64,000 nucleotides of DNA, from positions 15,996,001 through 16,060,000 of the forward strand of contig NC_079167.1 of NCBI RefSeq assembly GCF_947568905.1. Reading direction: 5' to 3'. The notes under the pieces are model-generated. The model did no database searches. It was given only the letters and a program-made list of their open reading frames with translations, and was not told the origin of the DNA. Position numbers and translations under genes: made by a program. This stretch comes from Ostrea edulis. Its lineage: Eukaryota. Of the stretch, positions 1 through 64,000 are shown in pieces. Positions within the stretch are counted from its first letter, which is position 1. Each line of letters begins with the position of its first letter.

Positions 1-897
1 CAATAGATCTCAGGTGGAGTGACATCTGCAGACACTGTGGTCTGGGGCTACCCCAGAGAGGTGTTTTGATAACAATAACAGCCAGTATCTACAGGCATTC
101 TTTCGATCTTGAGGAAGCCCAGTATACCTGAGTTTTGATATCAATGACCTGCGCACAACTGCTATTTTCTTGTAATTCAATTGTTTTTAAAAAGGCCCCT
201 GAACAATGCAATTTCAATATCATTGTAATTTTTCCCCTCTATATACCTGTACATGTTTTATAAATTACACAATCAGAAATCAAACAATAATTTGCACAAT
301 AAGTTTTGAATACTTGTAACCTATTGAAATAATTTGTGTCATCAATTTATGATACCTCTATATTTATAACAGAAATTATTCATTGAGTCAATGACAGAGA
401 GAGAGAAAGAGGGGTGGGTGTAGAATGTGTGTCAGCTACCCTTAGGAATACAACCATTATTCAAACACTATGACCACAGAAACTCTGCAGAGGTCCCCGA
501 AACAGGTCCTGTGTATATCAAAACTATAAAAAAAGCATGGACAGGTAGATTTCTACCATGTTCTGCCTCTGTGTATTTCTTTGAGTGCCATGAGATATAG
601 CAATTAACACCTTGGTAGACCCTGGCCACTCCAGGTAAATAACATCTGTTTAGATTAGGCTCCGCCTACATTTTCACTGACCGTACGGTCATGAGATGGG
701 TCTTTAATTTTGCGTAATCATCAATGTTTGACCTTTGGCATCATGGACAAAAATTGAATTGTTTCAAAACTCTATGTTGTACGTTTATAATCTCGTATGT
801 GACCATATGTATTCTGGTGTTCCTTCAAGATTTTGGAGCAATAGTTATCTTATGTATTTCTTTGTCATGTCTAACGCAAGTACCATTTGTATAATAG

Positions 898-3800
898 AGT
901 GGATGCTTCAGAAGTACGCCAAGGAGTGTCCAAATATCGTTCGACTTTATGGGAATTCTCTGGAACACAAAGTCTTCCCAACACTTGGTAAACATTTTTC
1001 AAAAAGGGCTTCCGCAAGAGAATACAGACCGGATCCAGAGCTGAAGGACATATCAGTGCATAATCTGATGCGGTTAGAAGATAAACCGCTCTCTGAGGAA
1101 ATACGAAGGTTCGACGAATTGTTTCGCAAATACGAGGCAGGGGAATACGAACCAACTTTGGGAGACTTAAAGAAGTACAGACGCCTAACAAGCGAAGCAT
1201 CACAGATGGAAGTCAAGCAGCATCATGTTATTTTCTGCACAACGGCAGTTGCGGCAAGTCCAAGATTGATAAAAGCTTGCAGTGGTAACATTCAGCAGCT
1301 TATCATAGATGAAGCAGGAATGTGCACTGAACCAGAGAGCCTTGCTGCCATTATCGCAACCAAAGCAAAGCAAGTAGTTTTGATTGGTGACCACATGCAG
1401 CTCCAGCCGGTGTTGAAATCTAAATACGCAGCAGAACTAGGTCTAGAAAAGTCTTTATTTGAAAGATACTCAAATCGAGCAAATATGCTTCGAATTCAAT
1501 ATCGTATGGTACGTATATTTCAAGTAATGCCAAACAAATTATTTCGGAATAAACCTTTTTTTTTAAATTGGGAGACATGCACAAAAGTATTACATGTTCT
1601 TTCCAGCATCCAGGAATATGCGAGTTTCCATCAAATCAATTTTACGAAGGTAAACTTCGGACAGAGTCTTCTCCGAAGTGGGACATCCCGAACCCTTTGA
1701 ATATATGGATCAACAGAGAGAAGATACCAATTGTTTTTTGCCATGTGGAAGGCGAAGAAGAATATTTAACAGTATCCACTGAGGAAGGGAATGAACAATC
1801 TTGTAGCAATAAACACGAAGTAAACAAAGTGGTGAGTAGATCCAAATTCATGCAGTTAACTTAAAATGAATTTTTAGTTCCTAAACAGGGATAATACGCC
1901 GATTTCAATATACGTTCGAATTATTTCCCTTTCAAGAACTCTCGTACATAGAAGGCGCGAAACAACTTGTTTACATGCGGGAGTGGGACGAATATTCATC
2001 ACTGCATAAGTGAATGTGCTCAGTAAGTTTCTCATACGCTGTTCCATCACCCGAATTCAACTGATACACAAACTAAGTAAATGATAAGTATTTAGGGAGT
2101 AATTAAAGACGTGGAATTCTTATTATATCACGCAATTTCGTTGGTCGTAGGTATAATATCCAGGATATTACTTTCAAATATGACATTGTTTTTATGTTTC
2201 TACTTTAGTACTTTCGATAGTATTTGTATTTCCTGCATTTCAATATTTAAAGAGAAGCCCCTTTTAATATATGTTATCGTCTTCCTCATTGACTGTAGAT
2301 TCACTCTGTCCCACTCAGGCATTCAAAGTTCTACTAAATGTACCACCTACACAGGATTGCTCTTATCTCTAAACTGGTGTATGAAATGTTTTACTAGTAA
2401 ATGCACATAGAAAACAGTAAAACAAAGATAAATGTACAGGCAATCCAAAATGACAGACTTGATAGAAGTATGAAGTTTTATACCCATGAAAGGTTATTTT
2501 GCTCATATTCGAGATTCCATTAGCTCTTAGTGTAGTACTAAACAGTCCTCTGCTAACAGTCGCTGACTGATCTTCATGACAGCACATATCTGTGATTAAG
2601 CACACCTTGTTGAATTTATCATCTAAAAACCTATGACAGAACGTGTCTTCTGCCGACAGCATGAGGATTCTCCAAAGTTAGCTACTGCCACAGTTACACG
2701 AACAAATCGAAAGGAAATGATAAAATTTTAATCTTTTTTTTAAGACCTAATACATTTGACGTATAACCCTTAAAGTTTCCACTTCACATATGTGATGGTT
2801 TTTTGATGGTTTTTGTAGTTGTCTTTGAGTTATGAGACTAAAATTTCTTTATACTTCTTCTGTTTAGGTTTTATGCCCTTCCACCATGAAATGGCTGGGG
2901 CATATAGTAGTGTTACCCCTTTTCATCCTTCCATCATTCTGACATTTCATCATAATTCAATTATCTCTGCTGTGGATGCACATATTGGAATGAAATTTTG
3001 TATTTAGATACATCATGAGAATATCCAGGCCAAGGTACTGTTTGGTTGTGGTTGAATATTTTTTGACTGAATTTTACCTCCTTGGACTTATGAAATTTAA
3101 AACAATTCATAGTTTCCACTCATTATCTCAGTACCATACTTTGGGCATTTTGAATTGAAATTCAGGATTGGGTTCGTCACAAGAAAACACAGATCAAGAT
3201 CGTATTTGGGTCAGATGAATAAAAATTTGACTGTTATTTATGCCCCATGGACGTAAAATATTTCAAACAATATTCAGTTTCCTCTCATTATTTCAGTGAT
3301 AGTCACTGTGATACATGTTCATTTTAAATTGAAATTTGAAATATAGATTAATTATAGTATATCTTGAGAATATGCTGGTCAAGTTACCATATGGTTCTAG
3401 ATAAGATACTTTTGGCAGAGCTCCTTGGACGTAGAATATTTTGACATTTTTAAATGAAATATGGGATATAGCCATAGACATGTCCTGAAAATATGAAGGT
3501 TAAGTTCGTATTTGGTTCTGGTAGAATAATTTTTTCCAAGAATTTGAGGCACGAGGACTTTAAAAATTCAAACAGTTTAACAGTTTCCGCTCTTTATCTC
3601 AGTCATACATGTATACTGTAAACGCATTATATTTGGCGTGTACGATATTTGGCGGAAATCGTTTTTTGAACAAGTTAGCGTAGATTTGATTTAGCGCATT
3701 CCTGAATTACTTTAAACATCTAGATTTACGGATGGCATTTAGCGATGTACTTGATTTAGCGGAAGCTGCGTTCCGCCAAAGGCGCTAGATAGAATACACA

Positions 3801-6338
3801 GCCAAATGTAATACATTTACAGTATTTTAGATAGAAATTTGGGATATAGATATATCGTGAGAATACGCAGGCTAAGTACCTATACAGGTCCGGTCGGATA
3901 ACGTTTAGCAGAGTTATCGTCCCTAGTCGGGAGCATTCGTGTTGCTCCAACACGTCTAGTTTTAATAGGTAAAAGCGACTTATAACTACTGAAAATCAAA
4001 TAGAACTGGTATGATATAGGCCTTCACTCCAATCTGTAGCTTTAGTAACAATGAAATTGTATATTTACACAAGGTTAATCAAGAATAAATTTTCAGGTCA
4101 AGGTATTGAAGCATTTGATACAGCATGAAAAACTTGACTTAAATGACAAAGAGAATCTGAATATAATGTCCCAGTACAACGCTCAGTGTCATCAGATCCG
4201 AGCGGCCGTGTCCAAAATAGCGGAGGGAATTAATGTGAACACAGTGGTGGCCAGTCAGGGTAAGCATGGCCGCACTGTTTATGAATATATACCCCTGTTC
4301 ACTATAAAACAAAATGGGTTGTAGTTGTAAACCAACACTTTACTCAGTACAAAAACTTATTTTCTGTCAGGTGGAGAGTGGAACTACGTCATTTTCAGTA
4401 CAGTTCGGTCTTTGCCGCGCTATCGCATAGAAAATAACCCCACCTTGGGATGGTGCAAAAAGAGCCTTGGATTCATTTCTGATGGACATCAAATAAACGT
4501 CGCTCTGACCAGGGCAAGAAGGGGACTAATTATTATAGGTTTGTATTGTTGTTTAGTGGAGCCTGTCAACAAGTGTCCCCAAGAGTTTGAACCAACATTT
4601 TTTTAGTAATGATAACTGATAAAGCCATATAGAGGTATCTAGCGAGATATTTTCATTGATTGAAGCATGGGGGTTGTGTTTATGATCGATCTTTTTTTAA
4701 AGAATTTGTGTTTTGGTAAGTTGTCTCTTTGTCTTACATCTATAAACAATAATAAAATATGCTAATCAAGCTATTGTTTTTATCCGATTTTAATTAAAAT
4801 ACTCGTGTGTGTACCGTAATGTGAATATAGAGAAACATAATTCAACACAAAGGTACTTGTACAATGTTTATTTAATCGGTCATTGAAATATTCCAAAATG
4901 CCACTCCTTCATTTCTACCGAAAAGAGTGCTTTTTATACAGCCAAATGAAAGGTGAAGATAACGAATGGTGATCAATCTCATAACTCCTATACAAGGCAC
5001 ACATACAGAATTCTGCGTGTTGTTTGTTTTTTTTTAAATTTCGATACCTTAGAATATAACTCTGAGTTGAGGTGGGATGTAGTAACATGCCCTTTTGTTC
5101 GTTTGTTTGTGTGTCCATTTTGTAGTGTGTAAAATATTTCTTCGTAGATTTCTTGCCCGATTTTTGTCAAACTTGCAGTAAAGATACCTTGCAAATTTTA
5201 CTACCTACAATTCTTCAAGGATAAATGTAACAAGGTCACTTATGCTACATGTAAAGAGATGGAAATTTTGCCAAATTTTTAAGATGCATTTTTTTCCATC
5301 CAAATTTTGTCAATCCTACAGGAATTATCCTTTAAATAATGTCCTTTGTTTTTATGAATGTTTAAGTGTGTAGGTCAAGAACATGAAGAGAAATTCCAAA
5401 AATTTTGTGTGTGCAAGATTAAGTTACAAGTCGTATTCAAATTTTATCTCGCTTTTCAAGAATGAAACCTTATATAAAGCTATGGGTCCATATTGATTTT
5501 CAAAAAGAAATGTAAAAATCAAGATCATTGGAAGGGATCGTAAAAATACCTTGTTTAATAGTTTAATACGCCAAAATCTTGGCTTCTATTGGTTTTCAAA
5601 AACCATAGTCAGTGGAATGGAAATTCTAATTAAATTCACGGTTTGTTACAAAATTTCATATGACGAGGGGATGGTCTGCTATGCAGAGCCCTTGTCATAG
5701 TTTGGATAGTTCTAGGCCAGATGTGTGAACTTTTCTGGTTATTTTTGTAATGTGTCTATATCTGGCTTCAACTTTCCCTTGCTTCGAACATCAAGACTAT
5801 GTGTGTTTTCCAAACCTTTTAATTTTTTTTTTACATGAATTGCTGTTACCTTTTGCAACAATATTTCTTTCAGATTTTTTTTTTTCATTTATTTTTGGCA
5901 CTTTTACATTATAGGTTATGAATTAGAAAATGAAGTTTCAATAAATTTCCTTCATTTAATTAATATTTAACAATTCTAAAAAATAAAAAATAAACTGTCA
6001 TTTAATATATATGGCATTTTGTTACAGGAAACAAAAATCTACTGTCTTGTGATTCTGTGTGGAAAAATCTTATTAATCATTACGCTAGACTGGGCTGTGT
6101 TGTGGATGAAACGGAAGATTTTCCCACAGTTTCACGGGATGGAAGATTTCCTAAAAGATCGCAATGTCAAAGGTTTCCCAAATCGGCTGAATCTCATCAA
6201 TCGACGTCTAGGAGAAAAGCGAGTCAGAAACAAAGGGGGGTTGAAAATGAAGATGATTTTTACAAAGGAACAGACCAAGAAGAGGATATGCACCTTCGAC
6301 AGTTGCAACAAGAGTATATTTTATATTCTCGAGATTAG
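898..6338 (+). CDS. HELZ2-like: HELZ2-like paralog A, 3' part only (C-terminal Upf1-like SF1 helicase); exons 898-1508, 1607-1831, 4097-4259, 4371-4538, 6028-6338; the upstream exons lie before the window
   Basis: All exons are bounded by AG/GT with consistent phases. The spliced product has Walker B LIIDEAG, GDHMQLQP, QYRMHP, TVVASQGGEWNY and NVALTRAR, and exon sizes (611/225/163/168 nt) match paralog B. The stop is at 6338. Confidence 0.88.
2868..3590. mobile_element. Probable non-autonomous Helentron/HINE-like repeat in an intron of paralog A
   Basis: It begins with a ttttatgccc...gggcatatag short inverted motif followed by degenerate internal repeats, like other copies in the window. The family call is from recalled similarity. 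Confidence 0.35.
3614..3824. mobile_element. MITE with TACTGTAAA terminal inverted repeats
   Basis: tactgtaaa at 3614 and tttacagta ending at 3824; about 210 bp with no ORF. Confidence 0.65.
4946..4993 (-). mobile_element. Short 3'-terminal fragment of the Penelope-like element
   Basis: atgaaaggtgaagataacga...ctcataactcctat matches the reverse complement of the 3' end of the element ending at 12193. Confidence 0.75.
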
Positions 6339-6477
6339 CTTTGATCTGTGATATATTATTTGCCTGTAAATTTTTGTTGAATAGAAAATGTTGAAGTATT
6401 TTTCTTATTTTGTAATGAATGAAGTACCGGTACATGTCACATAGAAGAATTATAAAACGTATCTCATCTATTTACAT

Positions 6478-6624
6478 ATGATTTACCAGTACATATAATG
6501 ATTTACCGGTACATGCATGTTATGATTTACCGGTACATGTAATGATTTACCGGTATACATGTATGTAAATTTTTAGTGGTACATGTAATGATTTACCGGC
6601 ACATGCAATGATTTACCGGTACAC
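6478..6624. repeat. Short tandem repeat, ~20-bp unit atgatttaccggtacatgta, ~6 imperfect copies
   Basis: Directly visible just downstream of the paralog A stop codon. Confidence 0.8.
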
Positions 6625-7461
6625 TGTATATGTAATAATTTCCTTATATATTAAAGTGGATTGTGTTCATTAATGCATGATATGTTGGTTTGTACAAAAT
6701 TTGTTACTGTATTCTCAGTAGTTGCCGAGATCTTAGATCTATGATATGTTTTTTGATTATGTCGATTATGTAAAACATAATTAAAAGTATTAAAAAATGT
6801 TTCAAGGATTATTTTACCAATGTAATGATTTTTCTTGGTATATGATATTGAAATATAGGTAAATCGATACGCAATTTCCGAGTTACCCAATAGTTTTTCC
6901 CCATTATGGAACTCTTATGCACAGTGAGATGCAAAACATACTTTCGTCCACACGCAGTGGGTACAAATGCTTATTGCTGCCTTCATATATGCCTAAAGGC
7001 CGATTATCAAACATAACTTTTATCCTTATTTACATAGCTAGTCTATAATATATGTATACATCTTGTACATAAACAAGCGTTCAACAGAATGCTGAACGTA
7101 CCTCCGTCACAGAAGAGCTGATATCTCGGAAGTTGCGTATTAAATCTTTACAGATATTGTTTATCTGTGTTGAAAGACACCACCTCTCCCATTCCAATTG
7201 TTTTGTATGTCAATTGATTATTTAAAATTATCTATTGAACATCGGCGTTGATAACGATTGACCTTGTTTCAGGATCTCAGTTTTTGTCATTTGTATAGAA
7301 ATACAAATGAATTCAATGAAAGAGTTATGTACTTTTGTTATATTCTCAAAGATTATATAATACAAGGGGGAAATGTTGAAAAACAACTTGTCAAACCAAT
7401 GCTGCCCACTGTTTGAAAAATGACTGTCAGGCAAACGAAAACGATGTTCTAAAACAAATCA

Positions 7462-7645
7462 ATGAAGGTGAAGATAACGAACAGTAATCAATCTAATAAC
7501 TCCTAAAAGCAATACAAAATAGGGAGTTGAGCAAACACGGATCCCTGGACACAACAGGTGGGATCAGGTGTTTAAGGAGTAATCATCCCCTGTCGATCAG
7601 TCACACCCGCCGTGAGCCCTATATCTTGATCAGGTAAACGGAGTT
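7462..7645 (-). mobile_element. PLE 3'-end fragment
   Basis: About 180 nt similar to the reverse complement of 12010-12193. Confidence 0.8.
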
Positions 7646-9106
7646 GTGAAACATGATAACATTTATGTTTAAAGCGTAGATGTGTGTCAGTTATCCTATT
7701 TGGAACCTCGCAAAACTTTACCCCATTGGGGGCCTCAAGTTTTGTTGCCAATCTCTGACTTGGTTAGGCACACGATAGCTTGTGTTTTGCACGCGTTCGG
7801 CTTTACGTATACACGGGATTTAGTAAACGTAAATTGTAGAGCGGATCTCAGTTTTTTCATTTTGTTCAAAATTGAAGGAGCCATTCTTCATTTTAACTGC
7901 AACAAGGAAAATACCAAAAGGGCGAGGAACAACAATGAAGTATTCGGTCCTTCCAAAGAACCAGACCATCATTCTCTGTCAACTGGCAATATTGTGTCAA
8001 TGATTGACTATGCAAAAGTCGCAAAACACATAGTGCAACAGCAAGCTGTCCAAGGACAGCTGCTCCAGCTGTCAGGACATTTAATCCAGGCCTCAGTGAC
8101 TACCGAAAACAATACACAGGGGAGCTTGTAGGAGACTCCTACCTTAGCGTTATTAACATTGACACGTGGAGCACATAGTCCGGGAGCTACCAATGTATTA
8201 TATGGGCTACAACCTCTCTCTTCCATGGGTGTCTGCAACATCTCTGATGTTGGTTCTATTTTAGATGTTGCTTTTTCAGTTGGGTCAGTGGGGTCTCAGT
8301 CTTTGAAATTGTTAGATGCTGTACCAGTGCGATTTCTGTAAAATTGAAAAATAAGATTTGGTAAAATGAGTTTGTCGTTTTGCGCTCCAATCTTCCTTAT
8401 CAATCTAAGGAACCTCTCTTTATTACCATCAAACCAGGCGAAATTGATGTTGAGCACACACCTAAAACAAAACACCCCTCAGAATTAGTCAGTGGGCTGA
8501 TTCATTTTTAATTTTCACCAGTATCTACTAACAGAAGAATCCCCAGGAGGCTTGTGATCTTCTCAAGTATTGTTTTTCGGTTAGGGAGATGAATTGTATG
8601 TATGTTGACCCAGTTTGGAGGGCCTATGATGAGAAAAGGGGTCTTATAGAATCACACACCTGCCTTTGGAGAAATCAGAATTGCAACCATGAGCATTAGG
8701 GTTTCTGGGAAGTCATCTACCCAGACATATGAAAAACAGAATTCTTTTCGTCCCTTCTCTTGTAAAATATGTTTCGCTTATAACAGAGGATAACGATGTG
8801 CATCGAACCTCTGTAAATATGCACACATCTGTCAAGAATGTACAGACAGACACCCAAAGTCCAAATGTTTCCAAAGGGAAAGAAACATTTCAAAGGAGGC
8901 ACCATGCAAAAGCAGTTTACCAACACCAATAAACCCTATAAACCTTCAAAGTTAGCTCCAAGGATACCCTATTAAGAAAATTGAATTTTTTGGTACACTG
9001 TACAAGGTGTTGCTCATGATTTTCGTTTAGACGACATTAGCTCGCCAGACACTCATGAACCTCACAATCATAAATCTACATTACAACACCCTGAAGTGAT
9101 CGAAGA

Positions 9107-9264
9107 ATGAAAGGTGAAGATAACGAACAGTGATCAACCTCATAACTCCTATAATACAAAATAGAGAGTTGGGGAAACACGGACTCCTGAATACACCAGA
9201 GGTGGGATGTGTCTAGGAGGGGTAAGCACCCCTGTCGATTGGTCACACCCGCCGTGAGCCCTAT
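9107..9264 (-). mobile_element. PLE 3'-end fragment forming the inverted left terminus of the cassette inserted in the DIRS relic
   Basis: It starts atgaaaggtgaag, the reverse complement of cttcacctttcat at 12181-12193. Confidence 0.8.
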
Positions 9265-9843
9265 GTCACAATCATTTTTGAGGTTTGTTTTGATGCAAAA
9301 ACTCGTATTGACCCTCATTTCTTTTATCCTTTGAAGCACCTCAATTTCGTTGTCAGGGTTGATTTGGTTTCAATAGCGAGTTCCCATATAAAGCGATGTC
9401 CAGTCTTACTCAGGGAGCGCACGATTTTCCTGCAACCGGTGTTCCACAGTGCTATGAAGGGGTAGATTAATTTTTCGTGATAACTGAATCTCCGGTCAGG
9501 GTTTCCGTGTGTGGCTGCATGGATTTGTAGCGAAGGTCTGGCGGTGGAAGCCTGGAGGTTGTATGATGACCTTAACTTATGGTATATATATGCAGGGAGC
9601 TGAATGGTGGACACCTGGTAGGTTTCTTTGTGGCTGCATGGAATTGTTGCGGAGGTCTGGTGGTGGAAACCTAGTGGATGATAGTAACCCGAGGGCGTAT
9701 ATCTAACGCTAGGCCGAGGCCGGATGATCTTAACTCATGGCATATATCTATATATATATATATTGCTATATTTAGTTCTTGGCTATATTTAGCTCTAAAA
9801 CTTCATAGTTATTTCGGATTTCAAACATTTCGGTTGAGCATCA

Positions 9844-9884
9844 CTGAAGAGACATTATTTGTCGAAATGCGCATCTGGTGCATC
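9844..9884 (+). ncRNA. Type I hammerhead ribozyme-like motif (PLE/retrozyme associated)
   Basis: CTGAAGA, stem II GACA-ttatt-TGTC, GAAA, stem III ATGCGC-atctg-GTGCAT, then cleavage-site C. The 3' strand of stem I falls in the N gap and cannot be checked. Confidence 0.6.
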
Positions 9885-9885
9885 A

Positions 9886-10034
9886 NNNNNNNNNNNNNNN
9901 NNNNNNNNNNNNNNNNNNNNNNNNNNNNNNNNNNNNNNNNNNNNNNNNNNNNNNNNNNNNNNNNNNNNNNNNNNNNNNNNNNNNNNNNNNNNNNNNNNNN
10001 NNNNNNNNNNNNNNNNNNNNNNNNNNNNNNNNNN
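9886..10034. other. Assembly gap; other gaps at 18134-18346 and 27015-27174
   Basis: Runs of N. Confidence 1.
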
Positions 10035-10126
10035 ACAGTACACAAAGTTAAAAATTTAACGCAAGCGCTTTCATTTTATAATCCTCAGGCGTACCGGACA
10101 CTGTGATTTTTTTAAAAACACAATTT

Positions 10127-10184
<58 letters not shown>

Positions 10185-10429
10185 CACTAAAATGCATCAC
10201 TCAGCATCCAAAGTGTCGGATCTAGTAGTAGATACGAGGTCAAATAAAAAAAAGGATATAAAAAGCATTAAAAATGACCAACGACACGAACAACAGCTAA
10301 TTGTCAAATTTTCGGGACGACCTGTCCCTTCAGGACGATAGAATATTTGCATAGAAAAGAAAACTAAATAGAAAAGGAAACTAAAACTACAACTAAACTA
10401 CAAAAGCTGATAACAAACAAACAAAATTC

Positions 10430-12193
10430 TGTCGAAGATTATGCCAGACGATGGGCTAAATATGAAAAAGAACTTGATACATTGTCAGAATGGATTAAAT
10501 GTATAAGTGGAATATCTAAATCCCGCATTAGACACATCATAACAAAAGTATGTATCATTTATCCAGAAGTGATAAAAGAATTAGATAAGTTACATGAGGA
10601 ATATGATTTGGTTCCAGCTGACAATGCTTGTAACAACATTGTATTTCTTTGTAAGGCTTATTATTACAACTGTATTCTAAACGAACTTGGCATTAATTCT
10701 ACTTTTGGTAACCGTACTTATACGCCAACTGTCCATTCAAAAGATGAAATTCTTCAAAACCATGCTTCAGTTTTAGACACATTTAATATCCCAGTCAATG
10801 GGTCGAATGAATATGAGTTACCGTACTTATACTAATAATATCCTTTATTTACTGGATTCCTAAAGTTCATAAAACCCTTATAAAGAAAGATACATCGCTG
10901 GATCCAGAAAATGTTCTACCAAGCCCCTATCTTCGCTCTTCACGAAAATATTAACAGCTGTGAAGGAGAAACTTCAAACGTACTGTGGCACTACATATGC
11001 CAGAGGTAATGTAAATCAAATGTGGATTTTTAAAAATTCTAAAAAACTTTTATTAAACTTGAAATCACAAAACCTTTATCAAATCAACAACATCAAAACG
11101 TATGACTTTTCAACACTTTACACGACTATTCTTCACGATGAATTAAAGATTAGACTTTTTGACATCAGAGACAGTTGCTTCTTCAACAAAAAATGGAAAA
11201 CCGAACTATTCATATCTAGTGATCAGTCATAAAAATTACTTTGCTAAACACCGCTCGGATTCCACGTACAAGTACTCTGAAGCTGAAATGAAAAATATTG
11301 TGGAGTTCCTCATTGACAATATTTTCGTAGTCTTTGGTGATCAGGTCTTCCAACAGTCTGTTGGAATTCCTATGGGTACGAATTGTGCTCCTTTGTTAGC
11401 TGACCTGTTTAAATTCTTACGAAGCAGAATTTATTCAAAATCTTCTACGTAAGAAGAAAAAATCTCTTGCAGTGCGGTTTAATTCGGCATTTAGATATAT
11501 CGACGACGTTTTATCCATAAACAATAATAATTTTCATTCATATGTCGATTCGATATATCCCCGAGAACTCGAAATAACAGACAACACAGAGTCGTCCACC
11601 TTTGCTTCATACTTAGTCATTTTTTAAAATTGGAAATGGATAATAATGGCAAACTAAAAACTCAACTTTATGATAGATGGGATTATTTCAACTTCTCCAT
11701 CGTCAACTTCCCATATTTATGTAGCAATATTCCATTATCACATACATATCGGGTTTATATCTCTCAACTGATTCGATACGCAAGAGCTTGTTCCGAGTAT
11801 GATCAGTTTTTATATCGAGGCAGACTACTGACAAACAAGTTGATGGTGTAGGAGTTTTAACAATCTCGTTTAAAGTCAGCATTTCCCGAATTCTATGGTC
11901 GTTAAAACGATCTAGTTTGCCAATACAACCTATTATTGGGTCAAATGCTGTCTGAAGTGTTTCATACCGATTGTTAGGCCGTTCTTTGCACCCTGATTTT
12001 GACTACGGATAACTCCGTTTACCTGATCAAGATATAGGACTTACGACAGGTGTGACCGGTCGACAGAGGATGCTTACTCCTCCTAGACACCTGATCCCAC
12101 CACTGGTATATTCAGGGGTACATGTTTGTCCAATTCTTTTGTATTGCTTATGAGTTATGAGATTGATCACTGTTCATTATCTTCACCTTTCAT
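10430..12193 (+). mobile_element. Penelope-like retroelement, 5'-truncated and frameshifted reverse transcriptase with no C-terminal endonuclease (Naiad/Chlamys-like layout)
   Basis: Fragments LVPADNACNNIVFLCKAYY, IKTYDFSTLYTT, GIPMGTNCAPLLADLF, FRYIDDVLSINN (~11490) and YISQLIRYARACS, followed by the 3' tail shared with many copies in the window. The subclade call is inference. Confidence 0.85.
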
Positions 12194-14555
12194 TTGGAGG
12201 AGTATCCCACCCCGGTTCCAGGACATTTCTTGCAAAAACTCCAGCAATAGTTCATATTCTGGCAGTTTCATCAGCAGAGACATCTCGAACTACATGTGGG
12301 CGGTCTTGGGACCTATTCCTTCATTACAAACCATCTACTACCTTACCATTGCAAGTCTCTAGTGTATGAAACTTTATCGGATATTTATTTCAATCCAAGC
12401 TTAGTTTGAGCACTATATCATCACACATCGCTGCTCCGTCATATGTTCATAAATTGTTCAATATGCTAGGTCCTTCACAAGTCGTTGTTGTGGGGAAAAA
12501 ACTTCTGTGTGGTTGTCACAAATTGGCAGGGACTGTGGACTCCAGACTACCGATAACGAAAGATAGTTTAGCAAAACTTATGGCTGCTTTGCTTCATACA
12601 GTTGCATGAAAAGCTAACTGCATATATTGTTAGATGCTGTTTAAACTATGCTTTCATGCATTCTTTCGCCTTGGGGAAGTTGTTTCATAATCTGCAGGAA
12701 GTAGCAGTTTGGTGGTTCAGCGGTCAAAAGTCACTTTTCAATTTGAGGGTTCTTCTCCGAAATGAGTGCAGTTAGTTCTACATCAAATGTGAAAAAACCA
12801 AACAAAAACAACAACAAAAATTCAATCCTTTTGTCATTACACTTGAAAGCAACACAGACCCAGCAATGTGCCCTGTTGCAACGCTGCATCGCTATTTACA
12901 TTCTTTGGGACCCTTACTCCAGTTCGTAGGAAAAAACCCTGTTACATATTCTTATGTCTCCGCTCAACTCTGTGTCGCTGCAACCTTTACTGGTCTGAAT
13001 CCAAACTTGAACAAAGGCCATAGTTTCAGAATAGGTGCTGCTATATATATGCCACAAGTCTAGGTTATTCTGATAATCTTATCAAACAATTAGGCAGATG
13101 CCTTCCATCGCTACATAAGAATACCTGCTCTCAACCTTTAACTTATATCTCTACCCCGATGTTCCGATTTGTTGTTGACTTTATAGTCGGAGCGCATTTA
13201 GGTTCAGTAACAACCTTTGGCAGGTCAGTGTTTAATTGCTGCATAAACTTATGTAATTTGTAAATATTTAATTAATGCAAGTTTTTAGAAGGTTGGTAAC
13301 TGCTGCATTATTTTTCTTTGTAGTTATTTTGTACATGTTTAGAGCAGATCATTGTTTACTGCTTTAAATGGTACATATTTGTTACCTTCTTGTGTATGCA
13401 GGTCATTCTAAAATACTGCCATTCCAATCATCAACTCTAGATAGTCATTATTTAGTGTCATTGTTCTGTTGTACATCTTTGTTGTAGGCAGATAGTTAGC
13501 ATATATTTAGTATTGTTTCTGCAGCACAGTGTTTATCTGCTGCAAAATTCATTACTCAGGTTTAGAAATGTTTACACCTTGCTGTTAGATGTTGTTGTCT
13601 TCAAAAGCTTACTGACTCACAAAGTTAAGCTACCTTTTTATGCATAGATGTGTCAACAAATTTATACCTTCTTATCTACAATATCCTCTGAATTACAAGA
13701 CAAAATAACTGTCATTTTTGGTAACCTTGCTTATATACTGTTCATTTTCATCAGGTCAGTCTATAACTGCTGCTGTGTTTTTAAATAAAAGTTATTTTCA
13801 TTGTTAATTCATCTCTACAACCAAATGATTTGATTCTCTCCACTCACCTCTGTGTATCATATCTTGTGTCCTTATTTGTTCGCCATCTTTTTGCTCTAGG
13901 TTCGTTTTGATGCTTTTGGATTGGTCATCTCATAGCGTAGCATTGTTTTTGTTATTTGTTCTTCTTTGGGGGAAATCAGACTTTGAGTCATTTAGCTTTA
14001 CAGGTACTTTGATGTATTGATGTAGAATTGTATTAGATGATTTCCCCCAGAATCTTCTGTTGAAGATTTCTTTCGTCATCTTTCAATCTCAGTCACTCTT
14101 ATATTTTTGTTCAGATATTAGATGACAGCAAATGATAGTTCATATTTTTGTAATGATAATACCCTGTCTTAATGACGTTAGGGCCAATTACTTACATGTT
14201 TTTTCTTCAAACAATATATCATATCATTGATGCATGTTTTAAAGAAGCTACTCTTGGGTAATCCTGCAGTTTAAAACTTAGCTCGTTGGTTTCAGTAACA
14301 CAGAACGAATGATTATTGTCTTCTGAACAAAGTCTGCTACCTCGAAATATAGTTCGACTTGAATGCGTTTGTGTACAGGGAATTTACAATTTGCTTTCAC
14401 TTAAATGCCTTTCATATGAATAAGGAACATGCATTTTAACTAGAATATTGAAGGAAAATATACACATTTTTATGCACAAATAGAAAAACAGGTGTTGAAA
14501 AGCCGGAAGAGAAATGTAAAAGTGAGGTGGATTCGAACCGTGACAAAAAGGAAAC

Positions 14556-17190
14556 TCAGCATACAGTGACAATGTATAGCTTACTGGGCTACACTAACGT
14601 CAGCATACAGTGACAGTGTATAGCTTACTGGGCTACACTAACCTCGGCATACAGTGACAGTGTATAGCTGACTGAGCTACACTAACCTCAGCATACAGTG
14701 ACAGTGTATAGCTTACTGGGCTACACTAACGTCAGCATACAGTGACAGTGTATAGCTTACTGAGCTACACTAACGTCAGCTTACAGTGACAGTGTGTAGC
14801 TTACTGAGCTACACTATCGTCAGCATACAGTGACAGTGTATAGCTGACTGAGCTACACTAACCTCAGCATACAGTGACAGTGTATAGCTTACTGGACTAC
14901 ACTAACGTCAGCATACAGTGACAGTGTATAGCTTACTGGGCTACACTAAACTCGGCATACAGTGACAGTGTATAGCTGACTGAGCTACACTAACTTCAGC
15001 ATACAGTGACAGTGTATAGCTTACTGAGCTACACTAACGTCAGCATACAGTGACAGTGTATAGCTTACTGAGTTACAATAACCTCAGCATACAGTGACAG
15101 TGTATAGCTTACTGAGCTACACTAACGTCAGCATACAGTGACAGCGGTGTAGCTTACTGAGCTACACTAACCTCAGCATACAGTGACAGTGTATAGCTTA
15201 CTGAGCAACACTAACCTTAGCATACAGTGACAGTGTATAGCTGACTGAGCTACACTAACCTCAGCATACAATGACAGTGTATAGCTTACTGAGCTACACT
15301 AACCTCAGCATACAATGACAGTGTATAGCTGACTGAGCTACACTAACCTTAGCATACAGTGACAGTGTATAGCTTACTGAGCTACACTAACCTTAGCATA
15401 CAGTGACAGTGTATAGCTGACTGAGCCACACTAACCTCAGCATACAATGACAGTGTATAGCTGACTGAGCTACACTAACCTTAGCATACAGTGACAGTGT
15501 ATAGCTTACTGAGTTACACTAAACTCAGCATACAGTGACAGTGTATAGCTTACTGGGCTACACTAACGTCATCATACAGTGACAGTGTATAGCTTACTGA
15601 GCTACACTAACGTCATCATACAGTGACAGTGTATAGCTTACTGAGCTACACTAACCTTAGCATACAGTGACAGTGTATAGCTTACTGAGCTACACTAACC
15701 TTAGCATACAGTGACAGTGTATAGCTGACTGAGCTACACTAACCTCAGCATACAATGACAGTGTATAGCTGACTGAGCTACACTAACCTTAGCATACAGT
15801 GACAGTGTATAGCTTACTGAGCTACACTAAACTCAGCATACAGTGACAGTGTATAGCTTACTGGGCTACACTAACGTCATCATACAGTGACAGTAGTGTA
15901 GCTTACTGATCTACACTAACCTCAGCATACAGTGACAGTGTATAGCTTACTGAGCTACACTAACGTCAGCATACAGTGACAGTGTATAGCTTACTGAGCT
16001 ACACTAACCTCAGCATACAGTGACAGTGGTGTAGCTTACTGAGCTACACTAACCTCAGCATACAGTGACAGTGGTGTAGCTTACTGAGCTACACTTACCT
16101 CAGCATACAGTGACAGTGTATAGCTTACTGAGCTACACTAACCTCAGTATACAGTGATAGTGTATAGCTTACTGGACTACACTAACGTCAACATACAGTG
16201 ACAGTGGTTAAGCTTACTGGGCTACACTAACCTCGGCATACAGTGACAGTGGTTTAGCTTACTGGACTACACTTACCTCGACATACATTGACAGTAGTTT
16301 AGCTTACTGTGCTACACTAACCTCGGCATACAGTGACAGTGTATAGCTTACTGGGCTACACTAACGTCAGCATACAATGACAGTGTATAGCTGACTGAGC
16401 TACACTAACGTCAGCATACAATGACAGTGTATAGCTTACTGAGCTACACTAACCTCAGCATACAGTGACAGTGTATAGCTTACTGAGCTACACTAACCTC
16501 AGCATACAGTGACAGTGTGTAGCTTACTGAGCTACACTAACCTCGGCATACAGTGACAGTGGTGTACCTTACTGGGCTACACTAACCTCGGCATACAGTA
16601 ACAGTGTATAGCTTACTGAGCTACACTAACCTCAGCATACAGTGACAGTGTGTAGCTTGCTGGGCTACACTAACCTCGGCATACAATGACAGTGTATAGC
16701 TTACTGAGCTACACTAACGTCAGCATACAGTGACAGTGTATAGCTTAATGGGCTACACTAACCTCGGCATACAGTGACAGTGTATAGCTTACTGAGCTAC
16801 ACTAACGTCAGCATACAGTAACAGCGTATAGCTTACTGAGCTACACTAACCTCAGCATACAGTGACAGTGTATAGCTTACTGAGCTACACTAACGTCAGC
16901 ATACAGTAACAGTGTATAGCTTACTGAGCTACACTAACCTCAGCATACAGTGATAGTGTATAGCTTACTGGACTACACTAACGTCAGCATACAGTGACAG
17001 TGTATAGCTTACTGAGCTACACTAACCTCAGCATACAGTGACAGTGGTGTAGCTTACTGAGCTACACTAACGTCAGCATACAGTGACAGTGTATAGCTTA
17101 CTGAGCTACACTAACCTCGACATACAGTGACAGTGTATAGCTTACTGGGCTACACTAACCTCAGCATACAGTGACAGTGGTGTAGCTTAC
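14556..17190. repeat. 44-bp minisatellite, ~60 copies (cagcatacagtgacagtgtatagcttactgagctacactaacct)
   Basis: The period of 44 was measured between ttactg at 14581 and 14625. The units are near-identical with recurring point variants. Confidence 0.97.
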
Positions 17191-17511
17191 TTTGTCTCTT
17201 AGAATGCCCATTGTACCAGCAACTCAGGACCAGGTATCTTTTAAATCTAACATAATTGTGTAATATTAACACAAACACTCTGCTCTTTGGAAATTCACAC
17301 TTATCGGTATCTGAAAACATATCTTTATTTCAATCAGTAGATAAATCTATTATTCAAAGTAATAGATTTGCTGTACCCTATAAAACCTGATATATCAGTA
17401 ATACTTACTCTTGTATTCTAATATTTGCCTTATATATATGTTCTAAATGATTTTGAAATATTCACACAACCCCATTACACATTATCATCACCATTGTTTT
17501 ATCATTATTTT

Positions 17512-17891
17512 CAGTGGCGGATTTAAGGGGGGGGGGGGCGCAGATTTAAGGTAAATCGTGGTATCTTGTTTAGAAAAATGTACTAAACGATAAAAGAAGC
17601 AATAATTTCTTCGACTCCCGTCGAAATAAATGACAAAATCTTTTGATTTCTTGAATTACTTTATTGGGAGAAAATTTCCGTCATTTTAATAATTTCACCC
17701 TATCAAAAATGATAGAAAATAGTACAAATGACTAAATAGGAGACATATTTCAAGCCCTATAATATTTGTAAAATCCAGAAGCCCCCACCAAGGCTTTGCC
17801 CTGGACCCACTAGGGGGCCTCAAGGCGGCCCCCAGACCCCTGTCTCATAAAGTGACGCCCACCGTAACCGCAATTCCTGGATCCGCCCCTG
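17512..17891. mobile_element. MITE / non-autonomous DNA transposon with CAGTGGCGGAT...ATCCGCCCCTG termini
   Basis: Imperfect 11-bp TIRs; atttt is present on both flanks as a possible TSD. Confidence 0.7.
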
Positions 17892-19100
17892 ATTTTGTAT
17901 GTACATGTAAATGACGAATCGCATAAATATGTTTATGCCATAACCATAATACGATTCTGATTTATCAATGTAAAATAGGAGACGGATTTATATAAGTGCT
18001 AGCACTTGTTTCCGAATCCTATTTCATTTTATACCTGTTTGTATGTTTCATGCAATGTTTCATTTAATAAATATAGTTTAAACCAAACCAGGAATATAGC
18101 CACTTTCTTCCTCATCTGACTAAAGTACACATCNNNNNNNNNNNNNNNNNNNNNNNNNNNNNNNNNNNNNNNNNNNNNNNNNNNNNNNNNNNNNNNNNNN
18201 NNNNNNNNNNNNNNNNNNNNNNNNNNNNNNNNNNNNNNNNNNNNNNNNNNNNNNNNNNNNNNNNNNNNNNNNNNNNNNNNNNNNNNNNNNNNNNNNNNNN
18301 NNNNNNNNNNNNNNNNNNNNNNNNNNNNNNNNNNNNNNNNNNNNNNTAGTATAATAAAAATATCACAAGCCGATTAAGTATAATATAGGTCTGTACTTTA
18401 GTCAGATTGCCTTCTCCCGAATAGAAATTACAAATCGCAAAGTTTTCTGTTGTAGTTTCCTGAATAGAAAATACAGATCGCAAAATTCCCTGAAGCAAAC
18501 GATGTACTGAAACGACTCAGTGAATGAAATTTCGCTAAATCATGACGTCATGGACACAAATTACAGTTAATTAAGTGATGCATTTGTGGTTTTCGATTAA
18601 TGTTGCTGATCAAGAAAGGCTCGTAGACTGTTCGTCTGTTAATGTTGTCGAAAGCAGTGAGTCAATTTCAACGAAACCACGATTGGGTGCACCTACATCC
18701 AAAGAGGAAAATGTTTCTCCCCCCCCACCCCACCCCCCGGAAAACAATTTCTGTTTCCTGCGTTTCTCAATACACTCTTCTTCAACTTTCTTACACAACT
18801 TGAATAAAAACGTAAAGTTCTTCTTTTGCATTACAGACTTAATTAAGTTTTTTAAGAAAGGAAGAAGAAAAACCGTAAAAAGATCGTTCAAAATATGACC
18901 AGGGAAACACAATGGAGGACGTCAAAATTATTCAGTGCATGATAAATCGATAATGACTCAATTCATTTTAAATATTACTTGTCAGCTAGCCAAGACTGAT
19001 AATACAAACAGGATAAAATAGGGTTCTTCGAAACGGGTAAAAAGAAAGTATCATACTTTATTACATGGTGTAACAAATTACACCCAATGTGATCAAGAAA

Positions 19101-22100
19101 ATGCCGGGGAAGAGGAAAAGAGGGGTTAAAAACCCTTTCCGACATACTAGTAGTAAGTGGTGCCCAGAATTTTGCACAGCATCAAATTAAGCTACATGTA
19201 ACACTCGGTCAAACTTTATTCAGTTGGACTAGTTCTGAAGTACTAAACTTATATCGTATGTTATACTGTTGAGGTCAAAGGAATTATCTGTCTCTCTAGG
19301 AAAAACAAGGCTACGAATGTTAAAATGAATATGTAGATATTTGAAGTACCATAGATTCAAGAATGTTTGTTTTGAACAATTGTATTTTATTCAATTTGAT
19401 TAAATCAAAAGGACTGGGTACAAGTTCTAACAACTTACTAGTCCCTTTCAAAAGATATTACAATTTATCAGGCAAGATAATAATTAAAAGGTAAAAAAAA
19501 GTTTGTTCATATGCGAAATCATAAAAAACAAATGTACAACTACCGTTTTACATGTACCACAGGTGACTGAACCCCCTTCAAACCTCTGGATTGTTTTGAG
19601 TTCTTTTGGGGGTGTCATAATAAATTATTTAAAAAAAAAAATTTAAACACGTTTTACAGAAATACTATTTATAAAAAATAAATCAAACAACCCACTGAGG
19701 TTTAATGGAGAGGAGGACCAGTATCCAAGCACCTGTGTATTTAACGTCGATATCTTATAAACAGTTAGTCATAATGCTTTATCTTATACCGTGGTAAGGA
19801 GTCTCGTTGTTAAGGTCGATCTGCCTGGGTAGATGTTCAAAATACATTATTTTACACTGAAATAGATCTATATCGGATATAGAAATGTCATTGTATGTTT
19901 GGGACAGTCTAGCATGGTGTACCTGAAGGTACACAAGTAATTCGGGGGGGGGGGGGGTAATGGGGCCTTTAAACGGGGTTCAAAGTTTTTGAGATTGTTT
20001 CTCACTGGGAGTATGTCGCGAGGGTGAGGTTCTGGTCTTCCAGTGATATGATTATAAAGAACTGAAATTATCATCGTGAAAAAAAAACAAGGCTGACCCC
20101 GAGACATGATTTTCAAATGAAGAGCTAAGTACAAATACATGTCCGAGGTTTTTTATTGGTTTTTTTTTTCACGGAGATGCACTATGTAAGGTTATATAAT
20201 GCAAGCCTTTTTTGGCCCCCATTAACTACACCCCCACCACCAAGCTTTAAAGAAACTAACTTTTAGTTCATAAAGAGAACCATGTTCATTATAGTTCCAC
20301 GGTATTATATTGTTTGTTTCTTACTAATATTTATGATGTCATTATTCTGAATTCAGATCAAAATAAGAATTTTAGCATCTAGATTCTTGCACAAACAATA
20401 TGTAATTTGGAAGGAAAAGCATGACAATGATTGGGAGGGGGAGGGGTGTGGTGTTCTCCTCAAAGTTGAGACGATTACAAAATTGTTTGTCATAAATATT
20501 AATCAGAAAGTGTTAATCAGCATTTTTCATCTTTAAAATAAATATACAAGGCTGTGAGTAGTCTTCAAAAGAAAAGAACAAACCTTTAACCTTTGCTAGG
20601 TTTTATAGAGATCTACTTATCAGTGTGCCAATATGAAACACGTCAGAAAACGTCAGACAAAGCTCGCCTTTCTTTGGTACCAAGATTTTTGACCTTGGTC
20701 TTTGACCTACTGTTCAAAAACTTCAAGGTAGATCGATCCTCGTGTGCTGTCATAGCTTTTTGTAAAAATCTTTATTAAATAAACTTCGCGCATGATAGAA
20801 ACAAATCTTCCAGAGGAATGTTATTCATTGGATAAAACAAAAATTCTGGCAAACTATTGATAGTGAAAAAGTTTATATTTTCCATAGATAATTAAAAAGA
20901 TATTATCAAAGGCAATAACTCCTATGCTGGTATTTCCTCTACACTATGTCTATTATACAATATTTTCCCTAATATCCACAATTAATTTATATACATATCT
21001 ATAAATAAGCAGTTTTTCTAAACCGTTGATATTAAGAATTTGTCATTTTAACAATGTTTTATCAATTCTTATTATTCTGTTTTACTAAAATGTCTGATTT
21101 TCCTATGTTGATCTACATGTATACTTCTGTTTCTGACATCTTAAAAAAGGTGGCAACATACATATTTTCTTTCATAATTAATCAAATTAAACTATATTGA
21201 GTGGAACTTTATACAGTTTTCCACTTTCAACCATTAATATTGATAAGTCATATGTTCTGCGTATGATCAGTTTTTAAATCGAAGAAGGCTACTGACAAAG
21301 AAGCTGATGGTGCAGGGTTTCAACAGTCTCGTTTAAAGTCAGCATTTCGCAAATTCTATGATCGTTCTAACAATCTAGTTTGCCAATACAACTTATCATT
21401 GGTTCAAATGTTGTCTGACGTGTTTCATATTGGCACATTGATTTTGACTACGGATAACTCCGTTTACCTGATCAAAATATAGGCTCACGGCAGGTGTGAC
21501 CAGTCTACAGGAGATGCTTACTCCTCCTAGGCACCTGATCCCATCTCTAGTATAGCCAGGGGTCCGTGTTTGCCCAGCTCTCTATTTTGTATTGCTTATA
21601 GGAGTTATGAGATTGATCACTGTTCGTTATCTTCACCTTTCATGAGGATGGAGCTACCTTAACCTTGGCTGTATCTTTTGAACCAAGGGAGATAGGGTAC
21701 TGATATTCCACATGTAAATTTCTCATGACCAGGCCTTTCATTTGGTACCAAGACTCCTAGCTGAATCCATCGTCGGATACCCACGGTCGGTCGCACTCAG
21801 TTTACCTCCCATGGGACACAACGCCGATATTTTCGCATAACTCATTAAAATGCATGACTTTACGTGACCTATCGAGGACCAATGGGAATTGCCGTAAATA
21901 TTACTGGAACTCAAAGTATCAGCAGTAATGGCGGCGCCTATAAAAATGTGTTTGTGTGTTTTGTTGTGTACCACTGTCAAAGATATATATAAAAATCCAG
22001 ATTTGGCACCCCAAAATGGTTGATTATTCAAATTACTGATACATAGTATCTCTACATACCCATATGTACATCACTAATTTAAAAGTACAACCTATAGGAA

Positions 22101-25100
22101 GTTTTCAATTTTAGGAGATAAAATATTGCGCCATGGAAAACATCATATGAATGGATTGATTGATTGATTGTTTCGATGTTTTCCGCCACACTCAACAATT
22201 TTTCAGTTATCTGGTGGCGCCCAGTTTTTTATTGATGGAAGAGAGAACCCAGTTACAATGTACCTCGGAAGAGACCACCGACCTTCCGAAAGTAAACTGG
22301 GAAACTTTCTCACTTACCGACGCGAGCGGGATGCCGGTAAGTGAGAAAGTTTCCCAGTTTACTTTCGTAAGTTTGGTGGTCTCTTCCCAGCGACCTTCCG
22401 AAAGTAAACTGGGATTTTATTTTATGGAATTTACATACTTATACGGTAAGTAATGCAGCACTGATAGTGATACAGAGTTGGTTTAATAGTCAACTAACTT
22501 ATTTGAGTCGAACAGCAGTGTCACCTAATTAATTGCTAGAACCGATCAAAGCTGAAAGTAAATTTCCAGACATGAATTATGAAGGACTGCTCCTAGATTC
22601 GGTGAAGGTGTCAGTCCAAATATTCTGCCGAGCCGAATTTCAACCGAGATTAATTTTCCTCAAATTTAGAAAGCCTTATATAGAGCAAAAATCCAGTGAC
22701 CTTAGCAGTATACTTAGTAAAGTACTAAAGATTATACATGTATTTTGTATTCGGGATATCATGTGAACAAATTTCCATAAACGTAAAACACAACCCTATA
22801 ACATTTCCGATATCAATGTTAAAACAGTTGTTAAAAAAGCAAACTATTCTTCTCAGCAGATACTAATCGGTATCCAGGTCCAATCAAGGGTGCACGGGGA
22901 TTTACTCCGGGCTGCAGTACTCCATAAACCCTGAGGCCGAATGGTGCATGGAATGCAACCCAGAGTAAATGTCTGTACACCATTGATTGTGTCTGGATTA
23001 CGAATTCATTTACTATGTAAGCAAATAAATTTTGTCATCCAGGTCCATTCATGTGTGGTTGACAAATAATACTATCTATTTCCCTGATTTAAAATAGGAT
23101 AATATGTGAGGTATTCTTCGTATTGTACAAGGTGCTTCAAAATAAGCAAAAAGCCAACATCTCTAATCAAGAATCATGAAATCTGCGAAATTCACGATTA
23201 AAGAGATGATGCATTCTGACGTTACAATATTTACACCCCCCCCCCCCGGCTTGAAAAGGATGTATCAAAATTTACTCTTGGTTTGTTAACCAATCAAAAC
23301 TCGTATTACAAGTCACATAGAGAATAAATGTCTCAACTCTTCATACACGACAAAACGTTGGTAGGTTTGAAATCGTGAAATCTCTTTCATAACCTCCACT
23401 TATACATGTACGTAACAAGACGATAATTTTTCTGGTTTTTAGATAGTTGTACAGTAGGATTTGGTTCAAGCCATTCAATGTCTCAGGCGTCTTCACGATG
23501 TAGTTTGCACTGGGAATCGATCTCTGGAGATGAAAACTATAATAGCACTTTCGCCGACTCCGATTCTGAAACAGATCCCGAAAATGAATTTGCTACTTCT
23601 AGATATGAAAAAAGTTGCCAGCTTTATGCTAGTAATGAGGGAAAACGTAGGATTTTGCGGCAAGACATCATGCAGTATGGACTTGAGCTTTCAAATGCAG
23701 ATGACTTCAAAGAAAAGGAAGATAAAAAACCGTTTTATGATGAAATGTTTCCAGTAGACAGCTTAGAAAAGAAATTGAAATCCAATCCACATCAGTATAA
23801 GCGCTGCAGGTTTAATGTTATGAATTCCCATGAATCTGTATGCAAGATTCTCGACCAGCCCGACATAGATGACCTAGAGGAAATTAAAATATCAGGGAGA
23901 TCTAAAGCTGGAAAAGCGTTTGATGGCGACATTGTTCTTGTGGAAGTATACAGTTATAGAAAGTACGGACAGGAATTTATTGGTCGGTATCAGCGGGACA
24001 TTAATAGAAACAACAAATTGCGCAAGATTTATGGCAAAGTAATCGGCATCTTTGAAAGGAAGAGAGCAAAAGACATAACGCACCCGGTTTTTGTCTGTGT
24101 TTTGGACGAAACCTCGAACTTTCTTATGAGACCAGTATGTAAAACTATTCCAAAGCTAAACATTCTCCACAATTTCAAAGATCCAAACGTCATTCTTGTC
24201 CATAAGTACGACCCACAATCTTCCTGTATCAAATTTCAGTATCAATTCAAGATTGATTTGAAAAATATCAGGAACTTCACTTTCCTAGTCGTTTTTCTCA
24301 GATGGACCGATTGTCACCCTTATCCATTAGCTGCAGTCATCAAAGTCGTTAAAATCGAAGAAAGTCGATCATCTGCACTTCAAAATCTTCTACTTCAACA
24401 CCAAGTGCCAAAATACTACCAGGAAGATACTGTCACGGAGACTGAAAGAAAAGTTCAGGAATTTGACCCAGAGGAAGTAAAACGCGACAGAGATAGGGAA
24501 GACTTGACAGCTCTGCAAGTGTTCACCATTGATCCTAGAAATTCGAAAGATCTCGACGATGCATTAAGCATTGAAAAAGTAGGTGAAAACTATCGTATAG
24601 GTGTTCATATTGCGGACGTAGGCGCTGTCATCAGTAAAGGTGATGCGATGGATTTGGAGGCTCAGAATAGAGTCTGTACATTTTACCCTGGAGGAGACAT
24701 CAACCCCTACCACATGTTTCCTGAACCATTCAGCACCGATATATGCAGCTTGCTTCCGGGCGTTCCTAGACCAGCAATTACGGTTTTCTTTACAATGAAC
24801 AAACGAGGGATAATGGTGAAAAATTTTGAAGTAAAGAAAACTGTCGTTAAGTCTTCACAACAATTCACATATGAAGAAGTGCAGAAGATTATAGAGAATG
24901 ATACCCCCAGTGAAAAATTGCATAACGACGTTTTATTGCTGTTCAAATTAGCAATGATGATCCGAATCGCACGAATACAAACAGCTATATTTTCTCTACC
25001 AATTGAAGGTAAGCTGAATGAAACGAAGACATCCTTATCGAGTTCCAGAGAAGCACACTATCTTGTTGAAGAATTCATGATTTTAGCTAATGTAGCTGTT

Positions 25101-28100
25101 GCACAGTTTTTGAAAGGGATATTCCCGGAGGTGGTACCTATGCGTTGTCAGGAGGCACCATCCAGAGAAATGGTAGAAAAATGGATAAATGAAAACAGTC
25201 CAGTCCTTAACATGGTGCTGGGATTGCAAGGCATTCATCCACAAAGAGACCAAGAGAGCATAGGGTTACATCAAATCAGCAATGTCCTGAGATACATATA
25301 TGTCATGCCAATTCAGAAATGGGTGTTTAAAATGATGATGGAGTGTTTTAGCAACAACGATCTGGATAAAATAGAAAAGCTCATTTGCACAGATGAACTT
25401 CATCCAATGCAATGCTTGGCTTTAGAAGAATGGAAATCATTCCAAGAAACTGCTTTCTACAAATGTAGCAGTGCAACCAGAGCGTCAGAGGAAATGATCC
25501 ATTTCTCGCTGAAAATGAACTTTTATGTACATTTTACATCACCTATTCGAAGATATCCTGATGTAGTAATCAATCGACTTGTTCATGCAGCTCTGGAAAA
25601 TACAGAAAGTCCTTATTCAGCTGAGGATGTGACAGATATTTGTGAAGGATGCAATAAAGGCATTCGGAGAGCAAAACTATTCCAAAAACAATGTCAAATG
25701 ATGATTTGGGGATTTCAGTTGAAAAAGACGCCTAAAGTCTTACATGCCATTGTCAGAGAACTCGCAGACAAATCAGTATCAATAGTAATTCCTGGTTTAA
25801 GATCGCTGCCAGTCTATTGCAAAGAGCTACCATTGAATCTACTACAATTGTCTGAAAAGCCGAAAACTACAACTCGCCACGAACATGAATATTTAGAACT
25901 CCAATGGATAAAACGACTTTATGATGTGACGGGAAAACCGAAGGCAAGTTGGAAAAGGTTATCATATAGGGAAAAAGAAACATTCTGTAAAAAGATTAAT
26001 CCAAACTTAAAATCAAAATTCATCAAGCAGGAAACTTGGAAGGTGTTTTTATCGGGAGTCATCAAACATAAACTACCGGAGCTACGAGAATATCTGCTTG
26101 CTGGTGGTTTGGAGGACTTGTGTTTGGACAGAGACGGGTATAATTATGTTGACGGGTGTCATGAAACAGTGTTTGATCACAGCTCTGAAGTCGAAAGTGG
26201 AAACGTTATCAAACAAGGATGTGAATATAGTATGACATTCACAAGAGGGCAAATCGTTTGCGTTCAGCTTTCGGCAGAACCACAGAAGGGAATACTTTCT
26301 CCGTCACTGCAGTTGTACGATATGACTGCAAGCATCAAGTATTGTCTTCAGCATACTCGTGACCCGATCAAATTTCTCTCCACATATTCCTCTCTGAAAC
26401 CATACAAAACGTATTCTTCTCCAAAGAAATATTTAAGTACATGGCTGCCGCTGATGGAAATGGAGGCAGTAACGTCTGCAATAGATGATGATTCAGTTTC
26501 CATCAATAATGTTCAAGTCACGTTTGATTCAAAACGTTCAGGGTATTTTATTATACCGCAAAGCTTTACCGATCAAAGAGATATAGACTTCAATGTCATA
26601 TCCGAAAGACTTGTCATAAGAGGAGAAGATGAAACTGATCGACAAGAATATCGTAATTCTAGTTTTCTTTGCATTCGGTCGGAACACGTCCTCAGAAAAC
26701 CTGTTGAAACAAGGCAATATTCATTGTCAAATGATCCGAGTGATAGAATCTATTATATACTTCATGCACGAATTACTATTGTTGAAAAGTTGAAAAATAT
26801 GCCAAATTCAGGATCAGATGAGGAAGTGCGGAAAAAGACCAGGAATGTTTTGAAAGTTAAATTTAAACTACACCCTGAGAGCAGTGATCCCAGTGATGAG
26901 ATGTACTACAATTATAATCCTTCGCCCTGTACTGTAGAAATCATTGCAAAATCTGAAACAGACACGTAAGCAGTATTTGAATGCCAAATAAGAAAAAAAA
27001 AGAAGACCAACGTGNNNNNNNNNNNNNNNNNNNNNNNNNNNNNNNNNNNNNNNNNNNNNNNNNNNNNNNNNNNNNNNNNNNNNNNNNNNNNNNNNNNNNN
27101 NNNNNNNNNNNNNNNNNNNNNNNNNNNNNNNNNNNNNNNNNNNNNNNNNNNNNNNNNNNNNNNNNNNNNNNNNNATTGTAGACGCACCGAGGTTATTCTG
27201 GGATGCCTTAGTCTATCGACAGACGTGGCCAAGATGATTGCCCTCAATAAAAGAGGCACCATACGTTTAAGTTTGTAAAATTCTGTATTTGTTTGTCAAT
27301 CGGTTTTTAATAATTTGTTTTGGCCAATCAATAAATTCATCTCTTTGGTCTATAACAGATACAACATACATTGAAATAGCTTCGAAAATTAACATTGAAG
27401 TGAAAATACCAAAGGTAGTACCAAACAACGAATTCCAGAAAAAAGCAATAAAGAACGCTCTGACTTCAACATTTAGTCTCATCCACGGACCACCTGGTGA
27501 GTTATACAGGTAACACCAAACTAGATAACCAGCAAATTGCTGGAGAAAATTAGTCTACTTCATATGGTATTTTAGAATGAGCTACGTTGTGCTAAATACT
27601 TACAGGAGAGAACGTTTATATGCATCATTTGTCTCTTTCTTTTCATTTGTATTTTATTACTGCTTATCAAGAATGGAACGTGTTTCAGACGAAGATGTTG
27701 GATAGATGTGCTAGCTGTTCTGTCATGCAAGATCTGCCATACGTATAATGATATTTTCTTCACCTAAAGGTACAGGAAAAACTCACACAGGTATTAAACT
27801 GGTTTACCTATTCGACAAAATCAACACTAAAATGCAAGAAGAAGGTTATGCAAGAACGCATGTCGTGTTTTGTGGACCGAACAACAAGTCTGTGGATCTG
27901 GTGGCACGTACGTGTTTTTTTTTTACATGCCTTAGAATTAGATAAATGCCTTTAGAATTATCGTTGACACTTGGTATGGACATGATCATAATTGAAAGTG
28001 TAGGTCAGTTTTTATTAATGTAAGGTGAATATAACGAACAGTGATCAATCTCACAACTCCTATAAGCATGTTGTCTGAGTGTTAAAAACGATCAAATAAA

Positions 28101-31095
28101 AATGATTACCTTAGGTCTTGAAAGGACTACTTTTTGTACTTAGAACAGACAACAGTCCTGTTGTTTGTTTAATTTTGTTTGTTACTTAGGCGACCAGTAA
28201 GACAATGGGCGTCTTGTTACTTTTACAGGATGGATGCTTCAAACCTATGGCAAAGAGTGCCCAGATATTGTTCGACTTTATGGCAGTTCTCTTGAAAACA
28301 AAGTATTCCCAACACTTGGTAAATATTTTTCCAAAAGAGCATCTGCAAAAGAATCCAAACCGGATCCAGCGTTGGAAGAAATATCTGTACATAATTTAAT
28401 ACGGTTGGAGGACAAACCATATTCTGAAGATGTAGGTAGATTTGACCAATTGTTTCGCAAGTATGATTCAAACGAATACGAACCCACTCTGAAAGACTTG
28501 AAAAAGTACAGAAAATTGATAAGCGAAGCAACAAAGACGGAAATCAAACACCACCACGTTATTTTCTGCACAACGTCGGTCGCGACAAGTCCAAGATTTA
28601 TAAAAGCCCTCAGTGGTAATATTCAGCAGTTGATCATAGACGAGGCAGGAATGTGCACTGAACCAGAGAGTATTGCGGCAATCATATCTACCAAAGCGAA
28701 ACAAATTGTTCTAATCGGCGATCACAAACAACTTCAGCCAGTGTTGAAGTCCTCCTATGCAGCAGAATTAGGTCTAGAAAGATCTTTATTTGAAAGATAT
28801 TCGGATCGCGCAACTATGCTTCAAATTCAATACCGTATGGTATGTAATGCTGTATTGAATAAATGTTTTCAAACGTATTTAGGAAAGAGAGGGTTAGAGA
28901 TGGGGAATCTCCGCCAAGTACCCCATCCCATCGATTTGTGAGTACATGTATATAATTTTCAGATGTTATCTGTCTTGTCTTTTGATTATATGTTACAAAC
29001 TGAGGAATGTAACCCACCCCACTATCTAAATCTATTCCGCAAACTTTGATCTCTTATTGGCAGTCACTTTTGGTGAAAATTTTATTTAAAATACTCCCGA
29101 AAGGAAATACAAATAAACCTTGGCGGAGGAAACTGAAATGTATTTATTGAAAATTATTTTGGTGTTTATGAATTACAGCATCCAAAAATCTGTGAGTTTC
29201 CATCGATTCAGTTTTACGACGGAAAGCTTCAGACGGAATCTTCACCAAAGTGGAATATTCCAAAACCTTTGAAATTGTGGATCAATAGAGAAAAGACACC
29301 ACTTGTGTTTTGTCACATAGAAGGAGAGGAAGAATTTCTTACGGTTTCAACTTTGGAAGGAAATGAACAATCGTGTAGTAATAAACAAGAGGTAGAACAA
29401 GTGGTGAGCAGAATCTAGAAAATCTGTAGTATTAAAATCTGTAATATTGTTTGAAATGTATAACCACTTCTAACCTGCAGCAAGATTTATAATGTTAGTA
29501 AGGAAAACGGTACTTCAGCTCAATGACAGAACTTTCGTTTAAAGTCCTAAAGGGTGTGACAAGTCCTCACATACTCCACATCGAAAGTGATATGAGAAAA
29601 CTCGTGTTTACTATATAAGTAATGAATCGTATTTGGTAGGTGTTTTGTATAAATGTAAACTTTTGCTTTAAAGTTTTAAAATCATTATGCATTTTACATT
29701 GTAATTTTTATGCTGAATAATTAAGGAACCTCAATACACCAACAGGCTATACGTTTTAAAGAGCCAGAATATTGTACCTTTTAAAGTTATACAATGTCGA
29801 TATAGAAGACATTCATATCATTGTCATTATAGCGCACTAGGCTTCCTAAAATACCCCAGAAAATGAAAAAAAATATAATCAGAAAATTGTGAGATAAGAG
29901 GGAAAACTTGCTTTGTTGCATTAAACTAATAAATTAGACATGCATGTTTAAGGCGTTATGACGTCATGAATTTCTTCATTTCACTTGTACTATGTCATTT
30001 TGACTTAAAATCTGCAATGTTTGCAACACTTGACAATCTATCTAAGCACCTTCACCAAGAAGGCGATGCTTTAAAATTATTTTTTCTTGACTAGGGCTGG
30101 ACTTCAGTTTTACATGAGAATATAAAGGACAATTGAAAAAAAAATCCGTTCAAGAGTAGGACGGCCACACTACATTATATCAATATACAAACATTCCCAA
30201 GTTATGTGAATCCATTTTATGGACCCTTGAGTTCAGTTAGGGTCAAATTTTACATGATACATGAATACAGGGTGAAATCTTGAATATCGTTCAAAGAAAT
30301 CTACTAAGACTAGCAAGGTCGTTTTAGTCATATGGAATTCAAGCATCCCATGCTGTGTGTATTCAATTTTGGTAAAATCATAACCCATGGGGATAGTTAC
30401 ATGTAGAGGTATACTATGGAGTCAAAATGTGTCATGGGGTAAAAACCTGGAAAAAAATAGCAAGGCCAAGGTGACCCAGATGAGCGTTGTGGCCCATGAG
30501 CTTCTTGTTTAGATGTACCCTTTAGACTTGAATTTTGGCTTAATTGTTTAGATCTACCAATCTAAAGATCTCTACTTCATTGGATTTTGAACAAATATAG
30601 TATTGGGTTTGCTTCATTTTCATATTAGATCTGACGGTATTTGGAGTTTTTAAAGCTAAGATATCTAACAATGGAATCACAAAATTTCATTTTGATCTGA
30701 AAACTCAAAATGTTCTGGGCCATGTTCTTTCTACAGTTTTGAACTATTTGATGTACATGTATCTTTAATTTTATAAACATACCGATAATGTACATGTACA
30801 TTATAGATATAGTTATGAAATGAATATAGATATACAAAAGCCTTGCCAAACAAAGTCATATTATTTTTGTGATCAGCAAAACTTGTCCCTGTGAAAAGTG
30901 ACTTTGCTGAAATATTTCCCAGGCTTTCTAGTCTAGAATTAATGTTTTGACAGATACTTTATAATTCTGACCCTCTAAAACGAATAACATATTTTTAGAC
31001 GTTGTGCACATTAGACTACCCTCCACCACAAAATGTATTCAAACTTCCTTTTACGCGTATATATTTATATCTATTGGAAATAATCCGATGATAAA

Positions 31096-31151
<56 letters not shown>

Positions 31152-32709
31152 GCTTGGTAAAGGATTCAGTGCGTTTAATATAAAAATAATGAATAATCCT
31201 CAGATATTTCCGTATTATTTTTCAGGTCAAGATATTGAAGCATTTGATACAGCATGAGAGACTTGACTTAAACGACAAAGAGAATCTAAATATAATGTCC
31301 CAGTACAATGCTCAGTGTCATCAGATCCGTGCGGCCGTGTCCAAAATAGCGGAGGGAATTAATGTGAACACAGTGGTGGCCAGTCAGGGTAAGCAGGAGT
31401 AGGGTGCTTGTAATGACTTCGACAGACTAACTCCGTTTACCTGATCAGGATATAGGGCTCACAGCGGGTGTGACCGGTCGACAGGGGATGCTTACTCCCC
31501 CTAGGCACCTGATCCCACCTCTGGTGTGTCCAGGGGTCCGTGTTTGCTCACGGAAGGTTACATGCAAGATTCGGCTTTTCCAATTCATTGAAAAGATATT
31601 TTGAAATACCCCATCATGTTTTCCCGATTTCTCTATTAGCCCTATTTGAAAGAGCCCTTCATTTGCGCACACCTGGATTCCCCTTACCTAATATTTGATT
31701 GAAATTCAGCTCATCGTTCTTGAGAAGTGGAAAATGTGCAATCAGGGGGAGACAGACAGATGAGATACAAACAGACGAGGGACAAACTTCAATCAGAGAA
31801 ACAACGACTTTAAATCATTTTCTTTCTAATACCGTACCTTCAAATTATTCTAATTCTTATATCCACTATTCTATCGCCAAGCACCTAGGCACCTAGGCCG
31901 TATATCACGGAAAGTTTTAACAATGCAAGGTGAAGATAACGAACAGCGATCAATCTCATAACTCCTACAAGCAATACAAAATAGATAGTTGGGCAAACAC
32001 GGACCCCTGGACACAACAATATAAAGAACCCACAATGATACAGTCATTGGTCAACATTTGTGGTACTTCACCTAAAACAAGTAACGTCTCTGCATAAGTA
32101 AATAATGTTTTTGAATGGGACGTAGAACAGCATACAAATAGATAACCAATTTTTTTTCAGGTGGAGAATGGAACTATGTCATTTTCAGTACAGTTAGGTC
32201 TTTGCCGCACTATCGTATCGAAAGCAAACCTACCTTGGGATGGTGCAAGAAGAGTCTTGGTTTCATATCTGATGAACATCAAATCAATGTCGCTCTTACT
32301 AGGGCAAGATGCGGACTTGTTATTATAGGTTTGTATGCTGAAATAATTTCAAACTGTTGAAACTGTGAACTATTGCCAATTATTAATGTGTAACTCTTAT
32401 GTCCATTTAAAATTCCTGTTAGTGTGTTCATGTACAGATATAATGACTGCAATATGGTAATTAATTTATAAAAGGACAAATTCCTATTAATGGACACTGC
32501 AATCATAATTTTTTTCGACCTTATACTGAAATACATGCCAAAAGTTCAATCAAATCATTCATAAAGTATATCATTAGAAAATCACACACTTTATTTCTAC
32601 AGGCAACAAACATCTACTATCATGCGACCCAACTTGGAAAAATCTCATTGACCATTATGCAAGACTTAACTGTGTTGTTGATGAAGATGAATTTCCCAGA
32701 ATTCCATAG
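19101..32709 (+). CDS. HELZ2-like: HELZ2-like paralog B, complete RNB exoribonuclease + SF1 helicase (~1737 aa); exons 19101-19152, 23443-26965, 27182-27270, 27359-27496, 27770-27907, 28229-28839, 29179-29403, 31226-31388, 32161-32328, 32603-32709
   Basis: The exon sum is 5214 nt with a continuous frame across GT-AG junctions. RNB motifs are FTIDPRNSKDLDDALS and HFTSPIRRYPD. Helicase motifs are GPPGTGKT, DEAG, GDHKQL, QYRMHP, SQGGEW and NVALTRAR. The first exon MPGKRKRG is homologous to that of paralog C and has an in-frame upstream stop at 19071-19073. The first exon is less certain than the rest. Confidence 0.88.
21250..21643 (+). mobile_element. PLE 3' fragment (~400 nt: RT C-terminus plus tail) in intron 1 of paralog B
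   Basis: Collinear with 11790-12193 and ends in cttcacctttcat. Confidence 0.85.
22145..22415 (-). mobile_element. Truncated SINE-like copy with (attg)n tail and an internal fold-back duplication
   Basis: A gattgattgattg tail at the left end and a perfect 33-bp inverted repeat at 22287-22319 / 22335-22367. Confidence 0.55.
23443..26965 (+). CDS. HELZ2-like: Giant coding exon of paralog B: acidic N-terminus, probable OB/cold-shock-like region, RNase II (RNB) catalytic domain and linker
   Basis: ORF 23478..26969 is open back to the acceptor ttttag at 23442 and ends at the donor ac|gtaag at 26966. The DxxxxxDxDD motif is intact. Confidence 0.93.
28022..28068 (-). mobile_element. Short PLE 3'-end fragment
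   Basis: aaggtgaatataacgaacagtgatcaatctcacaactcctataagca. Confidence 0.7.
30150..30512. mobile_element. Helentron/HINE-like non-autonomous fragment
   Basis: It ends in aaggtgacccagatgagcgttgtggcccatgagcttcttgtt, a recalled bivalve HINE terminus. Confidence 0.4.
31097..31149. repeat. (TA)n microsatellite; another lies at ~10130-10180
   Basis: Directly visible. Confidence 0.95.
31424..31549 (+). mobile_element. PLE 3'-region fragment
   Basis: taactccgtttacctgatcaggatatagggctcac...ggggtccgtgtttgctca matches 12010-12130. Confidence 0.8.
31923..32015 (-). mobile_element. PLE 3'-end fragment
   Basis: atgcaaggtgaagataacgaacagcgatc...cacggacccctggacaca. Confidence 0.8.
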
Positions 32710-32849
32710 ATATATCTACTTTCTCTACAGTACAGCTCGTTGGCAAAAAAATGAAGGAAAACAATTAAAATAAGAAATACTCACATGTTGAATACAGCTC
32801 GCTTTATGGCCTTTTTATGACCATCTTTTTGCTGTATTTAGTGTTGTAT

Positions 32850-33700
32850 GCTCCCGGAAATTTTTTCGGGGGAGCATATAGTCGCCATCATGTCTGCCCG
32901 TCCATCCGAGCTTATATCACCTAAACCTTTTATTAGAAATTGATCATAAATACCAGTATTCCTTGGGACAGGTGCTTTTGGACCAACATCATTATGGAAA
33001 AGGTCATGATCACTCAGAACACATACCTTATATAGGAAATGGTTCCTTATTTCAACAGATATTGATCATATATCACACAAAGAAGTAACAGGCAATTGGC
33101 TTTCAGACAAAGGACACTCAAGTTCATTTTGTACGGCCATGATCACTCAGAACATATCCATTATATATGAATTTTTTTTTATTTCAACAATATTTCTACA
33201 GTTATTGATCTCTGTGACCAAGGTCTGTGAATGTCATTTTGGAAAGGTCAAGGTCACTCAGAACATATACCCTTTACTTCAGCAGTATTTCAACAAATTG
33301 ATCACATCACACAAAAAAGTAATGACCAAATGGCTTTCAGACAAAGGTCACTCAAGGTCATTTCATAAAGATCGAGGTCACTCAGAACATATATATGAAG
33401 AAAACCTTTATTTCAACAATATATCAATATATTGATCTTTTGGACCAAGGTTATTGCAAGGTAATTTTGGAAAGATCAAGATCACTCAGAACATATGCCT
33501 TGTATGAGGAAAAGGTTATTTAATTCAACAGTTTTTAGAGTTACATGTATTGATCATATATCACACAAATAAGTAAAAGATAAATGGCTTTCAAACAAAG
33601 TTCATTCAATGTCATTTTGTAAAGGTAAACGTCACTAAACATATACCTTATATGAGAAAAACTTTATTGCAATAATATTTTAACAGTTATTGATTGTGCG
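32850..33700. mobile_element. Helentron/HINE-like element with ~6 degenerate ~120-bp internal repeats
   Basis: A tatgctccc...ggggagcata inverted head, then repeated aaggtca.g.tcactcagaacatat at ~33001, 33138, 33245, 33372, 33473 and 33621. Confidence 0.55.
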
Positions 33701-34037
33701 AGTCATTCGTCACATGAACAACTTCATTGGTTAGATGAAGTTCGGGGAGCATCCTTCAGTTTTACTGATATTCCTGTTGAGCATGTATATATGTTTCATT
33801 GTCTGATCTACTTTCTGTTATGTGAATAGTCAGTTTTAAACTCTAACTTGTCAAATTGTAGTTATTAGTCAATGTTATGATTTAAACCCTGCCAATTAAT
33901 TGTTCTGTAATATTATGTAATATTGAATTTTAATGTCTAGCCATTTGTTAGTTTTAATAAAGGACCAATTCACACAATGATATTCTTTCTTATTCTTTCC
34001 ATATGGAATGTAGAAAAAACAAGTTGCAAATTACCAG

Positions 34038-34247
34038 ATGAAAGGTGAAGATAACGAACAGTGATCAATCTCATAGCTCCTATAAGCAATACAAAATAGA
34101 TAGTTGGCCAAACACAGACCCCTGAACACACCAGAGGTGGGATCAGGTGCCTAGGAGGAGTAAGCATCCCCTGTCGACCGGTCACACCCACCGTGAGCCC
34201 TATATTCTGATCAGGTAAACGGAGTTATCTGTAGACAAAATCAGTGA
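34038..34247 (-). mobile_element. PLE 3'-end fragment
   Basis: About 210 nt near-consensus copy starting atgaaaggtgaag. Confidence 0.85.
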
Positions 34248-34767
34248 GCAGATTTGTTTTCTTACATTTTTTGGACACAATTGTAGATATTAAAAAAATT
34301 AAGGAACGAGACAAAGCTTCCAAATCCACAAAATAGAAAATATATCTTTATCTGGGAATGCGTCTCCGATTGACCACCTTTGATCTAGAAAATTGCGATT
34401 TCATAGCAAAATGAGGAAATGAAGTACAAAATTTAAGAGTGAATATACAGATTAAATATTGAGGGTAAAAGAAAGTGCACGGTCCTTCTGAAACCTATAC
34501 GTAAACTTTTATCGAATAAATTTCTATTCTTTTGTCAACTCGTACCTTATTTAGCCTTTTCTGGAAAGATGGCCGAACCCGTACGTTGATTTTATTTTGT
34601 GACAATAAACCGACATGTCACTTATAATAATGAAATGATACAACCAAAATAAGGATGGGTATCCATGTTGGTTTTCGATGAAAGAAAAATCTTTTTAAAA
34701 CATATAAAGTAGAAGATAGAAAGAATTATATAAGTATCCAATAGAAGTTGACCACACTCTAAAAAGA

Positions 34768-35338
34768 TAGAATATCTGTCATAACAAGATGTGAATGGGT
34801 AGACCATCTGTCATTATAAGATGTGAATGGGTAGACCATCTGTCATTACAAGGTGTGAAGAGGTAGAGTATCTGTCATTACAAGGTGTGAAGGGGTAGAA
34901 TATTTCTCATTACAGGGTGTGAAGGGGTAGATTATCTGTCATTACAAGGTGTGAAGGGGTAGAATATTTCTCATTACAGGGTGTGAAGGGGTAGAATATT
35001 TCTCATTACAGGGTGTGAAGGGTAGACTATCTGTCATTACAAGGCGTGAAGAAGTAGACTATCTGTCATTACAGGGTGTGAAGGGGTAGAATATTTCTCA
35101 TTACAGGGTGTGAAGGGTAGATTATCTGTCATTACAAGGTGTGAAGGGGTAGAATATCTGTCATTACAGGGTGGGAAAGGGTAGAATATCTGTCATTACA
35201 AGGCGTGAAGGGGTAGACTATCTGTCATTACAAGGCGTGAAGAAGTAGACTATGTCATTACAGGGCGTAAAGGAGTAGAATATCTGTCATTACAAAGTGT
35301 GAAGGAATAGAATATCTGTCATTATAGGGTGTGAAGGG
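34768..35338. repeat. 32-bp minisatellite, ~18 copies (tatctgtcattacaaggtgtgaaggggtagaa)
   Basis: Directly visible tandem periodicity. Confidence 0.92.
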
Positions 35339-37077
35339 ACTATGGTGTTGCAATCTTGATGATGCGTTTTTGTATATTTCTTCAGGAAATCAAAAATCTA
35401 AATCTAACTGTTTTCAATATATTTGTATACTACATTATGTGACCTGCTTATCAAACAAATGAAACAAGAACATTTTGTCTGGATTTATTTGTAAAACAAA
35501 ACTTGCTAAAAGTAATCTTAAAACATATTAAGTCATGTTTTTCATGTCGATTTCGTTAAACAAAACGAGTTGAAATAGGAGTAAATATAAGTATCATAAA
35601 TAAAACAGCACATTAAAATAGTAACGTACTAAAGGTAATTGAATGTTGTATAGTGAGACTGAGTCCACAGAATGGTGGTTATATTTAAGATCCTTACAAG
35701 TACACACAAAGTCATTATAAAATCATAAAAATATCACAATGCTCACATTTGATATGACCCGCAGGCTTTAGAGTCGTAATTGTAGGCTTTGGAAATGATT
35801 GCCCCCACCCCTTACATATATTCACTCGCAATAAGGCAAAACACGTTATTGCACACCTTGGTACAGCACTATTTATCTTTTATTTAGCCATTTGGTTATA
35901 TTTTGTACGTCCTATATATACATGTATGTAGTATATCCCGCTCCCAAAAATAATGATTTCAAAATTGAATGCATCCTACTTAAAAACAGGGAGTCCACTT
36001 CGAACTTTTCGCTCTCTACAAAAACCTGTACATGTTGCTATGGCAACTCATCGATGTACTATCCAAATAAAATATCTTACTTTTGAGTGAAGCAGTGTTT
36101 TATATCATATAAGAATACCTATAGGAGCAATGTGTTACATTTATATCTCACTATATTTTCCCTTTGAACTACATTGTAAGCTTAGTGTTTTATCCAACAA
36201 AAATCAGTAATCTATTCAACTGAAAACGGGGGACTTAACACTGCACAGGCAGAGGTATTTGTGAAACAGAATCAATATCTAGTAGGCTAAGCTTGCTATT
36301 GCAGTTTTAACAAAAAGAAAATTTCAAAGCATTTTAAAAAGCATTTTTCAGATATGATTTGAATATAAGCATGAAATGATATCACAAATGTCTATTGCGC
36401 ATATAACACGCAAGTTTAGGCATGTAAACCCAAAAATCTTTCAAATCAGCCGCTTTCGATGATTAGCCGATTTTGAAAACAAGTTCCTTATTTCTTGCAA
36501 TCAAAAAATAACGGAAAATAAGCCAGTTTTTTTTTTATAATAAACCCTACTTTAAACCATTCAAATGGATTTATTTAAATGAAAAACTAATTTATTTCTT
36601 CCCTCATTGTTGTAATTGTAAAAAAAATTATAAATAAATATTTACATCTTATCTCTTTTATTTGATAGTTGTAAAATAAATTTAACATAATACTCTCTTT
36701 CAATATAGTTTAGGACTGCAGATTTCTTGCTTTGATAATTAGGCGCAATTTGAGAATAAGACGACTTGAAAATAAGTCCCCACTTACCAAAACTTAAAAT
36801 CCCGGCTTATTTTCTTTTATAGTATCACACCGCGCGTTATTCAATTTGTCAGTACATTGTTATGTGTTATCAATACATGTCAAAATATTATCATTCTTGA
36901 ACACATACTGTGAAATTAGTAGATAAAGTCTGACTCTCGCAACAAATTATCATGCAAATTCTTAATGCGCAGAAATGTACATACATGTATAAATAATACT
37001 TAGTCAGGGACGTCTTGTTACCTTCTGTTTAAATTAATATTGGTTGGACGATGCTGTGCTACAATATGGTTGAAATG

Positions 37078-37240
37078 GAAGGCAAATATAACGAACAGTG
37101 ATCAATCACACTACTCCCATAAGCAATACAAAATAAAGAGGTGGGCACACACGGACCCCTGGACATACCAGAGGTGAGATCAGGTGCCTAAGAGGAGTAA
37201 GCATCCCCCTGTCCACCGATCAAACCCGCCGTGAGTCCTG
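37078..37240 (-). mobile_element. PLE 3'-end fragment (diverged)
   Basis: ataacgaacagtgatcaatc...cacggacccctggacataccagaggtgagatcaggtgcc. Confidence 0.75.
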
Positions 37241-37341
37241 TCTTCAATTTGAAATTCGTTTTAAAGAAGAAATGTATTGAAAACATTTGAGTCGAAATAT
37301 TCTATATGGACATTTTGCGTTATATTCTACAGCAATCTTAA

Positions 37342-40300
37342 AGGTCAACTGAAACGAAATATAACTTTTTCCATATTAAGTATGTATTTGCTTCATTTAG
37401 ATCGTATAAAATGATTGTGCGGGTTTGTTCGGTTCATTTTGGTCATATATCCGCGATACGCGCGGATAAAGATAGCGCACCTGTGTCAGAGCAGAAAATA
37501 TTGCGGGAGTTATGCCCCTTTACACGAACCCGCCATATTGAAACTAAAGACGCTAATCAGCAGGTGACGTCCGGTAAACAACGAGTAAATATGGTGTTTT
37601 GTGCGGTTCCTGACTGTAAGGTTTAATATAGACAGAGTAACAATGTTTAGTTTCCCTACACACACAAAAAATTGCGGAATTTGGGTGGGGAAATTAAAAA
37701 CAATGGATTAATTATTGGCCGTCGAAGCACTCTATTGAGGACTGTTAGGCCTACATAATAAGCCGTCCATCAGCTGTCCATGGCATGGTCTTTGCATGGA
37801 ACACTCAAGAATGCAATGAAAGAAAAAGCCAATCCCAATTCTCTTTGATTACAAACCGCTACACGTAGCTACAAAGACCTGAAAGGGCCGAAAACGGAAA
37901 ACAGATTTGGACTTTCCCCTTCATAAACAAAACTTCCAGAGCTGTGGAGAAAAGAACGTAAGTTTTGATGTAAATGATATTGGCTTTTTTATTGACATTG
38001 ATATAGTATGACACGATTTATTTGTTTATTTGTTCTCTATACGAATATCCTCTACCCCCACCCGTCACACAATTATTTCATACTGAAGCTTATTTTTATT
38101 ACCCCCCCCCCCCCCTTCATGCAGTCACACAAGTCATTCATAATTGAAGTTTACTTTCATTCATTTGTTTATATTAGTTTATATGAGTTAGAAGTTGATG
38201 ACAATGTCCGAATCATTCTTCCCCCACCACCCAATTCCAAGACAATCAACAAAAACAACCAATTCCATTCAATGTCATATGATCCTGCCATTCAAAATGA
38301 TTAAATCATGAATGGGACAAACACTTATGAAATGACTACACAAACCACATATGGAATGATTGCAAGATTTGTACTAGAGCCACAAAATGACATGAATTGT
38401 ATTATCAAATTTGTTTTCAAAAATATTACACATTGGTGTAAATTTAATGGATACTTTGAATGTTCAATTGTTCATGTAACATACATGTACATACATATGT
38501 ATACAAGTTAGGTGAAGGATATCAAGTAAATATCTATGAATATTATTCTAGATTGAAGTGAACTTTTGCAAATGTGTAAATTAGAATCATAGCCAATATG
38601 CATGTTAAGTAACTTTGTATAAAATCTGAATATTTTTTCACTTGTGTTCTACACTCATGCCCTTTAGATTTTTTACACTTTGTCCATGATGTTACTCTCG
38701 ATACTGTTACTAAATTTGAATACAAACTCAATACAGTGTCAAACATGAAAAAATTGTAAATTTTTCTAAAATTCATTATTTTTATGCCATAAAGGTAAAT
38801 GATTTTAAAACAAGTATATATAGGACACATATTTGTACTGAGTTTTCTCTGAAGTACAATAATTAATATAAAATCCAGAAATAGGTATAGAAAAATCTAC
38901 ACAAGTAGTAGTACAATAAAAATATCACTAGTCGAGTATACTTAATCAGCTTTATGATATACATGCAACATGACTAAGTACACATGATCCACATTTGATT
39001 AATTAAATGCAGAGCATATATTTATTTATCCATGCTGATACTATGCCAATTTCCCAAGTTACAGACCCCCCCCCCCCCCAAAAGAAGCAATTTTACAATT
39101 TACTAAATAGATAAATTGTGAAATTGATAAATGAATATTTCTTACAACCATAGTTTTGATAATATTCTTATAATTATGAGATGGAAAATTAAACTTGTAT
39201 CATTAAATAAATCCAGTTGTTGGAAAAAGAAACGGAATACATGTACAAATTTTACATGTAGGTCAATTTTGACCATTGACATACGTATTTTCATTTTTAT
39301 CTACTAATTTGCATTAAATTATTTGAAATACTTGAATAAATTAGCAATTTCAATCTAGAAAATATTAAAGAACATTGGTATTTAATAGTATCTAGACATT
39401 TATTTTACAATGCTTCATTAATATGAAAATTAATTTTCTGCGACATTTGAATTTTTTTGTTTTTCTTCACCTCAAATATGTACATTTTTTTAAATTGACC
39501 CACATAATTAGTATGTATGTGAGTGGATATTCATAATACTAGACAATAAGTACATGTTTATTGAATTGTAACGTTTTGTTATATTTCAGATTAAGCCTTT
39601 GAATTGATGCAGGAAGTGATCAGTTTGACTCCTACAGAAACTCCAGGAAGTTAATATAATGGATGTTGTTGGTAATTCTCCTGCCCCGATCACAAATTCC
39701 TACCAACATGTGTCAAACTCAGGTGACTGGGACCTGTAGACCTTTTGGATTTAACCCAAATTACATATATGTAAATTGGTGATATATATTATGTACAATA
39801 TAAAAACTGAACATCAAACTATGTTTACTTGTTTATATTTATTTATATCACTTATGAAAAATGCATTAAGAATTTATCACACATTTAAATTAATACCAAA
39901 GGGTATTTAAATCCACAGTACTGTTGTGATGGAATGATTTCTTATCATAGTCACAACGCAGGATAGAAGAACTTTCCAATTGTTTTTCCCAAGCTACTAC
40001 CAGATCTCCAATATGCATGATGTCTGTAAAATCTGTTAAAAAAATTATGAAGAATTTTAAGATTTCAAATATAATTGATGACTTTCATCTAACCAAAAAA
40101 AAAAAATTGTGGGGGGGATGGGGTTACTTTAAATATGAATGATTTTTCAGGAATTAATTTCTGATTTAAAATTGATATAAAATGTACACATGGTTAGACA
40201 GTAAAATGGGTAAAGATAAAACATAAGAAATTGATTGAGGCACATTTTATGTTTATTTGAAAGGAAGTGCATAAAAGGGTCAACAATTCAGTGGGTTTAG

Positions 40301-41354
40301 ATATTGAAATAGGAGAGGTTCATTATGACTATGGCTCATAGTGAATCAGGAGACCGAGTGCCTGCCCCATTGACCATTGACATACTTATTTTCATTTTTA
40401 TCTACTAATTTGCATTAAATTATTTGAAATACTTAAATAAATTAGCAATTTCAATCTAGAAAATATTAAAGAACATTGGTATTTAATAGCATCGAGACAT
40501 TTATTTTACAATGCTTCATTAATGACTATGACTATGGCCGTGTCATAGTGAATCAGGAGACCGAGTGCCCCCCCCCCCCTCCAATATTAACTTTGAGTAA
40601 TCATAACAAAATACATACTTGTGAATCAATTCCCCCTCCTCCAAGGGACCAATATTTTGTATGCATTCATAATAAGCTGTTCCTATAACCAATCTGTTGA
40701 GACAGTTTGCCACAACAAAACCTTCGTGATCTGTGATGCAGGACACGCCCACTTCTTCAATCCTATGCACTGCAACATTTGGACTCCCTTCTTGAGGGCA
40801 TTGCGATGACATTACTAGCCTATATGATCACCTGTTAGAATAATAGAAAACTAGTCTTAGAAATACATGCTGATGCACTTCTGAGCTTTGAGTAATCGTT
40901 TCATTTTCATTAAAAGTCTCATATAAATAATTAGCCTAAATTAACAAACCATTGCATATCGACCTCGCATATCAGATGGTGAACAGGTGAAGGGCATTCG
41001 TCCGATTGATCCTCGCTGTTTTCTGAATAACTATCGTTTTCCACTAGTGGGGATGCGTCTCGCTGTACAACTGGTTCGTATTGGCAGGGCTGCACATTAA
41101 CACTAAGCGATATATCTATTTCAGGAATACAATCTTCCGAATGATTTTCATATCGTGCCGCCATATTGAAATATCAGGTTCGCCTAAAGGGCAGATAACT
41201 CATACAATAAAATTTACCAGGTTGAAATTAACGATGTCGTATCTACCTGGATGATCGAAACAAAAATTATTCTTATGTGAAAACATTTAAGGAATGGTAT
41301 TTTCTTACGGAATTTATTTGAAAAACGAACTTTGAAAATCGTTTCAGTTGACCT
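37342..41354. mobile_element. Kolobok-type DNA transposon, internally deleted; THAP-transposase start on + and KolX (P2X7 C-terminus-like) relic on -
   Basis: Perfect 16-bp TIR aggtcaactgaaacga with TTAA on both flanks (37338-41, 41355-58). MVFCAVPDCK (THAP start, ~37590) reads inward. The minus strand has QPCQYEP (ORF 40931..41164) and CITDHEGF..CLN....TAYY (ORF 40543..40812). No DDE core was found. Confidence 0.8.
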
Positions 41355-42146
41355 TTAAGTAAATATTTATCAACTTTTGACACGTTCCCTACAGAAATTC
41401 ACCCTTTGATCCCGTGATTCTTAAAAAGAATCGTCCTATTCTATTTTCTGAATCACCTTCCATAGGAGAGAAGTCTTTGTCATTCACTAAAAATCTTGAA
41501 TGTCCTTCAATCAGAGATTGTGGCAAGCTCCGTTTTCACTGATATAATGGATCTAAAAATATTTACAAGTCAAATCTACCACAGACATTCAGCAGACAAA
41601 CTTTAAGTAGAAAAGTCCATTTTAGCTGTAGACTAAAGTGAACTAAAACAAAATGACTAATACTAGTATCACAGACAAGTTTAGATATATCTTAAATAAC
41701 ATCATATGCTGTTCGTTTTGTGACTTGTAACAATGTAAATGAATGTGGCTGTAAATGACAGTCTATCAATCAAATAGTCACTTTGACATGCACTAGTATA
41801 AAGCTAACATACATGTACTTGAACGCATAAACTGCTGATACTTTTTTAAACCAAAAAATAAACCAAGAAATATGTCTAATCAAAAATAGAAGCATATCGG
41901 TTATGTACATCGCTTTTACAAATACATTCTAAGTACATACAGACACAACTATTACATACATACTATAATAATGCCTACACTAATCACAAAATGTTGTACT
42001 GCAGTGTTAAATTCACTATCACGGGTAATTTAAGAGTTCAAGCATAAAAAGCAAAGTTAGTAGATGATGACATTTTATTTTGGCATCTCATAATTACTTC
42101 TTAACGATATCATTATGTATTGCACTAGACATATGTAACACCGAAC

Positions 42147-45100
42147 TCATTCCTTTTCTTCATCCACAATGCTAAGTTGGCGATCTGTCCCATGATAGAA
42201 GTCTTCTTCCGATTCCAGACTTTCACGATGTGACTTCCGCCGTCGCCGCCTCGTATTTACTGGAGGGGGTGGAGGAAAGTAATCAACATCCGTCACACAG
42301 CCAGCACTAGCATACTGATTGATCAGTGACTTCCACACACGGTCACATGACAGAAGATATTTGTTACCTATTTGTGACGGAAGTAAGTATTTTCAGAATG
42401 ACGACAACAAGCTATAGTTTATGGTGACGAGAATGAGCTACAGCTAAGAGTATTGAACGGTATTACTTTCCATGCTGACAATACCTGTTTTGATTTTTTT
42501 TTTTACCTCAGTGAACAAATAACTTGTTTTTAAGTAATGAGTAAAGTTGACAGGAGTTCTTCATAAATCCACAGTATACCTACTTATTTCGTACGGAAAA
42601 TTCTTATCGCTGAATTATTTTCCAGACATATACAACTGATACTGTATAAATTATTCACGTGTTAAAACATGTCATTAGCTCCATATTATCAATACAGAAT
42701 ATCCATAACCTATTCTGAAGAAAATAAGTAGCAAATGAAAACGTTTTCATCAAGTATGTTGTTATTGTAATTAATACATTATCAAATCATTTTACAGTAT
42801 ATCATGAATCGACACAACCTTCTTAATTTATTGATATGTCTTATTTGATACAATGTACAGTAAAACTTGCTTATATGGACTTCCTCGGGACACCTATATC
42901 TAATTTTGTATTGTAATTATACAAGGAAGTTTTTTTTTTTTTTAGATTTACAAGGAAGGTCTTTATATTCCAATATTTACATTTTCCATTGTCTTTGTTT
43001 GAGATAACATGACAAACAAGGTAACTGTATTGATTTTCTTATCAAGCTATTTGACAGATTACCACCACGTACTTCTTCCGCGACACGAAAACAACACCAT
43101 CCGAAAATTTTATTTTCCAACTTTCATTTTCGATTTTTAATGAAAAAAAGTTTACTTTAATTAGATCTAAGATAAAGAAATTATGTAAATATAAGGCGTA
43201 ACTGTCTGATATTTTTGGTTTTATGGTGTTATCAGTCGGTTACCTCCCGTGGTAATTTCTCATATAAGCGGCGAAACCGACTGATAACATTAGACAGCTA
43301 CTCTCTAAATAGAAGTCCATGGGCATTGATAATGTAGTCTCAGTCACCTTTCTCAAATATGTATAAAGACTGATGAGTTTGAGACACTACCAAGTATAAA
43401 CCTTCAATCCCTATTGATGGCCCGCACTAGTTATAGGGTCAGGTAATATAAACCTGGATTTCCTCTACACGAGGACAGTTCCACATGAATCATGTATCTC
43501 ATTGATTCTTGAAGGAAGGTTTATAAATATTCCTCTTGTTAACATGATTGAATCTTGGATGTCGAACTTGATACATTTGATTCAACAATAATGTATTCTG
43601 CGAGTTCCTATATCATTGAAGTTATTGCTGAGTGGTGATCAGATTCTTTGTTTCAAAGACAATGTAAAGATTTTTCTGAAGTACCATTAGGAAAGCAAAC
43701 GATTTTGAAAAATACATTTCATCCTTATCCTGTGGAATCGGTAATTCCCCATTTTAGTTTCTATTTCTATACATTGTTTCTTTTTCTTTTTTGTTTATTT
43801 CATTAGATCATTTATTTTTTGGTTCTCATTGTTTTGTTTGTCTTTCTTAGTTCCTATCTCCCTCCTTTTTAATTTTTCTTTCCATATCACTGTTTTCTTG
43901 GTTTATTATGCATATGAATTATTTTCTACTATCATTGTACCATTTGTGTATACTAGGGTTTTCACTTCATACATATTCAGATATTATTATTTGTTATCAA
44001 TTATCATATAAGTTGTAATTTCTCACATTTTTCATTGTTCCTTAAAGGATAAGGCTTATATAGGTTCATTCAGCAGCCTAATTATAATATAATGTATGTT
44101 ACACATAAAAAATACTGTTTAAATTAATAATGCCTTATGTACTGTTAAGACAAACACAGGACATAATAGGTAAGAGATACCAATTTTGCTTCCCGATTTC
44201 TTTGATACGATACAATGTACAATTTAACTGAAGTGACCTTGACTTTGACTTCGTTGAATACATAGAAGTTATGTAAAACAGTGATGTAGACATGGGGAAG
44301 CATCAAACTTCCTTATAATTGAGAAATCTTTGTAACTGAGTTCCTTGTATCCATTTTTCTTGCAAAGATTAATGAAGTATATGGCAAACTATTTTCATTT
44401 CAAATTCTTCCCTATAATGATGATTCTATTATTACAGCCCTAATCAGCCAGTTTTATTGTAGTTACCAATGATAATGAGTCCTCGTCTTGCTCGGGTTAA
44501 GGCAACGTTTATCTGGTGTTCATCGGTTATAAACCCCAGGTTCTGCTTACACCAGCCCAGGGTTGGATGTTTCTCAATGCGGTACTCTGGTAGAGAGCGA
44601 GCTGTGCTGAAAATAACGTAGTCCCATTCTCCACCTGAACCAAATAGAAAGGGATAAAGAAATTACAAAATACAAAATTAATCGAAAATGTCAATTATAC
44701 TTAGTAGGCTTGTGACAAAAACTCGCCATTTTGATGTAAAATGTATTTCAAAAATTGTCCCATACTTTCGAAAAAGCTAACTTTTGCTAGTATTAGCTGA
44801 ATAAATTTTTCGTTTGAGTGAACATATACACAATATCAGAGTAGCGGAGGGATAATCATTATATGACCTAATTATACCTATACATACACATACGGTACAG
44901 GTTCTCCACAACATTATTGAAACTGGATTTGAACAGAAGTGAATGCAATAAATCAGTTATCTATATCTTTATTTTGTTAAGCTAATAACCATAATTTGGA
45001 CCTTCTTAATGCAAGGATAAGGGCAATATTTAACCTTAACTCCATTTATGTAAATAAGACTCGAAACGTTATTTTTGTAATCCAAAGCATCCTAATTTTG

Positions 45101-48100
45101 CACAGACACAAATTTAACTTTTAAATGACACATTACACTTAAAGAATATTTGAAATGTGATATATATGGCCTTTCATATCATAAACTTAGATCGATAAGC
45201 ATATATTTCAAAACTTTGTAAACAATAACATAACTCAATCTTTGTTTACACAACAAATTATAGACTATCTATATTGAGCATCTATCATACTATATAACCT
45301 TATTTTTTGTGTGTAACCTTTTGAATAAATTATACTGTAGATTTTGATCATTAAAATGAAAACCATAATTTGGGGGGAAATTGGGAATCAGTCCTTTGAA
45401 CTATATATATCCTTGAAGTAAAAACAAAAACGTTCTATCTACCTATCTATCTAGCATCTGAGCAAATCACTAAAATAAACGTGTTACATCCGCGTTGCCT
45501 TGATGCTGATATGAAATCTATACCTTATTGTAAGGCATATAACAACTGATAATATTGAAACAATCTCTTTGTCTACGAAAATAAATCTGCATATCGAATA
45601 ACGCGTTTTCGCAGTTAAAATCGAGCCTTAACGAGAACCGATAATTCGCCAGTCGCAAACCATCATCAACAGAACAGTAAAGGTGACCAATTACTACTTT
45701 AGCAGAAGTAGAAATTACATATATTCATTTTCAAATTAATGTTTAACTTAGTGAAAGCAAAGAACCATAAACCTTAGACGTACCCTGACTAGCTACAACA
45801 GTGTTCACGTTGATATTTATGTATTTCCTCTCCAGTAGTGCTTTCCGAATCCTCGTACACTGTGCATTGTACTGTGACATGATGTTGATGGCATGCCTAT
45901 TGCTTGGGTTAACTTTCTCATATTTCACTAAGTATTCAAAGACTTTAATCTAAAATGAATGTAATAAGGCATTGATAGAGTGTTCAATATTCCATCACAA
46001 AAAGAAAAATCCAATAAAAGCCTGAAAACAAACCACTGTGTTTTTACTTACCACATGGTCTACTTCTTGCTTGTTGCTACAAGACTGTTGATTTCCTTCT
46101 TCTGTAGAAACAGTAAGGTATTCTTCCTCTCCTTCCACGTGGCAAAATACAATTGGTTTACCTCTGTTAGTCCAGATACTCAACGACTTTCTAGTAACCC
46201 ATGCAGAGGACTTTTTGGTTATCAGTTTACCATCGTAAAACTGTTTTGATGGAAATTTACATATTTCTCGATGCTGAAAGGTAGCACAAATTAAGTATTA
46301 TTCATTAGTACAGTTTTAAACAACATAACTTATGTTTAGGCCCAAAAAGGGGCATTTAGTACATTTTATAATCTTGAACATATTTAATCGTTATCAATTA
46401 TATGAATATTATTCAAATTACCATTCTGTATTGGAACCGGAGCATTTTTGCCAAGTTTGAATAACGTTCAAACAGTGATACATTTAACCCCAATTCACCA
46501 GCATACGTGGACGTGATAACAGGACTAAGTTGTTTGTGATCTCCGATTAGAACAACCTGTTTCGCCTTTGTTGCTATAATGGCTGCAATGCTTTCTGGTT
46601 CTGTACACATTCCAGCTTCATCAATGATAAGCTGGAAAACTTTCCCACGCGTGGCCTTGATAAACCGTGGACTGGTTGTAACTGCAGTGGTGCAGAATAT
46701 GACGTCATGTTTCTTCAATTCTTCCTGTGCTGCTTCACTTGTAATATGTTTGTATCGTCGAATGTTTGCAATTGTAGGTTTGTACCCCTTGTTGTTTCTG
46801 AAAACTTCGAATTTTTCATCGAAGTCCTTTATCTCACTAGCATGGAGACTTCCCTCTTGACGAATAAGATTATGAACGGATATATCTTTCAGTTGTGGAT
46901 CAGGTCGATTTTCGTTTGAAGAAGCAGACACAGAAAAATGCTTTCCTGGAATAGGGTAATCTTTCATTTCGAGAGAGTTGCCATATAGGCGAATCATATC
47001 TGGTGCCAAATCTGTGAATTTCTTCAATATCCATTCTGAAATCATCAATATGAAACCAATTGCGTATTTTATTACCAGTAGTCACATATTATGTAGTGTC
47101 TGTTAAACAAGCAAAAATGGCGAAATAACACTGAAAAAAGGGCAATGACTAAAATCGGTCTGCTCGTACAAATATGTGAATCACATAATCTTTAAACTAT
47201 TTATCACTACGATCCAACACAATCCAGAGGTTAAACATTGAATAACCATGCATCTCTACAACATCAGGGAGTTTTCATATCAAAATGTGATAAAATAGAA
47301 TTGTCCTTTTAAGAACATTTCATATAATCATCACCCCATCTTTGCCTCTTGGGTCCATATTTCACACAATGTGGTGAATCTAATTATTGTTTAATGATTT
47401 TGATATGTTATTCAATGTGGAGTCCCTGTACTGAGGAAATATGCATTCCCAAACCACGTACTATATATTGAACGTTTCTTAATATACACTGCATTTGTTC
47501 AGATGTAAATAGAATATATCGCTCTTCACAACAGGAATTTTGAGTTTCGCCCTTACTTTATCTTTACCAAATATCAGATTCCTTTTGTTTCCCTCTTCGG
47601 CCTCATAGATAACTTTTCAACATAGCCAAACATGGATGTTTGCATTATTCACACATTATATAATCTTATCATTCATAAGAATTTCTCTTTGTATCCTCCG
47701 TGTCCTATTGTCTGCCATGTATTTGAGTTTTATATAGAATTTAAACTCGACTTAATTATTCTGGTGCAGAGTATGAAAATTTCATGATACAGGGTACGAA
47801 AGTTTCAAAAGTTTACAAACATACTTTCACGAAACAGTCTACAGTCAAACCTCAATCAGAAAAGCTTACTTGAGCCATTGGCTCTGGTAAACTGATAAGC
47901 AACTGTAAAATAAAACACTTACTTGCGACTAGGTCCACGGATTTATTATTCGGGCCGCAAAAAACGACTTGTTGATGTTCGCATCCATCTGATCTTAGCA
48001 TATCATTTATGATATCGAATAGATAAACCAATTTTATCCCTGTGTATGTCTTCCCTGTTCCTAGAATAAAAAAAAATAAAATCCGACAGTAACATCTGAA

Positions 48101-51100
48101 ATGTTCACATTCTTTGGATTTAGAATCAACAACAGCCTTCATGCCAGAGGCAGCAAATTTGTCAAAATTTATACATGTAAATGTCATTTGTTGTTAACTT
48201 ACCTGGCGGTCCATGGATAAGACTGAAACTATTGGTTAATGAATTCTTCATGGCCTCTGTTTGAAATACATTATTTGGTTCGATGCCGGGCAAATCTATT
48301 TCAATTTCAAGATCATTAACCTTGTCCAAGTACATTTCCCCTGCAAAACCAAAACCAAAGTGGTGTTCTTTGAAACTCCTTGTAATACCAAGATTTAAAA
48401 TACAATATCATTATTTAATTTCCTTCAATTTAATTTGAGTTTACATATATAATAGTCTTTTGTTATCAGTTTTCGTAATTACCTAATCTTGGTGTTTTTT
48501 CCCCCAATGCAATTGCTTGTGCTAACTTGCTCGATTTCCCAAGACATTTCAAAACAGCCTCCATCCGACTACAAATACGGAACAAACACGAGATATAGCA
48601 ATTTCACTGATATTATAAAGCGATACAAAGAACTAAATTTTATCATTATTGCTGATCATATTTATCCAGACGCCAAGGGGCCACAACGCTCACCTGAAGT
48701 GCAGATTCAGATTTTATGAAAACATGAAATCTGGGGTCAGGATGGGGCCAGAATATGGATGCAGAATAATGCATTGGAATAGAGAGGAGAGTTTTTCATT
48801 TTGAATCCTTTCAAAGACAATAAATAAACAATATCATCACGTAGTACGAATTAAAGTTTTGTTTACAAGGCACCTGCAGTTTGGTTTGTTCAACAATAAA
48901 GATTTACATAGAAATATGAAGAACAAAATTCTCGAGATCAGCTTAGACGATATCAAATAATAGTTTCATGTGCTGAATAAAATTGAGGTTACAATATCTG
49001 TCCTGAATATTCTTGAATATAGCTTTTAAAAGATGTTTTTCCTTTATATATTTTGAACCACCGCGGTGGTCTAAAGGTAGAGCGTTCGCCCCGCATGCGG
49101 GAGGCCGGGGTTCAAATCCCAGCCGTGACAGACCTAAGTCGTGAAAACAGGTAGTGACAGTTCCATCGCCAAACGCTCAGCATCAGGTGTGAATGTCATG
49201 AGTCCTCGGTGATGACCTTAAAACGGATATTCCGTGACACGCTAAAGAACCCTCACTGCCCAATGGCCGTAAGCGCCGATCAAAGGACTAGATTTGAAGC
49301 CCTTCATCGGTCTCTGTGACGTCTCCATTTGAGTGAAAAATTCTTGAGAGAGACGTTAAACAAGATACAATCCATTCAAGAAAATTAGGCTCTTCATTAG
49401 AACAAACATGAATTCCCATTAACTTATGATGCATTTGTGTTTTAATGAAATGGGCACAATGATTCGGGAGATAAAGTAAAAAAGATATACGAAAAGCTGA
49501 CTACAATGTTTTTTAGGTGGACATGCAATTTTGATAAGAAAAGTTTAGATGAGCTTTCAATGCAGGAGGTAAAATAATATGCATAATATTCAAACTTTGA
49601 AAAACTGACTTGGTAAAACAGAAACTTGTATATTACGTATCAGTTTCCGATTTTTGCACAAGTTCTATGCAGCTAGGGTATCCATTTTCTGCGGATAACA
49701 TCTCAGTCATTGCTTCGCTGCTTTCCCTGTGAAGTTTAAAATGGACTTTGTACTTATCAATAACAGTTCGCTTCTTTTCATTGACCTCTGTTTTCATCTC
49801 CTCTGCAACTTTTCGTTCAGGTTTGGGTTTCGTCATTTTCTCTATGTGGTGGATTTGTCCATGAAGGACCCACTGAAATCTGTAATTTGGGTCTATATCT
49901 GACGGTTTCCTTATTTCGTTAGAGTTACTGATAGAATGCTCAGATCTTATGCATAGGAAATCAGAGTTTGTAATGATTTCATTTTTGTTATCTTCATCAC
50001 CGACAAGAATGAAATGGGTCGATATTGTACTAAAATCAATGTCCCTTTGTTCACAAAAATAATGAGCAAGAATGAAATGTCCTCTGTTTGGCGACTCCAT
50101 GAAAATACTCACTCCGTTAATAATCGGAGAATCACTATGAGCTGCATTTGTAACAGCTTCCATTTCGATTATTGGCAACCAAATTTGCAGATATTCAATA
50201 GCTGAAGAAAATTTACATTTTGATTTGCTTATTGAATATTTAGACAAGAACTTAATTGGATCGCGACTGTGTTGCAAGCAGTGCTTAATGTTTTTTGTCA
50301 TATCAAGCAACTGCAAGGATGGGACAAGGACCCCTTTCTGTGGTTCAGCTGTAATTTGCGCGCAAACTACTTGTCCACGAGAAAAGGACATAGAAAATCG
50401 ACATGCTTGACGAATCACTTCTCCATCTTCAACTTCAGACGAATGATCTAATACTGTATCCTTACAGGCGGGCACATAGTTGTGAAGATCTTCATCCATT
50501 TCTTCTTTATCTCTCGATTTCATATTCTTTTGCGGTTGTGAAATAGATTTTTTCAGATCTTGGTGTTTCCCATCAAGCATTGACTTAAGTAATCCTTTCC
50601 ATCGCTCCTGATGCACAAATTTCGTTCTGGCGTGAGGATTTATTCGTTTGCAAACTTCTTTCCTAGCCTCTTCTGACAACCAGTGCAATCTCTGTGCTTT
50701 ACGATCATCTCTGCTCGGCTTGCCCGATACATCATACACGCGTAATAACCAATTCAGTGTCATTATGAGTTCTCCAGTTGTAGTATCTTTTTCAAATTTT
50801 GGCCTCTCGTTTACGTGAAGAAGATTCAGCTCAAACTCTTTGCAAAACTGAGGAAGAGTTCGAAGTCCGGGTAAAACCAAAGACACAGCTCTGTCCGAAA
50901 CTTCCCGAACAAATCCTTGAAGGATCTGTGGGGATTGCTTTAATCTAAATCCCCAGGTAAGCATTCTACATTCTTTTTGAAAAGCCTTTGCTCTCCGAAT
51001 TACATCGTTCAAGTTTTGACATAGAGTGTCAACTTCAAATTCTGAATATGGACATTTTTGATTATCTATTGCAGCATGAAGAAGACGATGAACAATAATG

Positions 51101-54100
51101 TCTGGATATCTTCTTATTGGTGATGTGAAATGTACATACATCTTTCGCTGCAATGAGAAGTGCATTCCTTCCCTTGGCTCATTTAAAGTCCCACTACATC
51201 TGTACGAAGCACTTTCCTGGAAAGATATCCACTCCTCTAATGCCAAACACTGGTTTGGGTGCAGTTCGTCAGTACATATATATTGAATTGCTGACTGAAT
51301 ATCACCTGACTTTAGTGAATCGAGTATATTTTGCCAGACCCACTTTTGGACAGGCATGATCCTTGTATACCTAAGAGGCGTAATAGAATTCAATGTAATC
51401 TTCTCACCTCCCATTCCTGCGCTTGGATCAATATTCTGAAGGCGAAGCACCATGTGAAAGAAAGGATGATTTTGGTCTTTCCACTTTTTGAGAATTTCCA
51501 AAGAGGGTGCAGGTTGACAACGAAGAGGCATCACCTTTGGAAATCGACTATTTAGATATGCAGCAACCGATGTATTTGCTAATACCATGAACTCTTCAAC
51601 AAGGTAATGAGCTTCTCTTGAATTTAGTACCGAGTCTGCATTGTCATTTAATTTTACCTCCACAGGAAAGGAGTGAAAACCTGCACCTGGTCTTTTTTCC
51701 CGTATTGTTTTTGCTATCTCAAAGAGTTGAAGTATGTCTTCCTCCAAGGCACTCTCTGGACGTCTTCTTTCTATTATTTTTTGCACTTCCTCGTATGTAA
51801 ATTTCCTACAAGATTTAACTTTGGATTTTTTCAAACGTTGATTTTCCACGTGACCGTTTTTTGTCATTCTGTATATAACAGACAATGTAGGTCTCATTAC
51901 TCCTGGAATTAAACTACAGATATTTCGTGACAGTGGTTCGGGGAGCATGTGATAAGGATTCATTCCTTGGCCAGGATAAAATGTACAAGCTCTTTCTTTG
52001 GCTTCTAAGTCAAGTTGGTCATCTTTCTTCACTACAACAGTTACATCAGCAATATGAACCCCTATTTCAAACTTGCCATCTACTTCTTCTATGCTGATAG
52101 CATCATCAAGGTCTTGAGATCCTTCTGGGTCAATAGTAAAGACCCTGAGGTGAGATAGATCCTCGCGATTATCTTCGCTCGTGATTTGGCTTGATCCTAA
52201 TTCATCAAGTAGTTTCTTTGTATACTCAACCGTGTCTTTCTGATAGTATTGTGGTACTTGATGGTGAAGGCGAAGGATTTTCATTGCAGAAGAGAAACTT
52301 TCCTCAACTTCAATAACATCTATCACAGCACCCATTGGATACAAGCTAGACCAAGACAAATAAACGACCAAAAACACGAAGCTTGATTTTCTACCGGGGT
52401 CGATTCGAAATTCATAGTTAGGTTCGATATTTGATGACCTTGTGTTATATTTGTACACCTGAATTATGTATTTTTTCCGTCTGTCCTGATCAAGGTGAAG
52501 CTTTGGAACCGTTCTACAGACAGGTCGCATCAGGTAATTTGCGGTGTCGTCCAAAGTACAAACGAAAACAGGGTGATCAATATTTCTAGCTTTCTTTCTT
52601 TCAAAGACTCCAATAATTTTGCCATAAATTTTCTGCGAACGGTTGTCCTTATTGATGTCTTTCTGTAATCTCTGAATGACAGTTTTTGTAAACTTTTCAA
52701 AGTTAAATATCTCTACTAATACTATGTCGCCATCAAATACCTTTCCTGCCTTTGATCTTCCTGATATTTCAATTTCTTTGAGCTCATCGTGAACATCAAG
52801 GTTTAAACACCGTGCTATGTGCGCTCCTTGAATTGTAACTTTGCAACGTTTGTATCGTTGTGTATTTGATTGAAGTCTTCTTTCTAATTGGTCAACTGGC
52901 AAAAATTCGTCATAAAAACCCCGCTTCTTATCAATTTCGCTACTTTCGGGTAAGTTCAAACCATATTTCATCATATCTTGTTGCAATAAATTCTCATCCT
53001 CATTTTCTTCGTTTTCATAATTAGCACAGCTTTCTTCAAATTTTGATTTTTCGCTGTCTTCTTGTGGAATCACAAAACTTCTACGTTTGAACTGAAAATC
53101 ATCTAAGTCTTCGTTGTCAGTCTCAGAGACTCCATCCTCTAATTCAGTTTTGTCGCTGCATGACTCCAGTTCTTCCATATCGGTAGAAACATTGTCACTT
53201 TCATTGTTCTCCTTATCAACCTGACAGGGAATATCTACACAGGACTGTGCATGTGATGATTGAAATAAAGAGGAAAATGAGCGCCCTTCAATGAGTGACG
53301 CATTGCAAGAAATGTCCGGAACACTGTCCGATCTTTGTAAATTTTGTTCGTCATTCCTGTCTGGTATATGTTCTTCTCTCGGGAATTCTACAAAATATGA
53401 AGAAAAGCTCGATCGGGCAAAAAGTTATAATGCTAGTTGGTGTTGTGAAATAAAAGACCTATAACTCTGAATTTTGCAGCACAATTTAGGAAACTTTAAC
53501 ATGAGGTATATATTCTTAATGCAGCAGAATATTCATACTTAAACTTTGATTCCCTATTCAAGCCAACCCTAGTCAAATATGAATATGCAATACAATGGAA
53601 TGTTTGGATATCAATATATTGAATCAGTGGTCCTAGATGAAAAATATCAAAGATTACATATATTGTAATGTAAAACTTTGATCCCTATTGACGTCCCATC
53701 CTACCCCCAAGCCATGGTGTGAAGATAATTGAATCTGTAGTACCTAGGGATGCGTGCATGATAATGATGACAAGTCATGACCCTATTGGTCTTGAGAAGA
53801 ACACCAAAAGTACATTTTATTTGCAATTCTATACAGAATAAGACCGATTGTTTTTCGTTCAAAGGTTAAACTTCATTGGCAAAAATTCACTACCGACTCT
53901 TGCATCAAAACTAATTCAAGCGTCAAATGAGCCATCAGAGTGTATTGCTTACTATGAAATCATAGGATACAATTTACTCAGAGCACCACATTCTTATTTT
54001 TTCGAATAAAGGCCCAATTTGATTTGCACGGGTCAAATTACCCCCGATGCAACTTCCTATGTATGTAAATCATTATGATATAGAAATGTTTGCTGACGAT

Positions 54101-56170
54101 GCTACTTTACATATCCAAAAGAGTTATGCACATTGCATGGAATCAACACAATTCTGATTTGTGTGAAATCTAAAATTGTTGTTTACGAAACCAAATGGGT
54201 TTCAAAAGCGTTGGAAAAGGGGGCAACCGGAGCACACACCCTACCCTCTTTTAAGAACATCAGTTATGTCATTATCATTAAAACTGATTTAAACTCCTTA
54301 ACTAATATCCGTTTTCTAATCATTGCTTTTCTTAATCTTTTAATTATTTTGTTCCTTTACCCCCCCCCCCCCCGCCCGCCCACACACAATAATATCAGTT
54401 ATGTAATTATCATTAAAATTGAATTAAACTTAAGCCCCATCTTGTTATCATAATACGTGTACAAGCTTTTTCTGAAGGTTTTTTTTTTTATCCCTCCCCC
54501 TCATCTATTTCTTATTCCGCAATTAAGTTTTCTTTTTAACAGACTTTTTTCAATGTATCCGAATCAAATGAAAGCGAAAACGAAATTGATTTCTGCTTGT
54601 GTTTTGACATTTTACGGCATTGAATCGGTCATCCCGTGCAAGTATCATGTTTTGAATGATAGTAAATAAGTATCAGATATTATGTCATCCAATCGATATT
54701 CTATGCTTTGGCCATCTCGGTAACTTTGACATATTGATAATACCTTATGTAGGAGTATACCTACACCTGCAGATTAGTTTCAGTTTGAGTAATTTGGTAT
54801 GGAATTCAATTTATCAATTGATTTAAAACCATTCCTTTCTCTTTTCATAGCATTGAATCCTCAAAACACTGCTCACCCTTTTTGTATTTCATGAATTAGA
54901 TAGATAAATTTAATAGAAATATTATATTTCAGAAAATACACAAGGGCATGCACTACGCTGCCTTACGCTTGCATACTTCATGAAGCGCATTTGCATGTAT
55001 TTTCAAAAAAGAAATGATATTTGTTTTTAGTTTTAGCGGAGAGAACTGAATTGGAGACATAAACACTGAGATAAAGCACCAGAGGGTGGAGGTATCTGGG
55101 ACATGTACTTAGAATGAAGGCAAACAGCATTGGAAGAAGAGCTATAAAGTGGACACCACCTGGAAAGAGACAACCTGGGCGATTGAGAGGGACTTGGAGA
55201 AAAAATGTAGAGACAGAAATGAAAGGGGACTTGGATACAACTGGAACACCATAAGGCGAGCAGTGCATGACAGGAGCCAATGGAGAGAACTTGTAGCCGT
55301 CTTATTTGTAGACATACACGAAGAGTATTAAATCAGTAAGTTTATATTCATTTCTGTGAGAATCCTCAACCACAAATATATTCGTAATATATTTATCAAG
55401 ATTCATGCCAACATTGTTCACATTTATGAGGACATCATTTTCATTTCCATTGGTAACGATATCGAAGTTAAAAACAAAAACAAACAAAAAATAAATGAAA
55501 TATATTGAACCCAAAACAAACACATACAAACTTATGTGTATTACATTTTTTTTAAAAATTATTTCTAACGATTGTATAACCCAAAGGCTAATATCAACAA
55601 TAACTTCAATTCCCAATTAAGTGCGTATTACATTAATTGGGGGGGGGGGATTAAAAAGTTTCACATCAATCCTACAGATACGTTAACATTTATTCTGCAG
55701 AAAGGCATGCGCACTTTGTAAATTCATAGCAGAACGAACCGCTACTTGAGCGGCCTGTAATAAAACTCCGTTCAATACACAGGTGTATACCTTTGGATTA
55801 ATCTACCTTTAAATATGCGATCATCTCCAGCCTTGTCAATCTTGAGGTTGCTCATCACACCTTGTTTTCATTTAATAGCTCGTTGAAACATCTCTTCTAA
55901 AGTATGATTTCATCATAAAAAGAGTGATACAAGATCTTGATTATTTTATGCAAAGTTTCTTTGTGATATTTTCCGGAATGATAAAAAACGTGTTATGTTT
56001 GCAAGCAAGAGATTCTATAGTCCAAATTTCGGTGTGATTTGGTGTATGATATGAATATCTTATAAAACATGCCTAAATGACTCAGATTGACATTCTAGTT
56101 TTTCAAATAAAACATATTTATGAAAATTGAAAACGTTTTTGTTAATATATTTTTAAATCTACGGAGAAAA

Positions 56171-56222
<52 letters not shown>

Positions 56223-56899
56223 ACATGTCATTGGAAAAAAGATATATCGGACAATTATATTTAAAAAGAAATTGAAATAAAATGGCCAAAATTCAGAATT
56301 ATTGTGATTTTTCAAATTTGAACCAAGCCCAATTAGAATTATAAAAGAACATCGTAATCAGAAAACTACATTCCCTTGATGTAAAATGGTTTACAAATTA
56401 AAGGAATTTATTTTTAGACAATAATTTCTTAATGAAAAGTGCATATAGTAATTTTTTTCAATTTTGACCGGGATAGGTACACTATTTTCTCTGGTTCAAA
56501 CCTAAATTAGAACGATATATATCTGAAATTTGGGCATTTAATTTCAATTACTTTTGAAAATACATTTATATTTGTCTAGTATATCTTTTCTCCAACTGAC
56601 ATATGTTTTAAAGATATTATCTCTAGATTTGAAAATTATCAACAAATAACGTTTTCAATTTTCATAAATATTTTTTATTTAAAAGATTAGAACACCTATC
56701 CGAGTCTTTTAGGCATGTTTATTAGATATTCATATCATGCACCAAATCACAGCAAAAATCTCTTATTTGCAAACTTTTTATAACATTCCGGAAAAAATCA
56801 CATAGAAATCATAAAATAATTTAGAAAGCTTGTACTACTTTTTTGATGGTGAAGTAATGCTTCATACGAGGTGCTTAAACAGCCATTAAATAAGATGAG

Positions 56900-56950
<51 letters not shown>

Positions 56951-58783
56951 TACAAATCAATTTATGTTAAATGTGCTAAAAGTACTGTTTTAATCTAATA
57001 AAGCCTCGGGGAGGAATAGTGTGCTGCACGAATCAGGTCATCTTCACTAAATGAATTATCATCATGATTATATCAGTAATTATCATAAGTATCCAACCGT
57101 GACTCATACTCATATGGTACTCTTTTTTTAATACACTTGTAGGCTGTCTTGGCTACTGGGAGTACAAGACCAACAGTCTGATACAACAATTTATTACCAG
57201 ACTGTTAATAGGCACTGTCCCTTGGTGCTCCCTGTAATCAGGTCAACATATCGTGTTTTGGTTTTTTTTATTCTCTCATATAACGCTATTATTCTCTTTT
57301 ATATAAGTATTCTAACCTTCCTGCTTTATGCATAAAGATTCAGAACAACTGGATCCCACGTCTATATATGTAATATACTTGCATGCTGTATTCAGTAAGA
57401 TGATTTTTAACAGTCGCGGCAATGTGATACTGCAAGTACATGTCTTTGCATTGTACACATTTCCTTTGCTTTACACTTGTAAGCTGTCTTGGTTACTGGG
57501 AGTACAAGATCAACAGTCTGGTACAATAGATTTACTACCAGACTGTTAACAGGCACTGTACCTTGGTGCCCCCTGTAATCAAGTCAACAATTCATACCTT
57601 CTTTAACACTTTGTACAATTGTTTTCATTTATATAATTATTTATTCTAATCTCCCTGCATTAGCATAAAACATTCAGAACAACTGGATCCTACATGTACA
57701 TGTGTTTTATACTTGCATACTGTACTTACTAAAATATAATTATACTGATCTGATTACAATTTTATATCCATTCACACAATACTATCATTATCTGCTGTCC
57801 CAGAAACTGATGTGTGAAGCAGTTGGGTTATTTTATTTATCATGTTGTTAATTTAAATCTTGTCTGTAATCAGTATTTCATATATAATTATAGATGTGTG
57901 CAGTGCAGAAGTGTGAACTCTGTCAGTATTACCGGTAGTACTTCTGAATGATTGTTATTTATTTTCATTGTTATGATTAATTGCTTGTTAACCTGTACAT
58001 GCCCCCCGAGGGCCCTTGATTGTGAATAAACAATAAACATATATTGTATCATGGCTGTGGTGTTTTTCCTTTAATAAAAAGTGTACAATAACTGGAGATA
58101 CACCGGTGGGCGGAACCATCATTTGCATACTTTTGAAAACTGTGCCGTGTAAATAAATTATTGAACACCACCTGACAGTGACAATTTCAACTCAAGGTGA
58201 AGATCAAATCAGAATTCACGAGATTAAGGCCCGCGGCCGTGTCGATATCCATTTTATCATCTCCCGATTTAACTTCACGAAATGTGTGGTCATCACATGC
58301 TTGTGAGAAAACATTGAATAAAAACTGTACATCCAAATCGTGTAAATCGCCAATGTTCATAGTCGAGGTGCTCTGATCAGACGCATTATGCACATCCGCT
58401 CTCACTAACTATCGGGTGATGAGTGCAAGATTGGCATGGATAGCGGGAAGAGGAAAATACCCACGCGATCACCTGACAAAAACTTTACTTTTCATTGGGG
58501 TAATTAAAAAAAAAAATCGTGCAATAACCACTGGTCACATGACAGATATTATATTTCTAATTGGTCATGATACAAGTAAGTTATTGAATATTTATATACT
58601 CGTGCTTCGCACTCGTCACCGCCCTTCGTCCAAATAAATCAAGATACACCGAAATAAATATACAATAACTATTACAAATTACGTGAAATGGTTCTGGGAG
58701 TGTTCCGATATGTGGTGTGACAAGAAAAAATACTCACGGCTCCAGCTTGCCCGCCTCACCCTGGCGTTTCGTTTCCCCGGCAT
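42147..58783 (-). CDS. HELZ2-like: HELZ2-like paralog C, complete RNB exoribonuclease + SF1 helicase (~1849 aa); exons 58783-58738, 53387-49637, 48568-48483, 48340-48203, 48060-47923, 47035-46422, 46273-46052, 45949-45784, 44634-44467, 42367-42147
   Basis: The exon sum is 5550 nt in frame, with the same intron positions and phases as paralog B. Motifs are FTIDPEGSQDLDDAIS, HFTSPIRRYPD, GPPGTGKT, DEAG, GDHKQL, SQGGEWDY and NVALTRAR. The first exon MPGKRNARVRRASWS has a phase-1 donor gtgagt. AATAAA lies at 42079-42074. Confidence 0.88.
49057..49379 (+). mobile_element. tRNA-derived SINE, near full length, in an intron of paralog C
   Basis: A box tggtctaaagg (49067), B box ggttcaaatcc (49109), a ~200-nt non-tRNA body, and a LINE-like 3' end gaaaaattcttgagagagacgttaaac with a short tail. 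Confidence 0.8.
49637..53387 (-). CDS. HELZ2-like: Giant coding exon of paralog C (RNB domain region)
   Basis: ORF 49633..53178 is open back to the acceptor tttgtag (53388) and ends at the donor ac|gtaat (49636). It is collinear with the giant exon of paralog B. Confidence 0.93.
55037..55340 (+). mobile_element. RTE-clade LINE, 3'-terminal fragment
   Basis: It translates, with one frameshift, to WRYLGHVLRM...AIKWTPPGKRQPGR...TWRK...LGYNW..IRRAVHDRSQWRELV, a typical RTE ORF C-terminus. Confidence 0.8.
55849..56900. mobile_element. Fold-back/MITE-like element with ~300-bp imperfect inverted arms
   Basis: 55849-56150 is the diverged reverse complement of 56640-56900, for example ttccggaatg...catgcctaaa versus tttaggcatg...cattccggaa. 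An internal poly(A) lies at 56176-56219. Confidence 0.7.
56900..56947. repeat. (CT)n microsatellite
   Basis: Directly visible. Confidence 0.95.
57134..57730. repeat. Tandem duplication of a ~340-bp unit in intron 1 of paralog C
   Basis: acacttgtaggctgtcttggctactgggagtacaag... at 57134 recurs at ~57473 with high identity. Confidence 0.85.
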
Positions 58784-58865
58784 CCCACTACAGCGATTGC
58801 GGTGGTGCTCTTCTTTATTCTTTTCTTTTCCTGTTTTAATTATATTCCATCATTTCTGTTATCTT

Positions 58866-58905
58866 TTCTACTTTCAGTTTGACAATATTCCCGGAAGTAT
58901 ATATA
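58866..58905 (-). promoter_or_regulatory. Candidate proximal promoter of paralog C: TATA-like tract, GAS/ETS composite site and IRF-like element
   Basis: TTCCCGGAA(GT) at 58888-58898, minus-strand AAACTGAAAGTAGAAAAG at 58882-58865, and tatatata at 58899-58906, all about 80-120 nt upstream of the inferred ATG. These are motif matches only. Confidence 0.45.
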
Positions 58906-61900
58906 CTGCTTATTCATGCACTGACGTAATATTTGTGTTGCTGACTAGGGTCTAATTATTGATTAAACTCGCCGCTGATAATATGCAGGTTTTGGCAATG
59001 GTTCAGGTTTATGTTTTCAGAAATTTAAAGGGGGAAAATCATGTGATAATTATAAATGCGATGTGTACATATATTACCAATACATAACCTGAATTAAAAA
59101 GAGTCTTTAGATTCATTTTTGATTACATTTGCTAGATTGTAACACATGAAAATGAAAACACATTCCCTGTTATTTTTTCTCAATTTTCACGAGTTCAGTA
59201 TTGTTACTTACTTAATTTGTGGTGCATCTGTCTTTCATCCTGTTTTTTCTTAAGCTGTGAAAAAAAAAAAAAAAAAGAGAAGTAAAATCCCACGAATGTG
59301 TCTTTTGTTGTGTACCTTGCATCTCGGGCCTAAGTTGGACGGGATAATAAACAGACGCTATTACCTGTCCGGGATACAAACATTTATTTGCCTACCTGTG
59401 AAAATATATCACAATATAAATTCGGGGTATCTTATGGGTTTTTGTTTTACGCCTTTACCTTACAGAATGTGAAGTTCATCGATGTCCAAGTTAAAGATGA
59501 AACAGAATATTTTGTTCACAAATATTTTCTAAAGGAGGATTCAAATATATTCATTTTAGGCAGACATTTCTTGGATAATTTGAAGTTGTCCACATATTCC
59601 TAATATAATTTGGAATCACGTGATATGTCTAGGTTGTTTGCTTTATTGACTTCGTCGGTTTAAACAAATTACTCCTTCCGCTTTTTCTACATGTAAATAC
59701 CCTTCCGCTCTTTCTTCATGTACATACCCTGTGATCAATACAAACGATTCGTCATTTATTTCTTTTATATAATTTTTTTTTTTATAATTTAACTAGTTTC
59801 ATTTCTTCAATGTATAGGTTTTTTTGACCATATCAAGAAATAAAACAAAAATACACTGTAAATTGAAACAGCATTGGTTTATCACTGTCAGATTTACATT
59901 GGTAGGTGTTCAAGCATATGTCGTTAATAATCTCTCTATTAAATGGAGAGAGAAATCAACATCATATGATAGCTACGCTAGAAAAGTTTAAACCCAAACA
60001 AATTATCAATTACATAAATACTATCAAATCATGTTTATATTTAATAGGGAGGAGTTTTAGTTCATTCTTATTACATGTACGTGATGATATATATTTTTGG
60101 CGGATGGATATGAAAAAATCAAAGGCTTTTTTTTTTCTCCTTATGAGGGAAACAAATAATGAATTTTCAAACTGTCATAGTATGGAACAGACTAAATAAC
60201 GAAAATATTGTATGACTCAAAATTTCAGGAATAATTCTCCAGAACAACAAACATAAACATTTTCTATAAATACTTTTATGTGAGATATGCTTGCTTGTGT
60301 CATACGATAAATATACGTACGTTTTCGAAAAAGAAATTATTTTAAAAAAATATTACTCTTATGAGCAAAAATCTCTATATGATGCACCAGTTGTATTGTC
60401 TTCGGGTCATCGGCTAACCTAACCCAATATAATCAATAGTAATTTACTCAATTTAAAAGAAAGGTGAACAAAAGTTACAATATAGCCTACTTTACACTAC
60501 TGACATAGTTTTATGAAAAATTACACCAGAAATACCCCTCCCCTGTGCAGCAAAGTTTCATCCTACCGTGTCGGAGAGTCTTTCATCCTACCGTGTCGGA
60601 GAGTCAGGAATATTACAACGTGCAAACCTTTTCCCTCTTTCAAATTATATTATATTAGGCCTATACAATAGATTTTAGCATTGACTTCACTTGTAGATAG
60701 AACTGTTACTGTCTGATGAGCACCTGTTTAACGAGGGGCTGGTTAGAATCCTTAATCCATTCATTATCACTATTGCATTCTTCTTTCTCCTCATCGTCAG
60801 ATCCCATAAAGAGGGTTTTCAAAGTCTTGAAAACACCGGCCATGTTGTATTATAGACGTGCGAAGAAGAGATGGTATGGCGATCCGAGGATATCATAAAT
60901 ATTTGATATGGGAATGATTAAGATAAAACCCAAACTTGGATTTGATATAGGCTCTTAGTTTTAAATTATGAATTAAAACATATAGATATTGTAAATATGT
61001 ACATTGCATTCATGATTCATTTTGTTTGTTTACGTCACTTGCTCGTATTGAGACATCACCAACTTTAAGTGAAGTACCACGCTTATAGGGGCATTAGCTG
61101 TGAAAGTGAAAGCAACCATTTTTTCCCCTCAAAATTTCTCAATGGCATAGTAATACATAGTCATTAATATATATTCTTATTGAAGCAAATTTATTTTGTA
61201 CAAAAATAATAGAAAACTAATCCAACTACGTTGGACAACCACTTTTTAAAATTCTAAATAGTATAAAGAAATATATAAGGAAGAATTATTGTCTTTTGAC
61301 GGCTTCATACACATTTGATGGACTTTTTGTTTATTTTCGTAAGAAACTCGCTGCTGCGACGCTTCACGCCTGCAAAACTCATAAATCGGGATGAGGCGTG
61401 ATAAAAATAAAATTTATTTCTAATATTTAGATTCTCTTTCATTTCTGTCGGAATACCCTGCCGTTAATAGACGTGCAATTTTTATCAAGTTCTTCTGTAT
61501 TCATACGCGCATTGTTTACAACTGCAGCACGTTCATGTGGAAATGGCTATCATTATGATTTGTAAAGATATCAAAGGCAAGAATATATTTTAAATGTGAA
61601 AATTAAAGGACGAACAATTTTAGATTTAATCAGTTTGCACCTATCAAATTGCCTAATATTCATATGCATATGAATTTAAGCAATTCTTTTTTTTAATTAT
61701 TATTATTATTATTATTTAGATCCCGCCGACCCTAAATTCTGGGGAATCGGAAAAAAAAATAAAATGCAAAATTTCTACTTTTTTTTTTAATTCCGCGGAT
61801 TCTACCCAACATATCAAATCGAAAATAAAAATAAAATGCATTTTCAATTTTACGAATAGAAAATCGTGAAACGCAAACCTATTGATTTGTATTTGGTAAT

Positions 61901-64000
61901 CAATATCTTTATTTCGTATTTTTTAAAAACCATGTAAACAGATATGGTCACGCATGATGTCAGTAACGATACCTATATTGTTCTCGTCGACGAAACAGAT
62001 GCCAGATGGCATTTCATCACGAAAAAAAAAGGAATTGATAGAAATAAATATTTCTCATACAATTGGTGGTATTCTTGCTGCTAACATAACACAAAATACA
62101 GTGACGTCGCGCACGGTACTGGTGTTACTTTCATACGTGCATAAGAAAATGCTTCCGCTATGTTTACACAGATGTATATTTTGCGGATTATTAAAAGTCG
62201 TATACATCAATGGCAAGGAAAATATATAAATAATGATAATAGCTTATATAAAATATAATTTACACGCATTATATTATCAATAACGGAGTTATATACACGC
62301 AGATGTCGTCATTTTTGCTATTTGGGTGTTTAAAGATGAGAGGAAGGTACAGTTGTTAGCGACTTTACTAGATTGGATGTTCTATCGTTAAAGTGATAAT
62401 GTCCTACGGACCCGGTTTGAGTGTGGTGAGGGCCTGTACCGAGACACAGATTATTCTAACTAGTGACTTTATACCACAGCAGTACATGTCATAACAGTGT
62501 GAGGAATTGTTAGATGCTTTTGATATTATGATGAACGCCTGTAAAAAATATGACCAGATAAAACTCAGAAACTGAAAGGTATGCATATTTCTCGTAAATC
62601 AGTATACCTTGTGTAGTGGTGGAAAGAATTTGAGTATCAAATAAAAGTGAAAAACAAGAAACATTTCTTTCAAAATGATGGTAGATAATTTGAAATTGCA
62701 TTTTTTTTTCAAAATTCATATTATTGTACTAGTCACTCTAAAGAATTTTTTATTTAATATTTTAAAAGTACATGTTTTGTTTATTTGTACTCATGAAATA
62801 ATGTTAATGATTTATTGAAAAGAAAACAACGATAGATATTAAAATTGTTTTTTTTTTCCTCCCGACCGACCCTAAATTTTATTTTTAAAATCCGTAAAAC
62901 AATAAATTAAAAACCTGTGGCCTTATTTATTTATTTATGTTGTTTTTTTTTTTTTGGTTCTCTTGGTGTCAATATTTTTGTATATGATTGGGGAATGAAT
63001 AAAATATCAAACCAATTTATGAGAGCAGAACATGGGCTAGGACGGTCTAAAATCTATATTTAAGTTACCAGTGGTTTATTTAAAGAAAAGCCCAAAAAAA
63101 CACGTGAACAACTCAATCCATGTTATACCCATATAAATTGCTGTGATATTATATTCATTATTTACAATTTCCTTTGAAAAAAAATGTAATTTGTATTTTA
63201 TTAGATGATTTTTAACCTGTCATCGAGGGAATCGTCGTACGTTATTTAGAATGACGTAACAAGACAGCAAATCAATGTTACACAAAAATTAAGATAATAA
63301 GAAAAAATATACGTTATAAAGAAATTAATGTCATGGTTGAAATAAATGCTTAGAAAAATTCTCATTTATAGATTCAAACTTGAAGCAGCAACAACAAATT
63401 ACACATAATCAATGGCTTTGAGTACAAAATTAATGTCCGCACAGAAAACAACTTAATTTTTCCTGAAACACAATTAAAATTGCCCTTGTCTGAATATTCA
63501 TTGAAACTAGCATCCTCACAAGTTTGACTTGTGAGGATGTGAAAGTAGGTGTATTTAAAATATCAAACACCAAAGTAGACTTTATTCATATGCAAAACTT
63601 TATGCGAAGCAGAGGCATCTTAGCAAACCAAGTGTCCCATCAGGGAGATGAGAGTAAGCTAATTGAACACGTATGGAGCACCAAATTAACATAAACTCAA
63701 TCAGTTAAGGACATTATCAATCATTTTGAAAAAATAATCTTTAGTCCAATTATTGCAATAAATCAATCGATGCGTGCATCAGATCAATTATTGCTTTCAT
63801 CAATTGAATTGATACGCGCATTAATTAAATCGATGCGTGCAAAAAATGATTTTATAGCCGCATTACATCAATCATTTCTCTTGCCAATTAAGGTGGATCG
63901 ATCCTCATGTGATTTATCAATATTAATGGTTAAAAGTGGGAAAACTGTATTAATTTCCACTCAATATAGTTTAATTTAATCAATAACCAAAGAAAATGTA

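What the first reader, a model, noticed from the sequence alone, without database searches (positions are those of the whole stretch)
19101..58783. Cluster of half-HELZ2 genes: an intact RNB exoribonuclease fused to a single SF1 helicase, without the zinc finger or first helicase
Seen: paralogs B and C each splice from a ~16-codon MPGKR exon, with in-frame stops upstream, directly into an RNB-bearing exon and then into one Upf1-like helicase. The RNB catalytic motif DxxxxxDxDD, HFTSPIRRY and all helicase motifs are intact in both copies despite deep divergence. Established: vertebrate HELZ2 is ZnF-helicase-RNB-helicase, is interferon-stimulated, has 3'-5' exoribonuclease activity and acts against viruses and LINE-1. 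Inference: this is a lineage-specific minimal nuclease-helicase subfamily, expanded in tandem and inverted copies and kept under selection, and a candidate invertebrate antiviral or anti-retroelement RNA-degradation module.
Basis: partly seen in the sequence, partly recalled or inferred. Interest (0 to 1): 0.72.

Follow-up and report, generated by a model that had tools for sequence, protein, structure and literature searches.

The report
Oyster single-helicase HELZ2-like nuclease gene cluster
The flat oyster carries a tandem cluster of intact genes that join an RNA-degrading RNB nuclease to one helicase, a trimmed relative of the vertebrate antiviral protein HELZ2; the genes are already annotated, but this shorter build, found across molluscs beside a full-length HELZ2 gene, was not described in the papers I could search.

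Summary
The window is Ostrea edulis (C4:15.996-16.060 Mb). Genes B (19101-32706, +) and C (60843-42150, -) encode OB_HELZ2 + RNB + one C-terminal Upf1-like helicase. All RNB and helicase motifs are intact, and there is no zinc finger or first helicase. RefSeq models (XP_048763557.2, XP_048763553.1) map at 100% with GT-AG introns.

The N gap (27015-27174) lies inside intron 2 of B and removes no coding sequence.

One correction: in C the MPGKR exon is not the first coding exon. Two upstream exons add 70 residues, conserved in Saccostrea, with no recognisable domain.

- A/B/C form an oyster-specific minimal clade under purifying selection (dN/dS about 0.16), inside an 8-gene, 250-kb cluster.
- Lack of helicase 1 is not special to this cluster. 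All 88 HELZ2-type proteins retrieved without an upstream helicase share it; all the named ones are molluscan except one brittle-star model. Most carry a TPR-like N-terminal domain instead.
- A canonical two-helicase HELZ2 ortholog exists at C4:20.64 Mb, but with its RNB catalytic residues lost.

I obtained no RNA evidence: the runs found were genomic DNA. An antiviral role remains inference. I rate it a new variant of a known kind, of moderate interest.

The parts
19101..19152 (+). Gene B coding exon 1 (MPGKRKRGVKNPFRHTS, phase-1 donor GTAAGT)
   Evidence: Exact mapping of RefSeq XP_048763557.2 (P0178); sequence. The in-frame TAA lies 10 codons upstream.
23443..26965 (+). Gene B exon 2: acidic linker, OB_HELZ2 (23748-24065), RNB (24495-25598), and a conserved region of about 500 aa without a Pfam model. 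Catalytic DPRNSKDLDD at 24531-24560, HFTSPIRRY at 25530-25556.
   Evidence: Pfam; mapping; motifs.
27015..27174 (.). Assembly gap inside intron 2 of gene B (intron 26966-27181)
   Evidence: The protein is collinear with paralogs A and C across the junction.
27182..27270 (+). Gene B exon 3
27359..27496 (+). Gene B exon 4
27770..27907 (+). Gene B exon 5 (motif I GPPGTGKT spans a junction in this part)
28229..28839 (+). Gene B exon 6: helicase motifs Ia, II (IIDEAGM 28633-28653), III (28711-28725), IV (QYRM 28828-28839). An alternative donor at 28937 gives the truncated isoform X2.
29179..29403 (+). Gene B exon 7 (AAA_12 start)
31226..31388 (+). Gene B exon 8
32161..32328 (+). Gene B exon 9 (motif VI VALTRAR 32289-32309)
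32603..32709 (+). Gene B exon 10 and TAG stop
60724..60843 (-). Gene C coding exon 1 of RefSeq isoforms X1 and X4 (MAGVFKTLK...), conserved in Saccostrea orthologs
59212..59254 (-). Gene C coding exon 2
58738..58830 (-). Gene C exon 3, holding the internal MPGKRNARVRR (ATG at 58783), phase-1 donor GTGAGT
49637..53387 (-). Gene C exon 4: OB_HELZ2 (52902-52591), RNB (52167-51064), conserved C-terminal region. DPEGSQDLDD at 52131-52102, HFTSPIRRY at 51132-51106. An alternative acceptor at 53234 is used in isoform X4.
48483..48568 (-). Gene C exon 5
48203..48340 (-). Gene C exon 6
47923..48060 (-). Gene C exon 7
46422..47035 (-). Gene C exon 8: helicase motifs Ia-IV (IIDEAGM 46628-46608)
46052..46273 (-). 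Gene C exon 9
45784..45949 (-). Gene C exon 10
44467..44634 (-). Gene C exon 11 (motif VI 44506-44486)
42147..42367 (-). Gene C exon 12 and TGA stop
898..6338 (+). Gene A, last five coding exons (898-1508, 1607-1831, 4097-4259, 4371-4538, 6028-6335, then the stop): the helicase of the upstream paralog. Its OB/RNB exon lies 5-9 kb before the window.
   Evidence: Mapping of XP_048763556.2 (P0181)

Best explanation
B and C (with A at the window's left edge) are intact protein-coding members of a molluscan paralog family derived from HELZ2. The layout is a short basic and acidic N-terminus, an OB/cold-shock region (OB_HELZ2), a catalytically competent RNB 3'-5' exoribonuclease, a conserved region of about 500 residues, and one Upf1-like SF1 helicase that aligns with HELZ2 helicase 2.

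The family split from canonical HELZ2 (zinc fingers, helicase 1, RNB, helicase 2) before bivalves and gastropods diverged, and it lost the N-terminal half. Most members carry a TPR-like N-terminal domain instead. The oyster-specific A/B/C clade lost that too, which makes it the minimal form. The genes multiplied by tandem duplication before Ostrea, Saccostrea and Crassostrea separated, and they have been kept under purifying selection.

Mechanism (inferred from human HELZ2 biochemistry): the RNB threads a single-stranded 3' end and degrades it 3'-5', while the ATP-driven 5'-3' helicase removes duplex or protein obstacles, so that structured RNA can be degraded. The biological role is most likely defence against viral or retroelement RNA. 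I put that part at roughly 50%.
For: Shown here.
- Organism and existing annotation: the best hit is 100% identical to O. edulis RefSeq 'helicase with zinc finger domain 2-like'.
- Gene models: exact mapping with canonical GT-AG splice sites and full open CDS of 1737 and 1919 codons.
- Domains: Pfam finds OB_HELZ2, RNB, one AAA_11 and one AAA_12, and nothing else.
- Active sites: RNB catalytic residues and all helicase motifs are intact.
- Which helicase: it aligns collinearly with helicase 2 of Pongo and Branchiostoma HELZ2, including the insert between motifs Ia and II that helicase 1 lacks.
- No hidden helicase-1 or zinc-finger exons in 264 kb. The positive control works: the same queries find helicase 1 in hemichordate, amphioxus, vertebrate and sponge HELZ2, and in oyster gene I.
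- Family range: 88 proteins have OB+RNB+helicase with no upstream helicase; all the named ones are molluscan except one brittle-star model. 20 proteins have an upstream helicase; all the named ones are deuterostomes, and a sponge protein (Oscarella) has it too.
- Tree: the molluscan short forms are one clade (SH-aLRT 100). A, B and C each group with orthologs from other oyster genera.
- Selection: A-B dN/dS is 0.16, D-E 0.36, F-G 0.2-0.25.

From the literature. Human HELZ2 is an active RNB exonuclease. Its helicases let it degrade duplex RNA, and helicase 2 is the more active ATPase (PMC10516660). HELZ2 is said to occur in corals and molluscs. 'Helz2' is induced 24 h after OsHV-1 infection in C. 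gigas (bioRxiv 10.64898/2026.05.15.723513).
Against: There is no direct RNA evidence for O. edulis. The only runs found that hold the exon were genomic DNA contigs, and the Logan-derived protein fragments all end at exon borders. Expression therefore rests on RefSeq's multi-isoform models.

No enzymatic or infection data exist for any short-form protein. The C. gigas 'Helz2' in the preprint is not tied to a particular paralog. ISRE-like motifs are enriched in the window (6 against 0.96 expected), but none lies within 1 kb upstream of the first exon of B or C.

Human data suggest that the two helicases cooperate, so a one-helicase enzyme may behave differently. The protein lists were cut at 120 rows, so absence of short forms outside molluscs is not shown. 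A brittle-star model (P0225) also has one helicase.

The tree is a 'quick' search with long outgroup branches.
Confidence: 0.78

Rival explanations
1. The short architecture is an annotation or reading artefact. On this reading the real transcripts carry further 5' exons with zinc fingers and a first helicase, as in vertebrate HELZ2.
For: N gaps lie upstream of B at 18134-18346 and 9886-10034. No RNA reads were obtained.
Against: tblastn with six canonical N-terminal halves hits only the known helicase-2 and OB exons across 264 kb. The same approach readily finds helicase-1 exons at gene I. The MPGKRK N-terminus is conserved in Crassostrea, Saccostrea and Ostrea models. The extension in C is 70 residues without a domain. 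A 213-base gap cannot hide a helicase of about 500 residues.
Confidence: 0.03
2. B and C are decaying duplicates (pseudogenes or unexpressed copies) of a functional family member.
For: There are many tandem copies. B has an isoform (X2) truncated by an alternative donor. Four other paralogs in the genome have lost the RNB active site. There is no RNA evidence here.
Against: The CDS of 1737 and 1919 codons have no stops in a 35% GC genome, and all splice sites are canonical. All catalytic motifs are kept. dN/dS is 0.09-0.23 in every domain. One-to-one orthologs are retained in other oyster genera.
Confidence: 0.03
3. The proteins are real single-helicase RNB nucleases, but they work in ordinary RNA turnover or cell-type-specific gene regulation rather than in defence.
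For: Purifying selection with no sign of dN/dS above 1 in any domain. No ISRE-like site in the proximal upstream regions. In a deep-sea mussel, 'helz2' was reported as a hub gene of bacteriocyte development (PMC13401447). Mouse HELZ2 also has metabolic phenotypes.
Against: Repeated lineage-specific tandem expansion with deep divergence is typical of defence genes (inference). Vertebrate HELZ2 is interferon-induced and restricts LINE-1. 'Helz2' rises after OsHV-1 infection in C. gigas.
Confidence: 0.3
4. Read-through or conjoined transcripts across tandem neighbours (helicase of A joined to the RNB and helicase of B) rebuild a helicase-RNB-helicase protein.
For: A and B lie head-to-tail on the same strand, about 12.7 kb apart.
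Against: A ends in a stop codon. RefSeq predicts no such form. The spacer holds repeats and two gaps. C is inverted, so it cannot take part.
Confidence: 0.02

Closest known systems
Vertebrate HELZ2 (PRIC285), interferon-induced 3'-5' exoribonuclease
   Same: OB_HELZ2 + RNB + conserved C-terminal region + Upf1-like helicase 2, collinear over the whole C-terminal two thirds. The RNB catalytic residues are present; in fact all four Asp are kept, whereas the primate protein has Asn at the second.
   Different: No N-terminal zinc fingers and no helicase 1. Proteins of 1737-1919 aa against about 2650-2950 aa. About 12 genes per genome instead of one. No activity or induction data.
Canonical HELZ2 ortholog of O. 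edulis itself (gene I, C4:20.634-20.649 Mb)
   Same: Same family and same big-exon structure (OB+RNB in one open exon of about 1350 codons), with helicase 2 downstream.
   Different: Gene I keeps the N-terminal region and helicase 1 (41-52% identical to Branchiostoma HELZ2) and groups with deuterostome HELZ2. It has lost DxxxxxDxDD and the RR of SPIRRY. B and C show the reverse pattern.
Molluscan long-form HELZ2-like proteins (for example neighbours D and E, XP_048757563.2; scallop, mussel, clam and gastropod proteins of 2100-2670 aa)
   Same: Same clade and the same OB-RNB-region-helicase 2 core without helicase 1.
   Different: They carry an N-terminal TPR-like helical domain of about 255 residues, which A, B and C lack.
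DIS3L2, DIS3/Rrp44 and RNase R (RNB exonucleases with solved structures)
   Same: These are the closest solved RNB domains (E about 1e-36 to 1e-34), with the same catalytic motifs.
   Different: None is fused to a helicase. They also differ in their N-terminal CSD/PIN arrangement and have no OB_HELZ2-type domain.
UPF1 and other Upf1-like SF1 helicases (SEN1, IGHMBP2, ZNFX1, MOV10)
   Same: UPF1 is the closest solved helicase (E 2e-48). All SF1 motifs are shared.
   Different: No nuclease is fused in those proteins, and their accessory domains differ.

Membership tests
HELZ2 family (3'-5' exoribonuclease HELZ2) | RNB domain preceded by the HELZ2-type OB fold (Pfam PF25049) | tested here: met
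   B: OB_HELZ2 E 2.7e-16, RNB 3.7e-70. C: OB_HELZ2 7.6e-15, RNB 6.5e-77. All are above the curated cut-offs.
HELZ2 family (3'-5' exoribonuclease HELZ2) | C-terminal Upf1-like helicase (helicase 2) after the RNB | tested here: met
   AAA_11 and AAA_12 at residues 1245-1705 (B) and 1391-1849 (C). They align collinearly with helicase 2 of Pongo and Branchiostoma HELZ2.
HELZ2 family (3'-5' exoribonuclease HELZ2) | N-terminal Upf1-like helicase (helicase 1) before the RNB | tested here: not met
   No Pfam helicase lies before the OB domain. phmmer and tblastn are negative, although they detect helicase 1 in canonical proteins and in gene I.
HELZ2 family (3'-5' exoribonuclease HELZ2) | N-terminal zinc fingers | tested here: not met
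   No Pfam family in residues 1-240 of C or in the N-terminus of B. The N-termini are 110-240 residues of basic, then acidic and Ser-rich sequence.
HELZ2 family (3'-5' exoribonuclease HELZ2) | Descent from the HELZ2 lineage rather than from DIS3, DIS3L2 or RNase R | tested here: met
   All close relatives carry PF25049 and are named HELZ2-like, while DIS3 and RNase R score far lower. The tree joins the molluscan forms with canonical HELZ2 (quick search).
HELZ2 family (3'-5' exoribonuclease HELZ2) | Induction by interferon or viral infection | not testable with these tools
   No RNA runs were found. The only indirect datum is a C. gigas preprint.
RNB (RNase II/R) exoribonucleases, active members | Four acidic residues of motif I (DxxxxxDxDD), the Asp of HIADV, and the Arg of the SPIRRY motif | tested here: met
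   All are present in A-H, including B and C. They are absent in paralogs I-L.
RNB (RNase II/R) exoribonucleases, active members | 3'-5' exonuclease activity | not testable with these tools
   Needs a recombinant protein assay.
Upf1-like SF1 helicases | Motifs I (GPPGTGKT), Ia, II (DEAG), III, IV (QYRMH), V and VI (VALTRAR) | tested here: met
   Alignment. The closest solved chain is UPF1, E 2e-48.

The most novel reading that the evidence does not exclude
Molluscs may have split the two jobs of HELZ2 between genes. The canonical two-helicase ortholog (gene I) has given up nuclease catalysis. A separately expanded single-helicase family keeps an active RNB, and the oyster A/B/C clade is its stripped-down effector. 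On this reading the short forms would be virus- or retroelement-induced RNA degraders of an interferon-less antiviral system, with the catalytically dead paralogs (I, J, K, L) acting as sensors, scaffolds or regulators.
Probability: 0.25. Interest if true: 0.7.

Novelty: new variant of a known kind. Interest (0 to 1): 0.48.

Why it matters
HELZ2 is a recently recognised interferon-induced nuclease-helicase that acts against viruses and LINE-1, and how its two helicases and its nuclease divide the work is not settled. Molluscs offer a natural dissection of that question.
- A family of enzymes has the nuclease plus helicase 2 only.
- Some members add a TPR-like head, and some have nothing in its place.
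- They sit beside a full-length gene whose nuclease looks dead.

This gives testable minimal constructs for the biochemistry. It also gives paralog-specific markers for oyster antiviral responses (OsHV-1, Bonamia), which matter for aquaculture. The genes themselves are already in RefSeq, so what is new is the architecture and the evolutionary reading, not the discovery of the genes.

Tried and rejected
- RNA evidence. The look-up of sequencing runs on the B exon listed no run on record as RNA. The four best holders, laid on 18400-24399, were genomic DNA: their contigs run straight through intron 1. Nothing could therefore be learned about splicing, transcript starts or expression, and both tools were then at their caps.
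- Logan-derived protein fragments in the RefSeq clusters all end at exon borders, so they are genomic too.
- ISRE-like motif GAAANNGAAAC: 6 in the window against 0.96 expected, but none lies near the starts of B or C. It is not used as evidence.
- Pfam on intergenic open frames (10368-13060, 7673-8128, 33010-33432, 40546-40827) gave nothing above cut-off. A sub-threshold Toxin_trans hit at 33010-33432 is taken as chance.
- Rfam on the whole window: no match. Tandem repeats and tRNAs in B intron 1: none.
- ESM Atlas search: it returned only HELZ2-like clusters without taxa.
- Literature: eight searches found no paper on the single-helicase architecture or on molluscan HELZ2 paralogs. One of them was badly posed and uninformative.
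I used coordinate-only genome searches instead.
- I did not run the large representative-protein search. The claims made here do not rest on absence of relatives.
- B-C synonymous sites are saturated, so no dN/dS is given for that pair.

Full report
**What the window is.** The large RNB exon of gene B is 100% identical to Ostrea edulis RefSeq protein XP_048763558.2, 'helicase with zinc finger domain 2-like isoform X2'. The window is G000:C4:15996001-16060000 of an 895-Mb assembly. The genes in the finding are therefore already predicted and named in a public annotation.

**Checking the observation.** Six-frame scanning shows two very long open frames, 23427-26966 (+) and 49636-53424 (-). Helicase-bearing frames lie downstream of each, and a third set lies at 732-6335.
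- Pfam places OB_HELZ2 (PF25049) and RNB in each long frame, and AAA_11/AAA_12 in the downstream frames.
- The MPGKR codons are at 19101 (+) and 58783 (-), as reported. Their GTAAGT and GTGAGT donors are in phase 1 and fit the acceptors at 23442 and 53388.
- I mapped the RefSeq proteins exactly onto the DNA. B (XP_048763557.2, 1737 aa) has 10 coding exons from 19101 to 32706. C (XP_048763553.1, 1919 aa) has 12 coding exons from 60843 down to 42150. A (XP_048763556.2, 1842 aa) contributes its last five exons (898-6335). Its RNB exon lies before the window.
- Every intron is GT-AG, and the three CDS are open throughout.
- On the full proteins Pfam finds one OB_HELZ2, one RNB and one AAA_11/AAA_12 pair, and no zinc finger.
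- The RNB residues are all present: DxxxxxDxDD, the Asp of HIADV, and HFTSPIRRY. So are helicase motifs I-VI.

**The assembly gap.** The N run 27015-27174 lies wholly inside intron 2 of B (26966-27181). The donor GTAAGC lies 49 bases before it, and the acceptor (attgtag) ends 7 bases after it. Exon 3 has the same length (89 nt) as in gene A. The protein reads ...KSETDT|RTEVILGCL..., collinear with A and C. No coding sequence is lost. The real intron length and the branch-point region are unknown.

In C the MPGKR Met is internal.
- The exon is 93 nt (58830-58738), and its acceptor lies between the genomic in-frame stop and the ATG.
- Two further coding exons lie upstream (59254-59212 and 60843-60724).
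- All four RefSeq isoforms start upstream of MPGKR.
- The 70-residue extension (MAGVFKTLK...GSDD...SDNEW.KDSNQ...) is conserved in both Saccostrea orthologs, so it is probably real coding sequence. It has no Pfam domain.
- For B, and for the A-type orthologs in Crassostrea and Saccostrea, the models do start at MPG(K/R)RK.

**Is a first helicase hidden?** I fetched the flanks and assembled 264 kb (C4:15.976-16.240 Mb).
- The stretch holds eight genes, A-H. Each has its own RNB exon followed by its own helicase exons. All are on the + strand except C.
- tblastn with the N-terminal halves (zinc fingers plus helicase 1) of HELZ2 from a hemichordate, amphioxus, a sponge, a primate, a gecko and a fish hit only the known helicase-2 exons and OB regions.
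- The method is sensitive. The same kind of query detects helicase 1 in all canonical proteins. Run against the whole O. edulis genome, it finds a clear N-terminal region plus helicase 1 at one other place, C4:20633766-20639480 (41-52% identity, E down to 9e-71).
- There Pfam shows AAA_11/AAA_12 in the exon just upstream of a 1348-codon exon. The end of AAA_12 sits at the start of that exon, which goes on to OB_HELZ2 and RNB. Helicase-2 exons follow.
- The oyster therefore has a canonical two-helicase HELZ2 ortholog (gene I) as well as the short forms.

**The family.** The genome has 12 OB_HELZ2 exons, all open for 1116-1349 codons. Eight are in the cluster (A-H), gene I is at C4:20.64 Mb, and three (J, K, L) are at C1:107.66-107.74 Mb.
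- Database searches returned HELZ2-like proteins from many bivalves and gastropods, 1600-2670 aa long.
- Among proteins in hand with OB+RNB, 88 have a downstream helicase and no upstream one. 53 of these have at least 300 residues before the OB. All the named ones are molluscan, except a brittle-star model (P0225).
- 20 have an upstream helicase. All the named ones are deuterostomes. Three further canonical proteins, from the sponge Oscarella and two fish, were not counted only because the OB query missed them.
- Because a sponge and deuterostomes share the two-helicase layout, that layout is the older one, and the molluscan form is derived.
- In place of helicase 1, the long molluscan forms share an N-terminal domain of about 255 residues (jackhmmer). 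AlphaFold models it with confidence as an all-helical repeat (mean pLDDT 80.7, above 90 for residues 10-250). Its best Foldseek matches are all TPR proteins, though weak. It is not a decayed RecA fold.
- A, B, C and their orthologs lack this domain.

**Tree and selection.** A quick maximum-likelihood tree of 61 OB-RNB cores was built.
- It puts all molluscan short forms in one clade (SH-aLRT 100).
- Gene I falls with Ptychodera, Branchiostoma and Amphiura. These are long branches, but the grouping agrees with gene I's architecture.
- A, B and C resolve into three groups, each with orthologs in Saccostrea and/or Crassostrea. The duplications are therefore older than the split of these oyster genera. 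D/E is a recent pair (96% identity).
- dN/dS is 0.16 for A-B (0.09 in the helicase, 0.23 in the RNB), 0.36 for D-E and about 0.2-0.25 for F-G. B-C synonymous sites are saturated.
- This supports 'kept under selection' and gives no sign of pervasive positive selection at this coarse level.

**An unexpected pattern.** A-H keep every RNB catalytic residue. The canonical gene I and the three C1 paralogs have lost the acidic cluster and the RR of SPIRRY, yet they retain long open exons. In this genome, nuclease competence is thus found only in the single-helicase cluster to which B and C belong.

**Mechanism (inferred).** Human HELZ2 is a 3'-5' RNB exonuclease. Its helicases give ATP-dependent passage through duplex RNA when the complementary strand has a 5' overhang, and helicase 2 is the more active ATPase (PMC10516660). 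B and C retain exactly the RNB plus helicase-2 half, so the same coupled unwinding and degradation is the most likely activity.

A defence role is plausible for three reasons: the tandem expansion, the known role of the vertebrate relative, and a preprint that reports 'Helz2' induction 24 h after OsHV-1 infection in C. gigas. None of this was tested for these genes. The attempt to get RNA evidence failed, because the runs that hold the exon are genomic DNA.

**Novelty.** Huntzinger et al. state only that HELZ2 occurs in some corals and molluscs. In eight literature searches I found no description of the single-helicase family, its TPR-like variant, the minimal oyster clade, or the coexisting nuclease-dead canonical gene. 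The genes themselves are annotated. I therefore class this as a new variant of a known kind, of moderate interest.

Noticed in passing
G000:C4:20633766-20648598 (+), outside the window; part held as L036: A canonical two-helicase HELZ2 ortholog (gene I). N-terminal region and helicase-1 exons lie directly upstream of, and run into, a 1348-codon OB_HELZ2+RNB exon, with helicase-2 exons downstream. Its RNB has lost DxxxxxDxDD and the RR of SPIRRY, so it is probably nuclease-dead.
   Followed up: partly
G000:C1:107.66-107.74 Mb (L033, L034, L035): Three further single-helicase paralogs (J, K, L) have open RNB exons of 1137-1227 codons but lack the RNB catalytic residues. They form their own clade.
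   Followed up: partly
Beyond the window's right end: genes D (about 69.6-79.5 kb in window numbering) and E (about 106.3-117.2 kb): These near-identical neighbours (96% identity, dS 0.058) encode 2104-2114-aa forms with a confidently modelled TPR-like N-terminal helical domain. The domain is conserved in long forms of bivalves and gastropods and absent from A, B and C.
   Followed up: partly
window 20800-22800 (intron 1 of gene B): A very high-copy interspersed repeat. The summed contig depth in four DNA runs rises from under 100 to between 10^5 and 10^7, with many rearranged joints. No tandem array or tRNA is present.
   Followed up: partly
window 28839 and 28937: Alternative donor in B exon 6. 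Use of 28937 (RefSeq isoform X2) shifts the frame and ends the protein at 1580 aa, without the second RecA half of the helicase.
   Followed up: partly
window 53234 and 53387: Alternative acceptor in the big exon of C. Isoform X4 skips 51 codons of the acidic N-terminal linker.
   Followed up: no
G000:C4:61561708-61568326 (-): A second locus similar to HELZ2 helicase 1 (38-60% identity to Branchiostoma residues 393-812), with TAG stops inside three of the six matched pieces. It may be a pseudogene or a related helicase.
   Followed up: no
window 10368-13060 (+): A run of open frames of 95-155 codons between genes A and B looks like a decayed mobile element, but none matches a Pfam family.
   Followed up: partly
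window 39223, 40898, 43757, 43776 and others: The ISRE-like motif GAAANNGAAAC occurs 6 times against 0.96 expected. The sites lie in the B-C intergenic space, in one exon and in C's last intron, not in the proximal promoters.
   Followed up: no
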